Part shown: positions 1 through 64,000 of the stretch, in pieces
Numbering within the stretch: the stretch's first letter is position 1
How the letters are laid out: every line of letters starts with the position of its first letter
Assembly (NCBI GenBank): GCA_010093815.1
Contig: ML996574.1
DNA length: 64,000 nucleotides
Source of the DNA: Pseudovirgaria hyperparasitica
Taxonomy: Eukaryota
Strand: one strand, 5' to 3'
Translations under genes and position numbers: made by a program
The notes under the pieces: model-generated
Seen by the model: the letters and a program-made list of their open reading frames with translations, nothing else
Databases searched by the model: none
What the model was told of the DNA's origin: nothing

Positions 1-204
1 GCCCGACTGGAGCAGATCAAGTTGGAGGGCGATGCGAATGGCCTGGAAGAGGGTTGGAAGGGGCTTGTATTGGTACATGCACAGAAGCAGCTCAAAACGT
101 TTTGGGAAAAGACAGGTTTCACACACGATGAGGGGTTAGGAGAGTGGGATGAGGAAGGCATCAGACATATTGGAATGTGGCGTAGGATACCACTGAAAGA
201 GTAG
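1..204 (+). CDS. 3' end of a GNAT-family (ElaA/YjcF-like) acetyltransferase; gene starts upstream of the window
   Basis: Frame open from base 1 to TAG at 202-204; C-terminal pattern VLVHAQKQLKTFWEKTGF...GEWDEEGIRHIGMWRRI matches the GNAT tail (HAQ..F(Y/W)..GF...EEGI.H..M). Confidence 0.75.
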   Translation, partial: ARLEQIKLEGDANGLEEGWKGLVLVHAQKQLKTFWEKTGFTHDEGLGEWDEEGIRHIGMWRRIPLKE

Positions 205-1631
205 AAAAGCGGTTGAGAGATATGTGTAAGGTTTCGTCTTAGGAGAGAGGACCTCGTTTGATACCCATAGTAGTACAGCTACATTTCCTTGATAACTTGG
301 AGTGTGGAGGTTTTCGCGAGACCAAGTCAGCATACATAAGTAGACCAATTCAGCCGTATACTAGACCTGTTTATGATAGACTAATAATAGCAAAATGTTC
401 AGCCATGGCTGTTCCCCATGTCATTTGCTTCCAACACATCACCCGGTAGCACTAGCCTCGATCGAGTCTAGGACACCTCGAAATCGACTTATTAATTTTT
501 CGCCGACACCGAAACCCAACTTCTCTTAACATACTTCCTGTAACAACCTGCACGACAACCACCGATTGGTTCTGAATGACACTCTAAATTTACAATGATG
601 CCCTCGAAAAGGGTGTTACACCTTGGTTCCGTATTATGGTGGCACAAGGCCTTGCCGATCATAGCTGCTATGCAAATATCAAGCGTCTGCTTATTGATTA
701 ATGCTCATGACCTGTTGATGGTATCGCAGTTTAACTGACGGGCCTGACGGAAATTGAACTTGACAAGACAGATATGATCTCCTTTACCCTTTCAAGCGAC
801 AAAGTTGGGTGGGCTTTAGAGGCTACCACCCTAGGCGTATGCTTGGATTATGAGGGTCTCTAGTCACTCGAGACAATGAGGACTCATTTCTTTATTCATA
901 CACGAAATAAGTGGGATGCATTCAATCCTCAGGTATGTACCTCCTTTCTTCTACCTATTCTCTTGATATGATTACACAATTCATGCACCACTCATAGCTT
1001 CGGCTTTGATGATATACAACACCAATATCAAGAAACTATGAATACAAGAAACCAAAATGCTTTCCCCGTCATAGTGAATTTTTTGAAATATGCTAATCCA
1101 TACGACTAAGTCATCCTCGATGTAGAGTCGGCACTTCGGTTCGCTCTGACTGCTTACAACGCGACCTGTCATCGCCTAACCTCCGAATCTTCCGGTGTTG
1201 ACCCTAGTTTCGTATGGTGAACAACGAAGGTACGCATTCAAGTCTGTGTTACTGGCCTGGTCATCATACGCTATGACTGCACTTATGCGAACGGTGAGTT
1301 ATCTGAGTCCTTCAAGCCCAGAATGGCCCATGGTAGGCTTTTCAGCTGTAGGTTGGTACATAAATGGCACTGAAATATGTAGAACACGTTTGCAAGGCCC
1401 TGGCAGCACTACTGTAGCGTAGTAGGCCTATACATAATAGGGTTGTTACTATATAATATATACTTTAATCATGAGCTGTTCAATGCAGTTATTTGTTTAT
1501 TATAACAAGATTTGGAGAGCGATCTAAGCCTTAGGCCTGTATATTGAAGCACCCTTGCGGAATCGAGTGTTAGTCAAATTCACCCTTATGAAAAGACATA
1601 AGAGGAAACATTAGTCTCTGTTAGTTCACAT

Positions 1632-1730
1632 CCGTTTATCCATAGTTACATGGGAAAGCTTGGCGCCTGATGCACGTCTATGCTACCAACACGCGTTTTT
1701 ATATATAATTAACATTTTACGGTATTATTA
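1632..1730 (+). repeat. Left TIR of outer DNA transposon
   Basis: CCGTTTATCCATAGTTACATGGGAAAGCTTGGCGCCTGATGCACGTCTATGCTACCAACACGCGTTTTTATATATAATTAACATTTTACGG matches the reverse complement of ~54532-54620 with only transition differences. Confidence 0.95.
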
Positions 1731-1829
1731 CTGTACCATATATATATAGAGTCTATAACTATATAATATAGTATATAAGAGTTAGTATATATAATATTTA
1801 GTGTTTTTAACTTACTAACGTGTATATAT

Positions 1830-2855
1830 ATAGTACCCTAGGGTATTATCTATCCCGATTCCGTATATAGATAAATTAACTTCCTTCTATAATACGATAT
1901 ATCTATTAATAAGATCGTCGCTATTACTAAAGTTAGTAAGAATATAGTATATAGAATAAGGTTTAACCTTAAGATATACGGATAGAGGAATAAACTATAG
2001 TTAATATATTATAGTCCACCTCGTTAACTAAGTAATTATATAATATAATAACTACTTAAGAGACTACTTTATAAGGGCTAGCTATACCTTAATAAGATAG
2101 CTAGATAGATATACGAAGAGTTTAATCTTACTATATCTAAATAGCTTCTATCTAAAGAGTTATCCGAGTAAGGGTAGAATTATAAGCTATTAAAATATAT
2201 TAGTAGTGCGCGCTTAGAGATAGCGTATACTTTATACCTTAAGGATATTACGGAGCTACTAGTAGACTCGTATATCTTCTTAGATAAGGTTATTTTTAAT
2301 AAGAAAATTAGATAGAGGCGTCGAGCTAGAGTACTAAAAGGATAGACTCTAACTAAGATTAGTACTCTTAATCGAGGATCTACGTATAGCGTATATAGAG
2401 CTATTATAGCTAATGGTTTTATCTACTATTAGATAAAGGAAGGTTATTTCTTAACGGATAAGTTCTATACCTAGCTATAAGTATACCTATTACCTACCCT
2501 TAAGGTAAAATACCCTAGGCGTATAATAATAATTATTATAGATAATCTCGCACTTTATATAAACTAATAGATTAAGCTACTTATACTTAGCGCTAGCTAT
2601 ATTATATAGTATACGCTACCGTACTTATCTAACTTTAATTCTATTAAGCTCGTATAGATAGTAATAAAGGTATAGATTTATAGGTGGTATACCTAGATAT
2701 ATTAGTAATCTTAAACTTTTAAGGACTTCCTCTATATCGTATTTATATATAGCTACGCTAATTAGTAGGCTCTACGCTTCTTTAAATATACTATAGATAG
2801 GTACTATATTAACGAGACGCTCCGGTAGAAGGTAGTCGCTAATTTAGAGAGGTTT
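1830..2855 (+). pseudogene. RIP-degraded DD34E (Tc1/IS630-like, DDE_3) transposase, interrupted at its C-terminus by Gypsy A; short tail resumes at ~51959-52033
   Basis: Hand translation: HTH-like N-terminus, YL(D)(E)IAR(W)IYEEF, IFLD(E) at ~2274, DNLAL at 2541, LPYLSNFNSIK (= PPYSPDFNPIE) at ~2617-2648; 34 codons between the second D and the RIP-mutated E. Confidence 0.85.
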
Positions 2856-3083
2856 TATTAGGACTTAGCCTTAGATAGAACCCGACCTATACGTACCTTA
2901 GCTAATAGGGTTAGGAGATAACGTGAAGGGCGGTAAATAGTTACATACTAGATAGATTAGCGTCCCTTTATATATATACTCTTAGATTTCTACTAAAAGG
3001 GTTCGGTAGTAATTCGTTCTATAATAGAATATACCCTATTATTCTATCTAACTATACTACTATCTAATAACCCTATTCTTATA
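2856..3083 (+). repeat. 5' LTR of Gypsy A
   Basis: 228-bp direct repeat also found at 3203, 10308, 51726 and inverted at 52199. Confidence 0.95.
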
Positions 3084-3455
3084 TTCGAATTACTCTCTAT
3101 ATAGTACTATAGTTAAGATAGTCTAACTAGAACCGAGAAGGTCGATACGATCTACTATAGGGATAAGTAATACTATATTAAATAATAGGGATCCTCTATA
3201 ATTGTTAGGACTTAGCCTTAGATAGAACCCGACCTATACGTACCTTAGCTAATAGGGTTAGGAGATAACGTGAAGGGCGGTGAATAGTCACATACTAGAT
3301 AGATCGGCGTCCCTTTATATATATACTCTTAGATTTCTACCGAAAGGGTTTAATAGTAATTCGTTCTATAATAGAATATACCCTATTATTCTATCTAACT
3401 ATACTACTATCTAATAACCCTATTCTTATATTCGAATTACTCCCTATATAGTACT

Positions 3456-6400
3456 ATAGTTAAGATAGTCTAACTAGAACTAAGAAGGTTGACACGATCT
3501 ACTATAGAGATAAGTAATACTATATTAAATAATAGGGATCCTCTATAATCGGTATTAATCCCGGCCGTTTCTAACCGAGAAGTAGAAATATTAGACTAAA
3601 TCACGGAGCTTTTAGACGAAGAAATAGTAGATACGCTAAGTAACTTCTAATAATATAAAGCCGGATANNNNNNNNNNNNNNNNNNNNNNNNNNNNNNNNN
3701 NNNNNNNNNNNNNNNNNNNNNNNNNNNNNNNNNNNNNNNNNNNNNNNNNNNNNNNNNNNNNNNNNNNNNNNNNNNNNNNNNNNNNNNNNNNNNNNNNNNN
3801 NNNNNNNNNNNNNNNNNNNNNNNNNNNNNNNNNNNNNNNNNNNNNNNNNNNNNNNNNNNNNNNNNNNNNNNNNNNNNNNNNNNNNNNNNNNNNNNNNNNN
3901 NNNNNNNNNNNNNNNNNNNNNNNNNNNNNNNNNNNNNNNNNNNNNNNNNNNNNNNNNNNNNNNNNNNNNNNNNNNNNNNNNNNNNNNNNNNNNNNNNNNN
4001 NNNNNNNNNNNNNNNNNNNNNNNNNNNNNNNNNNNNNNNNNNNNNNNNNNNNNNNNNNNNNNNNNNNNNNNNCCGCGATTAATAGGATAGATAGAAGGAA
4101 GTATAGCTACTATCTATGATAACCTAGGAATATTTAGCTATATTTATATTAAATACCCTTAGAACGGATAGAGAACGTGAAAGAAAGGTACTATCTAAGT
4201 TAAGAAGCGTAGTATAACGACCGAACTAGATACCTACTTAACTACTATAATACCTCTAAAACCTATAGAATAATATCCCTACGCTATAGAAAAATACTTA
4301 TATATTCTAGTTTCGCGAAGTACTACTTCCGTTAATCCGTAAAAGACTAGAAATAGTATTATTAAGTTTTAACTATCTATACGAATTAGAGGAGAAAGCT
4401 AATAAATACTACTATATCCTTAAGGAACGCGGCTCTCTAGGTAAAACCGACGAACCCTATACGGGTTAGAAACGAGATTAATCGAATACGTTTGATTAAG
4501 AGTAACCTTACCGCGATTAGTACTAGAAGAGCGTAAATTAGGGTAGAAACGCGTTAAGAGGATACTAAAATAATCGAGGCGGTGCTTCTTAACGTAGAAA
4601 AGGATAAGATATAGACTTAAATATAACGCCTATTATAAAATAGTAGAATTATAGCGTACTTCGTTACTATAAGTATAGAGAAATAGAATATATTTTATCT
4701 AACTATAAGAATCCGAAAAAAGAATAGGCTAGTACACGAGACCTAACCGCGTCCTTAGCTAAATTATATATACTTAGAAGGAGCCGTAGCGCCTTCCGGC
4801 GAGTAAAGACCTAATATTACTAAAAGTATTATTATCTATAGTAAATAGTAATAAAACTATATAGACCCTCGTGGATACTAGTATAGAAGATAACTATATT
4901 TTATTAATTCTTATAAAGGAGTATAGATTATCATACGATCTCGGTAAAGTTAGCTAAACTATTATAGTTAATGGATATAAAGTTAGAACTTTAGATAAAG
5001 CTATAATAAATTACGAAGTTCATAACTTAAAGATAATAAAATAGTAGATATCTAATAAATTTATCGTGGCTAATATTAGCTAATAGAATATAATTCTAGG
5101 GATGCCTTAGCTTAGACGCCTAAACCCTATCCTCAATTTTTAGAAGGAGACATTAACATTCCAATAATACTATAGTAAATTATACTAGTAAGTCGTAACT
5201 ATTAGTAAGGAGGCATAGAACCTCACCATGCAGACCCGATCATCGCTAATCTATCTTACGTCCTTATCAATCATCAATAAAGACAAGAATAATAGTAATA
5301 ATCAGGGCAAAGACACGCTACCCAACATATATTCGTAGTATACGGATATATTTTCAGTAGGAGATACATTACTTCTCCCTAATCACAGACCATATAAGCT
5401 AAAGATCAAGCTCAAAGAGGGAGTAGACGTCCCTTATAGCCTACTTTACCTACTTTTAAGACTAGAACTTAAAGTTCTTTATAAATATATTAAAGAATAC
5501 CTTAAAAGAGGCTAGATACGTTATAGTACGTTATCGGCCGGCGTATCTATTCTCTTCATAAAGAAGAAAGACGGAAGTTTATATCTATGCGTCGACTATT
5601 AGGTACTAAATACGGTAACTAAGAAGAATCGTCACCCATTACCGCTAGTTAGTGAATCTTTAGACTAATTAACAAAGGTAAAGTACTTTACAAAGCTAGA
5701 TTTATAAGATATATATTACCAGCTTCAAATTCATCACAGAGATAAGTAGAAAACCACATTTCGGACTAGATATAGTTATTTTAAATATACTATTATACTA
5801 TTCGGGCTAATAAATACGCTAGAAGCGTTTTAAGGATATATTAATACTATACTCGTAGGATTACTTAACGTGATTTATATAGTTTATCTTAATAATATAC
5901 TAATTTACTCTAATAGTATATAGAATTATAAAGAATACATAAAATCGGTACTAAATCATCTAAGGTAGTATAAACTCTATATAAAATTATCTAAATGCGA
6001 GTTTCACTAATAAGAAGTTAGGTTTCTCGGCTTTATTATAATATATAGCGGCCTAAAAATAGAGCCGGAGCGTGTAAAGACTATCATAGAATGGCTAGAA
6101 CCTACTACTATATATTAAATTAGAATATTCATAGGTTTCGTAAACTATTATCGTAAATTTATTATAGGCTTCTTATGAATTACGGCGCCGCTTAATAAAC
6201 TTATAGAGAATAGCGGTAAAATCCCTATAGATAGGCGAGTATAGCGTAAAGCTAAGTCGGTCGAGATATAGTTAACGCTGGAAGCGTAAGATACGTTCCG
6301 ATCATTAAAGAATTACTTTATAACTATACTGATTCTTAGGTATTTCGATTCTAAGAAGTATATTTAGGTCGAAACTAACGCGTTAGAATTTATAATTACT

Positions 6401-8503
6401 AGAATTATTAGTTAACCGTATAAAGATATGAAAGATAAGGTGTAATAGTACCCGGTCGCTTTCTTTTCCTATAAAATAGCGGATATAGAGACGCGTTATA
6501 ATATATACGACTAGAAACTACTTATAATCGTTAAGAGTTTTAAGTAATAGTAATATTATTTAGAAGGCTCCGTATATTAGATCGAATTATTATTAGATTA
6601 CGTAAATCTATATTACTTTATATTAACTAAGGTCCTTAATCGCTAATAAGTACGTTAGACTAAGTAGATATTAATATTTAACTTTAAAATCTTATATAAA
6701 GCTAGAAAAGAGAATAAAGCTAATCCTCTATCGCGGCGTAAAGATTATAAGAAATCGTTATAGAATAATATAGATAGTCGGTGTAAGTTAGACTATACTA
6801 TACTTTAGATACTATAAGACTAGTTATCTAATAGAATACTAGAAGCTAGGACACTTTCGGCGATTCTCCGCGGGAATTAGAGCGGGTATTAAGTAATCTA
6901 AATAAATATCTAAGAAACTAAGAAAACCCTTAAAGACTTAATTAAATCTACCTAGAATTCCGATATATTAGTAAAGAAAGTTATAAGTATAAAAGGAAGC
7001 GCTATAGATCCGCTATAGTTATTAAGGTAGGAACGATAATCGGACGCGATCTACTTCTAAGGCCGACTCTATATGCCGGAAGGCGGCTTACGAATCGATA
7101 TTTTAAGGGAATAGCACGATTACGCGTTAGTAGAGTACTTTAGCGTTATAAGGACGGTCGATTTAATCCGAAGGACGTACGACTAGTCGGGTCTTTATAA
7201 ATATATAAAAGACTACGTAAAAACGTATAACGTTTACTAGTATACGAAAGTATATAGATACTTACTATATAGTAAATTAAGGCCATTACCTATGCTAAAG
7301 GAGGTATAGAAGGAATTATCGATGGATTTTATTATAGATCTACCCCTAAGTAAATATTCTAGGTATATTTATAATAGTTTACTCGTAGTTCTAGATAGAT
7401 TTATAAAGATATTATACTATATCCCTATAAGGAAGACGATCTAAGTACCGGATCTTATAGATATACTACTCCGTAACGTAGTCCGGCTCTATAGTATACT
7501 AAATAGTATAGTTTCGGATAGAGGTCTATAGATAACATCTAAATTTTAGAAGGATTTCTACTATATACTAGGAATTAAGCGGAAACTTAGTACTACGTTC
7601 TACCTATAAATAGATAGATAGATAGAGCGGTAGAATTAGATAGTTAAGGCGTATTTACGCGTATATTATAACTATAAGTAGGATAACTAGGTAAGGTTAG
7701 TCTATGTCGCGGAATTCGCGTATAATAATAGCCGATATATATTAACCTACGTAAGTCCGTTCGAAGTAAACTTCGGTTAGAACTATAATATATAGTTCTT
7801 AGGGACTTAGTTTAAAGTAGAACGACCTAACGTTAAAGTAATAGAAATTACTATAGAACTATTCTAAACGTAAAGAAGTATTATAAAGTTACTATAAGAT
7901 ACTACGAATTATAGTAAATCGCACTATAATAAGGGTAGAAAACCTATGATCTTTAATATTAGGGATAAAGTTTTACTAAATAGTAAGAATATTCGTAGTA
8001 TTAGGCTAAAGAAGAAGCTTAACTATATAATAATAGATCTATATAAGATTACTCGTGTAATTAATAACTAGGCGTACAAGTTATAACTCCCTCCTACATT
8101 AAAGATATATAATATATTCTATATTATGCTTCTCGAGCTATTTTATACCTTATTATTACCGGATTATTCCGAATAGATACTACATAAAGTAGTTACGTAA
8201 GAAGGTATAGATATCTACGAAGTTAAGTAGATACTTAGCTAGTAATACGCCGAAGATAGCACGTGGCTATATAAAATTTATTAGAAAGGATATAATCCTA
8301 ATAAAGATACTTAGGAACCTATAATAAATATTAGTAAAGTAGCAATATTAGTATATAAGTAGCGATTAGTAAAGGAAGCCGTAGAATCGTAGAGAATTAT
8401 ACTAAAGTACGGCGATTTAATATTTTTTAGTATAGTTCGGCGCCGAGGACGGCCGCCTAAAAGAAAGAAGGTAAAAGAGATATAGATCTTTAAAACATTC
8501 TAA
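3456..8503 (+). pseudogene. RIP-degraded gag-pol of Gypsy B: gag with CCHC knuckle, protease, RT, RNase H, integrase, chromodomain, AT-hook
   Basis: Knuckle relic YYKYREIEYILSNY at ~4665-4707; LVDTS (D-T-G protease) ~4868; VYLNNIL (YLDD) ~5882; VETNA (RNase H TDAS) ~6368; LSMDFIIDLP ~7316; chromodomain YEVK*IL...YKIY*KGYNPNKDT*EP ~8216-8320; RRRGRPPKRKK 8438-8470. Confidence 0.9.
3668..4072. other. Assembly gap (N run) inside gag of Gypsy B
   Basis: Run of N; homologous sequence is present in copy A at ~10659-11114. Confidence 1.
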
Positions 8504-8841
8504 GGAATTAAGGAACTTCCTTAGAAAGTTCGAACTTAGAAATTTAAAAAATTTAACTAAAAAAGAGACTTAGAAAAATAATTTACTAAGAGAAATAGAC
8601 ATCGAAATTCGGTACCGATCGGTATAGATCGGTATAGATTACTAAAGAGATTAAAGAAGTTATTATTAAAGAAAGATAAAATTAAGAAAGCTAAAAGAAA
8701 ATATAAAGATCTATATAGATCTATATAAACTTATACTAATCTATCTAGAAGAAGTAAGATCACTTTAAAATTAAAACCAAAAAACTAAAAACGCTAGATA
8801 AAAGAGATATATTAGTACTAATTAGTATAGATCTAAACCGA

Positions 8842-9823
8842 TTAAGTCGGAGTAGGAGTAGAAGTACTAATTACCGCGATAGTTATATCTAATTCCTTCC
8901 GCTAGTTCTTATTTAGTATAGTGTAGAGCTTTATAATATAAGTCTCTAGCCTTTCATTCCGATACTATAAATTCTATATAGCGCGCCTTATAGCTATAAA
9001 CTCCTCTATAGAAATCTATAGAGCGGTAGGACCCGGGATAGAGAGGGACGGACCGGCGCGGGCACGCTAAGAATTATATAAATTAGCGAAAAGATTTAAT
9101 AATTAGTATAGAACCATATACCTTTAGTATAGAAACTTCTAGATTAGAGCTATCTTCTCTAAATTTACGGCTCTTTAGTATATGCGAGGAAGGAACCTTA
9201 GCCTTTTTACTAGAACCTTTTCTAGAAATTCTAATATCGCCGGTATATAGAAAGAAGTCCAAAGTAGTAGAGATTTTAGTACTATTATAGAGATTAACAT
9301 ATATTAGTAAGAATCTATAATAATTTAAGAAAAACGATATTACCTAGTAATTACGGTAATAATAGCTATAGTAGATTCCGATAAATTCTTATAGATCTTA
9401 TTAGAATTATACTTCTAGGCGTAACCCTTACCTTAGGTATATAGCTCGTAGAAAGCCTTCTCTAAGGCGTTATAATCGGTAGTACTACGCTTCTTATTAG
9501 TAGAGGTCACTAGAGGCCTAGTAGTAATCTATACTAATATAAGTAAATCTATATAAAGTTCTTCGAACTTGCTTAAATACCTATAAGTAATAATGCTTCT
9601 TAGTTATATAAGTACTATATATTATAGATTTAGTACTACCGTGAGTAATATACGACGGAAAGCGATAACTATAATAATATATAGCTAGATTATTAGAGCC
9701 CGGCCTAGGTTAGGGTAGATTAATGGCTTTTGATATATCGGTAACGTATACGAGATAGGGATTATTTAAAGGCGCCTATTTCTATACCGATTACTTTAGA
9801 GTATTGAGATTTTAGAAAACTAT
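8842..9823 (-). pseudogene. Antisense, intron-containing accessory gene in the 3' region of Gypsy B (copy A equivalent ~50260-51245); probable Cys-rich Zn-binding protein
   Basis: Minus-strand GT...CTAA[C/T]...AG intron-like segments (~9067-9121, ~9283-9343); first exon has Tyr codons spaced YxxY...Y...YxxYx6Y, consistent with RIP-converted Cys (TGY>TAY). Confidence 0.55.
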
Positions 9824-10540
9824 ATTAAGATTATTATTAATTTATACGGATTATTACGAATTATATTATTACTAGCTAAGGACGGTATAAAAATTAGTAA
9901 ATTACGTAAATCGTACTAAATTATAGTAAATCTATATAAATCTATATCTATAAGGATTAGGTAATATACCTAATAATCTAAAAAACTCTATAAAGAGTTA
10001 AGAAGTTTTTTAAAGAAAGGAATATTTCTAAGAAAAGATTTTAATATAGGTAGTATCTAGGCTTACCTAATTATATTACGTGATACGCTAGGCCTAATTA
10101 GGTAATCTCACCTATATAAGAAGTTAAGATGGATAAAATCTAGTTTATTAGGAAAACGCTTATATAAATCTTAGATTAGTAAATATTAGTAAGTATCTAA
10201 GATGAAGCGTAGAGAATGACTAAGGTCTTACGAGACTTAGGATAGGGATATAGAGATAGGTAATAATCTAGGTCGCTAAGGGTAGCTTCCTAGAGGGAAG
10301 GGATAATTATTAGAACTTAGCCTTAGGTAGGACCCGACCTATATATACCTTAGCTAATAGGGTTAGGAGATAACGTGAAGGGCGGTAAATAGTTACGTAC
10401 TAGATAGATCGGCGTCCCTTTATATATATACTCTCGGATTCCTATTAAAAGGGTTTGGTAGTAATTCGTTCTATAATAGAATATACCCTATTGTTCTATC
10501 TAACTATACTACTATCCAATAACCCTATTCTTATAATAAT

Positions 10541-13500
10541 TAGTATTAATCCCAGCCATTTCTAACTAAGAAGTAGAAATATTAGACTAAATTATAGAGC
10601 TTTTAGACGAAGAAATAGTAGATACACTAAGTAACTTCTAATAATATAAAGCCGGATAAGAAGTTATGGCGGAGCCACGCGAGGTATTATAATAAACTAT
10701 TACTAAACTTTAGAAATATATCGCGAATTAGGCTTAAGAGATTTAAACTCTTAAAGAATAGATAGAATACACGAAACTCCTTATAAAGAGACGAGAACTT
10801 AAGAAGTCTCTTAAAGAACTATACCGAACGATAGTAGGTGGACGACTTTCTATACTAATTTAGGCGGAATTAGTTTACCTACTATTAGAGTTATAATAAT
10901 CTACCATATACCTAGCCGCTTCGTTACCGATTTACTCTACTTCTTCTCTAGGTATACTAAAATCTAAAGACCCGACTATATTTATAGAGAAGAACTAAAA
11001 GGAGTAGAAAGACTAGAAGAGAGACTACGAAAAGTACTTCCTTAATAACCCTCTACTCTTTTCTACTAAAGTATAACGTATTTCGTTCGGAGAATAATAC
11101 CTAGACTTATAATCCCGCGATTAATAGGATAGATAGAAGGAAGTATAGCTACTATCTATGATAACCTAGGAATATTTAGCTATATTTATATTAAATACCC
11201 TTAGAACGGNNNNNNNNNNNNNNNNNNNNNNNNNNNNNNNNNNNNNNNNNNNNNNNNNNNNNNNNNNNNNNNNNNNNNNNNNNNNNNNNNNNNNNNNNNN
11301 NNNNNNNNNNNNNNNNNNNNNNNNNNNNNNNNNNNNNNNNNNNNNNNNNNNNNNNNNNNNNNNNNNNNNNNNNNNNNNNNNNNNNNNNNNNNNNNNNNNN
11401 NNNNNNNNNNNNNNNNNNNNNNNNNNNNNNNNNNNNNNNNNNNNNNNNNNNNNNNNNNNNNNNNNNNNNNNNNNNNNNNNNNNNNNNNNNNNNNNNNNNN
11501 NNNNNNNNNNNNNNNNNNNNNNNNNNNNNNNNNNNNNNNNNNNNNNNNNNNNNNNNNNNNNNNNNNNNNNNNNNNNNNNNNNNNNNNNNNNNNNNNNNNN
11601 NNNNNNNNNNNNNNNNNNNNNNNNNNNNNNNNNNNNNNNNNNNNNNNNNNNNNNNNNNNNNNNNNNNNNNNNNNNNNNNNNNNNNNNNNNNNNNNNNNNN
11701 NNNNNNNNNNNNNNNNNNNNNNNNNNNNNNNNNNNNNNNNNNNNNNNNNNNNNNNNNNNNNNNNNNNNNNNNNNNNNNNNNNNNNNNNNNNNNNNNNNNN
11801 NNNNNNNNNNNNNNNNNNNNNNNNTATCTATTATAAAATAGTAGGATTATAGCGTACTTCGTTACTATAAGTATAGAGAAATAGAATATATTTTATCTAA
11901 CTATAAGAATCCGAAAAAAGAATAGACTAGTATACGAGACCTAACCACGTTCTTAGCTAAATTATATATACTTAGAAGGAGCTATAGCGCCTTCCGGCGA
12001 GTAAAGATCTAATATTACTAAAAGTATTATTACCTATAGTAAATAGTAATAAAACTATATAGGCCCTTATAGATACTAGTATAGAAGATAACTATATTTT
12101 ATTAATTCTCGTAAAGGAGTATAGATTATTATATAATCTCGGTAAAGTTAGCCGAACTATCGTAGTTAATAGATATAAAGTTAGAACTTTAGATAAAGCT
12201 ATAATAAATTACGAAGTTCATGACTTAAAGATAATAAAATAGTAGATATCTAATAAATTTATCGTGGCTAATATTAGCTAATAGAATATGATTCTAGGGA
12301 TGCCTTAGCTTAGACGCCTAAATCCTATCCTTAATTTTTAGAAGGAGATATTAATATTCTAATAATACTATAGTAAATTATACTAGTAAGTCGTAACTAT
12401 TAGTAAGGAGGCATGGAACCTTACCATGTAGACCCGATTATCGCTAATCTATCTTACGTCCTTATCGATCGTCGATAAAGATAAGAATAATAGTAATAAT
12501 CAGGGTAAAGACACGCTATCTAATATATATTCGTAGTATACGGATGTGTTTTTAGTAGGAGATATATTATTTCTCCCTAATCACGGACCGTATAAGCTAA
12601 AGATTAAGCTTAAAGAGGGAGTAGACGTCCCTTATAGCCTACTTTACCTACTTTTAAGACTAGAACTTAAAGTTCTTTATAAATATATTAAAGAATACCT
12701 TAAAAGAGGCTAGATACGTTATAGTACGTTATCGGCCGGCGTATCTATTCTCTTCATAAAGAAGAAAGACGGAAGTTTATATCTATGCGTCGACTATTAG
12801 GTACTAAATACGGTAACTAAGAAGAATCGTCACCCATTACCGCTAGTTAGTGAATCTTTAGACTAATTAATAAAGGTAAAGTACTTTACGAAGCTAGATT
12901 TATAAGATATATATTACTAGCTTCGAATTTATTATAGAGATAAGTAGAAAACCACATTTCGGACTAGATATAGTTATTTTAAGTATACTATTATACTATT
13001 CGGGCTAATAAATACGCTAGAAGCGTTTTAAGAATATATTAATACTATACTCGTAGGATTACTTAACGTGATTTATATAGTTTATCTTAATAATATACTA
13101 ATTTACTCTAATAGTATATAGAATTATAAAGAATATATAAAATCGGTACTAAATCATCTAAGGTAGTATAAACTCTATATAAAATTATCTAAATGCGAGT
13201 TTCACTAATAAGAAGTTAGGTTTCTCGGCTTTATTATAATATATAGCGGTCTAAAAATAGAGCCGGAGCGTATAAAGACCATTATAGAATAGCTAGAACC
13301 TACTACTATACGTTAAATTAGAATATTTATAGGTTTTATAAACTATTATTATAAATTTATTATAGGCTTCTTACGAATTACGGCGCCGCTTAATAAACTT
13401 ATAGAGAATAGTAGTAAAATCTCTATAGGTAGGCGAGTATAGCGTAAAGCTAAGTTAGTCGAGATATAGTTAACGCCGGAAGCGCGAGATACATTCTAAT

Positions 13501-15700
13501 CGTTAAAGAATTACTTTATAACTATACCGATTCTTAGGTATTTTAATTCTAAGAAGTATATTCGGGTTAAAACTAACGCGTTAGGATTTATAATTACTAG
13601 AATTATTAGTTAACTATATAAAGATACGAAAGATAAGGTATAATAGTACCCGGTCGCTTTCTTTTTCTAGAAAATAGTGGATATAGAGACGCGTTATAAT
13701 ACGTACGACTAGAAACTACTTATAATTATTAAGAGTTTTAAGTAATAGCGATATTATTTAGAAGGCTCTATATATTAGATTAAATTATTATCGGATTACG
13801 TAAATCTACGTTACTTTATATTAACTAAGGTCCTTAATCGCCGATAAGTATGTTAGGCTAAGTAGATATTAATATTTAACTTTAAAATCTTATATAAAGC
13901 TAGAAGAGAGAATAAAGCTAATCCTCTATCACGGTATAAAGATTATAAGAAATTATTATAGAATAACGTAGATAGTCGGTATAAGTTAGACTATACTATA
14001 CTTTAGATACTATAAGACTAGTTATCTAATAGAATACTAGAAGCTAGGATACTTTCGGCGATTCTCCGCGGGAATTAGAGCGGGTATTAAGTAATCTAAA
14101 TAAACGTCTAAGAAACTAAGAAAACCCTTAAAGACTTAATTAAATCTACCTAGAATTCCGATATATTAGTAAAGAAAGTTATAAGTATAAAAGGAAGCGC
14201 TATAGATCCGCTATAGTTATTAAGGTAGAAACGATAATCGGACGTAATCTACTTCTAAGACCGACTCTACGTGCTAGAAGGCGGCTTATAAATTAATATT
14301 TTAAGGGAATAGTATAATTACGCGTTAGTAGAGTACTTTAGTATTATAAGGACGGTTAATTTAATCCGAAGGACGTATAACTAGCCGGGTCTTTATAAAT
14401 ATATAAAAGACTATATAAAAACATATAACGTTTACTAGTATACGAAAGTATATAGATACTTACTATATAGCGAATTAAGGCTATTATCTATACTAAAGGA
14501 GGCATAGAAGGAATTATCTATGGATTTTATTATAGATCTACCCCTAAGTAAGTATTCTAGGTATATTTATAATAGTTTACTCGTAGTTCTAGATAGATTT
14601 ATAAAGATATTATACTATATCCCTATAAGGAAGATAATCTAAGTACCGGATCTTATAGATATACTACTCCGTGACGTAGTTCGGCTCTATAGTATACTAA
14701 ACAGTATAGTTTCAGATAGAGGTCCATAGATAACATCTAAATTTTAGAAGGATTTCTACTATACGCTAGGAATTAAGCGGAAACTTAGTACTACGTTCTA
14801 TCTATAAATAGATAGATAGATAGAGCGATAGAATTAGATAGTTAAGGCGTATTTACGCGTATATTATAACTATAAGTAGAATAACTAGGTAAGGTTAGTC
14901 TATATCGCGGAATTCGCGTATAATAATAGCCGATATATATTAACCTACGTAAGTCCGTTCGAAGTAAACTTCGGTTAGAACTATAATATATAGTTCTTAG
15001 GAACTTAGTTTAAAGTAGAACGACCTAATATTAAAGTAATAGAAATTACTATAGAACTATTCTAAACGTAAAGAAGTATTATAAAGTTACTATAAGATAC
15101 TATAAATTATAGTAAATCGTACTATAATAAGGGTAGAAAACCTATAATCTTTAATATTAGGGATAAAGTTTTACTAAATAGTAAGAATATTTATAGTATT
15201 AGGCTAAAGAAGAAGCTTAACTATATAATAATAGGTCTATATAAGATTACTTATATAATTAATAACTAGGTGTACGAGTTATAACTCCCTCCTATATTAA
15301 AGATATATAATATATTCTATATTACGCTTCTCGAGCCATTTCATGCCTTATTATTACTAGATTATTCTAAATAGATACTATATAAAGTAGTTACGTAAGA
15401 AGATATAGATATCTACGAAGTTAAGTAGATACTTAGCTAGTAATACGCTAAAGATAGCACGTGGCTATATAAGATTTATTAGAAAGAATATAATCCTAAT
15501 AAAGATACTTAGGAACCTATAATAAATATTAGTAAAGTAGCGATATTAGTATATAAGTAGTAATTAGTAAAGGAAGCCGCGGAATCGTAGAGAATTATAC
15601 TAAAGTACGGCGATTTAACATTTTTTAGTATAGTTTAGTACTAAGGACGGCCGCCTAAAAGGAAGAAGGTAAAAGAGATATAGATCTTTAAAATATTCTA
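10541..15700 (+). pseudogene. RIP-degraded gag-pol of Gypsy A (continuation after copy B)
   Basis: Colinear with ~3550-8503 of copy B; same RT (VYLNNIL ~13080), RNase H, integrase and chromodomain relics. Confidence 0.9.
11210..11823. other. Assembly gap (N run) inside gag of Gypsy A
   Basis: Run of N; homologous sequence is present in copy B at ~4168-4626. Confidence 1.
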
Positions 15701-16060
15701 AGGAATTAAGGAACTTCCTTAGAAAGTTTAAACTTAGAACTTTAAAAAATTTAACTAAAAAGGAGACTTAGAAAAATAATTTACTAAGAGAAATAGACAT
15801 CGAAAATCGGTGCTAATTAGTATAGATCGGTATAGATTACTAAAGAGATTAAAGAAGTTATTATTAATAATAATAATAATAATATTATATAACTAGGTAG
15901 AGTAGTACTCTACAGGCCTATGCCTTCTCTAGTCTAAGCCACTATATAAGAAGAAACCCCATAGGGAAAAACTTCCTTATATCTATAACTACATCTCGTT
16001 AAACCTCTATTTCGTCTTAAGTATATAGCTATAGGGTACGCCTATTAGTCTATAGCCTAT

Positions 16061-16432
16061 TGTAGTAAGCCATCGCCACGTGTGTCCCTTTTATAAATGG
16101 CTGTGTTCCTAGTATAGTAGTCGCGACGAACTTACAAGTATCTCTCCTAGGTATTATAAGTTCTCTTTAAACGCACGACTTCTTATTAGTTCTCTTTTAC
16201 GATAGGACGGGTCTATATAATACTCTTAATCAATTCTTTAATAGCTAAGCCTAATAATTAATACCTATAGAGGCCTATAAACGTAAGGAAAGGTTAAATA
16301 GTTAAATATTAGTGATGGGGGGGAAGCGCCGAGTAGAATGACTAAGGAAAACGCCCTCCTTAAATATATAATAAAGCCATGTGATCGAGCTAGGGATACA
16401 TATATATAGGGCTATAGGAGCGGCCTTCCACA
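16061..16432 (-). repeat. 3' LTR of Gypsy C
   Basis: Direct repeat of 49306-49677; the differences seen are C>T/G>A transitions. Confidence 0.95.
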
Positions 16433-16578
16433 TATACCTCCCCGGCCTATAGAACTACTACCCTTAGTAGTATAGTAACCGTGTAAGAAACCGTGTAAAG
16501 AACGCCTAAAAGAAAGACCTTAATACGAATAAAATGCGCCCCTAGTAAACCTCTTAGCGCGGGTAAACCTTAGCCCGG

Positions 16579-16611
16579 ATTATTAGTTAAGGGTAGCCCT
16601 TAACTAATAAT
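16579..16611. repeat. 33-bp palindromic mini-element, copy 1
   Basis: ATTATTAGTTAAGGG-TAG-CCCTTAACTAATAAT; same element at 46058-46090 and inverted at 49725-49757. Confidence 0.9.
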
Positions 16612-19564
16612 TAGGTAGGTTTTTAGGCGCCTAATCTTAGTACTCGAGGTCACGAGCTAGCTCCTAAAGAATCGTGTCGCTTATCTTAGAGAGGTTAGAT
16701 TCCTTCTCGTTAGATAGTTCGTTAGGCCTCTCCTATCTATAGAAGTTCTCTTTAATATTATCTAGGCCCGCGTCGGACTCGAATTTCTTAAAATTAATTA
16801 GCCGCTTAGCGGCCCGCGCCTCGTTAAATTCCTTCTAGAACGACCTATCCCTATAGACTAGCCTTTCCTACCTTACCATTTTCTTAAAGGTCTCTATAAA
16901 TACTCTCGAGCCCTCCTTAAACTAGGCGTCTACCTTAGCTTTAAGTTATTAAGAACTTACGTTAAGCCACGTAGCTACCTCTTCTTTTACCTTCTAGCTA
17001 TCCTATCTTTTACGGCCGACTAATATATTACTAACGGCGTTAAAACTCGGGAGTTAAACTACGGCTAGGAAGGTAAAAGGAATCGCGCTATATTTATTAG
17101 AAAATCCCGACGGAGACGTGGGTCCCGGAGTTAAATTCCTATAAGCTACTGCGAGTTATTCCTATGTACCTATTTTAGGCACTTCCATTATCATATAATT
17201 AGGGCTAATCGCGATATACTATAGAAGCATCGTACGTCTTCTACCCTTTACGGGACCCTAGGCGCCGTACATTATTAGTAGACTAGAGATGCGCACTTTA
17301 AGGGACTAGTAGGGGACCGGGACGAAGGGACTAAATCGTTTCTTATCGTCCGTATTATAGATCTTATCGTTAATAGCCGTAATTATACCATTTCGATTAA
17401 CCCCCTCACGGAGCTTAGCCTTCAACTACCATTTATTTAAGAACTTATAGGAGCGGGGAACGATTATAGTGTAGTCGTTACTTCGTTCGTCGTTAAGACT
17501 AATACTCCCCTAGATTATATTAAACCCGTGTCTATCGCTAGAATCAAGGATTCGATTAATGGCGTTATCGAGATGCTTAAAACCCGTCTTATCGCCCCTA
17601 TTCTAGGACTTCGCATAGTACGGGTACGAGATTAGATAGTGGTTAAGATCGGGCCGAAGAGCGATATAGGTGAGCTAGTAAAGTAGGTATTACCTAATAA
17701 ACTATTAGATATAGGAGTGGTATATAGTTTGTAGCTAGCCGTAGTTCGATTTCTTATTAATCATGCGCTAGTAGTACTTATATATATTAAATTCATCCCT
17801 CGCGAGTTCTAGAATACTCTTATTAAGTATAGAGGTCGTCTTTTTAAGTAGCTCGAAGAGCCCTTTAATATTAATACTTCTAGTACGTTCCTACTCGTCG
17901 AAGAGTTATCTATCTATCCTACCGTCCTCCTTCTAAATTATAAATATAATACTAGTAAGGATGGTTTTAATATTAATAACTTACTTCGGGGTCTCTAGGG
18001 CCTAGTAACGATAGATATCTAATACCTCTATTAGATAAGGTGGCCGCGTGTACTTCGCGAACTAGGTATAGCGGTCCTTATAAACTTTAAGGGCCCCTAC
18101 GTTATCTCTAAACTCATATACTATTTTAAGTCTTGCTACTAGGTTTAAGTAGGACACGCTAATAAGTATATTATTCTTTCTAGCCACGTCTTAGTAATAC
18201 TTATAGTAGACTTTATACGGAATAGCTATATTACCTATCTACGCTTTCTAGCGTACTAGTAGAGCCATTCCCTTAATGCTCGTGAAATTCTTCTTTAATG
18301 ATATAGCTACCTTAAAAGTCTTCGTCACTAAAGGCGCGTATTAATACTTCTTAGGCTCATCCTCTTCCTCGACTAATACTATTATCTTAGGGTGCGAACT
18401 AAGAATAACCGGGGATTATCGTATAGGCGCCCCTAGTAATTACTAAGGGCCGGTAGATAAGGTACGTCCGCGAGTGGGTTTTGTCGGCGTGGCTATAATA
18501 GGTACTAAAGAGGTTCTCGTATAGCCCGGTAAGGGACGTATACTAGTAGTAGTAGGAGGAATACTTACTTCGAACGGACGACTAGCTTCGAAGAGATAAT
18601 ATACTACTAAACTAGAAGGCGTGCTTCGTGAAGGGGACTTTACTATAGATATTATCTATACTAGTTTTAGCGACGGTAAGGTCTAAGGCGGAGGCGATAT
18701 ACTTATCTCTTTAATTTATAGGTAGTATTCGACGGGCCTATAAACTATTCTACTTATCCGTAACTATTAACTAGCGGGGATAATAAGTCCCGTCTTATTA
18801 TAGAACGTTAGTTTATTTTATCGACTAGGGTAGTTCGAGAGTTACTAGAGAGATAGACCGTCCTTATTACTATTACTAGCTAGGGCGGCATTAATATTAG
18901 AGCTCTAAAGATATACCTTAATTCCCCTTTCCTTCTATCCCTAGCCGATTCGGGACCATAGGGATACGTTTAACTAGTTCCTCGCTCTCGCCCATGTCCG
19001 TATTCATAAGAGCGCTACTAGCTTTTCTATAAAGTTCTATGTTTACTAGAGCTGTCCGAGGGCGGATTAGAGTGACTAGCCATCGTTATTAGGGAGGTCT
19101 TTTCGCTAGTTTTATAGGATTGTATTTTTAACTTTTAGAATGCGGGAGTTAGTATCTCTTCCACGACGAATTATCTTATGGACTTCTTTCGGAATGGAGG
19201 AGTTAATCTTTACCTTACTATACCCTATTACGGCTTCTACTTCCTAGAAGAGGTTAACTATACTACTTAAGAGCTATTCTACGAGGCTAGTAATATGAAG
19301 GAGATTATTAAACGTGTCTAGAATATAGTCCTATCGCTCTTGCGGGTCCTAGATAGCAATGATTCGGTTAATGGTAGACTTATTTACTTCCGTAGCTTCT
19401 ATAGCCTGTCTATATAGAGTAGTAGATGGCCTCGATACTACGATAGCCGTCGATAGCCCTACTTTAGTACTTACGACTCTTAACTAGGACCGTGTCTATC
19501 TTATTAGTGCTTAATAATCTTATAACTTTTCATGGGTAGGCGTTTTCTTTTTCGGCGGGGCTAT
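16612..19564 (-). pseudogene. RIP-degraded ~980-codon accessory ORF of Gypsy C with a C-terminal PhyH-like 2OG-Fe(II) dioxygenase domain
   Basis: Stretches translated by hand share one frame and their stops are RIP-type: (M)APPKKKTP... then EF(D)(M)YK(HH)..G(W)L..(M)YHS..QQ, ALRPD, LISYPYYAK..GDKTGFKHLD (HxD at 17567-17575), I(Q)GSISL(D)DE..(C)T(M)IVPRS(H)K, PVP(C)..VRISS..IM(H)GA(Q)GP..RRTML(P)(W) (distal His codon 17267-17269). Confidence 0.7.
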
Positions 19565-19599
19565 TATTATTATCGGTTCTATTAGCGAGTTGCGTTCTA

Positions 19600-19711
19600 A
19601 GGAGAGGTAGTTAAGCGAGGCGGAAGTAGAGGAGAAGGTTTTATTAATTAAGAAGGTATAGAGAGGTATAAGAGGGAAGAGTTATATACTATCTTAAGTT
19701 CTCTTTTTATG
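19600..19711 (-). promoter_or_regulatory. Putative internal promoter of the Gypsy C accessory ORF
   Basis: On the minus strand CATAAAAAG (TATA-like, 19703-19711) is followed by a CT-rich tract typical of fungal 5' leaders; three GAATCTATGAATAAATA-like direct repeats lie upstream at ~19786-19873. Confidence 0.35.
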
Positions 19712-20048
19712 CCTCCTTGAATGCCGGGTATATAGTAATTTTTATAAATGATCCTTACTAACGGCCGTAGGCCCGTATACGTGTCGAATCTATGAATAAA
19801 TATATGCTAGGTATATAGGAAATCTATGAATAAATATGTCTACCGGGTATATAGCGGAATCTATGAATAAATAGATACCGGGTATATTCTTATCCTTATG
19901 AGACTTCCTATAACATTAGGAAAGATACAGCGCTCCCAAGTACTCCTAAGTACTCCCTAAGTATTCTTTTATCCCATTATATCTATCGGGCGGACCTACT
20001 TACTATCTATCCCAACGGGACGGCTTTATATAATTTATACTAAGTATT

Positions 20049-20143
20049 CCGTTTATACCGAACGTCCCGTTTATACCGAACGTCCCGTTTATACCGAACG
20101 TCCCGTTTATACCGAACGTCCCGTTTATACCGAACGTCCCGTT
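20049..20143. repeat. Left subterminal tandem repeat, 18-bp unit CCGTTTATACCGAACGTC, at least 5 copies running into a gap
   Basis: Five perfect units plus a partial unit directly visible. Confidence 0.95.
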
Positions 20144-20398
20144 NNNNNNNNNNNNNNNNNNNNNNNNNNNNNNNNNNNNNNNNNNNNNNNNNNNNNNNNN
20201 NNNNNNNNNNNNNNNNNNNNNNNNNNNNNNNNNNNNNNNNNNNNNNNNNNNNNNNNNNNNNNNNNNNNNNNNNNNNNNNNNNNNNNNNNNNNNNNNNNNN
20301 NNNNNNNNNNNNNNNNNNNNNNNNNNNNNNNNNNNNNNNNNNNNNNNNNNNNNNNNNNNNNNNNNNNNNNNNNNNNNNNNNNNNNNNNNNNNNNNNNN
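20144..20398. other. Assembly gap (N run) in the subterminal repeat array
   Basis: Run of N. Confidence 1.
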
Positions 20399-20899
20399 CT
20401 AAAGTAATATCTTTATCTAAAGTATCTCTATAACTCTATATATCTTATTATTCTAAATTATATCTTTAGTATATTTAATTATAGTCTTTAAATTTAATAC
20501 TAGAAAGATAGTATATAATAGAGAGTAGAGGTTAAAAATTAATTAGACTAGGAACTTAAATTAAATGGTACTATTCTAAGCTCTCTCCGACTATATAGCT
20601 ATAATGAAATGTAGTAGACCTTCCTTTCTTCTACCTTTAGGCGGTGTCCTTTATCTATTAAAAGGTGTCCTTATCTAGAACTACCTTTGATGACCTTTTC
20701 TCCCACTAGACACTTCCCTCTATATTTCTAGTTACTGTTTTTATTCTCTCTTATATTATCTGTTCGGCCTCGTGGTAGTCTATATAGTTCCCTAGCTATA
20801 TACTAATATCCGACTTCTCTTAAAAGTGTGCACTCTTTATATATAGGTTAAAGACCCGACTTGAACGTCCGCCACCATCTAACTTTATTTTGATTTAAG

Positions 20900-22400
20900 T
20901 ATCGGTCGGGGTAGATAGACTACTAGTTAAGGTAGCTATAACTAGGGATAATAAGTTAGTAATAGACTTATTTATACTACACGTATATATACTATCATTT
21001 ACCGTTCCCGCGGTTACTTAGAGCGGGTCTATACTTAATACCCGAGATGGTATAATCTTATCCGTAGCTACTACTAGTAGTATAGAACTCTTACCTATAT
21101 CTAATGGCGCATGAGATGATTCGAGGTACTTATCCAACTGGTTTAGAGTATCCGACTTATCCTTTTCGTAGTAGTTAGTACCTATATAGCCTCTATAACT
21201 TTAGTATATACTTATATTACCCGATAGCTTAGACTCCTCGCTCTTATCTAAGTTATCTATATCTACTTTAGAGAAGTTATCTAGGTTATCTTTATATAGG
21301 TTTATATATATAGTGTCCGGGTCGATTGGTATTAGTACTATAAATACTAATGCTATTAGTAATTTTTAAATATAGTCGATGTGGTAGGGCGCCTAGTTCG
21401 ACTATGTTAGGCTTAGCGCTCGCTATTCCTCTATATAATTTAGCACGCGATTAGATAAAGGTGTGTATATATACCTAGTATTAGTAGAGAGCGTACGAAT
21501 CTATAGCGACCGAAGGACGAGTTCGGCGCCCGCCCGCTACTATATTCGTTAAGGGCATGCCTTATTATAATATATATAATGGTAATCGTGGATGGTGGGA
21601 TCGGTCGGAATATACTACTATAGTACTCCTTTAATCTAAGAAATCTTAGGGACTATAGTAGAACTAACTTTAGAGCCTTAATTACTACTAGCCCTATAAA
21701 CATTTTCCGAGTTACGCTAGTATTATACTAATAATTAGTAACACGTCTAACACGACGTAAGTAATATACCTTTACTCCTATATACGCGTTATTACGTATT
21801 AGGTTACTTATACTAGCTTTTCTCTTCTCGGCTATCTCCTAGTCCTAGTATTCGGATACTATCTATCTAACTCTAGAGAGGAGTTAGTAACGGAAGTCTA
21901 TTATATCTTCCTTTACTAGCGTAATAATATAGACGGGAGATGTGTTTTATAAATTATAATTAAGATAGTAGCTACTAAGATTAATATCTCCGGCGGCTGT
22001 CTAGGCCGATTATACTAGTATCCTAAAACTATCTAGGCTACTATCTAGCCATATATTAAGGCGATTAAATACTAGTAGTAACCGGCCTAAAAACGTTATA
22101 GCGATCGAAATCTCTATTATCGTAAGGTACCGGTCTCGTTCGTAAGGCTAGAGACTATCTCTATAGAACCGCCTCTTTTTACGGATAGTTAGTTCCCTCT
22201 CTACTACTATTTCTCTACCTTCTTCTATCGAGCTAGATAGCTAATATAGTAGAGGAGAGGACGTAAGGCCGTTATATCCCCGGTTACTATTACGGTAGGA
22301 TATTACCGTGACGTCTAAGCTATATAGGGCGTTACTACCATATTCGCTGCCGGTATACCTAGACTACTAGGTTATTAGTAGATAAACGAACGCGTCGAGA
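20900..22400 (-). pseudogene. RIP-degraded cargo gene of unknown function, divergent from the transposase
   Basis: Long minus-strand frame whose stops are RIP-type (e.g. YIPTDPTIHDYH...KACP...RAGAELVLRSL), acidic stretches, and an intron-like GT..CTAAT..AG segment at ~21717-21770; boundaries approximate. Confidence 0.4.
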
Positions 22401-22981
22401 TAAGCTAGGTGTATATATATACGTTTTTTATGTCGATGGCTATCGTGTAAGTCCCCATTATTAATACTAATACGTGTCTACGTTATATCGTATCTTCGTT
22501 TACCTATCCCGTTTAGTTTACTATAGTTACTAGATTGTCTTCTATTAGTGTTACTGCCACGGTAGCTAGATAGTCCCTTAACCGTCTTCCGTGTTAGAGG
22601 TCCTATAGAGAAGATATATAAGAGATTAGTAGATATTTTCATTAGTAATGGGTCGGTGACCTACTAGGCGATAACATTAGATAGCGGGATAATAACTAGC
22701 TAGTAGACACGATAAAGGTTTAGGCGTAGACTAATATAGTGTTTTTATAGACGCGTGATGCTTATACGTTATTATTAATAATTTTAAGTGAGCGTGTATA
22801 GGAATCAAGGGGCTAAGAGCCGGGTAGAAGTCGGGGGTTAGTGGGTATATATCGGGCTTTCGACGGGCTTACACCTAACTTCTTCCGGTATACGCCTAGA
22901 ATATCCGCCGTATGCCGTATTATTACTATCTACTAATAATTATACTATGGTATTTTTCCTTTATAGTAACTACACCTCGAG

Positions 22982-25900
22982 ATGCCACGGGCCGTAGTCT
23001 CCTACTAATACTATGGTAGAAAGATTAGTAGTATATACTATATGATCCGTAGGCACCATAACTCGGAACCGTGTAGACGAGTACGGCTTGCCGCATTGCC
23101 ATTATTATTATAACTATTAGGCCCGTGGCTACTACCATCGACCGGGTCACGGCGCGGCTTTAGTACTTATAGTTATATTAGTCGATGGAACTCTTTAGTT
23201 CGCTCTGTTAGTGTTTAGCCGTCGAGCGTTAATTAGGAGTCCGAGCCTATGGAATTAGGTACTTCTACTACTAATATTACCCTATATAAAGATACTACTA
23301 TTTTCCCTAATCCTATTTCGGACCTAGAATCTATGGACGGCGTTACTAGTGGCCATGGTACCGATTTAGTATATTAGTCTAATATATATAGTAGAAATAC
23401 TATATCCATGGTAACGAGGGCGTCTAGTACTATATATTTAACGAAAACGTTCGAAGAGGAGAGCGGTATATATATTATAGTAGACTAGAGTAGACGTGAT
23501 AATCCGTCCGACGTGAGTATATATAGTCTAGGTTTATAGTAGTAACTAATTTAGTAGGCCCGATTCGGTTAATTCGATAGTAAGTTTATAGAGCGCCTTA
23601 TAATATAGACGAATTGGTTTAGTATTTCGAATATAGTATACGATAAATTAACTACTATCCTTAAATAGACTTCCGCTATACCCCCCGACCTTTTTATACT
23701 AAAATCTAATATCATATATAAGTAGTTATTATACTACCCTAAAGGGATACCGCACGAAAGTTGGTAGCGTAGCTACGATATATTCGGCACTACTATAGTC
23801 GAATACTAGTATAGGGATCCGCTTACGTTAGTGGAATTTCTCCTTAGATACTAACTGTTCGCTAGTAAGCTCGTGTTTAAGCCGGTATAATAATTTACTA
23901 GTTTAGGCGACCGGATATATAGTAAAGCCTATATAGTAGATGGTTAGTAGGATATACACGCTACTATTCCGGATGGTGCTGTCGTCGTCCCTATTATTTT
24001 ATCTTCGGATAAGACGAACCTTACTAACTATAGTAGTAATAGAGTAGCATGGCTAGTCTACCTATCTATTTATAATCTACTACTAAACGTCCGCTTATCT
24101 AGGAGTCTACTATTATTTCTACTACTTACTCTATTACTAGTAGTTAAGCTAGAAACGGTAGCGAATCGCTTTATGTTCCATTAGGTTATAAGTAAAGTTC
24201 TAGCCCGTATGTCCGCCCATGATAGAGTCGTTAACTATGCTAATTATTATATAGCGTTATAGGCTATATAGAGTACTAGAGTATTAGTATTATATGCCGA
24301 TGGCGGCTCGCGTAAGTACTATCCGCGTTTAGCTTTATATATTATAGATTTTCCGGAGTAGGTGCTTGTCACGGGTGTATCCCATTAGTATACATGTCTA
24401 ATATATATAGTCCCTAGTAATAGACGATAGTATCTACGAGAAGCTATTACTAGTATATAGGAGTTCCATATATACTCGTCGTTATAGGAATAGGTTTACT
24501 ATATACGTCGCGAGTTAATAACTAATAGCTATAGTAGCGAGTATACTAGTAGTAAGATAGATAATAGGATAAGTATACCCGGTATCTTATCGTTTTCGTC
24601 GACGTCTTTCACGCTAGTAGTATAGGGCCATTATATTCGCTAATCGGTTAAGAGTCGGTATTCTAGTAGGTGGATAGAGCCATTGGATAATTTCGCCTAG
24701 TCACTTACTAGAGTTAATATATACCGCGCGGTCGCTCCGGACATTCTACATTAACTATATAAGGGCATATTAGAACACACGTTCAATTAGATAGTCTCGT
24801 ATATTATTAATTAAGAGCGTACGGGATATAAGTTAAAGGGTGTGTTTACTAGTATACCCCCTATAGAATGAGTAAAGAAGGCGATCGATAAGCGATTCGC
24901 GTCTATTAGGGCATTTAGTCGTTATAACCCACTCACGTGTATAACTTTAGTAATATAATAGACGGAGGCGATGTTTAAGCGTATGCTAGTAGTGTTTATA
25001 GTCGCGTTTAAACCGCTCCTATGTTATGATCGATACTTTCTAAGCGTAGTACGGGCGGTTATTAATATATATATGTTAGCGGCGTACTATACGCATGATA
25101 CGTAGATACTAGTATACTTAGAAGAGGCTATATTACGCTTAGACGACCTGAAATACTAGTTTATACTATATTATGGAGATAAATCGGAGGATAATCATTT
25201 TAACTTTCCGAAGTTCTATATATTGTCGCACCTAGTCGATGCCATTAAACACTATGGTTCGTTATATCTAATATTGGTAGAGCTACTAGAGTAATCTTAT
25301 GTCGTAGTAAAGGAATTATATTAAGGTTTAAATAAGAGGGAGACGTTTCTATAGTAGATACTAGTAGTAGATATACGCACGACGAATACTAAAATCTCTA
25401 GTGGTATAGAGGTGGCGGCTGGTACTAGTATATTAGTAGCCCCTAGCCTAGAGTAGCTCGATAATACACGTAAGCTAGTCGGCTAGCGGCGTATTCTAAA
25501 GGAGCCACGCCGGAGTAAATATATACTCTACGTCTTATAGAGCCATAGACTATCTATATTCTACTAGACTACTATCGGCGACCTCCACGACGTGTATAGT
25601 AGTAGTTTTATATTACTTAATACGGTTGCACCCTTTATACGTAACTATCGTAATCGGCTTATCGGGGATAATATATTAAAAGGTATGAATGTCGAACGTA
25701 TTGAAAAGGACCCTTCGTGGGCACGGGTCCTTCCTATCTATATATACGAGACCATATACGTGCCGATATAACTAGATAGAGATATATCTATAGAGGCCTT
25801 CGACCCGATTCGGGTAAGGTATACCCGTAACTAGTAAAAGAGTAGTAAGGCTAGGGAGGATTATATAATAGTATAGGAGTTTAACGAGGGTAGTAACCAC

Positions 25901-26308
25901 CTTAATAGGAAGCGGGTTAGTAAAGTCTATATATTTCTAGAGGTATACGATATAGAGAGTATTAACGTAACTAGTAGTATGGCGGCGCGATTCCTAGGTG
26001 CGTTAGTTAAACTACTTAATAACTCGGGTAGAGGCAATGTCGATACTATTAGTAGCCTTATACTATTACGTATAGCGGGTTAAAGGTCTAGTAATAAGAC
26101 TCGTACGATAGATAGGTTCCGTGTCTATGAGCTAGAGCATGTCCTACGCCCTATATAGATTATATCGCGTTAGTTAGTTATGGATAGTTCATTCTAGTTA
26201 AACACGTATAGTAATTAGGGGATCTATAATAAGGTATATAACCTAGACTTCTAGGCTATAAATAGACGAAACGTAACCGTAGCGTTAAAACACGGGCGCG
26301 TATCGTAA
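22982..26308 (+). pseudogene. RIP-degraded Plavaka (CACTA-related) transposase with N-terminal C2H2-like zinc finger
   Basis: ATG 22982 MPRAVVS(C)(Q)Y(C)GRK...RRHH; core VVVPIILSSDKTNLTN...AWLVYLSI(C)NL at ~23981-24080, (I)DFPE(Q), VAPDILH(Q)LYKGI, FNFPKF(H)ILSH, C-terminal F(W)LNTYSN(W)..YNKVYN(P)DF; intron GTATGT...GCTAAT...AG 24207-24254. Confidence 0.85.
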
Positions 26309-27867
26309 GTCTATCGCTATCTACCGCCGCCTACTATAGTATGCCGGCATATACCGGTATATAGCGGAAGTTATAGTTTATATATAGTAGCACTCGATAG
26401 TCGTATTCTATACTAGAATATCTCTAAGGAATGATCATGGTTTATTACGATCGGTTCTATAAAAGGCTTATATTTAATAACTATCTATAATTTTAGCTAA
26501 GGAGCATCTAGGGATGCACCTCCTTATTACCTAATGATTACTAGCTAGTATAAAAACTCTACGCCTCTAAAAGGGGTATATAGAACTTAAAGGATCCTCG
26601 TTCACGGGTAGAACTAGACGTGGATAGTATTAACCTAATATAGATAGATTATATATATTAATACCCTAAAATCCGAACTATGTCTCTAGGCCCACTAGAC
26701 CTAGCTCGTACCCGATCCTAATGTTTTCGTTATTCGCGTTTATGCCTCGTTGGATGCCGGGCATATAACGAGTCTATGGTTAAGTAAGTGTTAGGTACGT
26801 AACGAGTCTATTAATGAATGAGTACCGGGTATATAACGAGTCTATATAAATGAGTATAAATGAGTATATACCGGGTATATAACGCTCTTACTAGGGAAAC
26901 GTCTTCCTTAAGTATCTCCCCCTTCTAATGTTTCTCCTCCTCTTCCTTTATTCTTTCTCTAGCCTTATAAGTATAGTTAGACTTATATCGCTATATTATT
27001 AATGTATACGTTCTTATATAGACCGTTAGAAACTACGGTAACTAGATGTACGTTCTTATAATAGATAAATATACCGTACTAATATATCGCATTGTTCGTG
27101 TTTAATGTAAGGGTTCGCTACTATAATCATTCGTCGTTACGCTCGTCTATCTCTTCTTAATAATAGTACTAATCGATAACGACCTATTATAGAGATAATA
27201 GTTAGTATTACGTACTTCTCTTAAATATTCGCATATTAATATTACATGAGTATATACTTCGCGGAGGTCCTCTATCCTTCCCTTAAGCTACCTAGACCAT
27301 CCCCTAATCGCTAAAAACTCTTATATCTAACTATTTCTACTATTTATTCCTCGGTTCTACTCGTTAGACTTCGAACGATAGTAAACTACGATAGGTTAGC
27401 GGTTATCTATATTTCGCGTACGCCGAGTTAGCATGCCTGAATATAATAGATAATAGTATATTTATAATAGTATATACTAGATCTTATAGTATTCCTCTTT
27501 AGCGGTAGATCCACGTGGTTATAAAGACGGCCTACTATCCTATCGTGCCTATATACTACGCTACTCTTTTATCGTATATAGACGGTATTACCGGAGTAGG
27601 GCTATCGCCTAGTAAACTTAACGTTATGTATAGAGTATTATATATTTAACGTCGTTATTTCACGTGCCCTATATTAGTGCGGGATCGGATACCGGCCGTA
27701 TGTTTCCCCGCCTCTATTAAATTAACGAGTTATTACCGAAAACCATGTAGACTACTCGCGTTAATATAGCCGTAACGTACGTGTTATACCTACGCCTATT
27801 ATATAGTGTATATATCTTATCTCTCTATTACCCTAGTAATATATACTATTCCCTATTCTATCTATCT

Positions 27868-28830
27868 ATGGCTACGTCCGGCCAGCCGCGAACAAATAGC
27901 CGAGTAGAAGCGAGTCTCGACCTACTTTATATATTTAGAGCGTCCGATAGGTAGAAACTTCGGGTATATATAGAAGAGTTAATTTAGGAGGAATTTGCTA
28001 GCCTATTACTAAACCTACGTAGTAAGGAAGTAAAGGACCACTATATAAAACAAGAGCGTTGCCTATAGACGGTCGCGGATGAATGTATATTTATTAATAG
28101 TAGTTATACTATTTCACGGGTAGATGCTATGTATTAACTTAATACTATATTCTTAGTATTTACGCGTAACTGGCGGCGGTTAGCTAAACACCATTATATA
28201 CGTTAAAACGATGCCCCGGGCTAGACGAGCCGTTATAATATTATATATACCCCACGAACCCGCCTAATATATCTAGCTAACCTAGTTATTCGACCGTCGG
28301 ACTACTAGTATCTATATCTTCTAAGGTAGCCGTGCCGCCGTGTTATATATATATACCTATAGTCCTTATCCGCGATCGTACTCGGGTCACCCTAGTACTA
28401 ATAACGGCTATATAGAATGGCACGACGCCGTTAAATGTTAAGGGTATAAAAATACGCGATATAGTAGGTCTTAGTATAAATAAACTATTAGAATTTATTA
28501 GCTCGTCTATAGATATACTAGGGGATATAGGCGGTTATAGATATAGTCGCGTCTACCTAGAGTACCCGATTCTACCGAGCGAGTCGAGTGATATAATCCT
28601 TTATAAGGATAGTTTAGACTAGGTGTTATAGTAGACTATTAAATAGGCACTAGGCTTAGGACTAGATCGGGTGGTTTTCCGCGTGGGTAATATAAATAGT
28701 ATATTTAGAAGCCTACTATAACGTATTAACTATAATCTAACTATATAGGAACGTCGCGCTATAAGTATAGTAGCGGGATTTATCCGTCTAGCACGCGTAG
28801 GTAAGCTTAAGATATATATACGCCGATAGA
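27868..28830 (+). pseudogene. RIP-degraded cargo ORF of unknown function (~320 codons)
   Basis: ATG at 27868 (MATSGQPRTNSRVEASLDLL...); frame continues with TAA/TAG stops explicable as RIP of Gln/Trp codons. Confidence 0.5.
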
Positions 28831-29049
28831 TATCGGCATATATCGACATGTTACGACTACTAAGCGGTGTATACCGATATATACCGGTATATCCGGTATA
28901 TACCGGTATAATACCATCGCTCTTCCGTGGATATAACACCATTTATATATCTTAGGTTTTCGGTTATTAGTTACGTATAGTGTTATATATACAGCGGATA
29001 CCTTACTAGATTTAGGTCTTTCGTTAATAGTATATAGGTACGCCCTAGT

Positions 29050-29875
29050 CTACTCGATATAGGCGTAGTCGACGCTTTATCTACTTAAATAATAGACGTT
29101 AATAACGACGCGACTAGTATATTTATCTATTATATTATTAGCTAGCTAACGTTATATTAGGAGAGTCGAGCGCCGCCGTTCCGTCTACTCTACCCGTCGA
29201 TGTTAATATGCTAGCGATTATAACCTAATCGCCTTACGAATCGATATATAATGCCGGTGCACTCGAGAGTTCGAGCGAACGTGTAAAAGTCCGATATTAT
29301 ATACTATTTAGGGCCGGGGAGGAAGCGCCTACCGGCGTAGTAGTTATTAAGGCGATAGTAGAAGTCTATATATAACTAGATATACTAAGTCCGCCTCCTT
29401 CTTATGTAGTCCTATCGCTAGATAATATTACCGGTTTTAATATTACGGGAGAGAAGTTTATAGACACGAACCTATGAATATCGGTATAATATCGGCTCGA
29501 TAGTACGTATTATAGTATAAGGTAAGTTATATTTAAGCGGTAGTTAGACACGTGCGCTAGTATGCTAACGGATATATAGTATCTCTACCATGAATAGAAT
29601 AGGCAAGGCATGGCTAGTAATATCTTACTACCTAGAAGAGATAGTTACTATAGAATTTAGGAGATAGGCTCGGCGTCTATAGCGTTAGTATATCGGACGG
29701 TTGAACTTTTATATAATACTATTTACTTATATCTATATTTACCTAAGTCCCGATTCGATAGCCTTCTATAACCTACTATATACTCGGTTAGCGAGCTACT
29801 AGACTCATATAATAGTAGTATACTACCCCACTTTATATACTACTTAAGCTACTATTACTTTAGCCTACGTTAATC
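29050..29875 (+). pseudogene. Probable further RIP-degraded cargo ORF, function unknown
   Basis: Coding-like frame (...SPYESIYNAGALESSSERVKVR..FRAGEEAPTGVVVIK...) with RIP-type stops; boundaries uncertain. Confidence 0.35.
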
Positions 29876-30145
29876 TTAGCTTCCTTTAGTCGTCTCTATG
29901 TTATAAAAGAAAACTTCTATAAACCTTTCCTCTACTTATCTTGGTTTTTAAACCTAAATCTTACCTTCTATACTTTATTCCGTGTTAATTACGACTATAT
30001 ATGAACGCTACGTCGAACTCGACTCTATTAACCCTTAAGGTCCATTCTATATAACAGTTAACGAGGTTATATTTACAGTTTATAATATGGATTAAGAACT
30101 CGTTATATTCGGCGATGTTTAGGACTAGTCTACGCTCGACGTAAT

Positions 30146-30515
30146 TAAGCCTTACGTTTAAGCCGAGTCTTACGTTTAAGTTAAGCCTTACGTTTAAGTC
30201 GAGCCTTATACTTAAGTTAAGCCTTATATTTAAGCCGAGCCTCACGTTTAAGTCGAGCCTTACGTTTAAGCCGAGCCTTACGTTTAAGTCGAGCCTTACG
30301 CTTAAGCCGATTCTTACGTTTAAGCTAAGCCTTACGCTTAAGCCAATCCTTACGTTTAAGCCGAGCCTTACGTTTAAGCCGATCCTTATATTTAAGTCGA
30401 GCCTTACGTTCAAGCCGATCCTTACGTTTAAGCTAATCCTTATATTTAAGCCGAGCCTCACGTTTAAGCCGAGCCTTACGTTTAAGCCGAGCCTTATACT
30501 TAAGTCGAAGCTTAC
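30146..30515 (+). repeat. 18-bp coding tandem repeat (~20 units), de-RIPed reading (V/A)Q(A/V)EPH
   Basis: Unit GTT[C/T]AAGCCGAGCCT[C/T]AC, in frame with the helicase ORF. Confidence 0.9.
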
Positions 30516-33500
30516 GATACGACTACCGTCTTAACCGATAATAAACTACTCGTCTTTAGTATACTTACCGGTAACTACCGTTCTAACGACGAGTATGAAC
30601 TTAAGAAGGTCTAAAGTAGTAAGGCTCCCGTTTCTACTTACGCCATCTATTAGATCTCTCTTATATAGGGCGATCTATAGTTAACCTTTGGGAATGTCTA
30701 TGGTATTAGTAGAGAAACAGATGGACTTAAGTAGGAATAAGCGAAAACTCAAGCCGAGCTTAAGCTAGTAGTATTTAAGGCTTGTGGTAAAGGTCACGGC
30801 TTCGAAGAGTCGATTAGTTATATATATAGATTCCTTAAATTCCCTAAGTACCGCTCTTAGATTGAGTTACGTGCTCGCTTCCGATGGATTAATAAAGGGA
30901 AATTAGTATCCTTAATAAGCTTACTCCGCTTTAATCGTACTAATATCCTTCTATTATCCGACTACCCTACGGTGTAGATCTTTAAGGTTAAGTAAGTAGG
31001 TGACTTTATCGAGTATTTTCCTAAACTTCCTAATCTCATTATAAGCGAAGTGGATAAAGCCAATATACTATATATTAACACCGGCCTCTATAAAGACCCT
31101 CGCGACTTTTAGGTTATCGAACTTATAGCTAGCGAGCTTCTTAGTATAGGTTTTACTATCCCGTTATATATTAGACCCGATATAATACACGAACGAGTGA
31201 AGCAATTCTTTGAAGATCTAGGTACTTATACTATAGTTTATATCTTGCTACCGCTACGTAACCCTATGGATCTTACCGGCTTTAATAATAAGCTTAAACT
31301 AGAGAGCGATCCGATTAATTCATGGCATGTAGAAGTTACTACTCCCTATATATAATACGGTATAATAAGTAGGCCGGACACTTGGCTCTAGATCTCTATT
31401 CCCTACCGCGAGTCATTCGATAAGAAATTCGACTACCTAATATATATTACTATAAGTACCTTATAAGACGAATAGGCGGATCTCCTATTATTCTAATTCC
31501 AAGACGTTACCGTCGGGTATATCTAGCTCTTAGGTGTTACTCGGGCGCTCTTAGCTATCGTCTATTCTATTAATATAAAAGGATTTCATCGCATAGAACC
31601 AGGTAGTCGTAGGTACCTTAAAGTGGATTTAAAGGATTATAATAATGACGCGTACCACTTTAAAGTCCTTTGATTTCGCCTAGGCGTCCTCCTATTCGAA
31701 TGCCTCGCTCTAAAAGTCTTTAATAAGGTTAGGCGTCCTCCTAAAGCACCTAAGGTACTAATTATATTAATGGATGCGGTTACTAATATAACTCGAGCTC
31801 GTCCTAAACATTTTATTCGGACTAGTAATACTAGTTTAAGTACGATCGGGTCGTCCCTTATCACGCTTATAGGGTTCACGGACGTTCCGGCTTTAGTTAG
31901 CGTATAAACCTACGATAAGCTTACTAAGTAATACATTAATACGTGCTAGAAACTAACCTACTATACCGTGTAAGCTCCTAGAGACGGCGGCGTAGACGAC
32001 CACGCCGCTTAGGATGCGTTTAATGTGATAGTCCTTAATGTTATCGTAGACTCGGTGTCTATATCTCTAATGCATGGGTCCCCTAACCCTAATAACGAGA
32101 TTCTAGATTATAGTATAGAGCCTTAGGATACCCTCGTTACTCTTTCTAAATTATCTATATCCCTAGATAATAATAAGGACACGAATATAGAATATAGTTA
32201 CGATGTTATTAGCGACGAAGGTTCCATTACTAGCCCCGTCGCCGATATATATACACTCCTAATATTATCCAAAGTCTACTCTAGTATCCTATCCCCTTTA
32301 CCACCCTCTATATAGAACCTAATACTCGGTAATAACTACCTAAATCTTTAACCCGTCGACTATAACCGCTACGTTAAAGATTATAAAAGATTCTATAATC
32401 TCTAGAATATTATATATTCGGAGCTATCTCCCTAATAATAGTATACCTATATATAGGCGACGGACGTACTTAGGGCTTAGTTCCTACTTTACGGCTATGG
32501 AGGAGCTAGGAAGAGCTATTTATGGCTTCGTCTACTACTAGCTACACTTCTAATTAACGAAATGAACGGTGCTCCTATTATCGCTTATACTACTAAGATA
32601 GTTATCCCATCTAGCGATGTGATAGCGCACCTCCCTATACTAGGTTCCACCTAAATATATAGGATATACATATATGTTATTATCGGCCTAACCAACGAAA
32701 CCTACGACGACGCTATAAGAAAAGCATATAAATATATAAGTAATATATTTACTTACTATAAGTCTCTAAAGACACCGGTCGTTCTTCGAAGATGCCCCGA
32801 AGCCGTTAATCGAGAGGTTTTCTTTACTATAGCTAGACTATCTTATCGCGGCAACCCTCTTATCGGGCTAACCTAGGATAATATAATAGGCGGTACCATC
32901 CTCGCGTAAGCCTAGGCCGACCATAGTAAACGACTATCGGAATATAGCACGGATCCCCGTGCTCGTCTATGGGAACTATATACCGGTTACGTTACGCTCG
33001 AGGTCGTTAGACTTATTAAATCTTAATACTAATACGAATGGATCCCTAAGAATTTCAAGAAAGAAACGGCTCGGCTATTACGCGCTATCTATAAACGTTA
33101 TACTCGTAATAAGGACATGCCTAAGGAGGAGTATAATAGGATGAACGAGCTATACCTCGCTACCTAGGACCTAGTTACCATCTACGCCTAGATTTATATA
33201 GGGACCCCATATGTTATGAACATCGCCAAGGTAGCCCGTAATATATATCCGATTTTGGTCGTAATAGAAGAGGCCATGCGTATCCTTAAAAGTAATACAC
33301 TCGGGATTATTATTAATTATACTACTATAGAATAGTAACCGACATTTATTTACGTCGGCGACCCACGCTAGCTTAACACCTACTAGCGTGATAGTACTAA
33401 TATATAGACCGCGAACTAGAGGATCTCCTTTATAAAGCGCTAGATATAATATAGTTTCCCGACTACTCGCCTTACCGAGTTAGAACGCTTAGTTCCTAGG

Positions 33501-34505
33501 ATAATAAACGTTATATCGCTAATTACTTACTCGGGCGAGCTAACGACCTCGCCCTACATGACGAATAATATTAATATACCACTCGCAGAGACCGTTCGAT
33601 AAATATTTAGAATCCGCGGCTATTAACACGTCGTATATACCAACGTCGACGGGGATCACGCGCACACGGTAAATAACTTAATATATAATATAGACTTATT
33701 ATGTTTCACTTAGTAGATTATTACCGAGCTCTTCTATTATAGCGTCGCACTCGATCGCGTACTCTATATTTCTATATACGCCGCCTAACGTAATCTATTT
33801 AAAGGGATAGTTAGGAACTCGCTTCTAACTATACTTACCGCAGCAGATAAAGCTCGATTTAATGCCCTACCTAAGCCGGTATAGAAGCTTGTCCAATGGC
33901 GTTCATGGGACGGTTCTTAGAGTTATAATAACAATATAGTCCTTATCAACCCGGTCTAAACCAATCACTTCGGCTTCCTCTCGGAAGTAAACCGTAACAT
34001 CATTACTATTACGCGCGCTAAATAGATAATAGTTATTATTACTAACTTCGTATCTCTTAAGAGGTAGAAAGTCCTAGACGGCGTACTCGGCGAGATATAG
34101 AATAAGTGCTCTAAGATTCATGCGATATACACGTGCACGACCCCCGACCTAGATGGCCTCCCTCTACTCTCTAATATATCTAATCCCTAATATAGTCGCT
34201 CTATACTTGGTATTAGAGAGAGGGGAGAATGAAGCGATTAATAAACTACCGATAGTACTAAGCCCCGTAAGCCGCTGGTCTACCGTAAATATAACGTCGA
34301 AGGATATAAGTCTATTAAGTATCTAAGAGAGTCGACGCTTATATATAATAACTATTAGGACATCGGCCATAAAGCTAATGTTTACCCTAAACCCAAGACG
34401 CTTACGGGTACGTTTTACTATAATTATAGGACTACCGGTTATACTCGGCGTTATTGTTCTAGCCGTACTAAATTACTAGCACGCATAAATGGTAATAATC
34501 TAGTT

Positions 34506-34605
34506 AATACTACTAGAGCTAATACTACTAGAGCTAATACCACTAGAACTAATACTACTAAAACTAATGCTACTAGAGCTAATACTACTAATAAAGTAAC
34601 TACTA
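34506..34605 (+). repeat. 15-bp tandem repeat (ACTACTAGAGCTAAT-like, ~6 units) in the helicase tail
   Basis: Directly visible. Confidence 0.85.
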
Positions 34606-35139
34606 GCGGCTAGGACGATAGAGACTACGAGGATGCCGGCCGAGACGGCGGTGTTATAATATATAAAGATATGGAAGTTAATTAGTAATAGCATATGATT
34701 AGACTCACGTGTTAGGGCTACTTAGTCACGGCTTCTTAGTAAGTATACCTCTATATCTATTTTAGTTATAGTTACGATATTCTACTAGGTAGATAGTTTA
34801 GCTCTATTAAAGACCTATTAAGGGTATTTCTATTACGTCTACTCTAGTATAGACGCGCTATTAGATAATACGGCGCCACCAGGCACGTTAACCAGTACCC
34901 ACCGATTAAGAAATAAACACGATTCTATATCTACCGTGAGCCCCGGCCTAATAACGTAGGCTTCCTTTAGTTATCCCCTTTATACTTTTAAAACTACTTC
35001 TAGCCTTTATATTAGGAGATATTACTATCTAAAGAGAAAATATAAAAAAATATACGCCCTAATCAAAGCCTCTACCTTTAGACTTTAACTATAATATATA
35101 CGGGATATAGTAAACCCAAATATCGCGTACTTTAAAAGC

Positions 35140-36800
35140 ATGGAAGGATATAATACTTGAATATAACGAAATATAGGCTCACGATACTCGGAGAGTACCT
35201 AGGGATAAGTATATGAATATAAAATGGGATAAGACCAACGCGGCACCTCGTATATATATAGCCATATACCGTTCTAGACGTAGTCGCCTACGATATAATA
35301 TTACGAGATAAGAATCATGGCTATCCAATTCTATTAAGGGTATTAGACGATATAAAGTAAATAACTACACGCCCGACCACGCCACGCTAAGTTACGTACG
35401 TGTTGTAAACGCGTGTTCGAGGAATAATAAGGATATAAACGAGGTTCACCTGGCAGGTGCCTCGTTATTCCGGCTTCTACCTCTATCGTCCGATCTATAC
35501 CTCCGTCTTCCTTGCGCCTATAATATACCATGCGTATACTATATAATTAGTCCGTAAATTATAAACACTATATTAACTACGCACGTTAACTACACACGAT
35601 TAATATATTGAATCCGATTCCATAATAAAGTAACCGTCCGAATATAGTAATTACTATAGTACTACTTCGCATCTTAAGCCTAGATATATAAGTAAAGCGT
35701 GAAGCTATAGAGGCGTGTATAAGATAGCTATATATAGAAGCATATACGGCTACTCTACTCGTAGACTATAGGCGTTAAACTAAGAACGAGCTCGGCGTAA
35801 AAAGAGCACGTAAGATTATTAATAAGGTGGCGGGCGAATTCCTAGTAGTATAGGAAAGAGTAGTAGAGTGTATAGAGATAAAGGCGCTATACTATATCTA
35901 CGACCAGGTACGCACTATAGTATAGAAAACCGTATATTATAGAAAAACTATCTCCGAGTATAAGAAGAGGCGTGTAATTATAGCCCTACATCCCACGACC
36001 TTATAATCCCCGCCTATTACGACCTTATAACCTCCGCCTATCGCGACCTTATAACCCTCGCCTATCACGACCTTATAGCTCTCGTATACTACGACCTTAT
36101 AGCCTATACTCACAGCGGTCCCATAGCCCACTAACGTATATACTACGAGAAAAATCAAATTCATGATTAGGTTTAACGATAACGCATTCCTTAAAATACT
36201 AGTACCTACATCTAACTAGTAGAAAGACCATAGCGACGCTTTATATATTAATTCGGTAGTATTTATACGGCGAATTAGGGTCTAATATACAACGAAGACT
36301 AGGAGGGCACTTAACTAGAGCTATACTACTATATATTCTATCGTGCTAGTAGTCGAGTATATAATAAGTAAAACGGAACTAGAGGTAGATATTAGATGGC
36401 TCCTATAGTTAGTAATCGAATATATCCTAGAATATAGTAATAGTATAATACTCCTCGGCCTTAGATAGGATATAGATAGTATACCCGAAGTAAAACGAAA
36501 TATAAACTAGCGACTAACATATAATAGTATAGACGGCTGTATATAGGTTACGCTCGAATAAATCCGCCCCTCCGTCCCTAATGCCACACTCGCTACGATT
36601 AGTATAATAATAGTAATAGAAAGCTACCGCCTACGACGGTAGAGATACCCATAGAGATAGTATTATAGGTAGTAGATAGTATCACCTAAACGACTTAACC
36701 CTTCCTCTAGTAATACTATATATACTACTATCGGTACCTAGGAAGTCGCGAGACCGATCTATAAGCTCTAAAGACAGTGACTTCGAAAGCCTTAAAAGTA
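35140..36800 (+). pseudogene. RIP-degraded cargo ORF(s) of unknown function containing a 24-bp repeat (TTL(Q)PPPI-like) at ~35993-36105
   Basis: Long coding-like frame (NELGVKRARKIINKVAGEFL...KIKFMIRFNDNAFLKILVP) with RIP-type stops; boundaries uncertain. Confidence 0.4.
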
Positions 36801-37318
36801 CCTTAGATATAGAGGATATAGATATCGCTTTTAAAGACTAATAGAATAATAAAAAGGGTACTAGAGGTAGTAAGAGTAGTGTGCGTACTTGGCTAAGGCG
36901 ATGCGATCCGACGTAAGACGGCTTCTACCTACTATATATCGATATATACCCGATTCTACTAGCTATATAACTATGGCGCATATGTTTGGTCAAGACGTTA
37001 TAACACTAGTATAAGCCGGCGTCTACCTGGTTCACGTTAGGATACGCCCGGTCCTACTAGCTATATTATTACTACGACTATAATCGTATAAGATCCACTC
37101 TAATAATTAAACATTTACTTATATACTTTACTTCCTCCGTACTTATCGAAATTACGTTATAATTACTAAACGCGGCGACTTAACTCCCACCGCCTAAATC
37201 TAGTTTTCATATCTTATTACTATTAACGCCGTCTTACTACCTATGGCCTAAGTCGTATATAGGAATAGATAGGCATAACGAGAGTCACGACTATCCTAGT
37301 TTAACTACCGGCTATAGA

Positions 37319-40300
37319 ATGGCTAACCGTGACACGCATATACAACGTGCGGAGGCCTTAAGCGTTAGCGCCCTCCTACCTTATATCTAGTACCTCCGAG
37401 GCCCATACCTAATACCTAAAATAAGTTATAATATATATAGGGCTACTATTATTAAGATAGTAAGTAAAGAAGTAGTGATAGAGCTTAAAACTAGTAGTAT
37501 AGATACTACTATACTCTATAGGATAGTTAAGGAAACCGTTACTAGAGAATTCAATTGGCACATCGCGGCTATAAATAGTAAGTTAGTACCGACGGTTACG
37601 ACCATAGATATAATAGAGGCTAAACTAGACATAGATACTATAGGTATAGGTACGTAGACATAGTTACCGCTGGAACATAAGGAGAAAGATAATATGGAAG
37701 ATACTAAAATGGAAGACGACGTAGCTAGTATACTTAGACACATATATATACACACGGTCCTAGATACTAACATTAGAGTAGTATCGAATATAGGCGCGGT
37801 TATAACTACTAACATAGATAATCTATCTATGAATATCGTCGTGCCTAGCGAAGCTTATCCACGCGTAAACATACTAGCTATAGAGATATAGTTATAGTTG
37901 CCGCCGGAACATGCGGAGAAAGAGAACGTGGAAGATACTAAAATGGAAGACGACGCAGCTAGTATGCTTAGATACATATATATATACATGGTCCTAGATG
38001 CTAACATTAGAGTAGTATCGAAGATAGGTACGGCTATAACTACCGACATAGATAATCTACCTACGAATGTCGTCGTGCCTAGCGAAGCTTATCCACGCGT
38101 AAATATACTAGCTATAGAGATATAGTTATAGTTGCCGCCGGAACATGCGGAGAAAGAGAACGTGGAAGATACTAAAATGGAAGACGACGCAGCTAGTATA
38201 CTTAGATATATATATATATACATGGTCCTAGATGCTAACATTAGAGTAGTATCGAAGATAGATGCGGCTATAACCACCGATATAGATAACTACCTATGAA
38301 TATCGTCGTGCCTAGCGAAGCTTATCCACGCGTAAACATACTAGCTATAGAGATATAGTTATAGTTACCGTCGGAATATACGGAGAAAGAGAACGTGGAA
38401 GATACTAAAATAGAAGACGACGTAGCTAGTATACTTAGACATATATATATATACATGGTTCTAGATACTAATATTAGAGTAGTATTAAAGACAGGTGCGG
38501 CTATAATTACTAATATAGACAATTCCCCCACGAATGCCGTCGTGCCTCTAGATACCGGCGAGACTTATCTACGGCTACTAGAAATAAAGAGGACACTCTC
38601 GGATAATATAGTAAACCTAGTCGATTCTCCGAAACGCCTAAAACTAGAATATATTATACTACTAGATATCGACCGGTAGACATATGAAAACCAGGAACTA
38701 TTCGGGTTAGTAGATAATTTGTATAGTAGATATATATCGGATAGTATATTAGCGAACGGCCTTGACTTTAAAATCCTTTCTATAGACGACGACTCTAATA
38801 GAGATAAAGTAAAGCTAGATATAGAGGACTTAATTCCGGTAGATAACGATATTAGTACGAAACTATAGGAAGCGTAAGTCATACTAAGAAGTAAGTAGGA
38901 ATATATACTACCATACTAATGTATCTATAGAATATTCGCCGTTAATAACTCTAATAAAGTAGTCTAAGCTATCTCTTATTATACGGAAGAGATACGGTTA
39001 CTTACTATAAGTATGTTTAGGCTTACGCTAGACGACCTAATAAAGGAGTTCGGCTATATACCCACTCTATATCTAGCCTTTAGTATAAGTGGGTCATATA
39101 GGCCATGGGCCGGCTAGTTACTCGCGGTAGTTACTATGTTTAAGTAGCGGGCGGGTCCGTGGAAGTGCTAGATCTTAGTAGATGGTCTAGGGCTAGGGAA
39201 GATAATCGTGCTTATAATGTTCATCCACCTCGCGTTTTATTAGGACTTTCTACGCGATAATATAGAACTTAATCTAGGAAATTATCTATAACCGACTTAA
39301 GACTCGGGCATGGATAGGAAGTGTCCGATATAATCTCTACATCCGATTAAATGTCCGTGTAGCTAGACCGATAATTTCGTCCATGTGCCCCGCCTTTAAG
39401 GACCATTTATACTATACTACCTAAGGTCCCTTCTAATAGCGCATTGGCCGCAGCGCTTTAAATAGATGTATAACGATACGGATAGCATGTTTACCGATTA
39501 AATTGATAAACGGAACCTAATAAAGATAATAGTACGGCTGGTATACTCGAAAACCCTTACCGACGCCCCTAGTATCTAATAATTCTCGCATATAGACCGA
39601 TAATACTTAGCTAAGAGATACCTATACCCCGAATGGGAACATAGCGTCGATATTAGTAATACTACTAAATTTAAGACCGACGAGGAGTATATTATTAGAG
39701 CATGGTTGATTCCCGTTAATAGGACCGCTACTACCGAATTTCCGTCGCGATACACGAAGAACCATATAATCTATAGTACCATCTAGAGTATAGAACCCTA
39801 ATATCTTAAATCTTTTAAGGGACGCGTGGTTATAAGAGTAAAGAGGGCGAAATAATTTAGTACTAAAAATACTTAAACTCGCGAAGTAGCATTCCTCGGT
39901 ATATTAATAGTAGACGAGTTCTATTCCGCAAAGAACCCCGATATAAAATAGTATAAATATACGATATATAATGCCCTTATATTTAGTATATAGGTTAGTG
40001 TAACGCCCCTCTCGAATAGTCTAGTAGATATTCTAGCGGCTATTGAGGCAGGTGCTCTAGATAAGTTACCCGACTACGTCGACGATAATACTACTAAAAG
40101 GGTATTCGAGAGCCTATAGAATAAAACTATAAGGAAGATTATTATAACGTGGTTAAATAAACTCCTTAGTTTAATAAAAGGCAAGCTAGCGGATACGATG
40201 GCCGCGATAGTCCGTAGGGCATTAGAAACCATAGAAGGTAAGCGCATACTACGTATGGTAGCCGATTGGTATTTACTATTTATTCTATAACGGGGACTAC

Positions 40301-41400
40301 TAACTAAATGGTTTAACGGAGAGGCATGTCTATCTATAATATTAAAGCTAGTAGTAGAGTTTATATCCGTCCCGGCTATAGAACTAGAGAAGATAATTAT
40401 ACGGTTATACGAGAATAGAGGTAGATAGTTTAATAATCTATAGCCTAACGGAACGCCGTAGGACTCGTAGATATAATCTATCGCCTAGAGTAAATCGAAA
40501 GGGGGTACCGGGTCCAGGCTTAACGCATACTACCATTAGGCTAGGCTAGCTACTACATATATACTACTTATATACCTTACTAATAAAAAGATAGAAGACG
40601 AGTAAATTAATATTACGCTCACGCGTCGGAGGGATAGTAATAATAGTATACCGAGTAAGATAATCACCAATCCCGTACGCGAAGCGCTCCTATAGCTAGA
40701 TAAGGCCATACAAAAGGAGATAGTATCACTAGCTAATAAACACGCTTCGAAGGTAAACTAGATCCGTAACTTTATTAATAATAACGTTTATAATGAAAGT
40801 ACTAGACGCGCGCGACGAACATCCGCCGACCGCCTAGAGAAAATCGTACTTATATATACCGTACCGGCAAGCTTAATGTTTCTATACTTAGTAAGTGTTT
40901 ATACTACCTACTAGTAACGTAATTCACTAATATATATAGGTACTACGTCCATATGCATAAGCGAAAATGTTAGTATATTTACCAGCCGGCCTAAGTACGT
41001 CCGAATTAAATAAGGTATATAGATTATTTAGGTCGACCAAGTCGGATTCTCCGTGTATTCTACTAGTATTAGCTTTATAGGTCTGCGAAGGATAAGACCT
41101 AATAGTCGCCGGTTTTATAGTATTAGTGGACTAATGCTTACGTAAGGAGACGTGGCCGTAGGCAAGTATAAGATATTATCACCATGGATAATATCGGCCT
41201 ATAGTATATACGTATGCTTTGATTTTAGACTATTTAGAGGTCGAGGCTAGACTCGCCGCGTTAGGTAAGGTAATCGAAAGCACGAGGATATAAGCCTTAG
41301 ACCTAGGAAAAGAAGATATAGCTATAGTAGAGATAGCCACACCTAACATGCTAGTAATAGGCGTACGCTTTAATCCTATAGAGATATAGTAGTATAGAAG
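37319..41400 (+). pseudogene. RIP-degraded SNF2-like (SF2) ATPase/helicase with N-terminal 78-aa tandem repeats
   Basis: RPWAG(Q)L (Q motif) ~39100; ILVDGLGLGK (motif I) 39172-39201; GPFILLLPK..IAHW (Ia) ~39400; ILIVDEF(H)SAKN (II) ~39901; VSVTPLSNS(P)VD (III) ~39994; SKVN.IRNFI and EKIVLIY (helicase C) ~40747-40857; intron GTAAGT...CTAAT...AG ~40891-40939. Start and end approximate. Confidence 0.75.
37660..38547 (+). repeat. 234-bp (78-codon) tandem repeat, ~3.8 units
   Basis: Unit starts at 37660, 37894, 38128 and 38361 (third unit 233 bp); encodes PPEHAEKENVEDTKMEDD...VVVPSEAYPRVN. Confidence 0.95.
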
Positions 41401-41534
41401 TAAGTAAGGTAGTCGGTTAATTAGCTTCTAAGAGACTAGATAGTATGGTAGTATAAATACGAACCGCTGTTTACTCATGATTACATGTCTATATATATCT
41501 ATACGTAAAGAGAAATAAGATATTTATTCTATAC

Positions 41535-42060
41535 CGTTATATAGTAGGACGTTACTATATATGCCGGTATATAACGGAATATTCCGACATGCGCCGGTAT
41601 ATTATAGAATATTTCTAGATACTCGAAGTATAGTCGTAGTATAAAGTAGCATTACTATTATATACCGGCATATGGTAGGACGTTACTATATATACCGGTA
41701 TATAACGGGATCATGTTCTAACATACTATACGCCGCCGGTATATCATAGAATATTCCTAGATACTCGAAGTATAGTCGTAATATAAAGTAGTATTACTAT
41801 ACTATACCGGTATTTAGTAGGACGTTACTATATATACCGGCATATAACGGGATTAAACGTTTTCTTAACGTTCGATAGAACGATTCTAAAAGAACCGGGA
41901 TGGCTCTAGGAGAACTAGAATAACTCCGGGAGGACTAGGACGACTCTAGGAGGATTAGGATAACTCTAGAAGTACCGGGACGACTCTAGGAGGATTGGGA
42001 CAACTCTAGAAGTACCGGGACCCATTTGGGATAACTTTAGAAGTACCGGGAGACCTAGAA
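41535..42060. repeat. Right subterminal repeats of the CACTA/Plavaka element: ~130-140-bp units (41535-41852) then ~20-bp units (41890-42060)
   Basis: GTAGGACGTTACTATATA..CCGG recurs at ~41544, 41675 and 41817; GGGACGACTCTAG[G/A]AG-type 20-mers repeat up to the TIR. Confidence 0.85.
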
Positions 42061-42199
42061 GCATTGGGAGCGCCGTATCTTTCCTAATAAAGTATCTTTT
42101 TCTCCTATACCTCCTTCTTCTTTTCTTCCTTATTAGTTCCTAACGGGGCCCGTTCTATAGTAACGAAATAGGCCTTCGATAGGTAGGCTTCGATTACAC

Positions 42200-45100
42200 G
42201 ACCGGTTTTAATATATGGTAGGTGGAATTCGCGTAAACGCCATTATGTCTTCTTTTAAGTATTACTTACTTTAATAATAAGTTTTATTATTTTATAGTGA
42301 TAATAGGGTTCATTATTCTCTTTCGATAATAGAGTTCATCGTTCTTTTTCGATAATGGAGTTCATCGTCATAAGGCTACTTTTATAAGTATCCCTTCCCT
42401 CCTTAAAAAAACTTCTATCCCCTAGAAGAAGATATCGATTCTAGAGAAACGTAAATATTCTTCTCTATTAAAGTCTTGCGGAGTAGGAATCACTACTTCT
42501 ACCCGGGTTCGTGTAGCGTCGTCGAGGTGTTCCGTAAGTTATTTATAATAGTTTTCCTTATCGCTACTCTCCTTATGTTCCTCGGTAATTCTTCTAATTA
42601 GTAGTCGCAAGGGCTCGTCGTAACTCTCGTTACTTACATTTCTTATAAAATATTTCTTTAACCTATGGCTAGGAAACGTCCCTCTAAGCATGGCTCTATT
42701 AAGCTCCGCGAGCTTATAAGTATAATTAAACACGGACTAGATTCTATATGGCCCCCTCTAATACTACCTTAGCTTCCGCTCTATATCCTTCTATCGCTAC
42801 GAGTTATATAGAAGGATAATCGTATCAACTAGTAACGACTCTTAATGAAGGTAATAGTCGTTATTCTATGCCTCTCTTAATTCCTTACGCGTTCGTATCG
42901 TGTGGGTATAGGCCTCCTTAAGATTCTCGGATCTTCTCTTAAGTTATCTAGCTTAAAGAGCGAGTAAGTCGGATGTTAATTACACCTTATCCTAAGGGAG
43001 CATTTAGAGTGACTCGAATTCGACTTTAATAGATATAATTAGTTTATGGCCGAGCACGAGGTATACGGTACTATACCCTATACTAGCACGTGTTATTATT
43101 CTATCTACCTAGATAACCGCATGGAGGTGGCCGGGCTAGTTCTTGAATCCGCCATTAGTTATCTTCGCGAGAGTATTAGCGAGTAGTATAAAACTTCTCT
43201 CGATAATCCCATTTACTTAGGGATTATATATAGACGTAACCTTCTAATAAATTCTATAGAGTCGGAGGAGCTCCTCTATGGCACCTATATTTTCTCTACT
43301 ACCGTTATAGATGATTTTAGGAATAATTCTATATCTATAGATTACGTTCTTAAAGAGGAACTTTACGACGACTATAGACGTAGCCGCTATACATACCTCC
43401 GCCTTAGTCTATCCGCTTAGCTATTCTTATATAGATACCACTTTACTATACCCTATAGAAGGTGGTAGCGTCGTTACGTCTAAGTATATTCTTTACTAAA
43501 GAATAGGCGTTATAACGTAGTAGAGCCCTTTATTAAGACCTCTAAGGAGTTTACTTCGTCGTTAATATTTATTATAGGTTTTTACGTACTATCGCACGTC
43601 TCTATGTATATCTACCTACTAATACTTATCCTTAATCCTTCTAAGGGTCCCTTCGCTACCTCTATAATCTATCTCGTTATAAGTGGCGGTAATTATACAC
43701 GCCCTAGTATTCGGATCCTTAATTACTCGTGTATGTTAGCGATATCTATCTCCTCTCTACTAGAGTATTCGGTCACGTATAAGGAACTTTAGGTAGTCGG
43801 TTATAAAGGCCTTATACGCTCGGTCGGTTAGATTAGTTAGCCTCTTAAGTATAGTAAGGTACTTTATAATCCTCTACTATTTATCGCTATATTCATCTAT
43901 TAAGGGAGACTTAATAGCGGTATAGTTAAGTATCCCTATCGTGTAATCTCTCCCGCTAACGGGCTTAATTAACGACGTCTCTAGCACGTCTATATATAGA
44001 GCCATATCTACGAACTCGTCTAGATTAAAGGTAGAGATATCTAGTGGTTCTTCTCCTTTATACATCCGTAAGATACCGTTAGCGACTACGTTACGCTTTC
44101 TAGGTACGTATCTAACTATAAAGTTCTATAGCTAAATCCACGCGAGCCATCTAGTAATAAGCGCCCCTAGTAAGTTAGTTATAGTATGGTTAATTTAAGC
44201 GACTAGAGTATTCGCGTCTATTTCTATAATAAAGTACGTACTATAGAGGTATTACTAGAACTTCTATAACGCGTAGAGGAGGGCTCGGTACTCTAGCTTC
44301 ACGGTGTCGTAGTTTCTCTTAGCTTTTAACTATATTCCTCTATTATACCGCGATGGCTAACATTTATAATTCTCGTTCTCCTATATTAACGTAGCTCTCT
44401 ACCTAATATTACTAGAGTCTACTACTAGGATTATATCTCCCGTACCTATCCCGTACTATAACGTTATTAGTACGGGAGTAGTAGTTAGAGCTATCTTTAG
44501 CGCGTCTATCGAGGTCTACTCCTTAGCTATCTACTACTAGGCCGATTTATTCTTTAATAGTATAAATAGTAGTAATGTAATAATAGTGTACCCGGGGATC
44601 CATATCCGGAAATATATATAAACGCCAAGGAAGGCTCGTATATTTATCGTGTTTTTATAGGGTTTCTAGTCCCTAATAGTAGTAACCTTTTTATTACTCG
44701 GTCGCCTCCCTTTAATATCGTAGACGTATCCTATAACGTTAGCGGCTTTAATATACTACTAAGTCTTCTTACTACTTAGAGTGTATCCGGCACGCTCTAT
44801 ATCTACGAGAACCTTATCCACGTTAATTAAATATTCTAGGATATATCTATAAATTCTAGGTAGGGCCTCCTTAGAGTTATATTTCGTTATAGGTCCTTTA
44901 ATACCTAAGTTATCTAGGAATAGTAGAGCCCTCTCCGGGATATGTTCTTATATAATAGTTAATATAATCCTAATAAACTAAGCTACTAAATTAGTAGCCC
45001 CTTAAGGTAATATTATCCTATATAGTAATCCTAGGGGCGTTATAAACCCCGTTAAGTCTTAGTAATACTCTACTAATAGAATCTAATCATATTCTAAGAA

Positions 45101-48100
45101 GAAGTTAGTAAACGTTAAGACGGCTATCCCCGTAAAGTACTCCGAGAACTCTTTACACGAGGGCGGCGTGGCCGTATTACGAATGGTAACTCGGTTAATT
45201 TCTATCGCCGAATTAATTAACCTATAATCTCGTTCCTTATTGGCTTCCTTCTTCTTTTCCACGAGAAAATAGGCGTTTTAATAAGGACTACTATAGGGCT
45301 CGAGCCTTCCGCTATTAAGACGCTCTTTTAGAATCGTAAGTACCTTCCTATAAAGGGCTCTAGAAATATTAAAGTTCTTAGTCTACTATACCTTATGTTC
45401 TACCGTTCGGATCTCCTACGGAGGTGCTACCTCTTCGTTAAATTTACTAAGGTATAAGAATTTCTATGCTAGTGCTTCCTCGCGATATAATAAGATTATA
45501 CGTAGTAACTTAAGTTCCGCGGGATATAGCTCTATTCTAATCTTTAGCTAACTTATACGTAGAGACGTTAGACGTGTTCCTAGTAGGATAGTTACCCTTC
45601 GAGGCTCTATTAGCCTATTAAACGCGTTAAGGCCTAGGTGGACGGCTGGAAGAAGTACCTACCGTGCGATTACTCGTTCACGCTAGTCTAGATACCCTAA
45701 TAGATTCCTAGAAACCTTTCGGTGGGCTTCGGAGTTATCCATAGAGTATACTTTAACTCCCTTTCTTTTATATATAGTAGCCATACTAAATCCCTTTAAT
45801 ACCCCGGATGAATACCGTCTTTAGAGGCCGGTGGAGCCTACTATAAGCCGTTCTATTATTATACCTTATTTATATACGAAGGTAGCGTACCTTACCGCCG
45901 TAACTAGGGCGGCTAAGTTATCTTTTCTCGATAACCAAGTAACATTTTTAGGCCGGATTTTCTCGGAAAGCAACTCTATATAACTTATTTCTATATCCGT
46001 ATAAAAATATAGCCTATCCCCTTCGTTAGTAGGTTTACTAGACTCTATTTAGTACGGATTATTAGTTAAGGGTAGCCCTTAACTAATAATCCGGCTTAAC
46101 TCCGGCTTCCGGCGATATATTCCGCTATATAGTTAGTCTCTAGCCACGGAGTTACCCTCCTTCTCTAAGACTAGAATATACTTATCCGGACTAGTTTTAA
46201 AGGTTATACATTCTTATCTATATACGGAGTAGACTATTAAGAGTACTTACCTAGAGGCTAACCTCTATACCGTAAGTAAGGCCTGTCTAGTATATAGCTC
46301 CCCTAGGATAAGGTTATAATTAAGTTCGCTATATACGAATATCGAAGTAGCTATAATAATCTAACCTATATAGATAGGGTATTACTATACTATTCCCACG
46401 AATAGAGTACTATACTAAGTAGCGCTAACTAAACTCGAGTTCTTTATATATAGTAGAAGCGAAGATATCGCTAGCCTAAGACGCCTCGTAGCATCTAGTC
46501 GAATGCTATTTACCTATGCGCCACTATCGAATAGTACTATACTAGTTACCCTTTTAGGACTAACTTCCACGGAGTACCTCGGACACTCGGCTACTAGCCT
46601 TACTATCCCTTCCTTAAGCTAATTAATGTCTCGTTACGTAATAGCCGTCCCCGTGGTATAGAGGGGTACTAATATATTAAGTTTATTTATCTCGGGAGCT
46701 ATAGTATAGTCGTTTCTTCCTTTCTTCTCGGCTCTCTCTTCTCGAGCCTTACGGACCTCCCTAGCTATAAAGTTAGAGGCGCCCTTCTTGAACACCGCAC
46801 GACGTAAGTCGCCATTAAGGCTTAATAGTTCGCTAATAGTAATATTTATAGTTATTCCTAGAACGCGTACCAGCCATACTTCGCTAGCTTCTATACTTAG
46901 CCGCTATCCTTTACGTAGATAGTTATTAAGCTTAATACCTCGGATACGTGCCTTTTAACTAGGATTTAGGCTATTACCTTTATCTATCTTATCCTCTAGC
47001 GCCGTTAGCTCTTATTTAGATATTCCCTAGTCGCTACTCTTCTTACCGTCCTTCTATTCCTTAATAATCCTTATATACTACCCTTTACGCATTCTACGGA
47101 GACGGGCGATCTTTCTTTTCTTAGTACGATTAGGTATACTCTTCGTAATCCCCCTTCTAGATATTATGAGCATAGCGGGCTCTTCTAGGGCTATCTCCTT
47201 ATAGATATATCTATTACTAGCTACGTCGAAGCGTTCGTGGAATTCTATATATCTATCTTTCTTACTCTCGGGCGACGTAACTTCTTCTTCCGAATCGCTA
47301 TCTACTAAGGCCTAGTAGGGACCCTTCGTAGATTTTATACTAATACTATATACCGGCACTCCCTATGAAGCGTTAATATTTACTACGGACGTAGAAACCT
47401 TCACTCCTCCTCCGTACTAGCTTAGGCCGTTTTAAACCATTACTACGTAGTTCTAGATAGCTTATAGAGTAGCTTATAGCCCTACTAAGGAGGGTAGTAA
47501 TAGAATTTCTTCTCTATTCGCCCTAAAACGCCCTTAGAACACTCGTACCCTATTAATATTTAGTAATCCGTCTCTAATGTATCCTACTATCTCCGGATAT
47601 CTATATATTAGATAATCTCCTCTATACGTGATATATACAATTGGTCTTCGAGGTCTATCCTAGACTATAACGCCTTCTTAGGAGTCTCGGGTAGAGACAT
47701 ATTCTCTATTCTATATATAATTCTATAGATAAACTTACGTTAGTTCTATAGGCATGCCTCGTACTTAGAGATATACTAAAAGATTTAGCCTTCGCGTCTA
47801 CTAGTTAATAATGGCCGAAAGTAGCTTAGGTTCGTACTTCTTAAGGGATGGGAATAAGGGATTAGAGGTAAAGTAGGACTTTATCTTAATTAACGTAAGG
47901 TCTAGTTTACTAAATCTCTCTACCATCTTATTAAACTTATCCGATTCTAGCGCGACGTATACTACGACTAGAGAGGGGTAGTTAAATTTATTAGTTCTTC
48001 TTTCTTCATGTAACTACTCTTCTAAGCCGGTCTTCTTACTCCCTATCTTTGATTTATAGTATATAGCTATAGCTAGCTCTTATGCGGCTAAGTGCTTATT

Positions 48101-48838
48101 AATACGAGCTAGTTCCTTAAGTACTCTAGCCTTTCGTAATACGAAGCCATAGATAATTACCTAGTCGTAACTATGTACTTCCATTATGAGTTAACATTTC
48201 TCTATAGCCCGAGCCTTAAGACTATTAGGTAGCCCTTCTAGGAAGAGCTCTATTCGCGAATATAAGCTTAGGCTTCCTTTAGCTATAAGTTTCTCCATGA
48301 TAACACGATACTAGGAGTAGTATATAGGGAGAGAGTAGGATGGGTCTACTTTAACCATTTCCACGTATTTTCGGATAAAGTAGATGGTGCCTTCCTCGAG
48401 GGTAGAGTTAAATAGAGAGAATTCCTTTAATAATTCTTCACGTAGCGTGGCCTACTACTATTTCTAAAACCTACTTATTCCTTTAATAGTAGGACGGAGA
48501 TAGTCCTCGTAGTATAACGGTAGGGAGGTTATCTTCTTATTAGGCGGAACTTCGTAGTTTATATATATATCCTCGTACTTCCGAAGGAAGGCCGTAATAT
48601 TTATTCCTTTAAAGCGCTTAGGGGCTAGGGTAGATAGAGGTACTATCTTTCCTTATTGCGTAAATACTACGAAGAAGTTAAGTATCTCTCTACGAGTTAC
48701 TAGGTCGTTATTTTAAGCTCCTATCGCACTATTACTAGTAGTAGGTGTGCTAGTAGAGACGCTGGGGGTAAGGTTATTAGTTAAGGGATTACCTTAACTA
48801 AAGGTTAGCCCAATACGTCTACCTACAACATCTATCAT
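42200..48838 (-). pseudogene. RIP-degraded gag-pol of Gypsy C (no chromodomain seen; FLDD-type RT)
   Basis: Gag PKRFKGINITAFLRKYED ~48575-48625; protease LFDSGA ~46515-46535; RT LLFLDNLGIKGP (FLDD) 44893-44926; RNase H ILVVDSS ~44412-44433; integrase IYLDVTTLPPS and GHKLIISIKVE relics ~43020-43490; 3' end approximate. Confidence 0.85.
46058..46090. repeat. 33-bp palindromic mini-element, copy 2 (inside Gypsy C pol, between protease and RT)
   Basis: Identical to copy 1; arms extend to a perfect 18-bp stem over 46055-46093. Confidence 0.9.
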
Positions 48839-49284
48839 CCCTTCTCTATATTAACTAATCCCTTTATAAGGTGAACTATTACTATCGTCTTTATTAATAT
48901 AAGGTTCACGGTATCCTACTTATGTTATTATCTTTATATAAGGCGTTCCTAAAGTAGTATACTCGTATGGCCGTGTTTATGAATAACAGCTATGGTAGTA
49001 CTAAACAGGTTGTATTTATCGTTTTTAAACTCTTCTTTACTACTTCATCTGGCCCTGTTTTATATCCTATTCCCCTAAGACATTTTCGAGTCGCGCTATC
49101 ACCTATATTAGTATGCGCATGCTTTTTACGGCTACTTTTAAGAGGCTAGCCCCTAGCGACTCCGGACTCCCTGTTTTCCGGACTCGTGGCTTTAATCTAG
49201 TAAGTCTAGACTACCTTATTAGGCACGCCATATACTTCCCCTAAGCTAGTTTCGGAGTCCTAATCTCCCCCTATAAGTTTGTAG

Positions 49285-49301
49285 TCCGGGTAGAACCTCT
49301 A
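49285..49301 (-). promoter_or_regulatory. Primer-binding site of Gypsy C, probably tRNA-Gln
   Basis: Plus strand TCCGGGTAGAACCTC[T]A resembles a fungal tRNA-Gln 3' end plus CCA (one RIP change); lies 4 nt from the 5' LTR. Confidence 0.65.
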
Positions 49302-49305
49302 AAAT

Positions 49306-49677
49306 TATAGTAAGCTATCGCTACGTGTGTCCCTTTTATAAATAGCTATGTTCCTAGTATAGTAGTCACAACGAACTTATAAGTATCTCTTCTAGGTATT
49401 ATAAGTTCTCTTTGAACGCACGACTTCTTATTAGTTCTCTTTTATAATAGGACGGGTCTATATAATACTCTTAATCAATTCTTCAATAGCTAAGCCTAAT
49501 AATTAATACCCATAGAGGCCTATAAACGTAAGAAAAGGTCGAATAGTCGAATATTAGTGATGGGGGGGAAGCGCCGAGTAGAATGACCAAGGAAAACGCC
49601 CTCCTTAAATATATAATGAAGCCATGTGATCGAGCTAGGGACACATACATGTAGGGCTGTAGGAGCGGCCTTCCACA
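49306..49677 (-). repeat. 5' LTR of Gypsy C
   Basis: 372-bp direct repeat of 16061-16432. Confidence 0.95.
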
Positions 49678-49724
49678 CTATATTACTATTATTTTACCCT
49701 TAGGTAGCACGTGTAGGTGCGGAG

Positions 49725-49757
49725 GTTATTAGTTAAGGGCTACCCCCGACTAATAAT
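49725..49757. repeat. 33-bp palindromic mini-element, copy 3 (inside the LINE fragment, opposite orientation)
   Basis: GTTATTAGTTAAGGG-CTA-CCCCCGACTAATAAT; the right arm is less RIPed. Confidence 0.85.
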
Positions 49758-51725
49758 CGAGGTTCTCCTAGGGTTCTTCCGGTATATATCGGGTTACTAC
49801 CGGCGTATACCGGGTCTCTTCCGGTATATATTTCCGGGTCTACTAGTACTAGAGAAGTAGTAGATATATAAGTATCTATTAGGAGATATCCTTAGGGTAC
49901 TTATTAAGCTATCGTGTAATATCTAAAGTCTTTATAACATAGATAAGCCATTACCGTTATATATGGAGGTTAGGGTATATAGCTAGATAGTAGCGTATTA
50001 TACCTCTCCGGCCGTACGCCTTACACCATAGGGAGGTGTCGGGAACGCCTCTCTTATAGATGTAGTATAGAAAGAAGTTATTATTAAAGAAAGATAAAAT
50101 TAAGAAAGCTAAAAGAAAATATAAAGATCTATATAGATCTATATAAACTCGTACTAATCTATCTAGAAGAAGTAAGATCGCTTTAAAATTAAAACTAAAA
50201 AACTAAAAATACTAGATAAAAGAGATATATTAGTACTAATTAGTATAGATCTAAACCGATTAAGTTAGAGTAGAAGTAGAAGTACTAATTACCGCGATAG
50301 TTATATCTAATTCCTTCCACTAGTTCTTATTTAGTATAGTATAGAGCTTTATAATATAAGTCTCTAGCCTTTCGTTCCGACGCTATAAATTCTATATAGT
50401 ACGCCTTATAGCTATAAACTCCTCTATAGAAACCTATAGAGTAGTAGGACCTAGGATAGAGAGAGACGGACCGGCGTGGGCACGCTAAGAATTATATAAA
50501 TTAGCGAAAAGATTTAACGATTAGTATAGAACCATATACCTTTAGTATAGAAACTTCTAGATTAGAGCTATCTTCTCTAAATTTATAGCTCTTTAGCACG
50601 CGCGAGAAAGGAACCTTAGCCTTTTTACTAGAACCTTTTCTAGGAATTTTAATATCGCTAGTATATAGAAAGAAGTCCGAAGTAGTAGAGATTTTAGTAC
50701 TATTATAGAGATTAATATATATTAGTAAGAATCTATAATAATTTAAGAAAAACGATATTATCTAGTAATTATAGTAATAATAGCTATAGTAGATTCTAAT
50801 AAATCCTTACGGATCTTATTAGAATCGTACTCCTAGGCGTAACTCTTACCTTAGGTATATAGCTCGTAGAAAGCCTTCTCTAAGGTGTTACGATTAGTAG
50901 TACTACGCTCCTTATTAGTAGGGGTTACTAGAGGCCTAGTAGTAATCTATACTAATATAAGTAAATCTATATAAAGTTCTTCGAACTTACTTAAATACCT
51001 ATAAGTAATAACGCTTCTTAGTTATATAAGTACCGTATATTATAGATTTAGTACTACCGTGAGTAATATATAACGGAAAGTAATAACTATAATAATATAT
51101 AGCTAGATTATTAGAGCCCGGCCTAGGTCGGGGTAGATTAATAGCTTTTAATATATTAGTAACGTATATAAGATAGGGATTATTCGAAGGCGCCTATTTC
51201 CGCGCCGATTACTTTAGAGTATTAAGATTTTAGGAAACTATATTATAATTATTACTAATTTATACGGATTATTATAAATTATATTATTACTAGCTAAGGA
51301 TGGTATAAAAATTAGTAAATTACGTAAATTATACTAAATTATAGTAAATCTATATAAATCTATATCTATAAGAATCGGGTGATATATCTAATAATCTAAA
51401 AAACTCTATAAAGAGTTAAGAAGTTTTTTAAAGAAAGGAATATTTCTAAGAAAAGATTTTAATATAGGTAGTACCCGGGCTTATCTAATTATATTACGTG
51501 ATACGCTAGGCCTAATTAGGTAATCTTACCTATATAAGAAGTTAAGATAGATAAAATCTAGTTTATTAGGAAAACACTTATATAAATCTTAGATTAGTAA
51601 ATATTAGTAAGTATCTAAGACGAAGTATAGAGAACGACTAAGGTCTTACGAGACTTAGAATAGGGATATAGAGATAGATAACGATCTAGGTTACTAAGGG
51701 CAGCTTCCTAGAGGGAAGGGATAAT

Positions 51726-51953
51726 TATTAGGACTTAGCCTTAGGTAGAACCCGACCTATACGTACCTTAGCTAATAGGGTTAGAAGGTAATATAAAGGG
51801 CGGTAAATAGTTATATACTAGATAGATCGGTATCTCTTTATATATATACTCTCGGATTTCTACCGAAAGGGTTCGGTAGTAATTCATTCTATAATAGAAT
51901 ACACCCTATTATTCTATCTAACTATACTACTATCTAATAACCCTATTCTTATA
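51726..51953 (+). repeat. 3' LTR of Gypsy A
   Basis: 228 bp, preceded by PPT, followed by TSD GGTTT. Confidence 0.95.
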
Positions 51954-52198
51954 GGTTTAGATAAGGTAGAGGTGGTAGAGAGGTTACTAAAGTTAAGGAG
52001 ATTAGGAGACTTTTTTACGAACTCGTCGAGTAACTTACTCGTTACTAACTTACCGACAAGTAAGTTACTTAGCTAGCTAGTAATAGTCTATATATATATC
52101 CGTTTTAGGTACTATTCGTTAAGTATATAGCCTTAATATATAAATATATACTCCTAAATATACTCTAAGAAACACTATACTATCCCTATCTAAATACT

Positions 52199-52426
52199 TG
52201 TAAGAATTGGGTTATTGAATAGTAGTATAGTTAGATAGAACAATAGGGTGTATTCTATTATAGAACGAATTACTACCGAACTCTTTCGGTAGAAATCTAA
52301 GAGTATATATATAAAGGGACGCCGATCTATCTAGCATGTAACTATTTACCGCCCTTTACGTTACCTCCTAACCCTGTTAGCTAAGGTACGTGTAGATCGG
52401 GTCCTACCTAAGGCTAAGTCCTAACA
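52199..52426 (-). mobile_element. Solo LTR of the Gypsy A/B family, inverted
   Basis: 228 bp, TG...CA termini intact, 5-bp TSD ATACT (52194-52198, 52427-52431). Confidence 0.95.
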
Positions 52427-52431
52427 ATACT

Positions 52432-54360
52432 AGTTATACTAGTTATAGTAAACGCCTAGAGCGAGAACGCCGCCTCGCTTACCTTAAGTTACTCCTTATA
52501 CTTATAAAGGTATAGATATACGTCTAGTAGAATACTAAGTAGAACATCTACTATCTTCGTGTTAGGCACGTGAGGAGCACGTGGCCTACTAGTTGATTCT
52601 ACATGTATATAGTAGTCGTATATAAGTAGTGTACTCTACCCTTGAAGTAGTAGCTTTAAGATTCGGTCCTTTTAGTATAGTTGGTTAGTATATGGAGCCC
52701 GCCTCCTTACACTTCGCGGCTTTATAATAAGTAGTTCTAGACTAAGTTATCTCCTTAATATAGCGGTAAGTATAGTAGTTATTATCTACGTATAGTCTTA
52801 ATTCGTATATCCTAGCCCTTATCTTAGTATAAGTCTCTATCTTCTTACGCTATTTAAGAGCTAATAGTACTATATCCGCCTAGTAACGCCCTAGTTATAC
52901 TAGACTACTAAAGGTTTCTATAACTCGTGTCTAAGGGGGTATTTTATAACGAGTCTTATAAGTCGACGAATAATTTAAACTATAAGTAGATAGAGGGCGA
53001 GATTAAGGTTAAGGTTAAGGAAACGTAGGTATCTATATAGGCATTATAGAATTAAACCTATAATACTATAATTCTATCTAACGAAGTAGTTAAGTATACG
53101 CGAGCTTATCTTTATTATCTTAATAATATCTTACTACCGTCTCCTCACGCTTAATTATCGTCTATCTTATCTACTTATCTTAAAGCCTCGTATTCCACTT
53201 CTTATAATCTAACTTAGCCTCCTTACGTCGTAATCTCTTTATTTTAAGGCGCTTAAGTATAGAAGTAGTACTTCCGTTAATAGCGGTTAACGAGATACTA
53301 GTTCTACTACTAGTTTAAGACTTCCTTAGGCACGGTTAAGTAATAATCTTATAGAATAAGTCTATCGACGGCTTATCCTTAGTTACGCCTTAAATACCGT
53401 TAATAATATTATTAGTCTATAGCTCTAAGATAGTCTTATCTATCTTATAGTAGAGTATTCTATTAGATAATATAATCTTATAGTACTAACCTTAGTAGTT
53501 TATATACGTCGCCTTACTATACTAGAGCTTACTCTAAATATTATTAATAATAACTCTTCGGTTACGGCCTTGCTATCTTCGCTCCTCCTATAATTTAAAT
53601 AGCTATTTTAAGTATCTCTTAAGGTTTAGATCTACGGGCGATAATACTAGACTAGTAGAAACTATACTAGTAAGTAGTAATGGCGTAGGAGACTTCGGAT
53701 TAGATACTATAGCCTTCTTATATTCTAGTAGCTAATAAGACTTATAGATAATAATATCCTTAAAGGTAAGGAATATAGCCTCTAGTAGATCCTTTCTTAC
53801 TAGGCTATAGATCTTATTAAGGAAGGTAAGAAGCTTATCCTAGTTATCTAGACTCTAGTCTAGAAGTATTAACTATTTCCTAGTATAACTAGATATTCCG
53901 AGCTTTATAGTAAAGCCTCGAGTCTTAAATAGCTAGTTATTAGTACCGAGAGCCTTATTAATTAACTACTAAATCTCCTCCTTATATAACTCCTTCTTAA
54001 ACTTATACCAGGCTTCCGTCTTTAGTAATATAGCCTTAATAATCTTTCTAAAACTATCTACTCTAAGTTACTAATTTATATAGATAGACTATATTATCTT
54101 ATTAAGAGCCGCGTTATTATTCTATAGGTTCTTCTTCTCCTTCTCCTTAACTATATCTCCGTGAACTAAAGTAGAGTTATTAGTATTATTAGATATATCA
54201 TCTAGTAAGGCTAGAGGATCGCTTAATAAGGGTATGTTAGAGGGCGCTAGTAGTATATTTTTATACCTCGCCGCTATCTTCGTAGCCCTTAATACCTTAT
54301 CTATACTATACTAGAGCGCCTTTAATATAGATATATATAGCTATAGCCTAGAAGGTAGTA
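52432..54360 (-). pseudogene. Second, convergent RIP-degraded ORF of the outer TIR element; function unknown, Cys-rich C-terminal part
   Basis: Minus-strand coding-like stretches with RIP-type stops (DSFRKIIKAILLKTEAWYKFKKELYKEEI..., LNKIYSLVRKDLLEAIFLTFK, KAAKCKEAGS...TCRIN..ATCSS); not traced end to end, and probably continues past the solo LTR to ~52100. Confidence 0.55.
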
Positions 54361-54521
54361 GTAGAGGTTCTATTAAGTTATTCTATCTAAATCAAATACC
54401 TTTATACTACTTAGAAGGTATAATAGATAGCGTAAAATAGTTAAAAAAAATACTAATATATAGCTAATATTATATAATACTAATATATAATAGATATTTT
54501 AATAGGTATATGAGTATTCGT

Positions 54522-54620
54522 TGACGATGCCGTAAAATGTTAATTATATATAAAAACGCGTGTTGGTGGCATAGACGTGCATCGGGCGCCAAGCTTTCCC
54601 ATGTAACTATGGACAAACGG
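54522..54620 (-). repeat. Right TIR of outer DNA transposon
   Basis: Reverse complement of the left TIR. Confidence 0.95.
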
Positions 54621-54749
54621 ATTGTCGTCAAGTAGATTCTGGCACGCTGTTAGGAATATTTGATCATGACACCCCGCGTACCAATGCTTCGCGAGGGCCC
54701 AGCATAAGTCGCGTCTCCCGCGGCCTCAATTAATTACCAGAAATTAGCA

Positions 54750-56409
54750 ATGGAGGTCTCAGACCAATATTCAAGTGAGAACCTGAATGACAACGCAAAG
54801 TGCAACGACTAATTACGCTCAGGCTCACATCATCCGCTGTGCTCGCCGGACAATGCACACATTGCTACGCTGAACGGCGGCCGTCTCCAAATCCGATCTA
54901 CAAATTCGCTAGAAGTCATACACAACTTTGTTGTTCCCCAGGACGGCAACTCACGCTTTTTGTGCCTGCGCTGGTCTCCCAAAACGAAAGACCGACCGTC
55001 CTCGAACCGTATACTGGTGGCAGATGAGGATAATGTACGAGTGTGGGACCTCCGAGACCGAAAATGGAACGGCACGATCAACAATGGCAGCGCGGGCATG
55101 GGCAAAGTCGTGAACGCAGACTTTGGCAGGACTGAGACGGAAGTTGTTGTCTTCTCAGACTTTGCGTCCAAAGTCACGGTGTGGTCCCTGTCGCATGGCA
55201 GGACCGTGGAGATCAAAGATCCAAAGTTCGTGACAGCGAGAGGCTATGGGTATCGGCCGAAGACTTCTGAATTTACAGTTCTGTCCAGACCGAATGCGCA
55301 AGATACAGTGACTTTACATGCGCCGCAGACGTACTTTGTCATCAAAACGATCACCTTGAATACGGTTGATGCGCAAGGCATGAAATGGAGCCCCGATGGC
55401 AAATGGCTGGCGGTATGGGATACACCCAGCGTAGGGCACCGCGTTTACATCTATACGGCCGACGGGCATCTATACAGAATGTATGGGGGCGCTCCGGAAG
55501 GAGATCTCGAGGGACTTGGAGCTCGTAGTGTAGACTGGAGCCCTCGGGGCGACTATCTGGCTATAAGTGGTTACGACAAACGTGTAACTTTGCTGAATGC
55601 ACGCACTGTGAGCTCTTACTCAGGACTTCATTGCCTTCGACTGACTTTACTAGTTCTCTCCAGTTATTGTTCTTGAGCACACGACTTCGATCCAATTATC
55701 CAATGGTGGTGTGTGGCAAGAACAAGTTTCTCCGTCTGGTGAGCGCAGTTACATCGAAGTTGCGCAGCCAATAGCTCCCCCAGCTGCTCCATCACCACCT
55801 AACGATGCTCTTGCAAAGCTTGGTATATCTATTACGACATTTAATGCTGACGGCACTTTGGTGGCCACTCGCGATGAAAACACTCCAACCACAGTCTGGA
55901 TCTGGGATCTCTCAAACTTGGCCCCTCGAGCCGTTATTATCCAGCATTCCCCTATAAAGCAACTGTTGTGGAATCCTTCTGACCCAAGCATTCTCATGAT
56001 CCAGAATACGCATGAGGACCCTGCTGTACATCTCTGGCGATCAACGGGAGGAGGTCCAGAAGCTTTGAACATCAAATTCAAGAGGAGTGTGGGGAAGGTT
56101 GAAGCACGATGGCTCAGCACTCCTCGTGATAGGAAACCAGCGTTGATATACGGAGACGCACATGGGCACGTTCTTGCGTGGCCGATCGGCAGAGATGTTA
56201 TCCTCAGATTCAGCCGTCCCGAGACGCCAAATGGTGCTGACGATAGCGAAGACTCACTTTTCGACATACTAACCGGTAGGACGCCTGTACCTGCATTGAC
56301 GACTACGGACGGCTTTACACAAGGAGAAGACTTTGACGACAGTGGACCACTGGATGATACATTCAGATACCGGAAACAGCAAAGTGAGATGGACGAAAGC
56401 TTCTTCTGA
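54750..56409 (+). CDS. wdr8: WD40-repeat protein, WRAP73/WDR8 family (spindle pole body/centrosome associated); exons 54750-54774, 54823-55607, 55654-56409
   Basis: Spliced N-terminus MEVSDQYSSSHHPLCSPDNAHIATLNGGRLQIRSTNSLEVI; VVFSDFASKVTVWSL, DAQGMKWSPDGKWLAVWD, GLGARSVDWSPRGDYLAISGYDKRV, ATRDENTPTTVWIWD; two GT-AG introns join the frames. Confidence 0.85.
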
Positions 56410-56489
56410 AATTATGAAGATTTTGGCTTGAAGCTTGGTGGATACAAAGGTTGATAGACAAACCAACGAAGTGGACTGCACGGTACCAT

Positions 56490-58228
56490 TCAGACATTCT
56501 TCCCTGGCTCCGCATGAGCCATTTCAATATGCTCGACAGCAGCCAATGCATTCTTAGCCACAGCATCACGCTTATCTTGCTGCTCGAAAACTGGAGATTG
56601 ATCAGTTGCGGCGTAGTCTAGATTATGGCGAGCAACTTACGAAAGGTCAATTCTTCGAGGGTCCTACCGTAAGTTTCTGGGAAGAATAGGTAAATAAAGA
56701 CGACTTCGAAGCACAGCCAGCACACGTAGACGAGCAAGTACTTCCACTTCGCGTTCTCGAGTCCGATTGGGTTCAAGAAACTTCCTGCTCGGATATGAGT
56801 ACTGCATCGTCTTGGCACTCACGGTAAACTCACCAAATAGATTGGAACTACGACCGAAGAACTGGAACCATGTAATGCCTTTGGTTCTGACGTAGAATGG
56901 AAAGATCTCGACCAAGTACACATATGTCAGAGCATTGTACCCAATACAATACGCTGGACTGTACAAGAAGATCATGACAAGAACAGCTATGCCAGCGACC
57001 GGGGAGCCTGTGATTTGTTGACGAGCCTGGGCGATTGTCCATCCTGTGTAAACGATTACGAGCAAACTCGAACAAAGAAGATACATTCTACGCCTCGGAT
57101 AGCGAGGGGTAATGACAGCAAGCACGACTCCGACTACGAGCCCCCAAGCCTGTGTCCCGACGTTGTATTTGACTTGAGTTGCGCTGTCGCCAATGCCGAT
57201 GCTTTGGAGGATGGGTACGAGATACTGACTAAGCAATGTGTTTCCAGAAAATTGGGTAAACATTCCAAGCATAGCAGCGATCAGAGCTCGGCGTCTCATG
57301 CCTCGAGATTGGAAAAGCTCCATGTAACCTCGCTTGCGGGATGTGTTCTCAATCTCGAGAGCGCTTCTAATCTCGGCATACTCTGCGTACGGGAGCCTGC
57401 GCATGTCAGTGGCAATTTCCAGGATGTCGAGATGGAACATGCCTGTCAGTTACGTCGCCTTCGGCGTGGTATTTTATCAAGATCTTCAGGGCTTCTTCTC
57501 CTCTATCTTTGGAAACGAGCCACCTAGGGCTCTCTGGGATGGTGAAGGCGAATGCGATCTGCAGGGTGGAAGGAAGAGCTTGAAGAATACTGGGTAGACG
57601 CCAGCTCCAATCATTGGGTATGATACGTGTTCGCATGACAATACCAGCTCCAACGACAGCGCCGACTCCGAAGAAGGCATTGAAAAGGGAACCCAGAAAC
57701 TGCCGTTCTTTTGGATGACCTAGTTCTCCTAACAAAGCAGACCCCGCCACAATTGCATATACGATTCCGTGACCAAGAAAGATACGAGCAAATACAAACA
57801 TGGCCACTATACACGTCAGCTCTGGCTGTTCTGGAGTTCTCTTGTATATCCTTACAGCTCTTGCTCAGGCCTTGCATGACGGCTCCGATAATCATCACAG
57901 TACTTCCAAAGACGATACTCCACCGGCGACCAACATGATCGGACAGTAGAGCAATGAATGGCAGACTTGTGACGGCTCCAATGTTGTAGCAAGCAACTAA
58001 CAGACCCAAACTACCGCCTGTAGGATGGTTGAAGAAGGTTTGCCAGGGTGTCAGTGCTTGCATGCCATTCATCATGGATGAGTCAAAGCCAGAGGTAGAC
58101 TCGATACACAAGCAGAAGGGAACAAGACATAGATACAGCATACGTAGGTTGGGTTTGCGATACCATCGTATCTTGTCTGCAGCAATCAAACGCTCGATAA
58201 CGGGATCCGAAGCTGATACTCCGCCCAT
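56490..58228 (-). CDS. MFS sugar porter, lactose permease/cellodextrin transporter-like; 5 exons
   Basis: WYRKPNLRMLY, SGFDSSMMNGMQAL, SDHVGRR, PESPRWL, QFSGN, PETYGRTLEEL; frames joined by four short introns (one GC-AG at 57397-57442); stop TGA at 56490-56492. Confidence 0.92.
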
Positions 58229-59396
58229 AGTTGCTATGTCAGTCCAATTCTATTATTTGGGAAGACCAGAGAGAGGAGATTCTGCTCGATGCAGCAGCAT
58301 ACTACAACATTATTATATCCATGACCAGCTGTCACAACCGGCAGGCCGTACAACGCACCGGTTAAATACAGGTGCGTTGCTTACTGTTCTACGACAGGGC
58401 GGGACCGGTTGTACTACCGCCATGGAAGGCGAAGAAGTAAGATGCATGTTTCTGGTACGGGATGTCGTTGGATCGAGTCCCGCCCTGCCGACAAGGCGGA
58501 GATGCTTGGCATGGTGTTCTGAGATCTTCCGTCGCTACACGATAGGCGTTCTGCAAGCTGTTGCCGGGTTGGCCGGTGCTGGGCCCTTGCTTGCTACTTC
58601 TTGGCTCTACATATGCGTCGTTCATGTCCCTCGGAGCAGCATACTCGCAGTACGTAGGCGAATACGGCCTGAACAACGGCAGTAAGCTTGAACGACAATA
58701 ATACTTGTACGTTGTCCTGTGCATGAGAAGGATGGAAGGATGGATGAATGAATGTGACGCCACTGCGGGGTCTCGCACGTGGTGTCGACAGGAGCTTGGC
58801 TCAGGCTTCACAGCAATCGTCTGCGGTGACACCCAAAGATGCATTCATTCAATGTACTACTGCAACCTTGGTTCAAAATTCGTATCAGGCCAACATGCAT
58901 ATATGATATGCTGATGCCGATACAGAACGCGGAGTGCATGAGATGCACATGGATGCGTAGTATCAGTAGGCGCAGGTCGTGGCGCAGTGGCCCATCGATC
59001 CCCAAAACAGGCAAGCAGTCACCAGGATAGGCAGGCGTAGATGGCGCGTGGATCGACACCAGCATGTCATCACCAAAACTCTCCCAAGGCCCTACAAACT
59101 GCCCCCAAGACTCTACCAAAGCCCCCAAGAGTCCCCAATGCTCAGGCGGCGCTTGCTGCATGATATCATCCTTCGTCTTGCGTCGCCTTGTCCCTTCGAG
59201 TCTGGGACTAACCTTGAAGTCCGCCCCGCCTATACAATAACACCCAGGCACCTGCACAATGCCATCTTCTTTGTCCTATGACCTTCCGACTCTTCTCCGC
59301 CTCAAACATCTCCCTCGTGCACCACTACCTACAAGACATTTCACTTCTGATCGACTCATCCCCTAGACCCTGCGCGAATCCTTATATACATTCATT

Positions 59397-60638
59397 ATGG
59401 CAAACCTCAATATGGCTGCCGCGGCCAAGACGGTACAGAAGCATATGCAAGAGTCAGAACAAGAGCACATAACGAGACGAACATCAAGCTTCAAAGAAGT
59501 CGAGAGCACCATGCCCCATCTACCAACCCGCTTCCGCGACGCCTCGCTGGTAGACAACCTGTCGTCATACCTGGGCAAGCGAAACCCCTTCACCAAGCAA
59601 GTCGATCCCAAGAAACACATTGTCTGGATATTCGACAATACAGCCTGGCAAATCCCTGGATCAAATGGCTGGGCAGCAGAGTTTGTTGCGGCATACTTTG
59701 TAAAGCGCAGCGGCTCAGACGTGAGCGCTGTTGTTGCTGATATTGCCGAGAAATGCGGTCTCGCAAAGGGCGACAAGCAAGAAGCAACCATTGCAAAACG
59801 TCTTGAGCCATTTGTCGACTCGATCCTCCCTGCTCACACTGTCAAGATGCAAATCGCCAAATCACAGACTGTCCGACTTGGACCCTCTGGCCGTGATGGT
59901 ATCTCCAACGACACCATTCGCTTTGCTACAAAGTACGACAACCTGACTTCTGTCATCTCTGACGCCCTTAGCGTAGAATGTGATGAAATGACTACCTTCA
60001 CTGCTGGGCCTACCGGCTGGGCCGTTCTCTCTGACGTCGACGACACCATCAAGCGTACACTGACTGCAGACCCAATTGGTATCCTCAAAACCACATTCGT
60101 CGACGAACCAGAGGCCATTCCCGGTATGCCCGAGCTATACGCACACATGAAGACTGCCCTCGGAAACCCGCCGTTCTGGTATCTCTCAGCCAGCCCTTAC
60201 AACCTCTACACCTTCCTCCGCGACTTTCGACGAAAATACTACCCGGCTGGCCAAATGATACTGCGCGAAGCATCATGGATGAACCTCGCAGGCCTCCTCA
60301 CAAACCTGACACAAGGCACGCAAGCGTACAAGGTTGATCGCATGGAAAAGGTCCACGCGCACTGGCCGAAGCGCAAGTTCATCGTCGTCGGCGACAGCAC
60401 ACAAACCGATCCGGAATCCTACGGCGAGATGTACCGGAAACATCCCGACTGGATCAAGGCGATCTTTATCCGCAAGGTCACGGGTGTTGCGGCCGTGAAT
60501 GAGGAAGCTAAGATCAGCGACGAGCGGTTCGAGAAGGCGTTTGCGGGTGTGCCAAGGGATGTCTGGACGGTGTTCGAGGAGCCGAATGTGCTGTATGCGA
60601 AGGTCGATGCTTTGGTCAAGGGCGAGGGTCAGAAGTAA
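59397..60638 (+). CDS. APP1-like phosphatidate phosphatase (DUF2183 / HAD-fold DxDxT enzyme)
   Basis: 413-aa ORF with SDVDDTIK, FWYLSASPYNLY, FIVVGDSTQTDPESYG and AIFIRKV motifs. Confidence 0.88.
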   Translation: MANLNMAAAAKTVQKHMQESEQEHITRRTSSFKEVESTMPHLPTRFRDASLVDNLSSYLGKRNPFTKQVDPKKHIVWIFDNTAWQIPGSNGWAAEFVAAYFVKRSGSDVSAVVADIAEKCGLAKGDKQEATIAKRLEPFVDSILPAHTVKMQIAKSQTVRLGPSGRDGISNDTIRFATKYDNLTSVISDALSVECDEMTTFTAGPTGWAVLSDVDDTIKRTLTADPIGILKTTFVDEPEAIPGMPELYAHMKTALGNPPFWYLSASPYNLYTFLRDFRRKYYPAGQMILREASWMNLAGLLTNLTQGTQAYKVDRMEKVHAHWPKRKFIVVGDSTQTDPESYGEMYRKHPDWIKAIFIRKVTGVAAVNEEAKISDERFEKAFAGVPRDVWTVFEEPNVLYAKVDALVKGEGQK

Positions 60639-60996
60639 GATATGGCGTGGAACATTGTTTTTGTGAAGTTTTCTTTTCGCTTGCATTGATTTGTCTTTTA
60701 GGTCGATCACACGCAACTTGACGGCGCATAATCGTGACGTCTGTCCGTGTCTGCTATGTACAAGGGACTGGTTTGCGCCGTGATGCTGGGATTCACGCAT
60801 GTCATGGCATCTGAAGGCGCATTTTGTCTCTCCTTTACCGTTGGGGCATTTTAAACTCGTGGTTGTTCGACTCGGCGTATTGTTTGAACCATTACCATAT
60901 ATATTGTTGGATTTCTGCGTTGGTCATACCCCGGTCTCAGCATATAGGTATATAATGTATCGAGTCATTCTTATTGCTTTGTTCTTCGTCTTCTGA

Positions 60997-61055
60997 GATG
61001 CTGATGTTGATGCTGATGCTGATGTTGATGCTGATGCTGATGCCGATGCTGATGC
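60997..61055. repeat. Imperfect (GATGCT)n microsatellite in the convergent intergenic region
   Basis: About 10 hexamer units directly visible. Confidence 0.9.
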
Positions 61056-61627
61056 CGTCAAGAATAATACTGTAAGGGGAAGGGAGAGAGATTGTGACGC
61101 TAATGCCGCAATATCACCGAATGAACGGTTTCCTACAGATTTGTACAAAGAGGACAACATGGGACCTAGGTATGTAGTCCATATAACGTTATAAAAGTGC
61201 AACACGATATGACATGGTTTATATGAATTTCTGCATTAATCCTGTTAATATGATTGCTTGTTGGTTGTTGTGAGCGGGCAGAAGGGGGGAGCAAGGAGTA
61301 CAAAGGGGCAGAAGGAGCAAAAGGGGGTGGAAAGCGTTCAGCTTCAGGGGTAGTTTAATCTCTGCTCTTCGCTTCCGACGGCCAATATTTGACTCCATTA
61401 GAGTTTTGCTAGCTTTTGGTTTGGTGATCCATGTTACATAGTTTGCGCCAAAAAACAATTGCAGAAAAAGGGGGGAACATTCTAGGTGGTGTTTGTTTTT
61501 GTTTCAGATGACTATTACAGTACAAGCATTTTCCATTTTGCGTTTGCTCTGCTCTGCTCGCAAGCCCCTTCCATTCCACCATCCCAGTTGAAGTGCGCAT
61601 TCCGAAGTTATGGAAACATGCGACTGC

Positions 61628-64000
61628 CTAGCTATACGCGCGCGATGCTTGCGACACACGGAATATATCTTCGACGGCAGCGAATTGCGCTAGTACTTTT
61701 GCGTACGCGGTATGTTTAGACGTGTCGTCGTCGTCCTGTACTTGCTGTTCCTCCACTTGCTGTTCCACCTCGCCCACAGGTCTGTTACGTGCTGCTTCTC
61801 CCTTTCCTTTTCTCACTCCTTCTCCCTCTTCCCCATTTTTCTCTCCCTCGTCATTCCTACTCTCCCCAAGATACTCCCACCCGGCACCACCCACACAAAC
61901 AGGACAGACCCACTCCCCCTTCGCCAGCACACCAACACGAGGCCTCTCGCTCTCCTTCAAGCATGCCACGTGCATCCAGCCGATATGACAAGTTGTTGCT
62001 GCGCAGGCGAGCATGGCGCTTCCGTCGATTGGGCTGCGGCATAGACACCATAGTGTTGGGGTGGGGGGTTGGTGGGATAGGGGGGATGGTGGTGATGCAA
62101 ATTTGATTATTGGGGCGGTGCCGTAGCGAGGGCGTTTGGGGGTTGGGGACGTGGGTTTGGTGGTGGGTTTGGTGGTTGTGGGCTTAAATGATGGTTGGGG
62201 TTTGTTTCTTGTGCGAGTCGAGGTGTTTGTTTTGCGCGAGGACCGGATGCGGCTACGGGGGCGAACGGCGAGGGAGTTGTAGTGTGAGCATGGGGCGTCG
62301 ACAGAGACCAAGGTGGTGGGAGCGTGATCGATCGTGTCTGGGTCAATGTCCGACTCTGGACCTGGGGATGGGTATGGCGCTGTGGGTATGTACTCCACGT
62401 CTCTGGCGAATCGAAGGGTTGTGTGCGGGACGAAAGGGATCAGGACGGCCGTTTCTGCGAATCTGACAGTGCGCGTATCCAGCTTTTCTGCCGTACGAGG
62501 CCGCGCAGGCATGAGGTCGTTACAGTCGTCAAAATCATGCTTTGGTAAGGAAGCATAACCTAGAAATTCATTATTCTCGGGACGAGATTCGTGGAACTGT
62601 CTGACGTCGACGTACTCTGATCCATCATCAGTGTCTGCTTGTATGTGTGTTTGGGATTCACGATCCTTCTCTTCGTCACCGGAACTGTCGAGCATGACGT
62701 ATATCTGGGTTTTGCCGTTATTCATGGCCTTTATGTCCGTTGTGCCATCGAGCCCTAGAATGGAGGGATCATTGTACTCTCTTGCTGGCTCTGTGTTGTC
62801 GACGAGGCGGATTCTTGGAGTACGAGGAGGCTCAGGTGAGGCAGTCGATGTAGATGCTCGCTTTCTTGAATTTACGCTGCTCGGGGGACATACAGAGGAT
62901 GGTAGTGGTCTTGGAGGAGGCCGCATAGTAGTAGGAGAGGTATCTGTGTACTGCTCTGACAGAGCAGAAGAGCGAGACGCTGACGTCGACTTTTGTCCAT
63001 TCTCCACCGATGTGAATGTCGAAGGCGTCAATGAGCCGTCTTCGGTGGGAGAGTCCTTGTATCGACCCCAAAGATCCTCAAGGCAGGATACGCAGAACCA
63101 CATCTTTATCAACCCACGATGATACGGTGTGAAATGGACCAGATCGCGAGTATATATCGGTATCTCACCGTTTGCAATATTCAACAACGGCGGACCCTCA
63201 AGCATGAAGTTGGAGACGACGTTCTCGATCGTAACGCATTTAGTATGGCTCTTGATGTGTCCAGGGGACCTGTAGCGGCAGAGAGGATGGGAACAGCTAG
63301 CAGGACCTGTGGGAAGGTCAATTCTGCGGTATATGAATACACAGCCATGTTCATGGTATGTCAGCGGACGAGATAGTGACGATCTCTTCGCAAGTTCACC
63401 TTCAAGGTGCCGCACCATCTCCCGAATGACGCCAGTGATCTGAAGGTCTTCTTCCCATTCAGCTCGACTGGGATGGTGAGCGACGCTCGGCGTACGAGAA
63501 AGTTTCAGCGACTGTTGATGGCGGTATTCAAGCTTCGCTCGCCAGTGTTCGACTCCGTTCTCTGGGGTCTCGATCCAACACGATCTGTTCTGACCTGTGA
63601 CGGCAGGCAGAGGCTTGTCGAGGTCCGGTATGAGTTTGCTCAGAGCATTGTCCTGGGGGTCACTCGCTGCTTCGCTATCGTCGTCGTCGTCGTCGTGTTC
63701 TTCGAAGCTGTAAACACAGGAAGTCGAGCGTGCGTTTATCATGTACAGCCTGTCACCTTGATTATCTCCGTCAACGCGTGGATACCCATCCTGATCTGTT
63801 TCGATCTCCATATCAGAGTCATCCATTGACTCGTCGTATTGATCTGCGCCCGCGTTCACTTCGTACAATGGCAAGTTGTTGTAGAATCGAGGACGCGCCG
63901 CCAATGGAACACCGTCCATAACTCTAAATGTCTCAAGAAAGGATCTCTGTTCAAACACTCTGCGCTCAAAGTGTTTGCGCCCTCGAGCGTAGAAGTATTT
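61628..64000 (-). CDS. Large low-complexity protein with C-terminal PHD finger; start lies beyond the window
   Basis: Frame open from 64000 to the stop at 61628; WCLCRSPIDGSAMLACAATTCHIGWMHVACL...WVCPVC is a Cys4-His-Cys3 PHD finger. Confidence 0.8.
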   Translation of the reverse strand, partial: KYFYARGRKHFERRVFEQRSFLETFRVMDGVPLAARPRFYNNLPLYEVNAGADQYDESMDDSDMEIETDQDGYPRVDGDNQGDRLYMINARSTSCVYSFEEHDDDDDDSEAASDPQDNALSKLIPDLDKPLPAVTGQNRSCWIETPENGVEHWRAKLEYRHQQSLKLSRTPSVAHHPSRAEWEEDLQITGVIREMVRHLEGELAKRSSLSRPLTYHEHGCVFIYRRIDLPTGPASCSHPLCRYRSPGHIKSHTKCVTIENVVSNFMLEGPPLLNIANGEIPIYTRDLVHFTPYHRGLIKMWFCVSCLEDLWGRYKDSPTEDGSLTPSTFTSVENGQKSTSASRSSALSEQYTDTSPTTMRPPPRPLPSSVCPPSSVNSRKRASTSTASPEPPRTPRIRLVDNTEPAREYNDPSILGLDGTTDIKAMNNGKTQIYVMLDSSGDEEKDRESQTHIQADTDDGSEYVDVRQFHESRPENNEFLGYASLPKHDFDDCNDLMPARPRTAEKLDTRTVRFAETAVLIPFVPHTTLRFARDVEYIPTAPYPSPGPESDIDPDTIDHAPTTLVSVDAPCSHYNSLAVRPRSRIRSSRKTNTSTRTRNKPQPSFKPTTTKPTTKPTSPTPKRPRYGTAPIIKFASPPSPLSHQPPTPTLWCLCRSPIDGSAMLACAATTCHIGWMHVACLKESERPRVGVLAKGEWVCPVCVGGAGWEYLGESRNDEGEKNGEEGEGVRKGKGEAARNRPVGEVEQQVEEQQVQDDDDTSKHTAYAKVLAQFAAVEDIFRVSQASRAYS

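What the first reader, a model, noticed from the sequence alone, without database searches (positions are those of the whole stretch)
19914..42089. Giant 22-kb CACTA/Plavaka transposon with a two-helicase cargo
Seen: short CA-starting TIRs, an AA TSD and subterminal repeat arrays enclose a Plavaka transposase plus about six further genes, including an Upf1-like SF1 helicase with zinc knuckles and a SNF2-like ATPase. The whole span is RIPed. Established: RIP acts on repeated DNA, and Plavaka transposases are CACTA-related and usually described with little cargo. Inference: the unit was multicopy and moved as a whole, as a large fungal cargo-carrying DNA transposon distinct from Starships (no tyrosine recombinase seen) and Helitrons, with its own RNA- and chromatin-acting enzymes.
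Basis: partly seen in the sequence, partly recalled or inferred. Interest (0 to 1): 0.88.

Follow-up and report, generated by a model that had tools for sequence, protein, structure and literature searches.

The report
RIP-killed giant Plavaka transposon with helicases
This is a dead, mutation-riddled copy of a very large cut-and-paste transposon of the Plavaka type that once multiplied in a fungal genome and carries, besides its transposase, a large RNA-helicase-like gene and a probable chromatin-remodeller gene.

Summary
The observation largely holds. A 25-nt inverted repeat (24/25) bounds 19914-42089. Its ends, CATTAGG...CCTAATA, are the RIP products of CATCAGG...CCTGATG, the published PlavakaB termini, and AA flanks both sides. 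A diverged paralogue of the uninterrupted target site lies in the window. Inside I can support four genes, not about seven:
- a Plavaka transposase (Pfam E=1.2e-34);
- a DUF6532 gene, a recurrent Plavaka neighbour;
- a ~1,300-codon Upf1/ZNFX1-like SF1 helicase (AAA_12 above threshold) with three RIP-damaged CCHC knuckles;
- a ~1,350-codon ORF with 78-aa repeats and weak SNF2 signals (Pfam E=0.011, below threshold; motif II-III aligns gaplessly to CHD1L).

Every segment shows strong RIP. Contigs of two runs from one sample, possibly the assembly's own source, show the 20 kb tested is highly repeated. Summed depth is even, the variants are almost only transitions, and another copy's identical right end (ending in G) sits at a different site.

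So it is a multicopy PlavakaB-type element that most likely moved as one unit. Cargo-carrying giant Plavaka elements are already known (red algae; TET/JBP in fungi). This accessory set appeared in none of my searches. An assembly gap lies behind the left end. No second full copy and no relatives of either large accessory gene (helicase, SNF2-like) were found.

The parts
19912..19913 (.). left copy of the putative 2-bp target site duplication (AA)
   Evidence: Sequence read. Matches AA at 42090-42091. Weak on its own in AT-rich DNA.
19914..19939 (+). left terminal inverted repeat, CATTAGGAAAGATACAGCGCTCCCAA
   Evidence: I18: 25 nt, 96%; the 25-mer occurs only at the two ends. CATTA is the RIP product of CATCA. 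Plavaka-11_AB in the supplement of PMC12730594 begins CATCAG.
20049..20143 (.). left subterminal 18-bp tandem array (at least 5.3 perfect copies) that runs into the assembly gap 20144-20398
   Evidence: TRF; N run.
20499..22801 (-). DUF6532-domain gene, RIP-broken, read in two frames; the domain lies at about 21512-21931
   Evidence: PF20149, E=1e-7, 32.5 bits against a cut-off of 24; E=3.2e-5 on an ORF fragment. DUF6532 ORFs also lie beside Plavaka genes in metagenome loci: 5 of 240 ORFs in 36 loci.
22799..26218 (+). Plavaka DDE transposase gene, RIP-broken (64 in-frame stops in 1140 codons); Pfam core at about 23792-24421
   Evidence: PF18759, E=1.2e-34. Seven homologues, all PF18759, best E=2.8e-23. 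Alignment keeps SSDKT, IDFPE and TE motifs; C..C is read as C..Y and H..H as H..Y. Stop counts.
26739..26960 (.). internal segment paralogous to the element's own insertion site (flanks 19706-19913 plus 42090-42140)
   Evidence: blastn E=4.6e-5 and 1.6e-4. The local alignment runs through the flank junction.
26345..28915 (.). stretch bounded by oppositely oriented clusters of the CGGTATATA(A/C)CGG subterminal-type motif; no coding signal found; possibly a nested or foreign repeat fragment
   Evidence: motif matches at 26345-26367 on +, 28874-28906 mostly on -. (I12). (10/19-bp array at 28865-28915). Pfam found nothing in six frames.
30148..30496 (.). 18-bp tandem array, 19.4 copies, just upstream of the helicase frame
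30714..34600 (+). Upf1/ZNFX1-like SF1 helicase ORF, one frame of about 1,300 codons, RIP-broken. Walker A-like GYGGARKS at 32493; AAA_12 at about 33459-34046; three CCHC-type knuckles at 34281-34457; 15-bp (5-aa) repeats at 34505-34590
   Evidence: AAA_12, E=1.5e-7, above cut-off. PDB 9q9z_A ZNFX1, E=1.8e-4. Relaxed CCHC pattern three times in frame. Lowest stop density of the six frames: 59 in 1262 codons.
35978..36104 (.). 24-bp tandem array, about 5 copies, in the unassigned stretch 34900-36900
   Evidence: No Pfam family in the two minus frames scanned.
36902..41000 (+). SNF2-like ORF. The N-terminal part holds 78-aa (234-bp) tandem repeats (37660-38510). The ATPase-like part has motif I-like ILVDGLGLGK at 39172 and motifs II-III at 39901-40040. 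This copy has a 1-base frame break at about 38289
   Evidence: SNF2-rel_dom is the only Pfam hit, E=0.011, 15.3 bits, below the cut-off of 24.9. Gapless motif II-III alignment to CHD1L, E=1.4. 234-bp array. Other copies carry an extra T behind 38289, which joins the two frames (table 4). The antisense frame gives no family.
41525..42021 (.). right subterminal repeats: 142-bp units with CGGTATATAACGG three times on +, then 20/40-bp units
42064..42089 (-). right terminal inverted repeat. The last base is A here and G in another copy
   Evidence: table 5c: contigs in both runs read 42088, then G, then sequence like 39874 onward.
42090..42091 (.). right copy of the putative 2-bp target site duplication (AA)

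Best explanation
The span 19914-42089 is one RIP-inactivated copy of a formerly active, high-copy, autonomous DNA transposon of the Plavaka lineage. It is of PlavakaB type, within the EnSpm/CACTA-related 'CMCT' group.

Mechanism, inferred from the family: the DDE transposase recognises the 26-nt TIRs and the subterminal repeat arrays. It excises the whole TIR-to-TIR unit and reinserts it with a 2-bp duplication.

The unit is unusually large, at least 22 kb. Between its ends it carries four coding regions:
- the transposase;
- a DUF6532 gene, a recurrent Plavaka partner;
- an intron-less gene of about 1,300 codons for an Upf1/ZNFX1-like SF1 helicase with three C-terminal CCHC zinc knuckles;
- an ORF of about 1,350 codons with N-terminal 78-aa repeats and a divergent SNF2-type ATPase.

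The family reached roughly tens of copies and sometimes inserted into itself. RIP (CpA to TpA) then destroyed it.

Shown: the termini, the transposase, the helicase, RIP, multicopy status with even cover, and a second insertion junction. Inferred: that all genes travelled together in most copies, and that the helicase and the remodeller-like protein served the element, most plausibly by countering RNA- or chromatin-based silencing or by opening chromatin for excision. This would parallel the TET/JBP and PAG accessory genes of other Plavaka elements.
For: TERMINI. A 25-nt TIR, unique in the window. The ends read CATTA..TAATA. PlavakaB families end CATCA..TGATG and make 2- or 3-bp TSDs (PMC12730594, passages). 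The three differing end bases (one on the left, two on the right) sit in CpA/TpG contexts that RIP mutates. Another copy shows the terminal G directly (table 5c). A. bisporus Plavaka-11_AB starts CATCAG.

INSERTION SITE. AA on both sides. A paralogue of the uninterrupted site exists.

GENES. Plavaka E=1.2e-34, with catalytic-region motifs aligned to seven homologues. DUF6532 E=1e-7. AAA_12 at 31.6 bits, above the cut-off of 27. ZNFX1 is the only PDB match. Three CCHC patterns. SNF2-rel_dom is the sole Pfam hit, at E=0.011, and CHD1L is the top PDB match over motifs II-III without a gap. The transposase, the helicase and the SNF2-like ORF all lie on the + strand.

ONE UNIT. RIP indices are alike in all segments. 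No second TIR pair is evident. On 22300-42299 the summed contig depth stays within 15.6k-31.7k (X1) and 6.9k-13.0k (X2) over the 29 bins that lie wholly inside the element. Only two short internal skips (127 and 139 bases) were listed, and no kilobase-scale deletion joints.

MULTICOPY. 16,843 (X1) and 8,762 (X2) contigs were laid. Transitions are 1239 of 1251 (X1) and 1268 of 1287 (X2) variant places.

ONE ORF IN OTHER COPIES. They carry an extra T behind 38289, which puts the 78-aa repeats and the SNF2-like part in one frame (table 4).
Against: - No second full-length copy was seen. The contigs are 140-210 bases long and cannot show synteny. The tool itself warns that summed depth is no copy number and should not rank parts.
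- Both runs come from one sample, which may be the one the window was assembled from.
- A 255-N gap lies between the left end and the rest.
- The SNF2 call is below Pfam's threshold. No Helicase_C was found. There was no PDB hit at E<=1 and no hit among 1.84 billion representatives.
- No relative of the helicase was recovered.
- In 36 metagenome Plavaka loci of 6 kb or more, 240 ORFs gave 0 AAA_11/12, 0 SNF2 and 0 Helicase_C. tblastn with our helicase, SNF2-like and DUF6532 readings hit 0 of 80 loci. These genes are therefore not general Plavaka parts. Those loci are only 23-25% identical to our transposase, and many contigs are short.
- About 6 kb (26.2-30.1 kb and 34.9-36.9 kb) has no recognisable coding. 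It holds a segment paralogous to the host insertion site, so at least one foreign repeat fragment may be nested inside.
Confidence: 0.68

Rival explanations
1. Composite. A normal-sized Plavaka element was hit by one or more unrelated elements that brought the helicase and/or the SNF2-like ORF. In this reading these genes are not Plavaka accessory genes. Either only this copy is 22 kb long, or the nest arose once and was then copied.
For: Inside the element lie a paralogue of the host insertion site (26739-26960) and oppositely oriented clusters of subterminal-type motifs at 26345-26367 and 28874-28906. These show foreign or related repeat material in the interior. Self-nesting of the family does occur (table 5c). 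None of 36 metagenome Plavaka loci has such genes. About 6 kb has no assignable function.
Against: No internal TIR pair brackets either gene. RIP indices are alike in all segments. Summed depth is even over all 29 bins that lie wholly inside the element, and no joint skips a large segment. That fits a nest only if it predates the amplification, in which case the genes did travel as cargo. All three large ORFs share one strand.
Confidence: 0.15
2. Assembly chimera. With tens of similar copies in the genome, the scaffold joined the left end of one copy (19914-20143) across the N gap to the body of another copy or of another element. The 22-kb TIR-to-TIR unit would then not be a physical molecule.
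For: A 255-N gap at 20144-20398 directly follows a perfect 18-bp array. The family is highly repeated. The left 2.4 kb was not covered by the laid stretch, which began at 22300.
Against: The two flanks of the 22-kb span together match one continuous paralogous sequence. That is expected only if both ends belong to one insertion. The left subterminal units, reverse-complemented, resemble those of the right end by eye.
Confidence: 0.07
3. Passive gene capture. The helicase and the SNF2-like ORF are host genes picked up by the transposon, as CACTA and Mutator elements pick up host fragments in plants. They would have no role in its life cycle.
For: No relatives were found that would tie them to transposons. 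They are absent from other Plavaka loci. ZNFX1-type helicases and SNF2 ATPases are ordinary cellular genes (established knowledge).
Against: Both are very long single frames without visible introns, about 1,300 and 1,350 codons (table 4). Captured fragments are usually partial. Each is preceded by a tandem array. Other Plavaka lineages keep accessory genes with chromatin or DNA-modifying roles (PMC12730594; bioRxiv 10.1101/2025.02.11.637652; passages read).
Confidence: 0.1

Closest known systems
PlavakaB DNA transposons of fungi (Kojima 2025, PMC12730594; passages and one supplement passage read)
   Same: Plavaka-type DDE transposase. Termini CATCA..TGATG, here read through RIP as CATTA..TAATA. 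A 2- or 3-bp TSD. Can carry an accessory gene. Plavaka-11_AB begins CATCAG, like the un-RIPed reading of our end.
   Different: The published fungal accessory gene is a TET/JBP dioxygenase; none was found here. The published families were rebuilt from Agaricomycotina. This copy lies in a genome with strong CpA-type RIP, which is typical of Pezizomycotina (recalled). It carries a helicase and an SNF2-like ORF instead. Placement in the PlavakaB clade by phylogeny was not tested.
Giant Plavaka elements of red algae (Bostrychia; also reported in Chondrus; bioRxiv 10.1101/2025.02.11.637652, passages read)
   Same: Plavaka transposase. Very large size (17.4-19.1 kb there, at least 22 kb here). Several accessory genes thought to act on DNA or chromatin. 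Tandem repeat arrays next to an accessory gene. Massive amplification.
   Different: Their accessory genes are PAG1-3: a DNA methylase plus SET protein, a ParB-like plus 2OG-oxygenase protein, and one unknown. Here they are a DUF6532 protein, an SF1 helicase with CCHC knuckles, and an SNF2-like ORF. The host kingdom differs. Here all copies seen are RIP-mutated.
Helicase-encoding DNA transposons: Helitron, AcademH, KolobokH (as summarised in PMC10799480, passages read)
   Same: A DNA transposon that encodes its own helicase next to the transposition enzyme. All three are reported in fungi.
   Different: Those helicases are Pif1-type (Helitron) or DEAD/Helicase_C SF2 types (AcademH, KolobokH). 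Here it is an Upf1-like SF1 helicase with AAA_12. The transposase superfamily also differs. PIF1 matched only 20 residues at the P-loop, E=0.02.
ZNFX1 / Upf1-like SF1 helicases (PDB 9q9z_A). Fungal relatives Hrr1 and SAD-3 act in RNA silencing (recalled, from no call)
   Same: Helicase core similarity, E=1.8e-4 over motifs II-III. AAA_12 domain. Zinc-binding modules after the core.
   Different: The zinc modules here are three CCHC knuckles, not NFX1-type fingers. The gene sits inside a transposon. No orthology was tested.
Starship giant cargo elements of Pezizomycotina (recalled)
   Same: Large, cargo-carrying, mobile as a unit in filamentous fungi.
   Different: Starships move by a tyrosine-recombinase 'captain' (DUF3435). 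No such domain was found in the scans made. This element has a DDE transposase, short TIRs and a 2-bp TSD.

Membership tests
Plavaka (PlavakaB) DNA transposon | Encodes a Plavaka-type DDE transposase | tested here: met
   PF18759, E=1.2e-34, 120.5 bits against a cut-off of 26.3. Seven homologues, all PF18759. tblastn hits in 80 of 80 metagenome Plavaka loci.
Plavaka (PlavakaB) DNA transposon | Termini 5'-CATCA..TGATG-3' (PMC12730594) | tested here: met
   Observed CATTA..TAATA. The three differing end bases (one left, two right) are CpA>TpA or TpG>TpA changes in a sequence with RIP indices of 1.59 and 0.30. The terminal G is seen directly in another copy (table 5c). The match is therefore through an inference about RIP, not letter for letter.
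Plavaka (PlavakaB) DNA transposon | Target site duplication of 2 or 3 bp | tested here: met
   AA at 19912-13 and 42090-91. Weak by itself. The paralogous empty site fixes the boundaries only to within about 1-3 bases, because that copy differs by small indels.
Plavaka (PlavakaB) DNA transposon | [quoted passage not shown] | tested here: inconclusive
   In the alignment with 7 homologues, CPRC aligns with CLIY and LHQLHKG with LHXLYKG. SSDKT, (A/I)D(Y/F)PE and TE are kept. Cys>Tyr and His>Tyr are RIP-type codon changes, but the original residues are inferred.
Plavaka (PlavakaB) DNA transposon | Falls in the PlavakaB clade in a transposase phylogeny | not tested
   Reference PlavakaA and PlavakaB transposases were not available as tool sequences. 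The homologues found are unclassified.
Upf1-like SF1 helicase (AAA_11/AAA_12) | AAA_12 (C-terminal RecA-like lobe) above Pfam's gathering score | tested here: met
   31.6 bits against 27, E=1.5e-7, profile positions 16-193 of 195.
Upf1-like SF1 helicase (AAA_11/AAA_12) | AAA_11 (N-terminal lobe with the Walker A motif) | tested here: not met
   No AAA_11 hit at E<=0.01. A Walker A-like GYGGARKS at 32493 is read by eye. PIF1 matched its P-loop at E=0.02. RIP damage may explain the miss.
ZNFX1 subfamily | NFX1-type zinc fingers after the helicase core | tested here: not met
   The only PDB match is ZNFX1 over the core, E=1.8e-4. The zinc modules present fit the CCHC knuckle pattern three times. 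No NFX1-type finger family was reported.
SNF2 family ATPase | SNF2-related N-terminal domain at Pfam's gathering score | tested here: not met
   15.3 bits against 24.9, E=0.011. It is the only family listed at E<=10, covering profile positions 9-176 of 290.
SNF2 family ATPase | Motifs I, II (DExH) and III (TGTPxQN) in order and with family spacing | tested here: inconclusive
   Residues 267-315 align gaplessly to CHD1L 155-203: DEFYSAKN against DEAHRLKN, and VSVTPLSNSL against LTGTPIQNSL. But E=1.4. Motif I-like ILVDGLGLGK at 39172 is read by eye.
SNF2 family ATPase | C-terminal helicase lobe (Helicase_C, motifs IV-VI) | tested here: not met
   No family for 40300-41364 at E<=10. 'SKGGTGSRLN' and 'IEDEXINITLTRRRDSN' at about 40470-40650 look like motifs V and VI. 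That reading is by eye against motifs I recalled, from no call.
Starship | Tyrosine-recombinase captain (DUF3435) at one end | tested here: not met
   No such family among 131 ORF fragments or in the read-through scans. Read-through did not cover all six frames of the whole element.
Helitron | Rep/HUH nuclease fused to a Pif1-type helicase; no TIRs | tested here: not met
   TIRs are present. No Helitron_like_N. PIF1 matched only 20 residues at E=0.02. The helicase is of AAA_12 type.

The most novel reading that the evidence does not exclude
A lineage of fungal Plavaka transposons acquired, and kept as working accessory genes, a ZNFX1/SAD-3-type RNA helicase with RNA-binding CCHC knuckles and an SNF2-type remodeller with a repeat-array-matching N-terminus. 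It used them as a counter-defence against the host's RNA-silencing and heterochromatin machinery, or to remodel its own chromatin for excision. That allowed a unit of 22 kb or more to reach tens of copies before RIP caught it. This would be a helicase-and-remodeller counterpart of the TET/JBP and PAG anti-silencing cargo of other Plavaka elements.
Probability: 0.2. Interest if true: 0.8.

Novelty: new variant of a known kind. Interest (0 to 1): 0.55.

Why it matters
Accessory genes of DNA transposons are rare. Where they are understood (VANDAL anti-silencing proteins, TET/JBP dioxygenases), they show how mobile elements fight host silencing. A Plavaka element that carries a ZNFX1/Upf1-like helicase and a probable SNF2 remodeller would add two new classes of enzyme to that list. 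It would also extend giant, cargo-bearing Plavaka elements from red algae and mushrooms to a fungus with strong RIP. The helicase type is the one that hosts use in small-RNA silencing, so a transposon-borne copy suggests mimicry or hijacking. That idea could be tested if an intact relative is found. In this genome the element is dead, so its direct value is as a marker of a past burst (very roughly 50-100 copies of 22 kb) and as a lead for finding live relatives.

Tried and rejected
- Whole genome: none is held, so copies could not be counted or compared directly.
I went on with ORF fragments and shorter references.
- The search for homologous proteins with the RIP-damaged helicase gave 0 hits twice. 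The word index does not cope with RIP.
- The one exhaustive representative search, spent on the SNF2-like ORF, gave 0 hits.
- PDB search with 800 residues of the SNF2-like ORF gave 0 hits at E<=1.
- The ESM Atlas does not take read-through translations. Its one use, on a flanking intact ORF, gave PHD-type fungal clusters below 0.9 and no taxon.
- Metagenome scan with the RIP-damaged transposase: 87 pattern matches, none confirmed.
- The 7-sequence alignment was too diverse for a scan.
- Self-comparison: no second copy of any part of the element elsewhere in the window by blastn or by tblastn with the four read-through proteins. I therefore dropped the idea that the host sequence is another copy of the same element.
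- Host sequence: the 379-bp direct repeats at 16059-16436 and 49304-49682 suggested an LTR retroelement around the insertion. Three best + frames gave no Pfam family, so the host repeat stays unidentified.
- A looser TIR-like 14-mer search was at chance level: 24 matches against 28 expected.
- In-frame TGA counts did not mark former ORFs, because TGA is rare in all frames.
- Rfam and tRNA scans of the window: nothing.
- Earlier findings of this scan: nothing on this genome or these words.
- The founding Plavaka paper (Iyer et al. 2014, recalled) is not held. I could not check whether it mentions helicase or SNF2 neighbours.
- Literature searches for Plavaka+helicase+transposon, Plavaka alone, DUF6532, CACTA+fungal+helicase+SNF2+transposon, and AcademH+helicase found no description of a Plavaka with these genes. 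bioRxiv supplements are closed, so the red-algal supplementary tables were not seen.

Full report
WHAT IS AT THE COORDINATES

The window is AT-rich (GC 0.21-0.40) from about 1 kb to 55 kb. It is gene-like (GC about 0.51) from 55 kb on. At the stated ends there is a 25-nt inverted repeat, 19915-19939 against 42064-42088, with 24 of 25 bases complementary. The 25-mer occurs nowhere else in the window, and none is expected in 100 shuffles.

Including one more base on each side, the ends read CATTAGG...CCTAATA. AA flanks both sides, at 19912-13 and 42090-91. Tandem Repeats Finder shows arrays just inside both ends:
- 18 bp x5.3, 100% matches, at 20049-20143;
- 142 bp x1.8 at 41592-41853;
- 20/40-bp units at 41890-42021.

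The right-end units carry CGGTATATAACGG three times on the + strand. That motif has 9 matches in the window against 0.74 expected. The left array runs straight into a run of 255 N at 20144-20398. The element's length, and the link between its left end and its body, therefore depend on scaffolding.

RIP

TpA/ApT is 1.49-1.68 and (CpA+TpG)/(ApC+GpT) is 0.26-0.36 in every segment of the element. The surrounding repeats give similar values. The genes at 55-64 kb give 0.66 and 1.21. No open frame longer than 181 codons survives. The best frames still carry about 5 stops per 100 codons. It also means that all protein evidence below comes from translations with X at each stop.

WHICH FAMILY THE TERMINI BELONG TO

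Kojima (2025, PMC12730594; passages read) splits Plavaka into two groups. PlavakaA has TGT..ACA ends and a 2-bp TSD. PlavakaB has CATCA..TGATG ends and a 2- or 3-bp TSD. A supplement passage shows Plavaka-11_AB starting CATCAG.

Our CATTA..TAATA differs from CATCA..TGATG at three positions. All three are CpA>TpA or TpG>TpA, the changes RIP makes. One is confirmed directly. Contigs in both sequencing runs read up to 42088, then G, then continue with sequence like 39874 onward (table 5c). Another copy therefore ends ...CCTAATG and sits at a different site, inside a further copy of the same family.

A diverged paralogue of the target site lies at 26739-26960. It aligns with the left flank (blastn E=4.6e-5 and 1.6e-4). 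In a local alignment it runs through the junction of the two flanks. Both ends thus belong to one insertion, with boundaries at the TIR ends to within about 1-3 bases.

GENES

- Transposase. Pfam finds Plavaka (PF18759) at E=1.2e-34 on the + strand. A word-indexed search recovered seven homologues, all PF18759 and all with Agaricomycete names, 23-37% identical. In an alignment with them, SSDKT, (A/I)D(Y/F)PE and TE are kept. CPRC appears as CLIY and LHQLH as LHXLY, which are RIP-type Cys>Tyr and His>Tyr changes.
- DUF6532. It lies on the minus strand to the left of the transposase, E=1e-7, above the cut-off.
- Helicase. A single + frame from 30714 to about 34600 gives AAA_12 at 31.6 bits, cut-off 27. 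Its only PDB match is ZNFX1, 9q9z_A, E=1.8e-4. It ends in three patterns [C/Y]x2[C/Y]x4[H/Y]x4[C/Y] within 180 bases. Only 14 such patterns occur in six frames of 54 kb. The 'SF1 helicase with zinc knuckles' stands.
- SNF2-like ORF. This is weaker. The only Pfam family at E<=10 is SNF2-rel_dom, at E=0.011 and 15.3 bits, below the cut-off of 24.9. The top PDB match is the SNF2 enzyme CHD1L, aligned without a gap over motifs II-III, but at E=1.4. No C-terminal lobe family was found. There was no PDB hit at E<=1 with the longer query and no hit among 1.84 billion representatives. The antisense frame matched no family.
- One ORF in other copies. The 234-bp tandem array at 37660-38510 is in frame as 78-aa repeats. 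Other copies carry an extra T behind 38289 (table 4). That extra base joins the repeats and the SNF2-like part into one ORF of about 1,350 codons.
- Unassigned DNA. Nothing was found in any of the six frames of 26200-30200, or in the frames scanned of 34900-38400. I count three genes besides the transposase, not six.

WAS IT MULTICOPY, AND DID IT MOVE AS A WHOLE?

No genome is held. The window holds no second copy. Two DNA runs of one sample hold the sequence, and that sample may be the assembly's own source. I laid their contigs on 22300-42299 at 80% likeness or more.

| Run | Contigs laid | >=99% | 95-99% | 90-95% | <90% | Transitions among variant places |
|---|---|---|---|---|---|---|
| X1 | 16,843 | 5678 | 5049 | 4775 | 1341 | 1239 of 1251 |
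| X2 | 8,762 | 2044 | 2665 | 3013 | 1040 | 1268 of 1287 |

Summed depth is 15.6k-31.7k (X1) and 6.9k-13.0k (X2) in all 29 bins that lie wholly inside the element. The single contigs listed have depths of about 160-660. The family thus had very roughly 50-100 copies. The tool warns that this figure is not a copy number and that parts should not be ranked by it.

Only two short internal skips (127 and 139 bases) and the self-insertion joint were listed. No kilobase-scale deletion derivative appeared. Together with the uniform RIP indices, the shared strand of the three large ORFs and the absence of internal TIR pairs, this favours one unit. Contigs of 140-210 bases cannot prove synteny.

IS THE CARGO TYPICAL OF PLAVAKA?

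A metagenome scan with an alignment of three homologues gave 463 relatives, of which the best 80 loci were kept. Our transposase reading hits 80 of 80 loci. Our helicase, SNF2-like and DUF6532 readings hit 0 of 80.

From the 36 loci of 6 kb or more I took ORFs of 150 aa or more. Filtering overlaps cut 286 ORFs to 240. Pfam tallies on those 240:

| Family | ORFs |
|---|---|
| Plavaka | 41 |
| DUF6830 | 17 |
| Pkinase_fungal | 12 |
| DUF6532 | 5 |
| AAA_11/12 | 0 |
| SNF2 | 0 |
| Helicase_C | 0 |
| Tet_JBP | 0 |

DUF6532 is therefore a recurrent Plavaka neighbour. The two large enzymes are not general Plavaka parts. These loci are only 23-25% identical to our transposase, and many are short, so they say little about close relatives.

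COMPARISON WITH WHAT IS KNOWN

Cargo-bearing Plavaka elements are in print:
- TET/JBP in fungal PlavakaB (PMC12730594);
- three 'giant' families of 17.4-19.1 kb with accessory genes PAG1-3 and adjacent tandem arrays, which make up about 36% of the Bostrychia genome (bioRxiv 10.1101/2025.02.11.637652; passages read).

Helicase-encoding DNA transposons are also known in fungi: Helitron, AcademH and KolobokH (PMC10799480, passages). Their helicase types and transposases differ from ours.

Five literature searches found no Plavaka with an Upf1/ZNFX1-like helicase or an SNF2-like gene. The founding paper was not available, and the preprint's supplements are closed.

VERDICT

This is a real, precisely bounded, RIP-killed PlavakaB-type transposon. 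It was highly repeated and most likely moved as a unit of at least 22 kb. It carries an accessory gene set that none of my searches found described. The helicase is solid and the SNF2 assignment is tentative. It is a new variant of a known kind, not a new class of giant element.

The main open points are:
- the assembly gap behind the left end;
- the lack of any second full copy or intact relative;
- about 6 kb of unassigned interior DNA that includes a repeat fragment shared with the host site.

Noticed in passing
window 4630-8669 and 11828-15867; 8653-10535 and 50071-51953: Other RIP-mutated repeat families. One is a 4.0-kb direct duplication at 94% identity. Another is a 1.9-kb repeat at 93%. 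The 4-kb repeat carries a relaxed CCHC pattern at 4665 and 11863, so it may be a retroelement gag remnant.
   Followed up: no
window 16059-16436 and 49304-49682: 379-bp direct repeats, 93% identical, bracket the host sequence in which the element sits. They may be the LTRs of an older retroelement. Three best + frames of the host gave no Pfam family.
   Followed up: partly
window 51724-51956 / 52196-52428; also 2855-3083, 3198-3430, 10303-10535: A 233-nt inverted repeat, 90% complementary with 239 nt between the arms. Further copies of the arm lie elsewhere in the window. It may be a foldback or MITE-like repeat.
   Followed up: no
window 16570-16611, 46058-46099, 48774-48801, 49726-49758: A palindromic motif of about 30-42 nt (TTAGTTAAGGGTAGCCCTTAACTAA) recurs four times in the host repeat around the element.
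   Followed up: no
window 19786-19887: The host DNA just outside the left TIR has a 34-bp x2.9 array containing ACCGGGTATATAG. This resembles the element's own subterminal motif. The element may have landed in the subterminal region of a related or similar repeat.
   Followed up: partly
window 38289: A one-base length polymorphism among copies: an extra T in about half (X1) to two thirds (X2) of the depth (table 4). It decides whether the 78-aa repeats and the SNF2-like part share one frame.
   Followed up: yes
window 54813-55673 (+) and 61631-64000 (-): The first un-RIPed genes right of the repeat block. One is a WD40-repeat ORF. The other is a long ORF whose nearest Atlas clusters are PHD-finger proteins of fungi, with scores below 0.9.
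   Followed up: no
metagenome loci L007-L080 (the 36 loci of 6 kb or more): Fungal-type protein kinase ORFs (Pkinase_fungal, 12 ORFs) lie within 10 kb of Plavaka transposase genes in soil-type metagenome contigs, so they look like frequent neighbours, as does DUF6830 (17 ORFs).
   Followed up: no
window 3668-4072, 11210-11824, 20144-20398: Three assembly gaps, all inside RIP-mutated repeats.
   Followed up: no

What the first reader, a model, noticed from the sequence alone, without database searches (positions are those of the whole stretch)
30087..34700. Transposon-borne Upf1-like helicase with three CCHC knuckles and a variant Walker B (EEA)
Seen: SF1B motifs occur in order, but motif II reads IEEA (GAA GAG; not explicable by RIP of DEA). 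The protein starts with ~20 VQAEPH-like repeats and ends with three zinc knuckles and a short-repeat tail. Established: Upf1-like helicases serve RNA surveillance and RNA silencing (Upf1, Sen1, Hrr1/SAD-3, MOV10), and CCHC knuckles bind single-stranded nucleic acid. Inference: an RNA-directed factor that could protect element transcripts or interfere with quelling/meiotic silencing.
Basis: partly seen in the sequence, partly recalled or inferred. Interest (0 to 1): 0.7.

Follow-up and report, generated by a model that had tools for sequence, protein, structure and literature searches.

The report
Helicase gene shared by two transposons
A dead RNA-helicase gene of an unnamed fungal family rides inside a large cut-and-paste transposon and seems to have come, together with a terminal repeat, from a retrotransposon; its supposedly odd catalytic motif is ordinary.

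Summary
The gene is real: one RIP-ruined frame (30087 to about 34688) with 19 hexapeptide repeats, a Upf1-like helicase, three CCHC knuckles and a repeat tail, inside a 22.2-kb PlavakaB transposon (19 near-full helicase copies compared). EEA is not caused by RIP but is ordinary: ZNFX1, Aquarius and 5 of 12 host loci have it. The protein is not Upf1, Sen1 or ZNFX1-type. It groups (100/99) with an unnamed ascomycete helicase family whose modelled N-terminus is PH-like. A 42%-identical homolog sits after pol in a two-copy Gypsy element of the same genome. The Plavaka copy carries a decayed homolog of that Gypsy's LTR and upstream spacer, without the polypurine tract, so the cassette probably passed from a retrotransposon to a DNA transposon. 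The two lineages diverged under protein-level constraint. A single non-RIP truncated relic (26%) is the nearest host sequence. Function is inferred only: most likely protection of element RNA from silencing or decay (about 0.4); passive carriage in Plavaka is a close rival. The scan had already noted each carrier separately on other DNA of this genome; the link between them and the family placement are added here.

The parts
16059..49682 (.). Older LTR retrotransposon (378-bp LTRs) into which the Plavaka element inserted
   Evidence: LTR pair 93% identical; empty-site copies on C4 and C15
19914..42089 (+). 22.2-kb PlavakaB-type DNA transposon that carries the helicase
   Evidence: Same ends in other copies: left end 3 of 4 (one in an N gap), right end 4 of 4
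19914..19939 (+). Left terminal inverted repeat, preceded by the 2-bp target duplication AA
   Evidence: TA duplications in the C14, C26 and C20 copies
42064..42089 (+). Right terminal inverted repeat (ends TGATG in the C14 copy), followed by AA
   Evidence: PlavakaB termini CATCA..TGATG with 2-3 bp TSD in PMC12730594 (passages)
21512..21931 (-). DUF6532 domain of another gene of the element
   Evidence: Pfam E 3.8e-7, above cut-off
23792..24421 (+). Plavaka transposase core (frame runs about 23300-26500)
   Evidence: PF18759 E 9.6e-35; 28 matches in the genome
29650..29990 (+). Non-coding spacer homologous to the pol-to-helicase spacer of the Gypsy element
   Evidence: Scores 101 and 104 versus shuffles 49-50 +/- 8, maximum 84.5 of 200; weaker than the LTR match
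30087..34688 (+). RIP-ruined helicase gene, about 1530 codons, no intron needed
30148..30496 (+). 19.4 copies of an 18-nt (6-aa) repeat; number varies by whole units among copies; absent from the Gypsy homolog
30810..31676 (+). N-terminal region matching the family's PH-like domain, stalk and start of the 1B barrel (residues 242-530)
   Evidence: hhalign to family profile 96%, E 3.3e-9; controls ZNFX1-type, Upf1, Aquarius 0.1-0.4%; PH fold shown on an intact relative's model only
32493..32516 (+). Walker A (GYGGARKS in the window)
   Evidence: GLGGAGKS in the Gypsy copy
33258..33275 (+). Walker B, VVIEEA
   Evidence: First E in 19 of 19 copies
33459..34046 (+). RecA2 domain (AAA_12)
   Evidence: Pfam E 1.7e-7
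34281..34457 (+). Three tandem CX2CX4HX4C knuckles, mostly read as Tyr after RIP
   Evidence: same three in both Gypsy copies
34505..34590 (+). 15-nt (5-aa) repeat tail
34676..34886 (+). Decayed homolog of the Gypsy LTR, directly after the stop, without polypurine tract or LTR start
   Evidence: Scores 108-118 for 4 of 4 LTRs versus shuffles 33-36 +/- 6, maximum 59.5; next best place in the element 56; present in 19 of 19 copies
39136..40044 (+). SNF2-like ATPase gene of the element (weak)
   Evidence: Pfam E 0.15, below cut-off; motifs read by eye

Best explanation
Shown: the gene encodes a member of an unnamed ascomycete family of Upf1-like helicases (PH-like domain, stalk, 1B, RecA1 with insert, RecA2) with three CCHC knuckles added. 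It is cargo of a PlavakaB DNA transposon, a homolog is the extra gene between pol and the 3' LTR of a Gypsy element, and all copies examined are dead by RIP. Inferred, fairly firm (about 0.8): the cassette spacer-gene-LTR came from a related Gypsy and was taken into the Plavaka before its burst; the LTR lost its retro-specific start and may have stayed as the gene's 3' end signal. Inferred, weak: the protein was an ATP-driven single-stranded RNA translocase, gripping RNA with the knuckles and docking on a partner through the PH-like domain, which cleared silencing or decay complexes, or duplexes, from element transcripts. That service would not depend on how the element transposes, which would explain carriage by two classes. 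RIP, which acts on DNA, killed it anyway.
For: Tree of 38 rows: TE plus 17 family rows 100/99, sister to Aquarius/ZNFX1 96/92. N-terminal match that was not part of the search query with negative controls (116-118). Intact relative's model pLDDT 80.6, top fold hits Upf1; N-domain top 50 of 48,161 chains all PH-superfamily by title, best Z 10.0. Gypsy carrier: LTRs, 5-bp TSDs, RT/RNase H/SH3 hits. LTR and spacer homology. Transversions between lineages 0.15/0.125/0.31 by codon position over 1292 codons. Precedents: viral-type SF1 helicases in insect retrotransposons with weak silencing suppression (PMC6338049, PMC5563155, passages); TET/JBP genes passed among fungal DNA transposons (PMC12730594, passages).
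Against: No functional or expression data. Among Plavaka copies transversions are flat (18/21/18), so selection during the Plavaka phase is not shown; all constraint could date from the Gypsy phase. The donor Gypsy family is not found in the genome (28 of 28 matches of the LTR-like piece lie by helicase matches or, for the 2 fetched, in Plavaka fragments). The TE protein departs from its family at other motifs: L for the conserved Q of ExxR, and a shifted N in motif VI, so activity is not certain. Only 2 of 25 intact family members carry knuckles and none is shown to be on a transposon. RNA versus DNA substrate is not tested; SF1B includes DNA enzymes (recalled). TE rows have long branches and biased composition (warnings); AU test of TE plus EEA clade p=0.054.
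Confidence: 0.42

Rival explanations
1. Retrotransposon helper, passenger in Plavaka: the helicase and knuckles served the Gypsy's own RNA (packaging, unfolding for reverse transcription or translation), and the Plavaka only carried the remains of a nested Gypsy shortly before its burst.
For: Knuckles resemble nucleocapsid knuckles (recalled). Position after pol is that of retroelement accessory genes. Flat transversions within Plavaka copies. TET/JBP transfer among fungal transposons is called passive in PMC12730594 (passage).
Against: No gag-pol or second LTR remains in the Plavaka while the 4.6-kb frame stays open and scores as well against the family profile as the Gypsy copies (187 versus 193 and 152 bits). 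Polypurine tract lost. Most Gypsy elements need no helicase (recalled).
Confidence: 0.3
2. Host-defence gene on loan: the family is a fast-evolving antiviral or immunity helicase, sister to ZNFX1, captured from the host and spread by transposons for the host's benefit or by accident.
For: Sister to Aquarius/ZNFX1. Members are 20-42% identical, mostly singletons, patchy in Aspergillus, Phyllosticta, Diplodia and unnamed assemblies. A non-RIP truncated relic in this genome is the nearest relative in a quick tree (SH-aLRT 96). The one intact context seen has a weak SesA/PigL_N-type neighbour (E 0.001-0.01, below cut-off).
Against: Multi-copy carriage exposes the gene to RIP, which destroyed it. 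The relic lacks Walker A, N-terminus and knuckles. One context only.
Confidence: 0.15
3. DNA or R-loop helper: the protein resolves RNA-DNA hybrids or aids integration or excision, together with the SNF2-like cargo.
For: Sen1, IGHMBP2 and Dna2 are among the fold neighbours. The element also carries a SNF2-like gene (weak).
Against: No nuclease domain; not in the Sen1 or Dna2-like branches; knuckles and retroelement origin point to RNA.
Confidence: 0.1

Closest known systems
ZNFX1 / Aquarius (EEA branch of Upf1-like helicases; SAD-3 and Hrr1 recalled as ZNFX1-type)
   Same: EEA Walker B; best PDB sequence hit; sister clade to the family.
   Different: Separate clade; no NFX1 finger array or ZNFX1 domain; N-terminal profile does not match; core match E 9e-14 against 3e-41 for the unnamed family, which was chosen from hits to this query. 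23 of 25 listed family members show a readable Walker B by pattern, and only one of these is EEA.
Upf1 (Nam7)
   Same: Overall fold of an intact relative's model; AAA_12 domain.
   Different: No match to the Upf1 N-terminus; PH-like domain instead; host Upf1 groups elsewhere.
Viral-type SF1 helicases in insect TRAS/Jockey LINEs and Copia fusions (PMC6338049, PMC5563155; passages)
   Same: Accessory SF1 helicase on retrotransposons, proposed and weakly shown to suppress silencing.
   Different: Those come from RNA viruses and are fused to element polyproteins; this is a free-standing gene of a cellular-type family, with knuckles, in a fungus, on both a Gypsy and a DNA transposon.
TET/JBP cargo of fungal DNA transposons, including PlavakaB (PMC12730594; passages)
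   Same: An accessory gene passed between unrelated transposon lineages and read as counter-defence; same carrier group.
   Different: Acts on DNA methylation; that paper found no retrotransposon carrier, whereas this cassette crosses from class I to class II with an LTR footprint.
AcademH, KolobokH and Helitron helicases (PMC10799480; passages)
   Same: Helicases on fungal DNA transposons.
   Different: SF2/RecQ-type or PIF1; the main text has no occurrence of AAA_11, AAA_12, PF13087 or Plavaka.

Membership tests
Upf1-like SF1B helicases | AAA_12 (RecA2) domain | tested here: met
   E 1.7e-7, over cut-off
Upf1-like SF1B helicases | AAA_11 (RecA1) domain | tested here: inconclusive
   No Pfam hit on the RIP copy; aligns over 520 columns to intact relatives that have it
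Upf1-like SF1B helicases | Motifs I, II, III, V, VI in order in one frame | tested here: met
   Walker A Gly seen only in the Gypsy homolog; two further departures noted
Upf1-like SF1B helicases | Stalk and 1B barrel ahead of RecA1 | tested here: inconclusive
   Stalk 19 bits versus shuffles at most 2.6; 1B alone not detected; hhalign reaches the start of 1B
Upf1-like SF1B helicases | RNA-stimulated ATPase and unwinding | not testable with these tools
   Needs biochemistry
Upf1 orthologs | Groups with Upf1; N-terminal CH domain | tested here: not met
ZNFX1-type helicases (incl. SAD-3/Hrr1) | EEA Walker B | tested here: met
ZNFX1-type helicases (incl. SAD-3/Hrr1) | ZNFX1 N-terminal domain and NFX1 finger array | tested here: not met
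   N-terminal profile 0.1%; C-terminus has three CCHC knuckles only
ZNFX1-type helicases (incl. SAD-3/Hrr1) | One clade with ZNFX1/Aquarius | tested here: inconclusive
   Free tree puts it outside (100/99) but the forced clade is not rejected, AU p=0.054; SAD-3 and Hrr1 not in the tree by name
Unnamed ascomycete PH-like helicase family | One clade in the helicase tree | tested here: met
   100/99, 100, 99.8
Unnamed ascomycete PH-like helicase family | Shared N-terminal half | tested here: met
   hhalign 96%, E 3.3e-9 against 24 rows; a 7-row alignment of the PH-like domain alone gave 0.7%
PlavakaB transposons | Plavaka transposase | tested here: met
   PF18759 E 9.6e-35
PlavakaB transposons | CATCA..TGATG termini and 2-3 bp TSD | tested here: met
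   (TGATG intact in 1 of 5 right ends, others RIP states); definition in PMC12730594
PlavakaB transposons | Transposase groups with PlavakaB | not tested
   No transposase tree was built
Ty3/Gypsy LTR retrotransposon (second carrier, C15 and C4) | LTR pair, 5-bp TSD, RT-RNase H-integrase order | tested here: met
   TSDs ACCAG and CAATG; RT_RNaseH E 3e-7, RVT_1 0.0045, H2C2 0.069, Tf2 SH3 2e-4 and 3e-6
Chromovirus subgroup (second carrier) | Chromodomain after integrase | tested here: inconclusive
   Read by eye; no Pfam hit
Viral-type SF1H of insect retrotransposons | Viral_helicase1 domain fused to the polyprotein | tested here: not met
   No such hit at E<=1; separate gene after the pol stop

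The most novel reading that the evidence does not exclude
An unnamed clade of PH-domain Upf1-like helicases, sister to ZNFX1/Aquarius, supplies fungal transposons with a portable counter-defence against RNA silencing that has moved from a Gypsy retrotransposon to a DNA transposon and been kept by both.
Probability: 0.28. Interest if true: 0.8.

Novelty: new variant of a known kind. Interest (0 to 1): 0.55.

Why it matters
Transposon-encoded counters to fungal RNA silencing are hardly known, and this would be a candidate drawn from a cellular helicase family. The LTR footprint records the route of a gene from a class I to a class II element, which is rarely visible. The intact relatives define an uncharacterised Upf1-like family that can be tested directly. 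The EEA motif by itself matters little.

Tried and rejected
EEA as a novel or inactivating change: rejected. Recent duplicate of a host gene: rejected; 11 of 12 host AAA_12 loci fall in or match known branches, the twelfth is a truncated relic at 26%; a genome search with an intact family member found no match to its N-terminal half. Close intact homolog: none among 1.84 billion representatives (best E 1.8e-12; 118 hits); the RIP-damaged query lowers sensitivity and transposon genes are often not annotated. The family-profile score of the helicase core alone does not discriminate: host Upf1 scores higher than the TE copy, so membership rests on the trees, the insert and the N-terminus. A profile of the TE N-terminal half found nothing in 238 stored proteins. 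Gypsy homolog in a Plavaka context: no other Plavaka gene within the fetched flanks. Free solo LTRs of the donor: the two candidates are Plavaka fragments. Genomic context of intact members: one 6.3-kb contig only, no transposase seen. Atlas search of the N-domain: scores 0.76, lead only; Foldseek on it: nothing at E<=0.001. First tree had one mis-anchored row (P0105) and was redone; one search kept 46 of those 73 rows plus 13 named ones, one search kept 38 of 59 for time. Pfam on 26501-29900 and 34901-38400: nothing credible. Literature: seven searches listed no paper on a Upf1-like helicase in fungal Gypsy or Plavaka elements; the library lacks most subscription papers, and the Plavaka sequences in the supplement of PMC12730594 were not read.
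Full report
Observation. The window comes from a 35.4-Mb fungal genome, and 2-54 kb of it is RIP-mutated. A single frame from ATG 30087 carries the 18-nt repeats, the helicase motifs, three knuckles and a 15-nt repeat tail, broken by 86 stops but no frameshift. The helicase DNA has 34 matches in the genome: 19 near-full, 13 partial and 2 distant. I compared the 19 near-full copies. They differ almost only by transitions, with the CpA/TpG bias of RIP. The knuckles are inferred from spacing and copy states: 6 of 12 ligands read C/H in some copy, and the strict pattern occurs only at these three places in 103,996 codons.

The carrier. Four other copies place the element ends at 19914 and 42089, with 26-bp TIRs and 2-bp target duplications, inside an older LTR element. 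It has a Plavaka transposase, a DUF6532 gene and a weak SNF2-like gene. Termini and TSD fit PlavakaB as defined in PMC12730594 (passages). Earlier scan notes e1-7568058 and e1-7568854 describe this element on other contigs.

EEA is ordinary. ZNFX1 reads IVEEAAE, 12 of 12 ZNFX1-type proteins keep E-E-A, and 5 of 12 host AAA_12 loci have it. Human ZNFX1 hydrolyses ATP and unwinds RNA (PMC13710534, passages). It therefore says nothing unusual about catalysis.

The family. A profile of 11 TE copies found 118 proteins, none close (best E 1.8e-12). The best are 1000-1400-aa AAA_11/AAA_12 proteins without other shared domains. Those with names come from Aspergillus, Phyllosticta and Diplodia; most are from unnamed assemblies. 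In a 38-row tree the TE proteins and 17 of these form a clade (100/99), sister to Aquarius plus ZNFX1-type proteins (96/92) and apart from host Upf1, Sen1 and the rest. The TE branches are long and biased in composition, and a forced TE-plus-EEA clade is not rejected (p=0.054). Independent support comes from the N-terminal half, which was not in the query: it aligns to the family at 96%, E 3.3e-9, and not to ZNFX1-type, Upf1 or Aquarius controls. A model of an intact member resembles Upf1, and its N-terminal domain resembles PH-superfamily folds (best Z 10.0, rmsd 2.8 over 93 residues); a shared fold shows no function. Most members read DEA, one reads EEA, and 2 of 25 have three knuckles, one set at each end. 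The genome holds one non-RIP member, a truncated relic at C10:989.6-990.7 kb with DEG, an internal stop and no Walker A. It is 26% identical and groups next to the TE proteins in a quick tree. So the family lived in this lineage outside these elements, or an older element left it; the data do not tell which.

The second carrier. The two distant matches are 42-45% identical in protein. They belong to a two-copy element, scattered by nested insertions on C15 and C4, with 242-bp LTRs, 5-bp TSDs and RT, RNase H and integrase-region hits; the helicase lies between the pol stop and the 3' LTR. I found this before seeing note e1-7568975, which reports the same Gypsy. Between the two lineages, transversions fall at 0.15, 0.125 and 0.31 of first, second and third positions: they diverged as working proteins.

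Direction. Right after its stop, the Plavaka gene is followed by a homolog of nearly the whole Gypsy LTR (scores 108-118 against shuffles of 33-36, maximum 59.5; unique in the element), present in 19 of 19 copies. The upstream spacer is also homologous, less strongly. Both genes end alike, but the Plavaka copy lacks the polypurine tract and LTR start, and no gag-pol remains. A retroelement that captured a gene would keep its own LTR, so Gypsy to Plavaka is the simpler reading (inference). The direct donor is gone.

How it most likely worked. From family knowledge (recalled), Upf1-like helicases translocate on single-stranded nucleic acid and remodel RNPs, and CCHC knuckles bind RNA. I favour a factor that kept element RNA free of silencing or decay machinery (0.42). 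It is a service useful to both classes, and insect retrotransposons with viral-type SF1 helicases offer a weak precedent (PMC6338049, PMC5563155; passages). Against this, selection within the Plavaka phase is not shown (18/21/18), two more motifs depart from the family, and nothing was measured. Rivals are a retroelement helper carried passively (0.3), a borrowed host-defence gene (0.15) and an R-loop or DNA helper (0.1).

Novelty. Transposon-borne accessory helicases and cargo exchange among fungal transposons are known kinds. I found no paper on this family or on a Upf1-like gene in fungal Gypsy or Plavaka elements in seven searches; supplements were not read and may bear on this. PMC5384783 (passages) was used for SAD-3/Hrr1 background and PMC10799480 (passages) for known TE helicases. 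Verdict: new variant of a known kind, interest 0.55.

Noticed in passing
G000:C10:989600-990700 (L071, L086), minus strand: Non-RIP truncated relic of the same helicase family (DEG Walker B, internal stop, motif V region shortened), just downstream of a phosphotransferase-like open frame read by eye.
   Followed up: partly
window 16570-16611, 46049-46090, 48764-48805, 49716-49757: A palindrome of about 33-42 nt occurs four times, three of them in the outer LTR retrotransposon and one just beyond its right LTR; role unknown.
   Followed up: no
window 37589-38547: About 3.6 copies of a 234-nt (78-aa) repeat upstream of the SNF2-like core; no Pfam hit.
   Followed up: no
window 20049-20143 and 41461-42021: Sub-terminal repeat arrays (18, 20 and 142 nt) near both ends of the Plavaka element; the left array runs into an assembly gap in several copies.
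   Followed up: no
L073:5058-5597: An intact family member (P0031, knuckles at the N-terminus) has a small neighbour with weak PigL_N/SesA similarity.
   Followed up: partly
P0021 and P0054: Two family members lie on one Phyllosticta contig with accessions seven apart, suggesting local duplication.
   Followed up: no
G000:C4:1051881-1167209: The C4 Gypsy copy is spread over 115 kb by nested insertions, one of which is a copy of the helicase-bearing Plavaka.
   Followed up: partly
   Followed up: no
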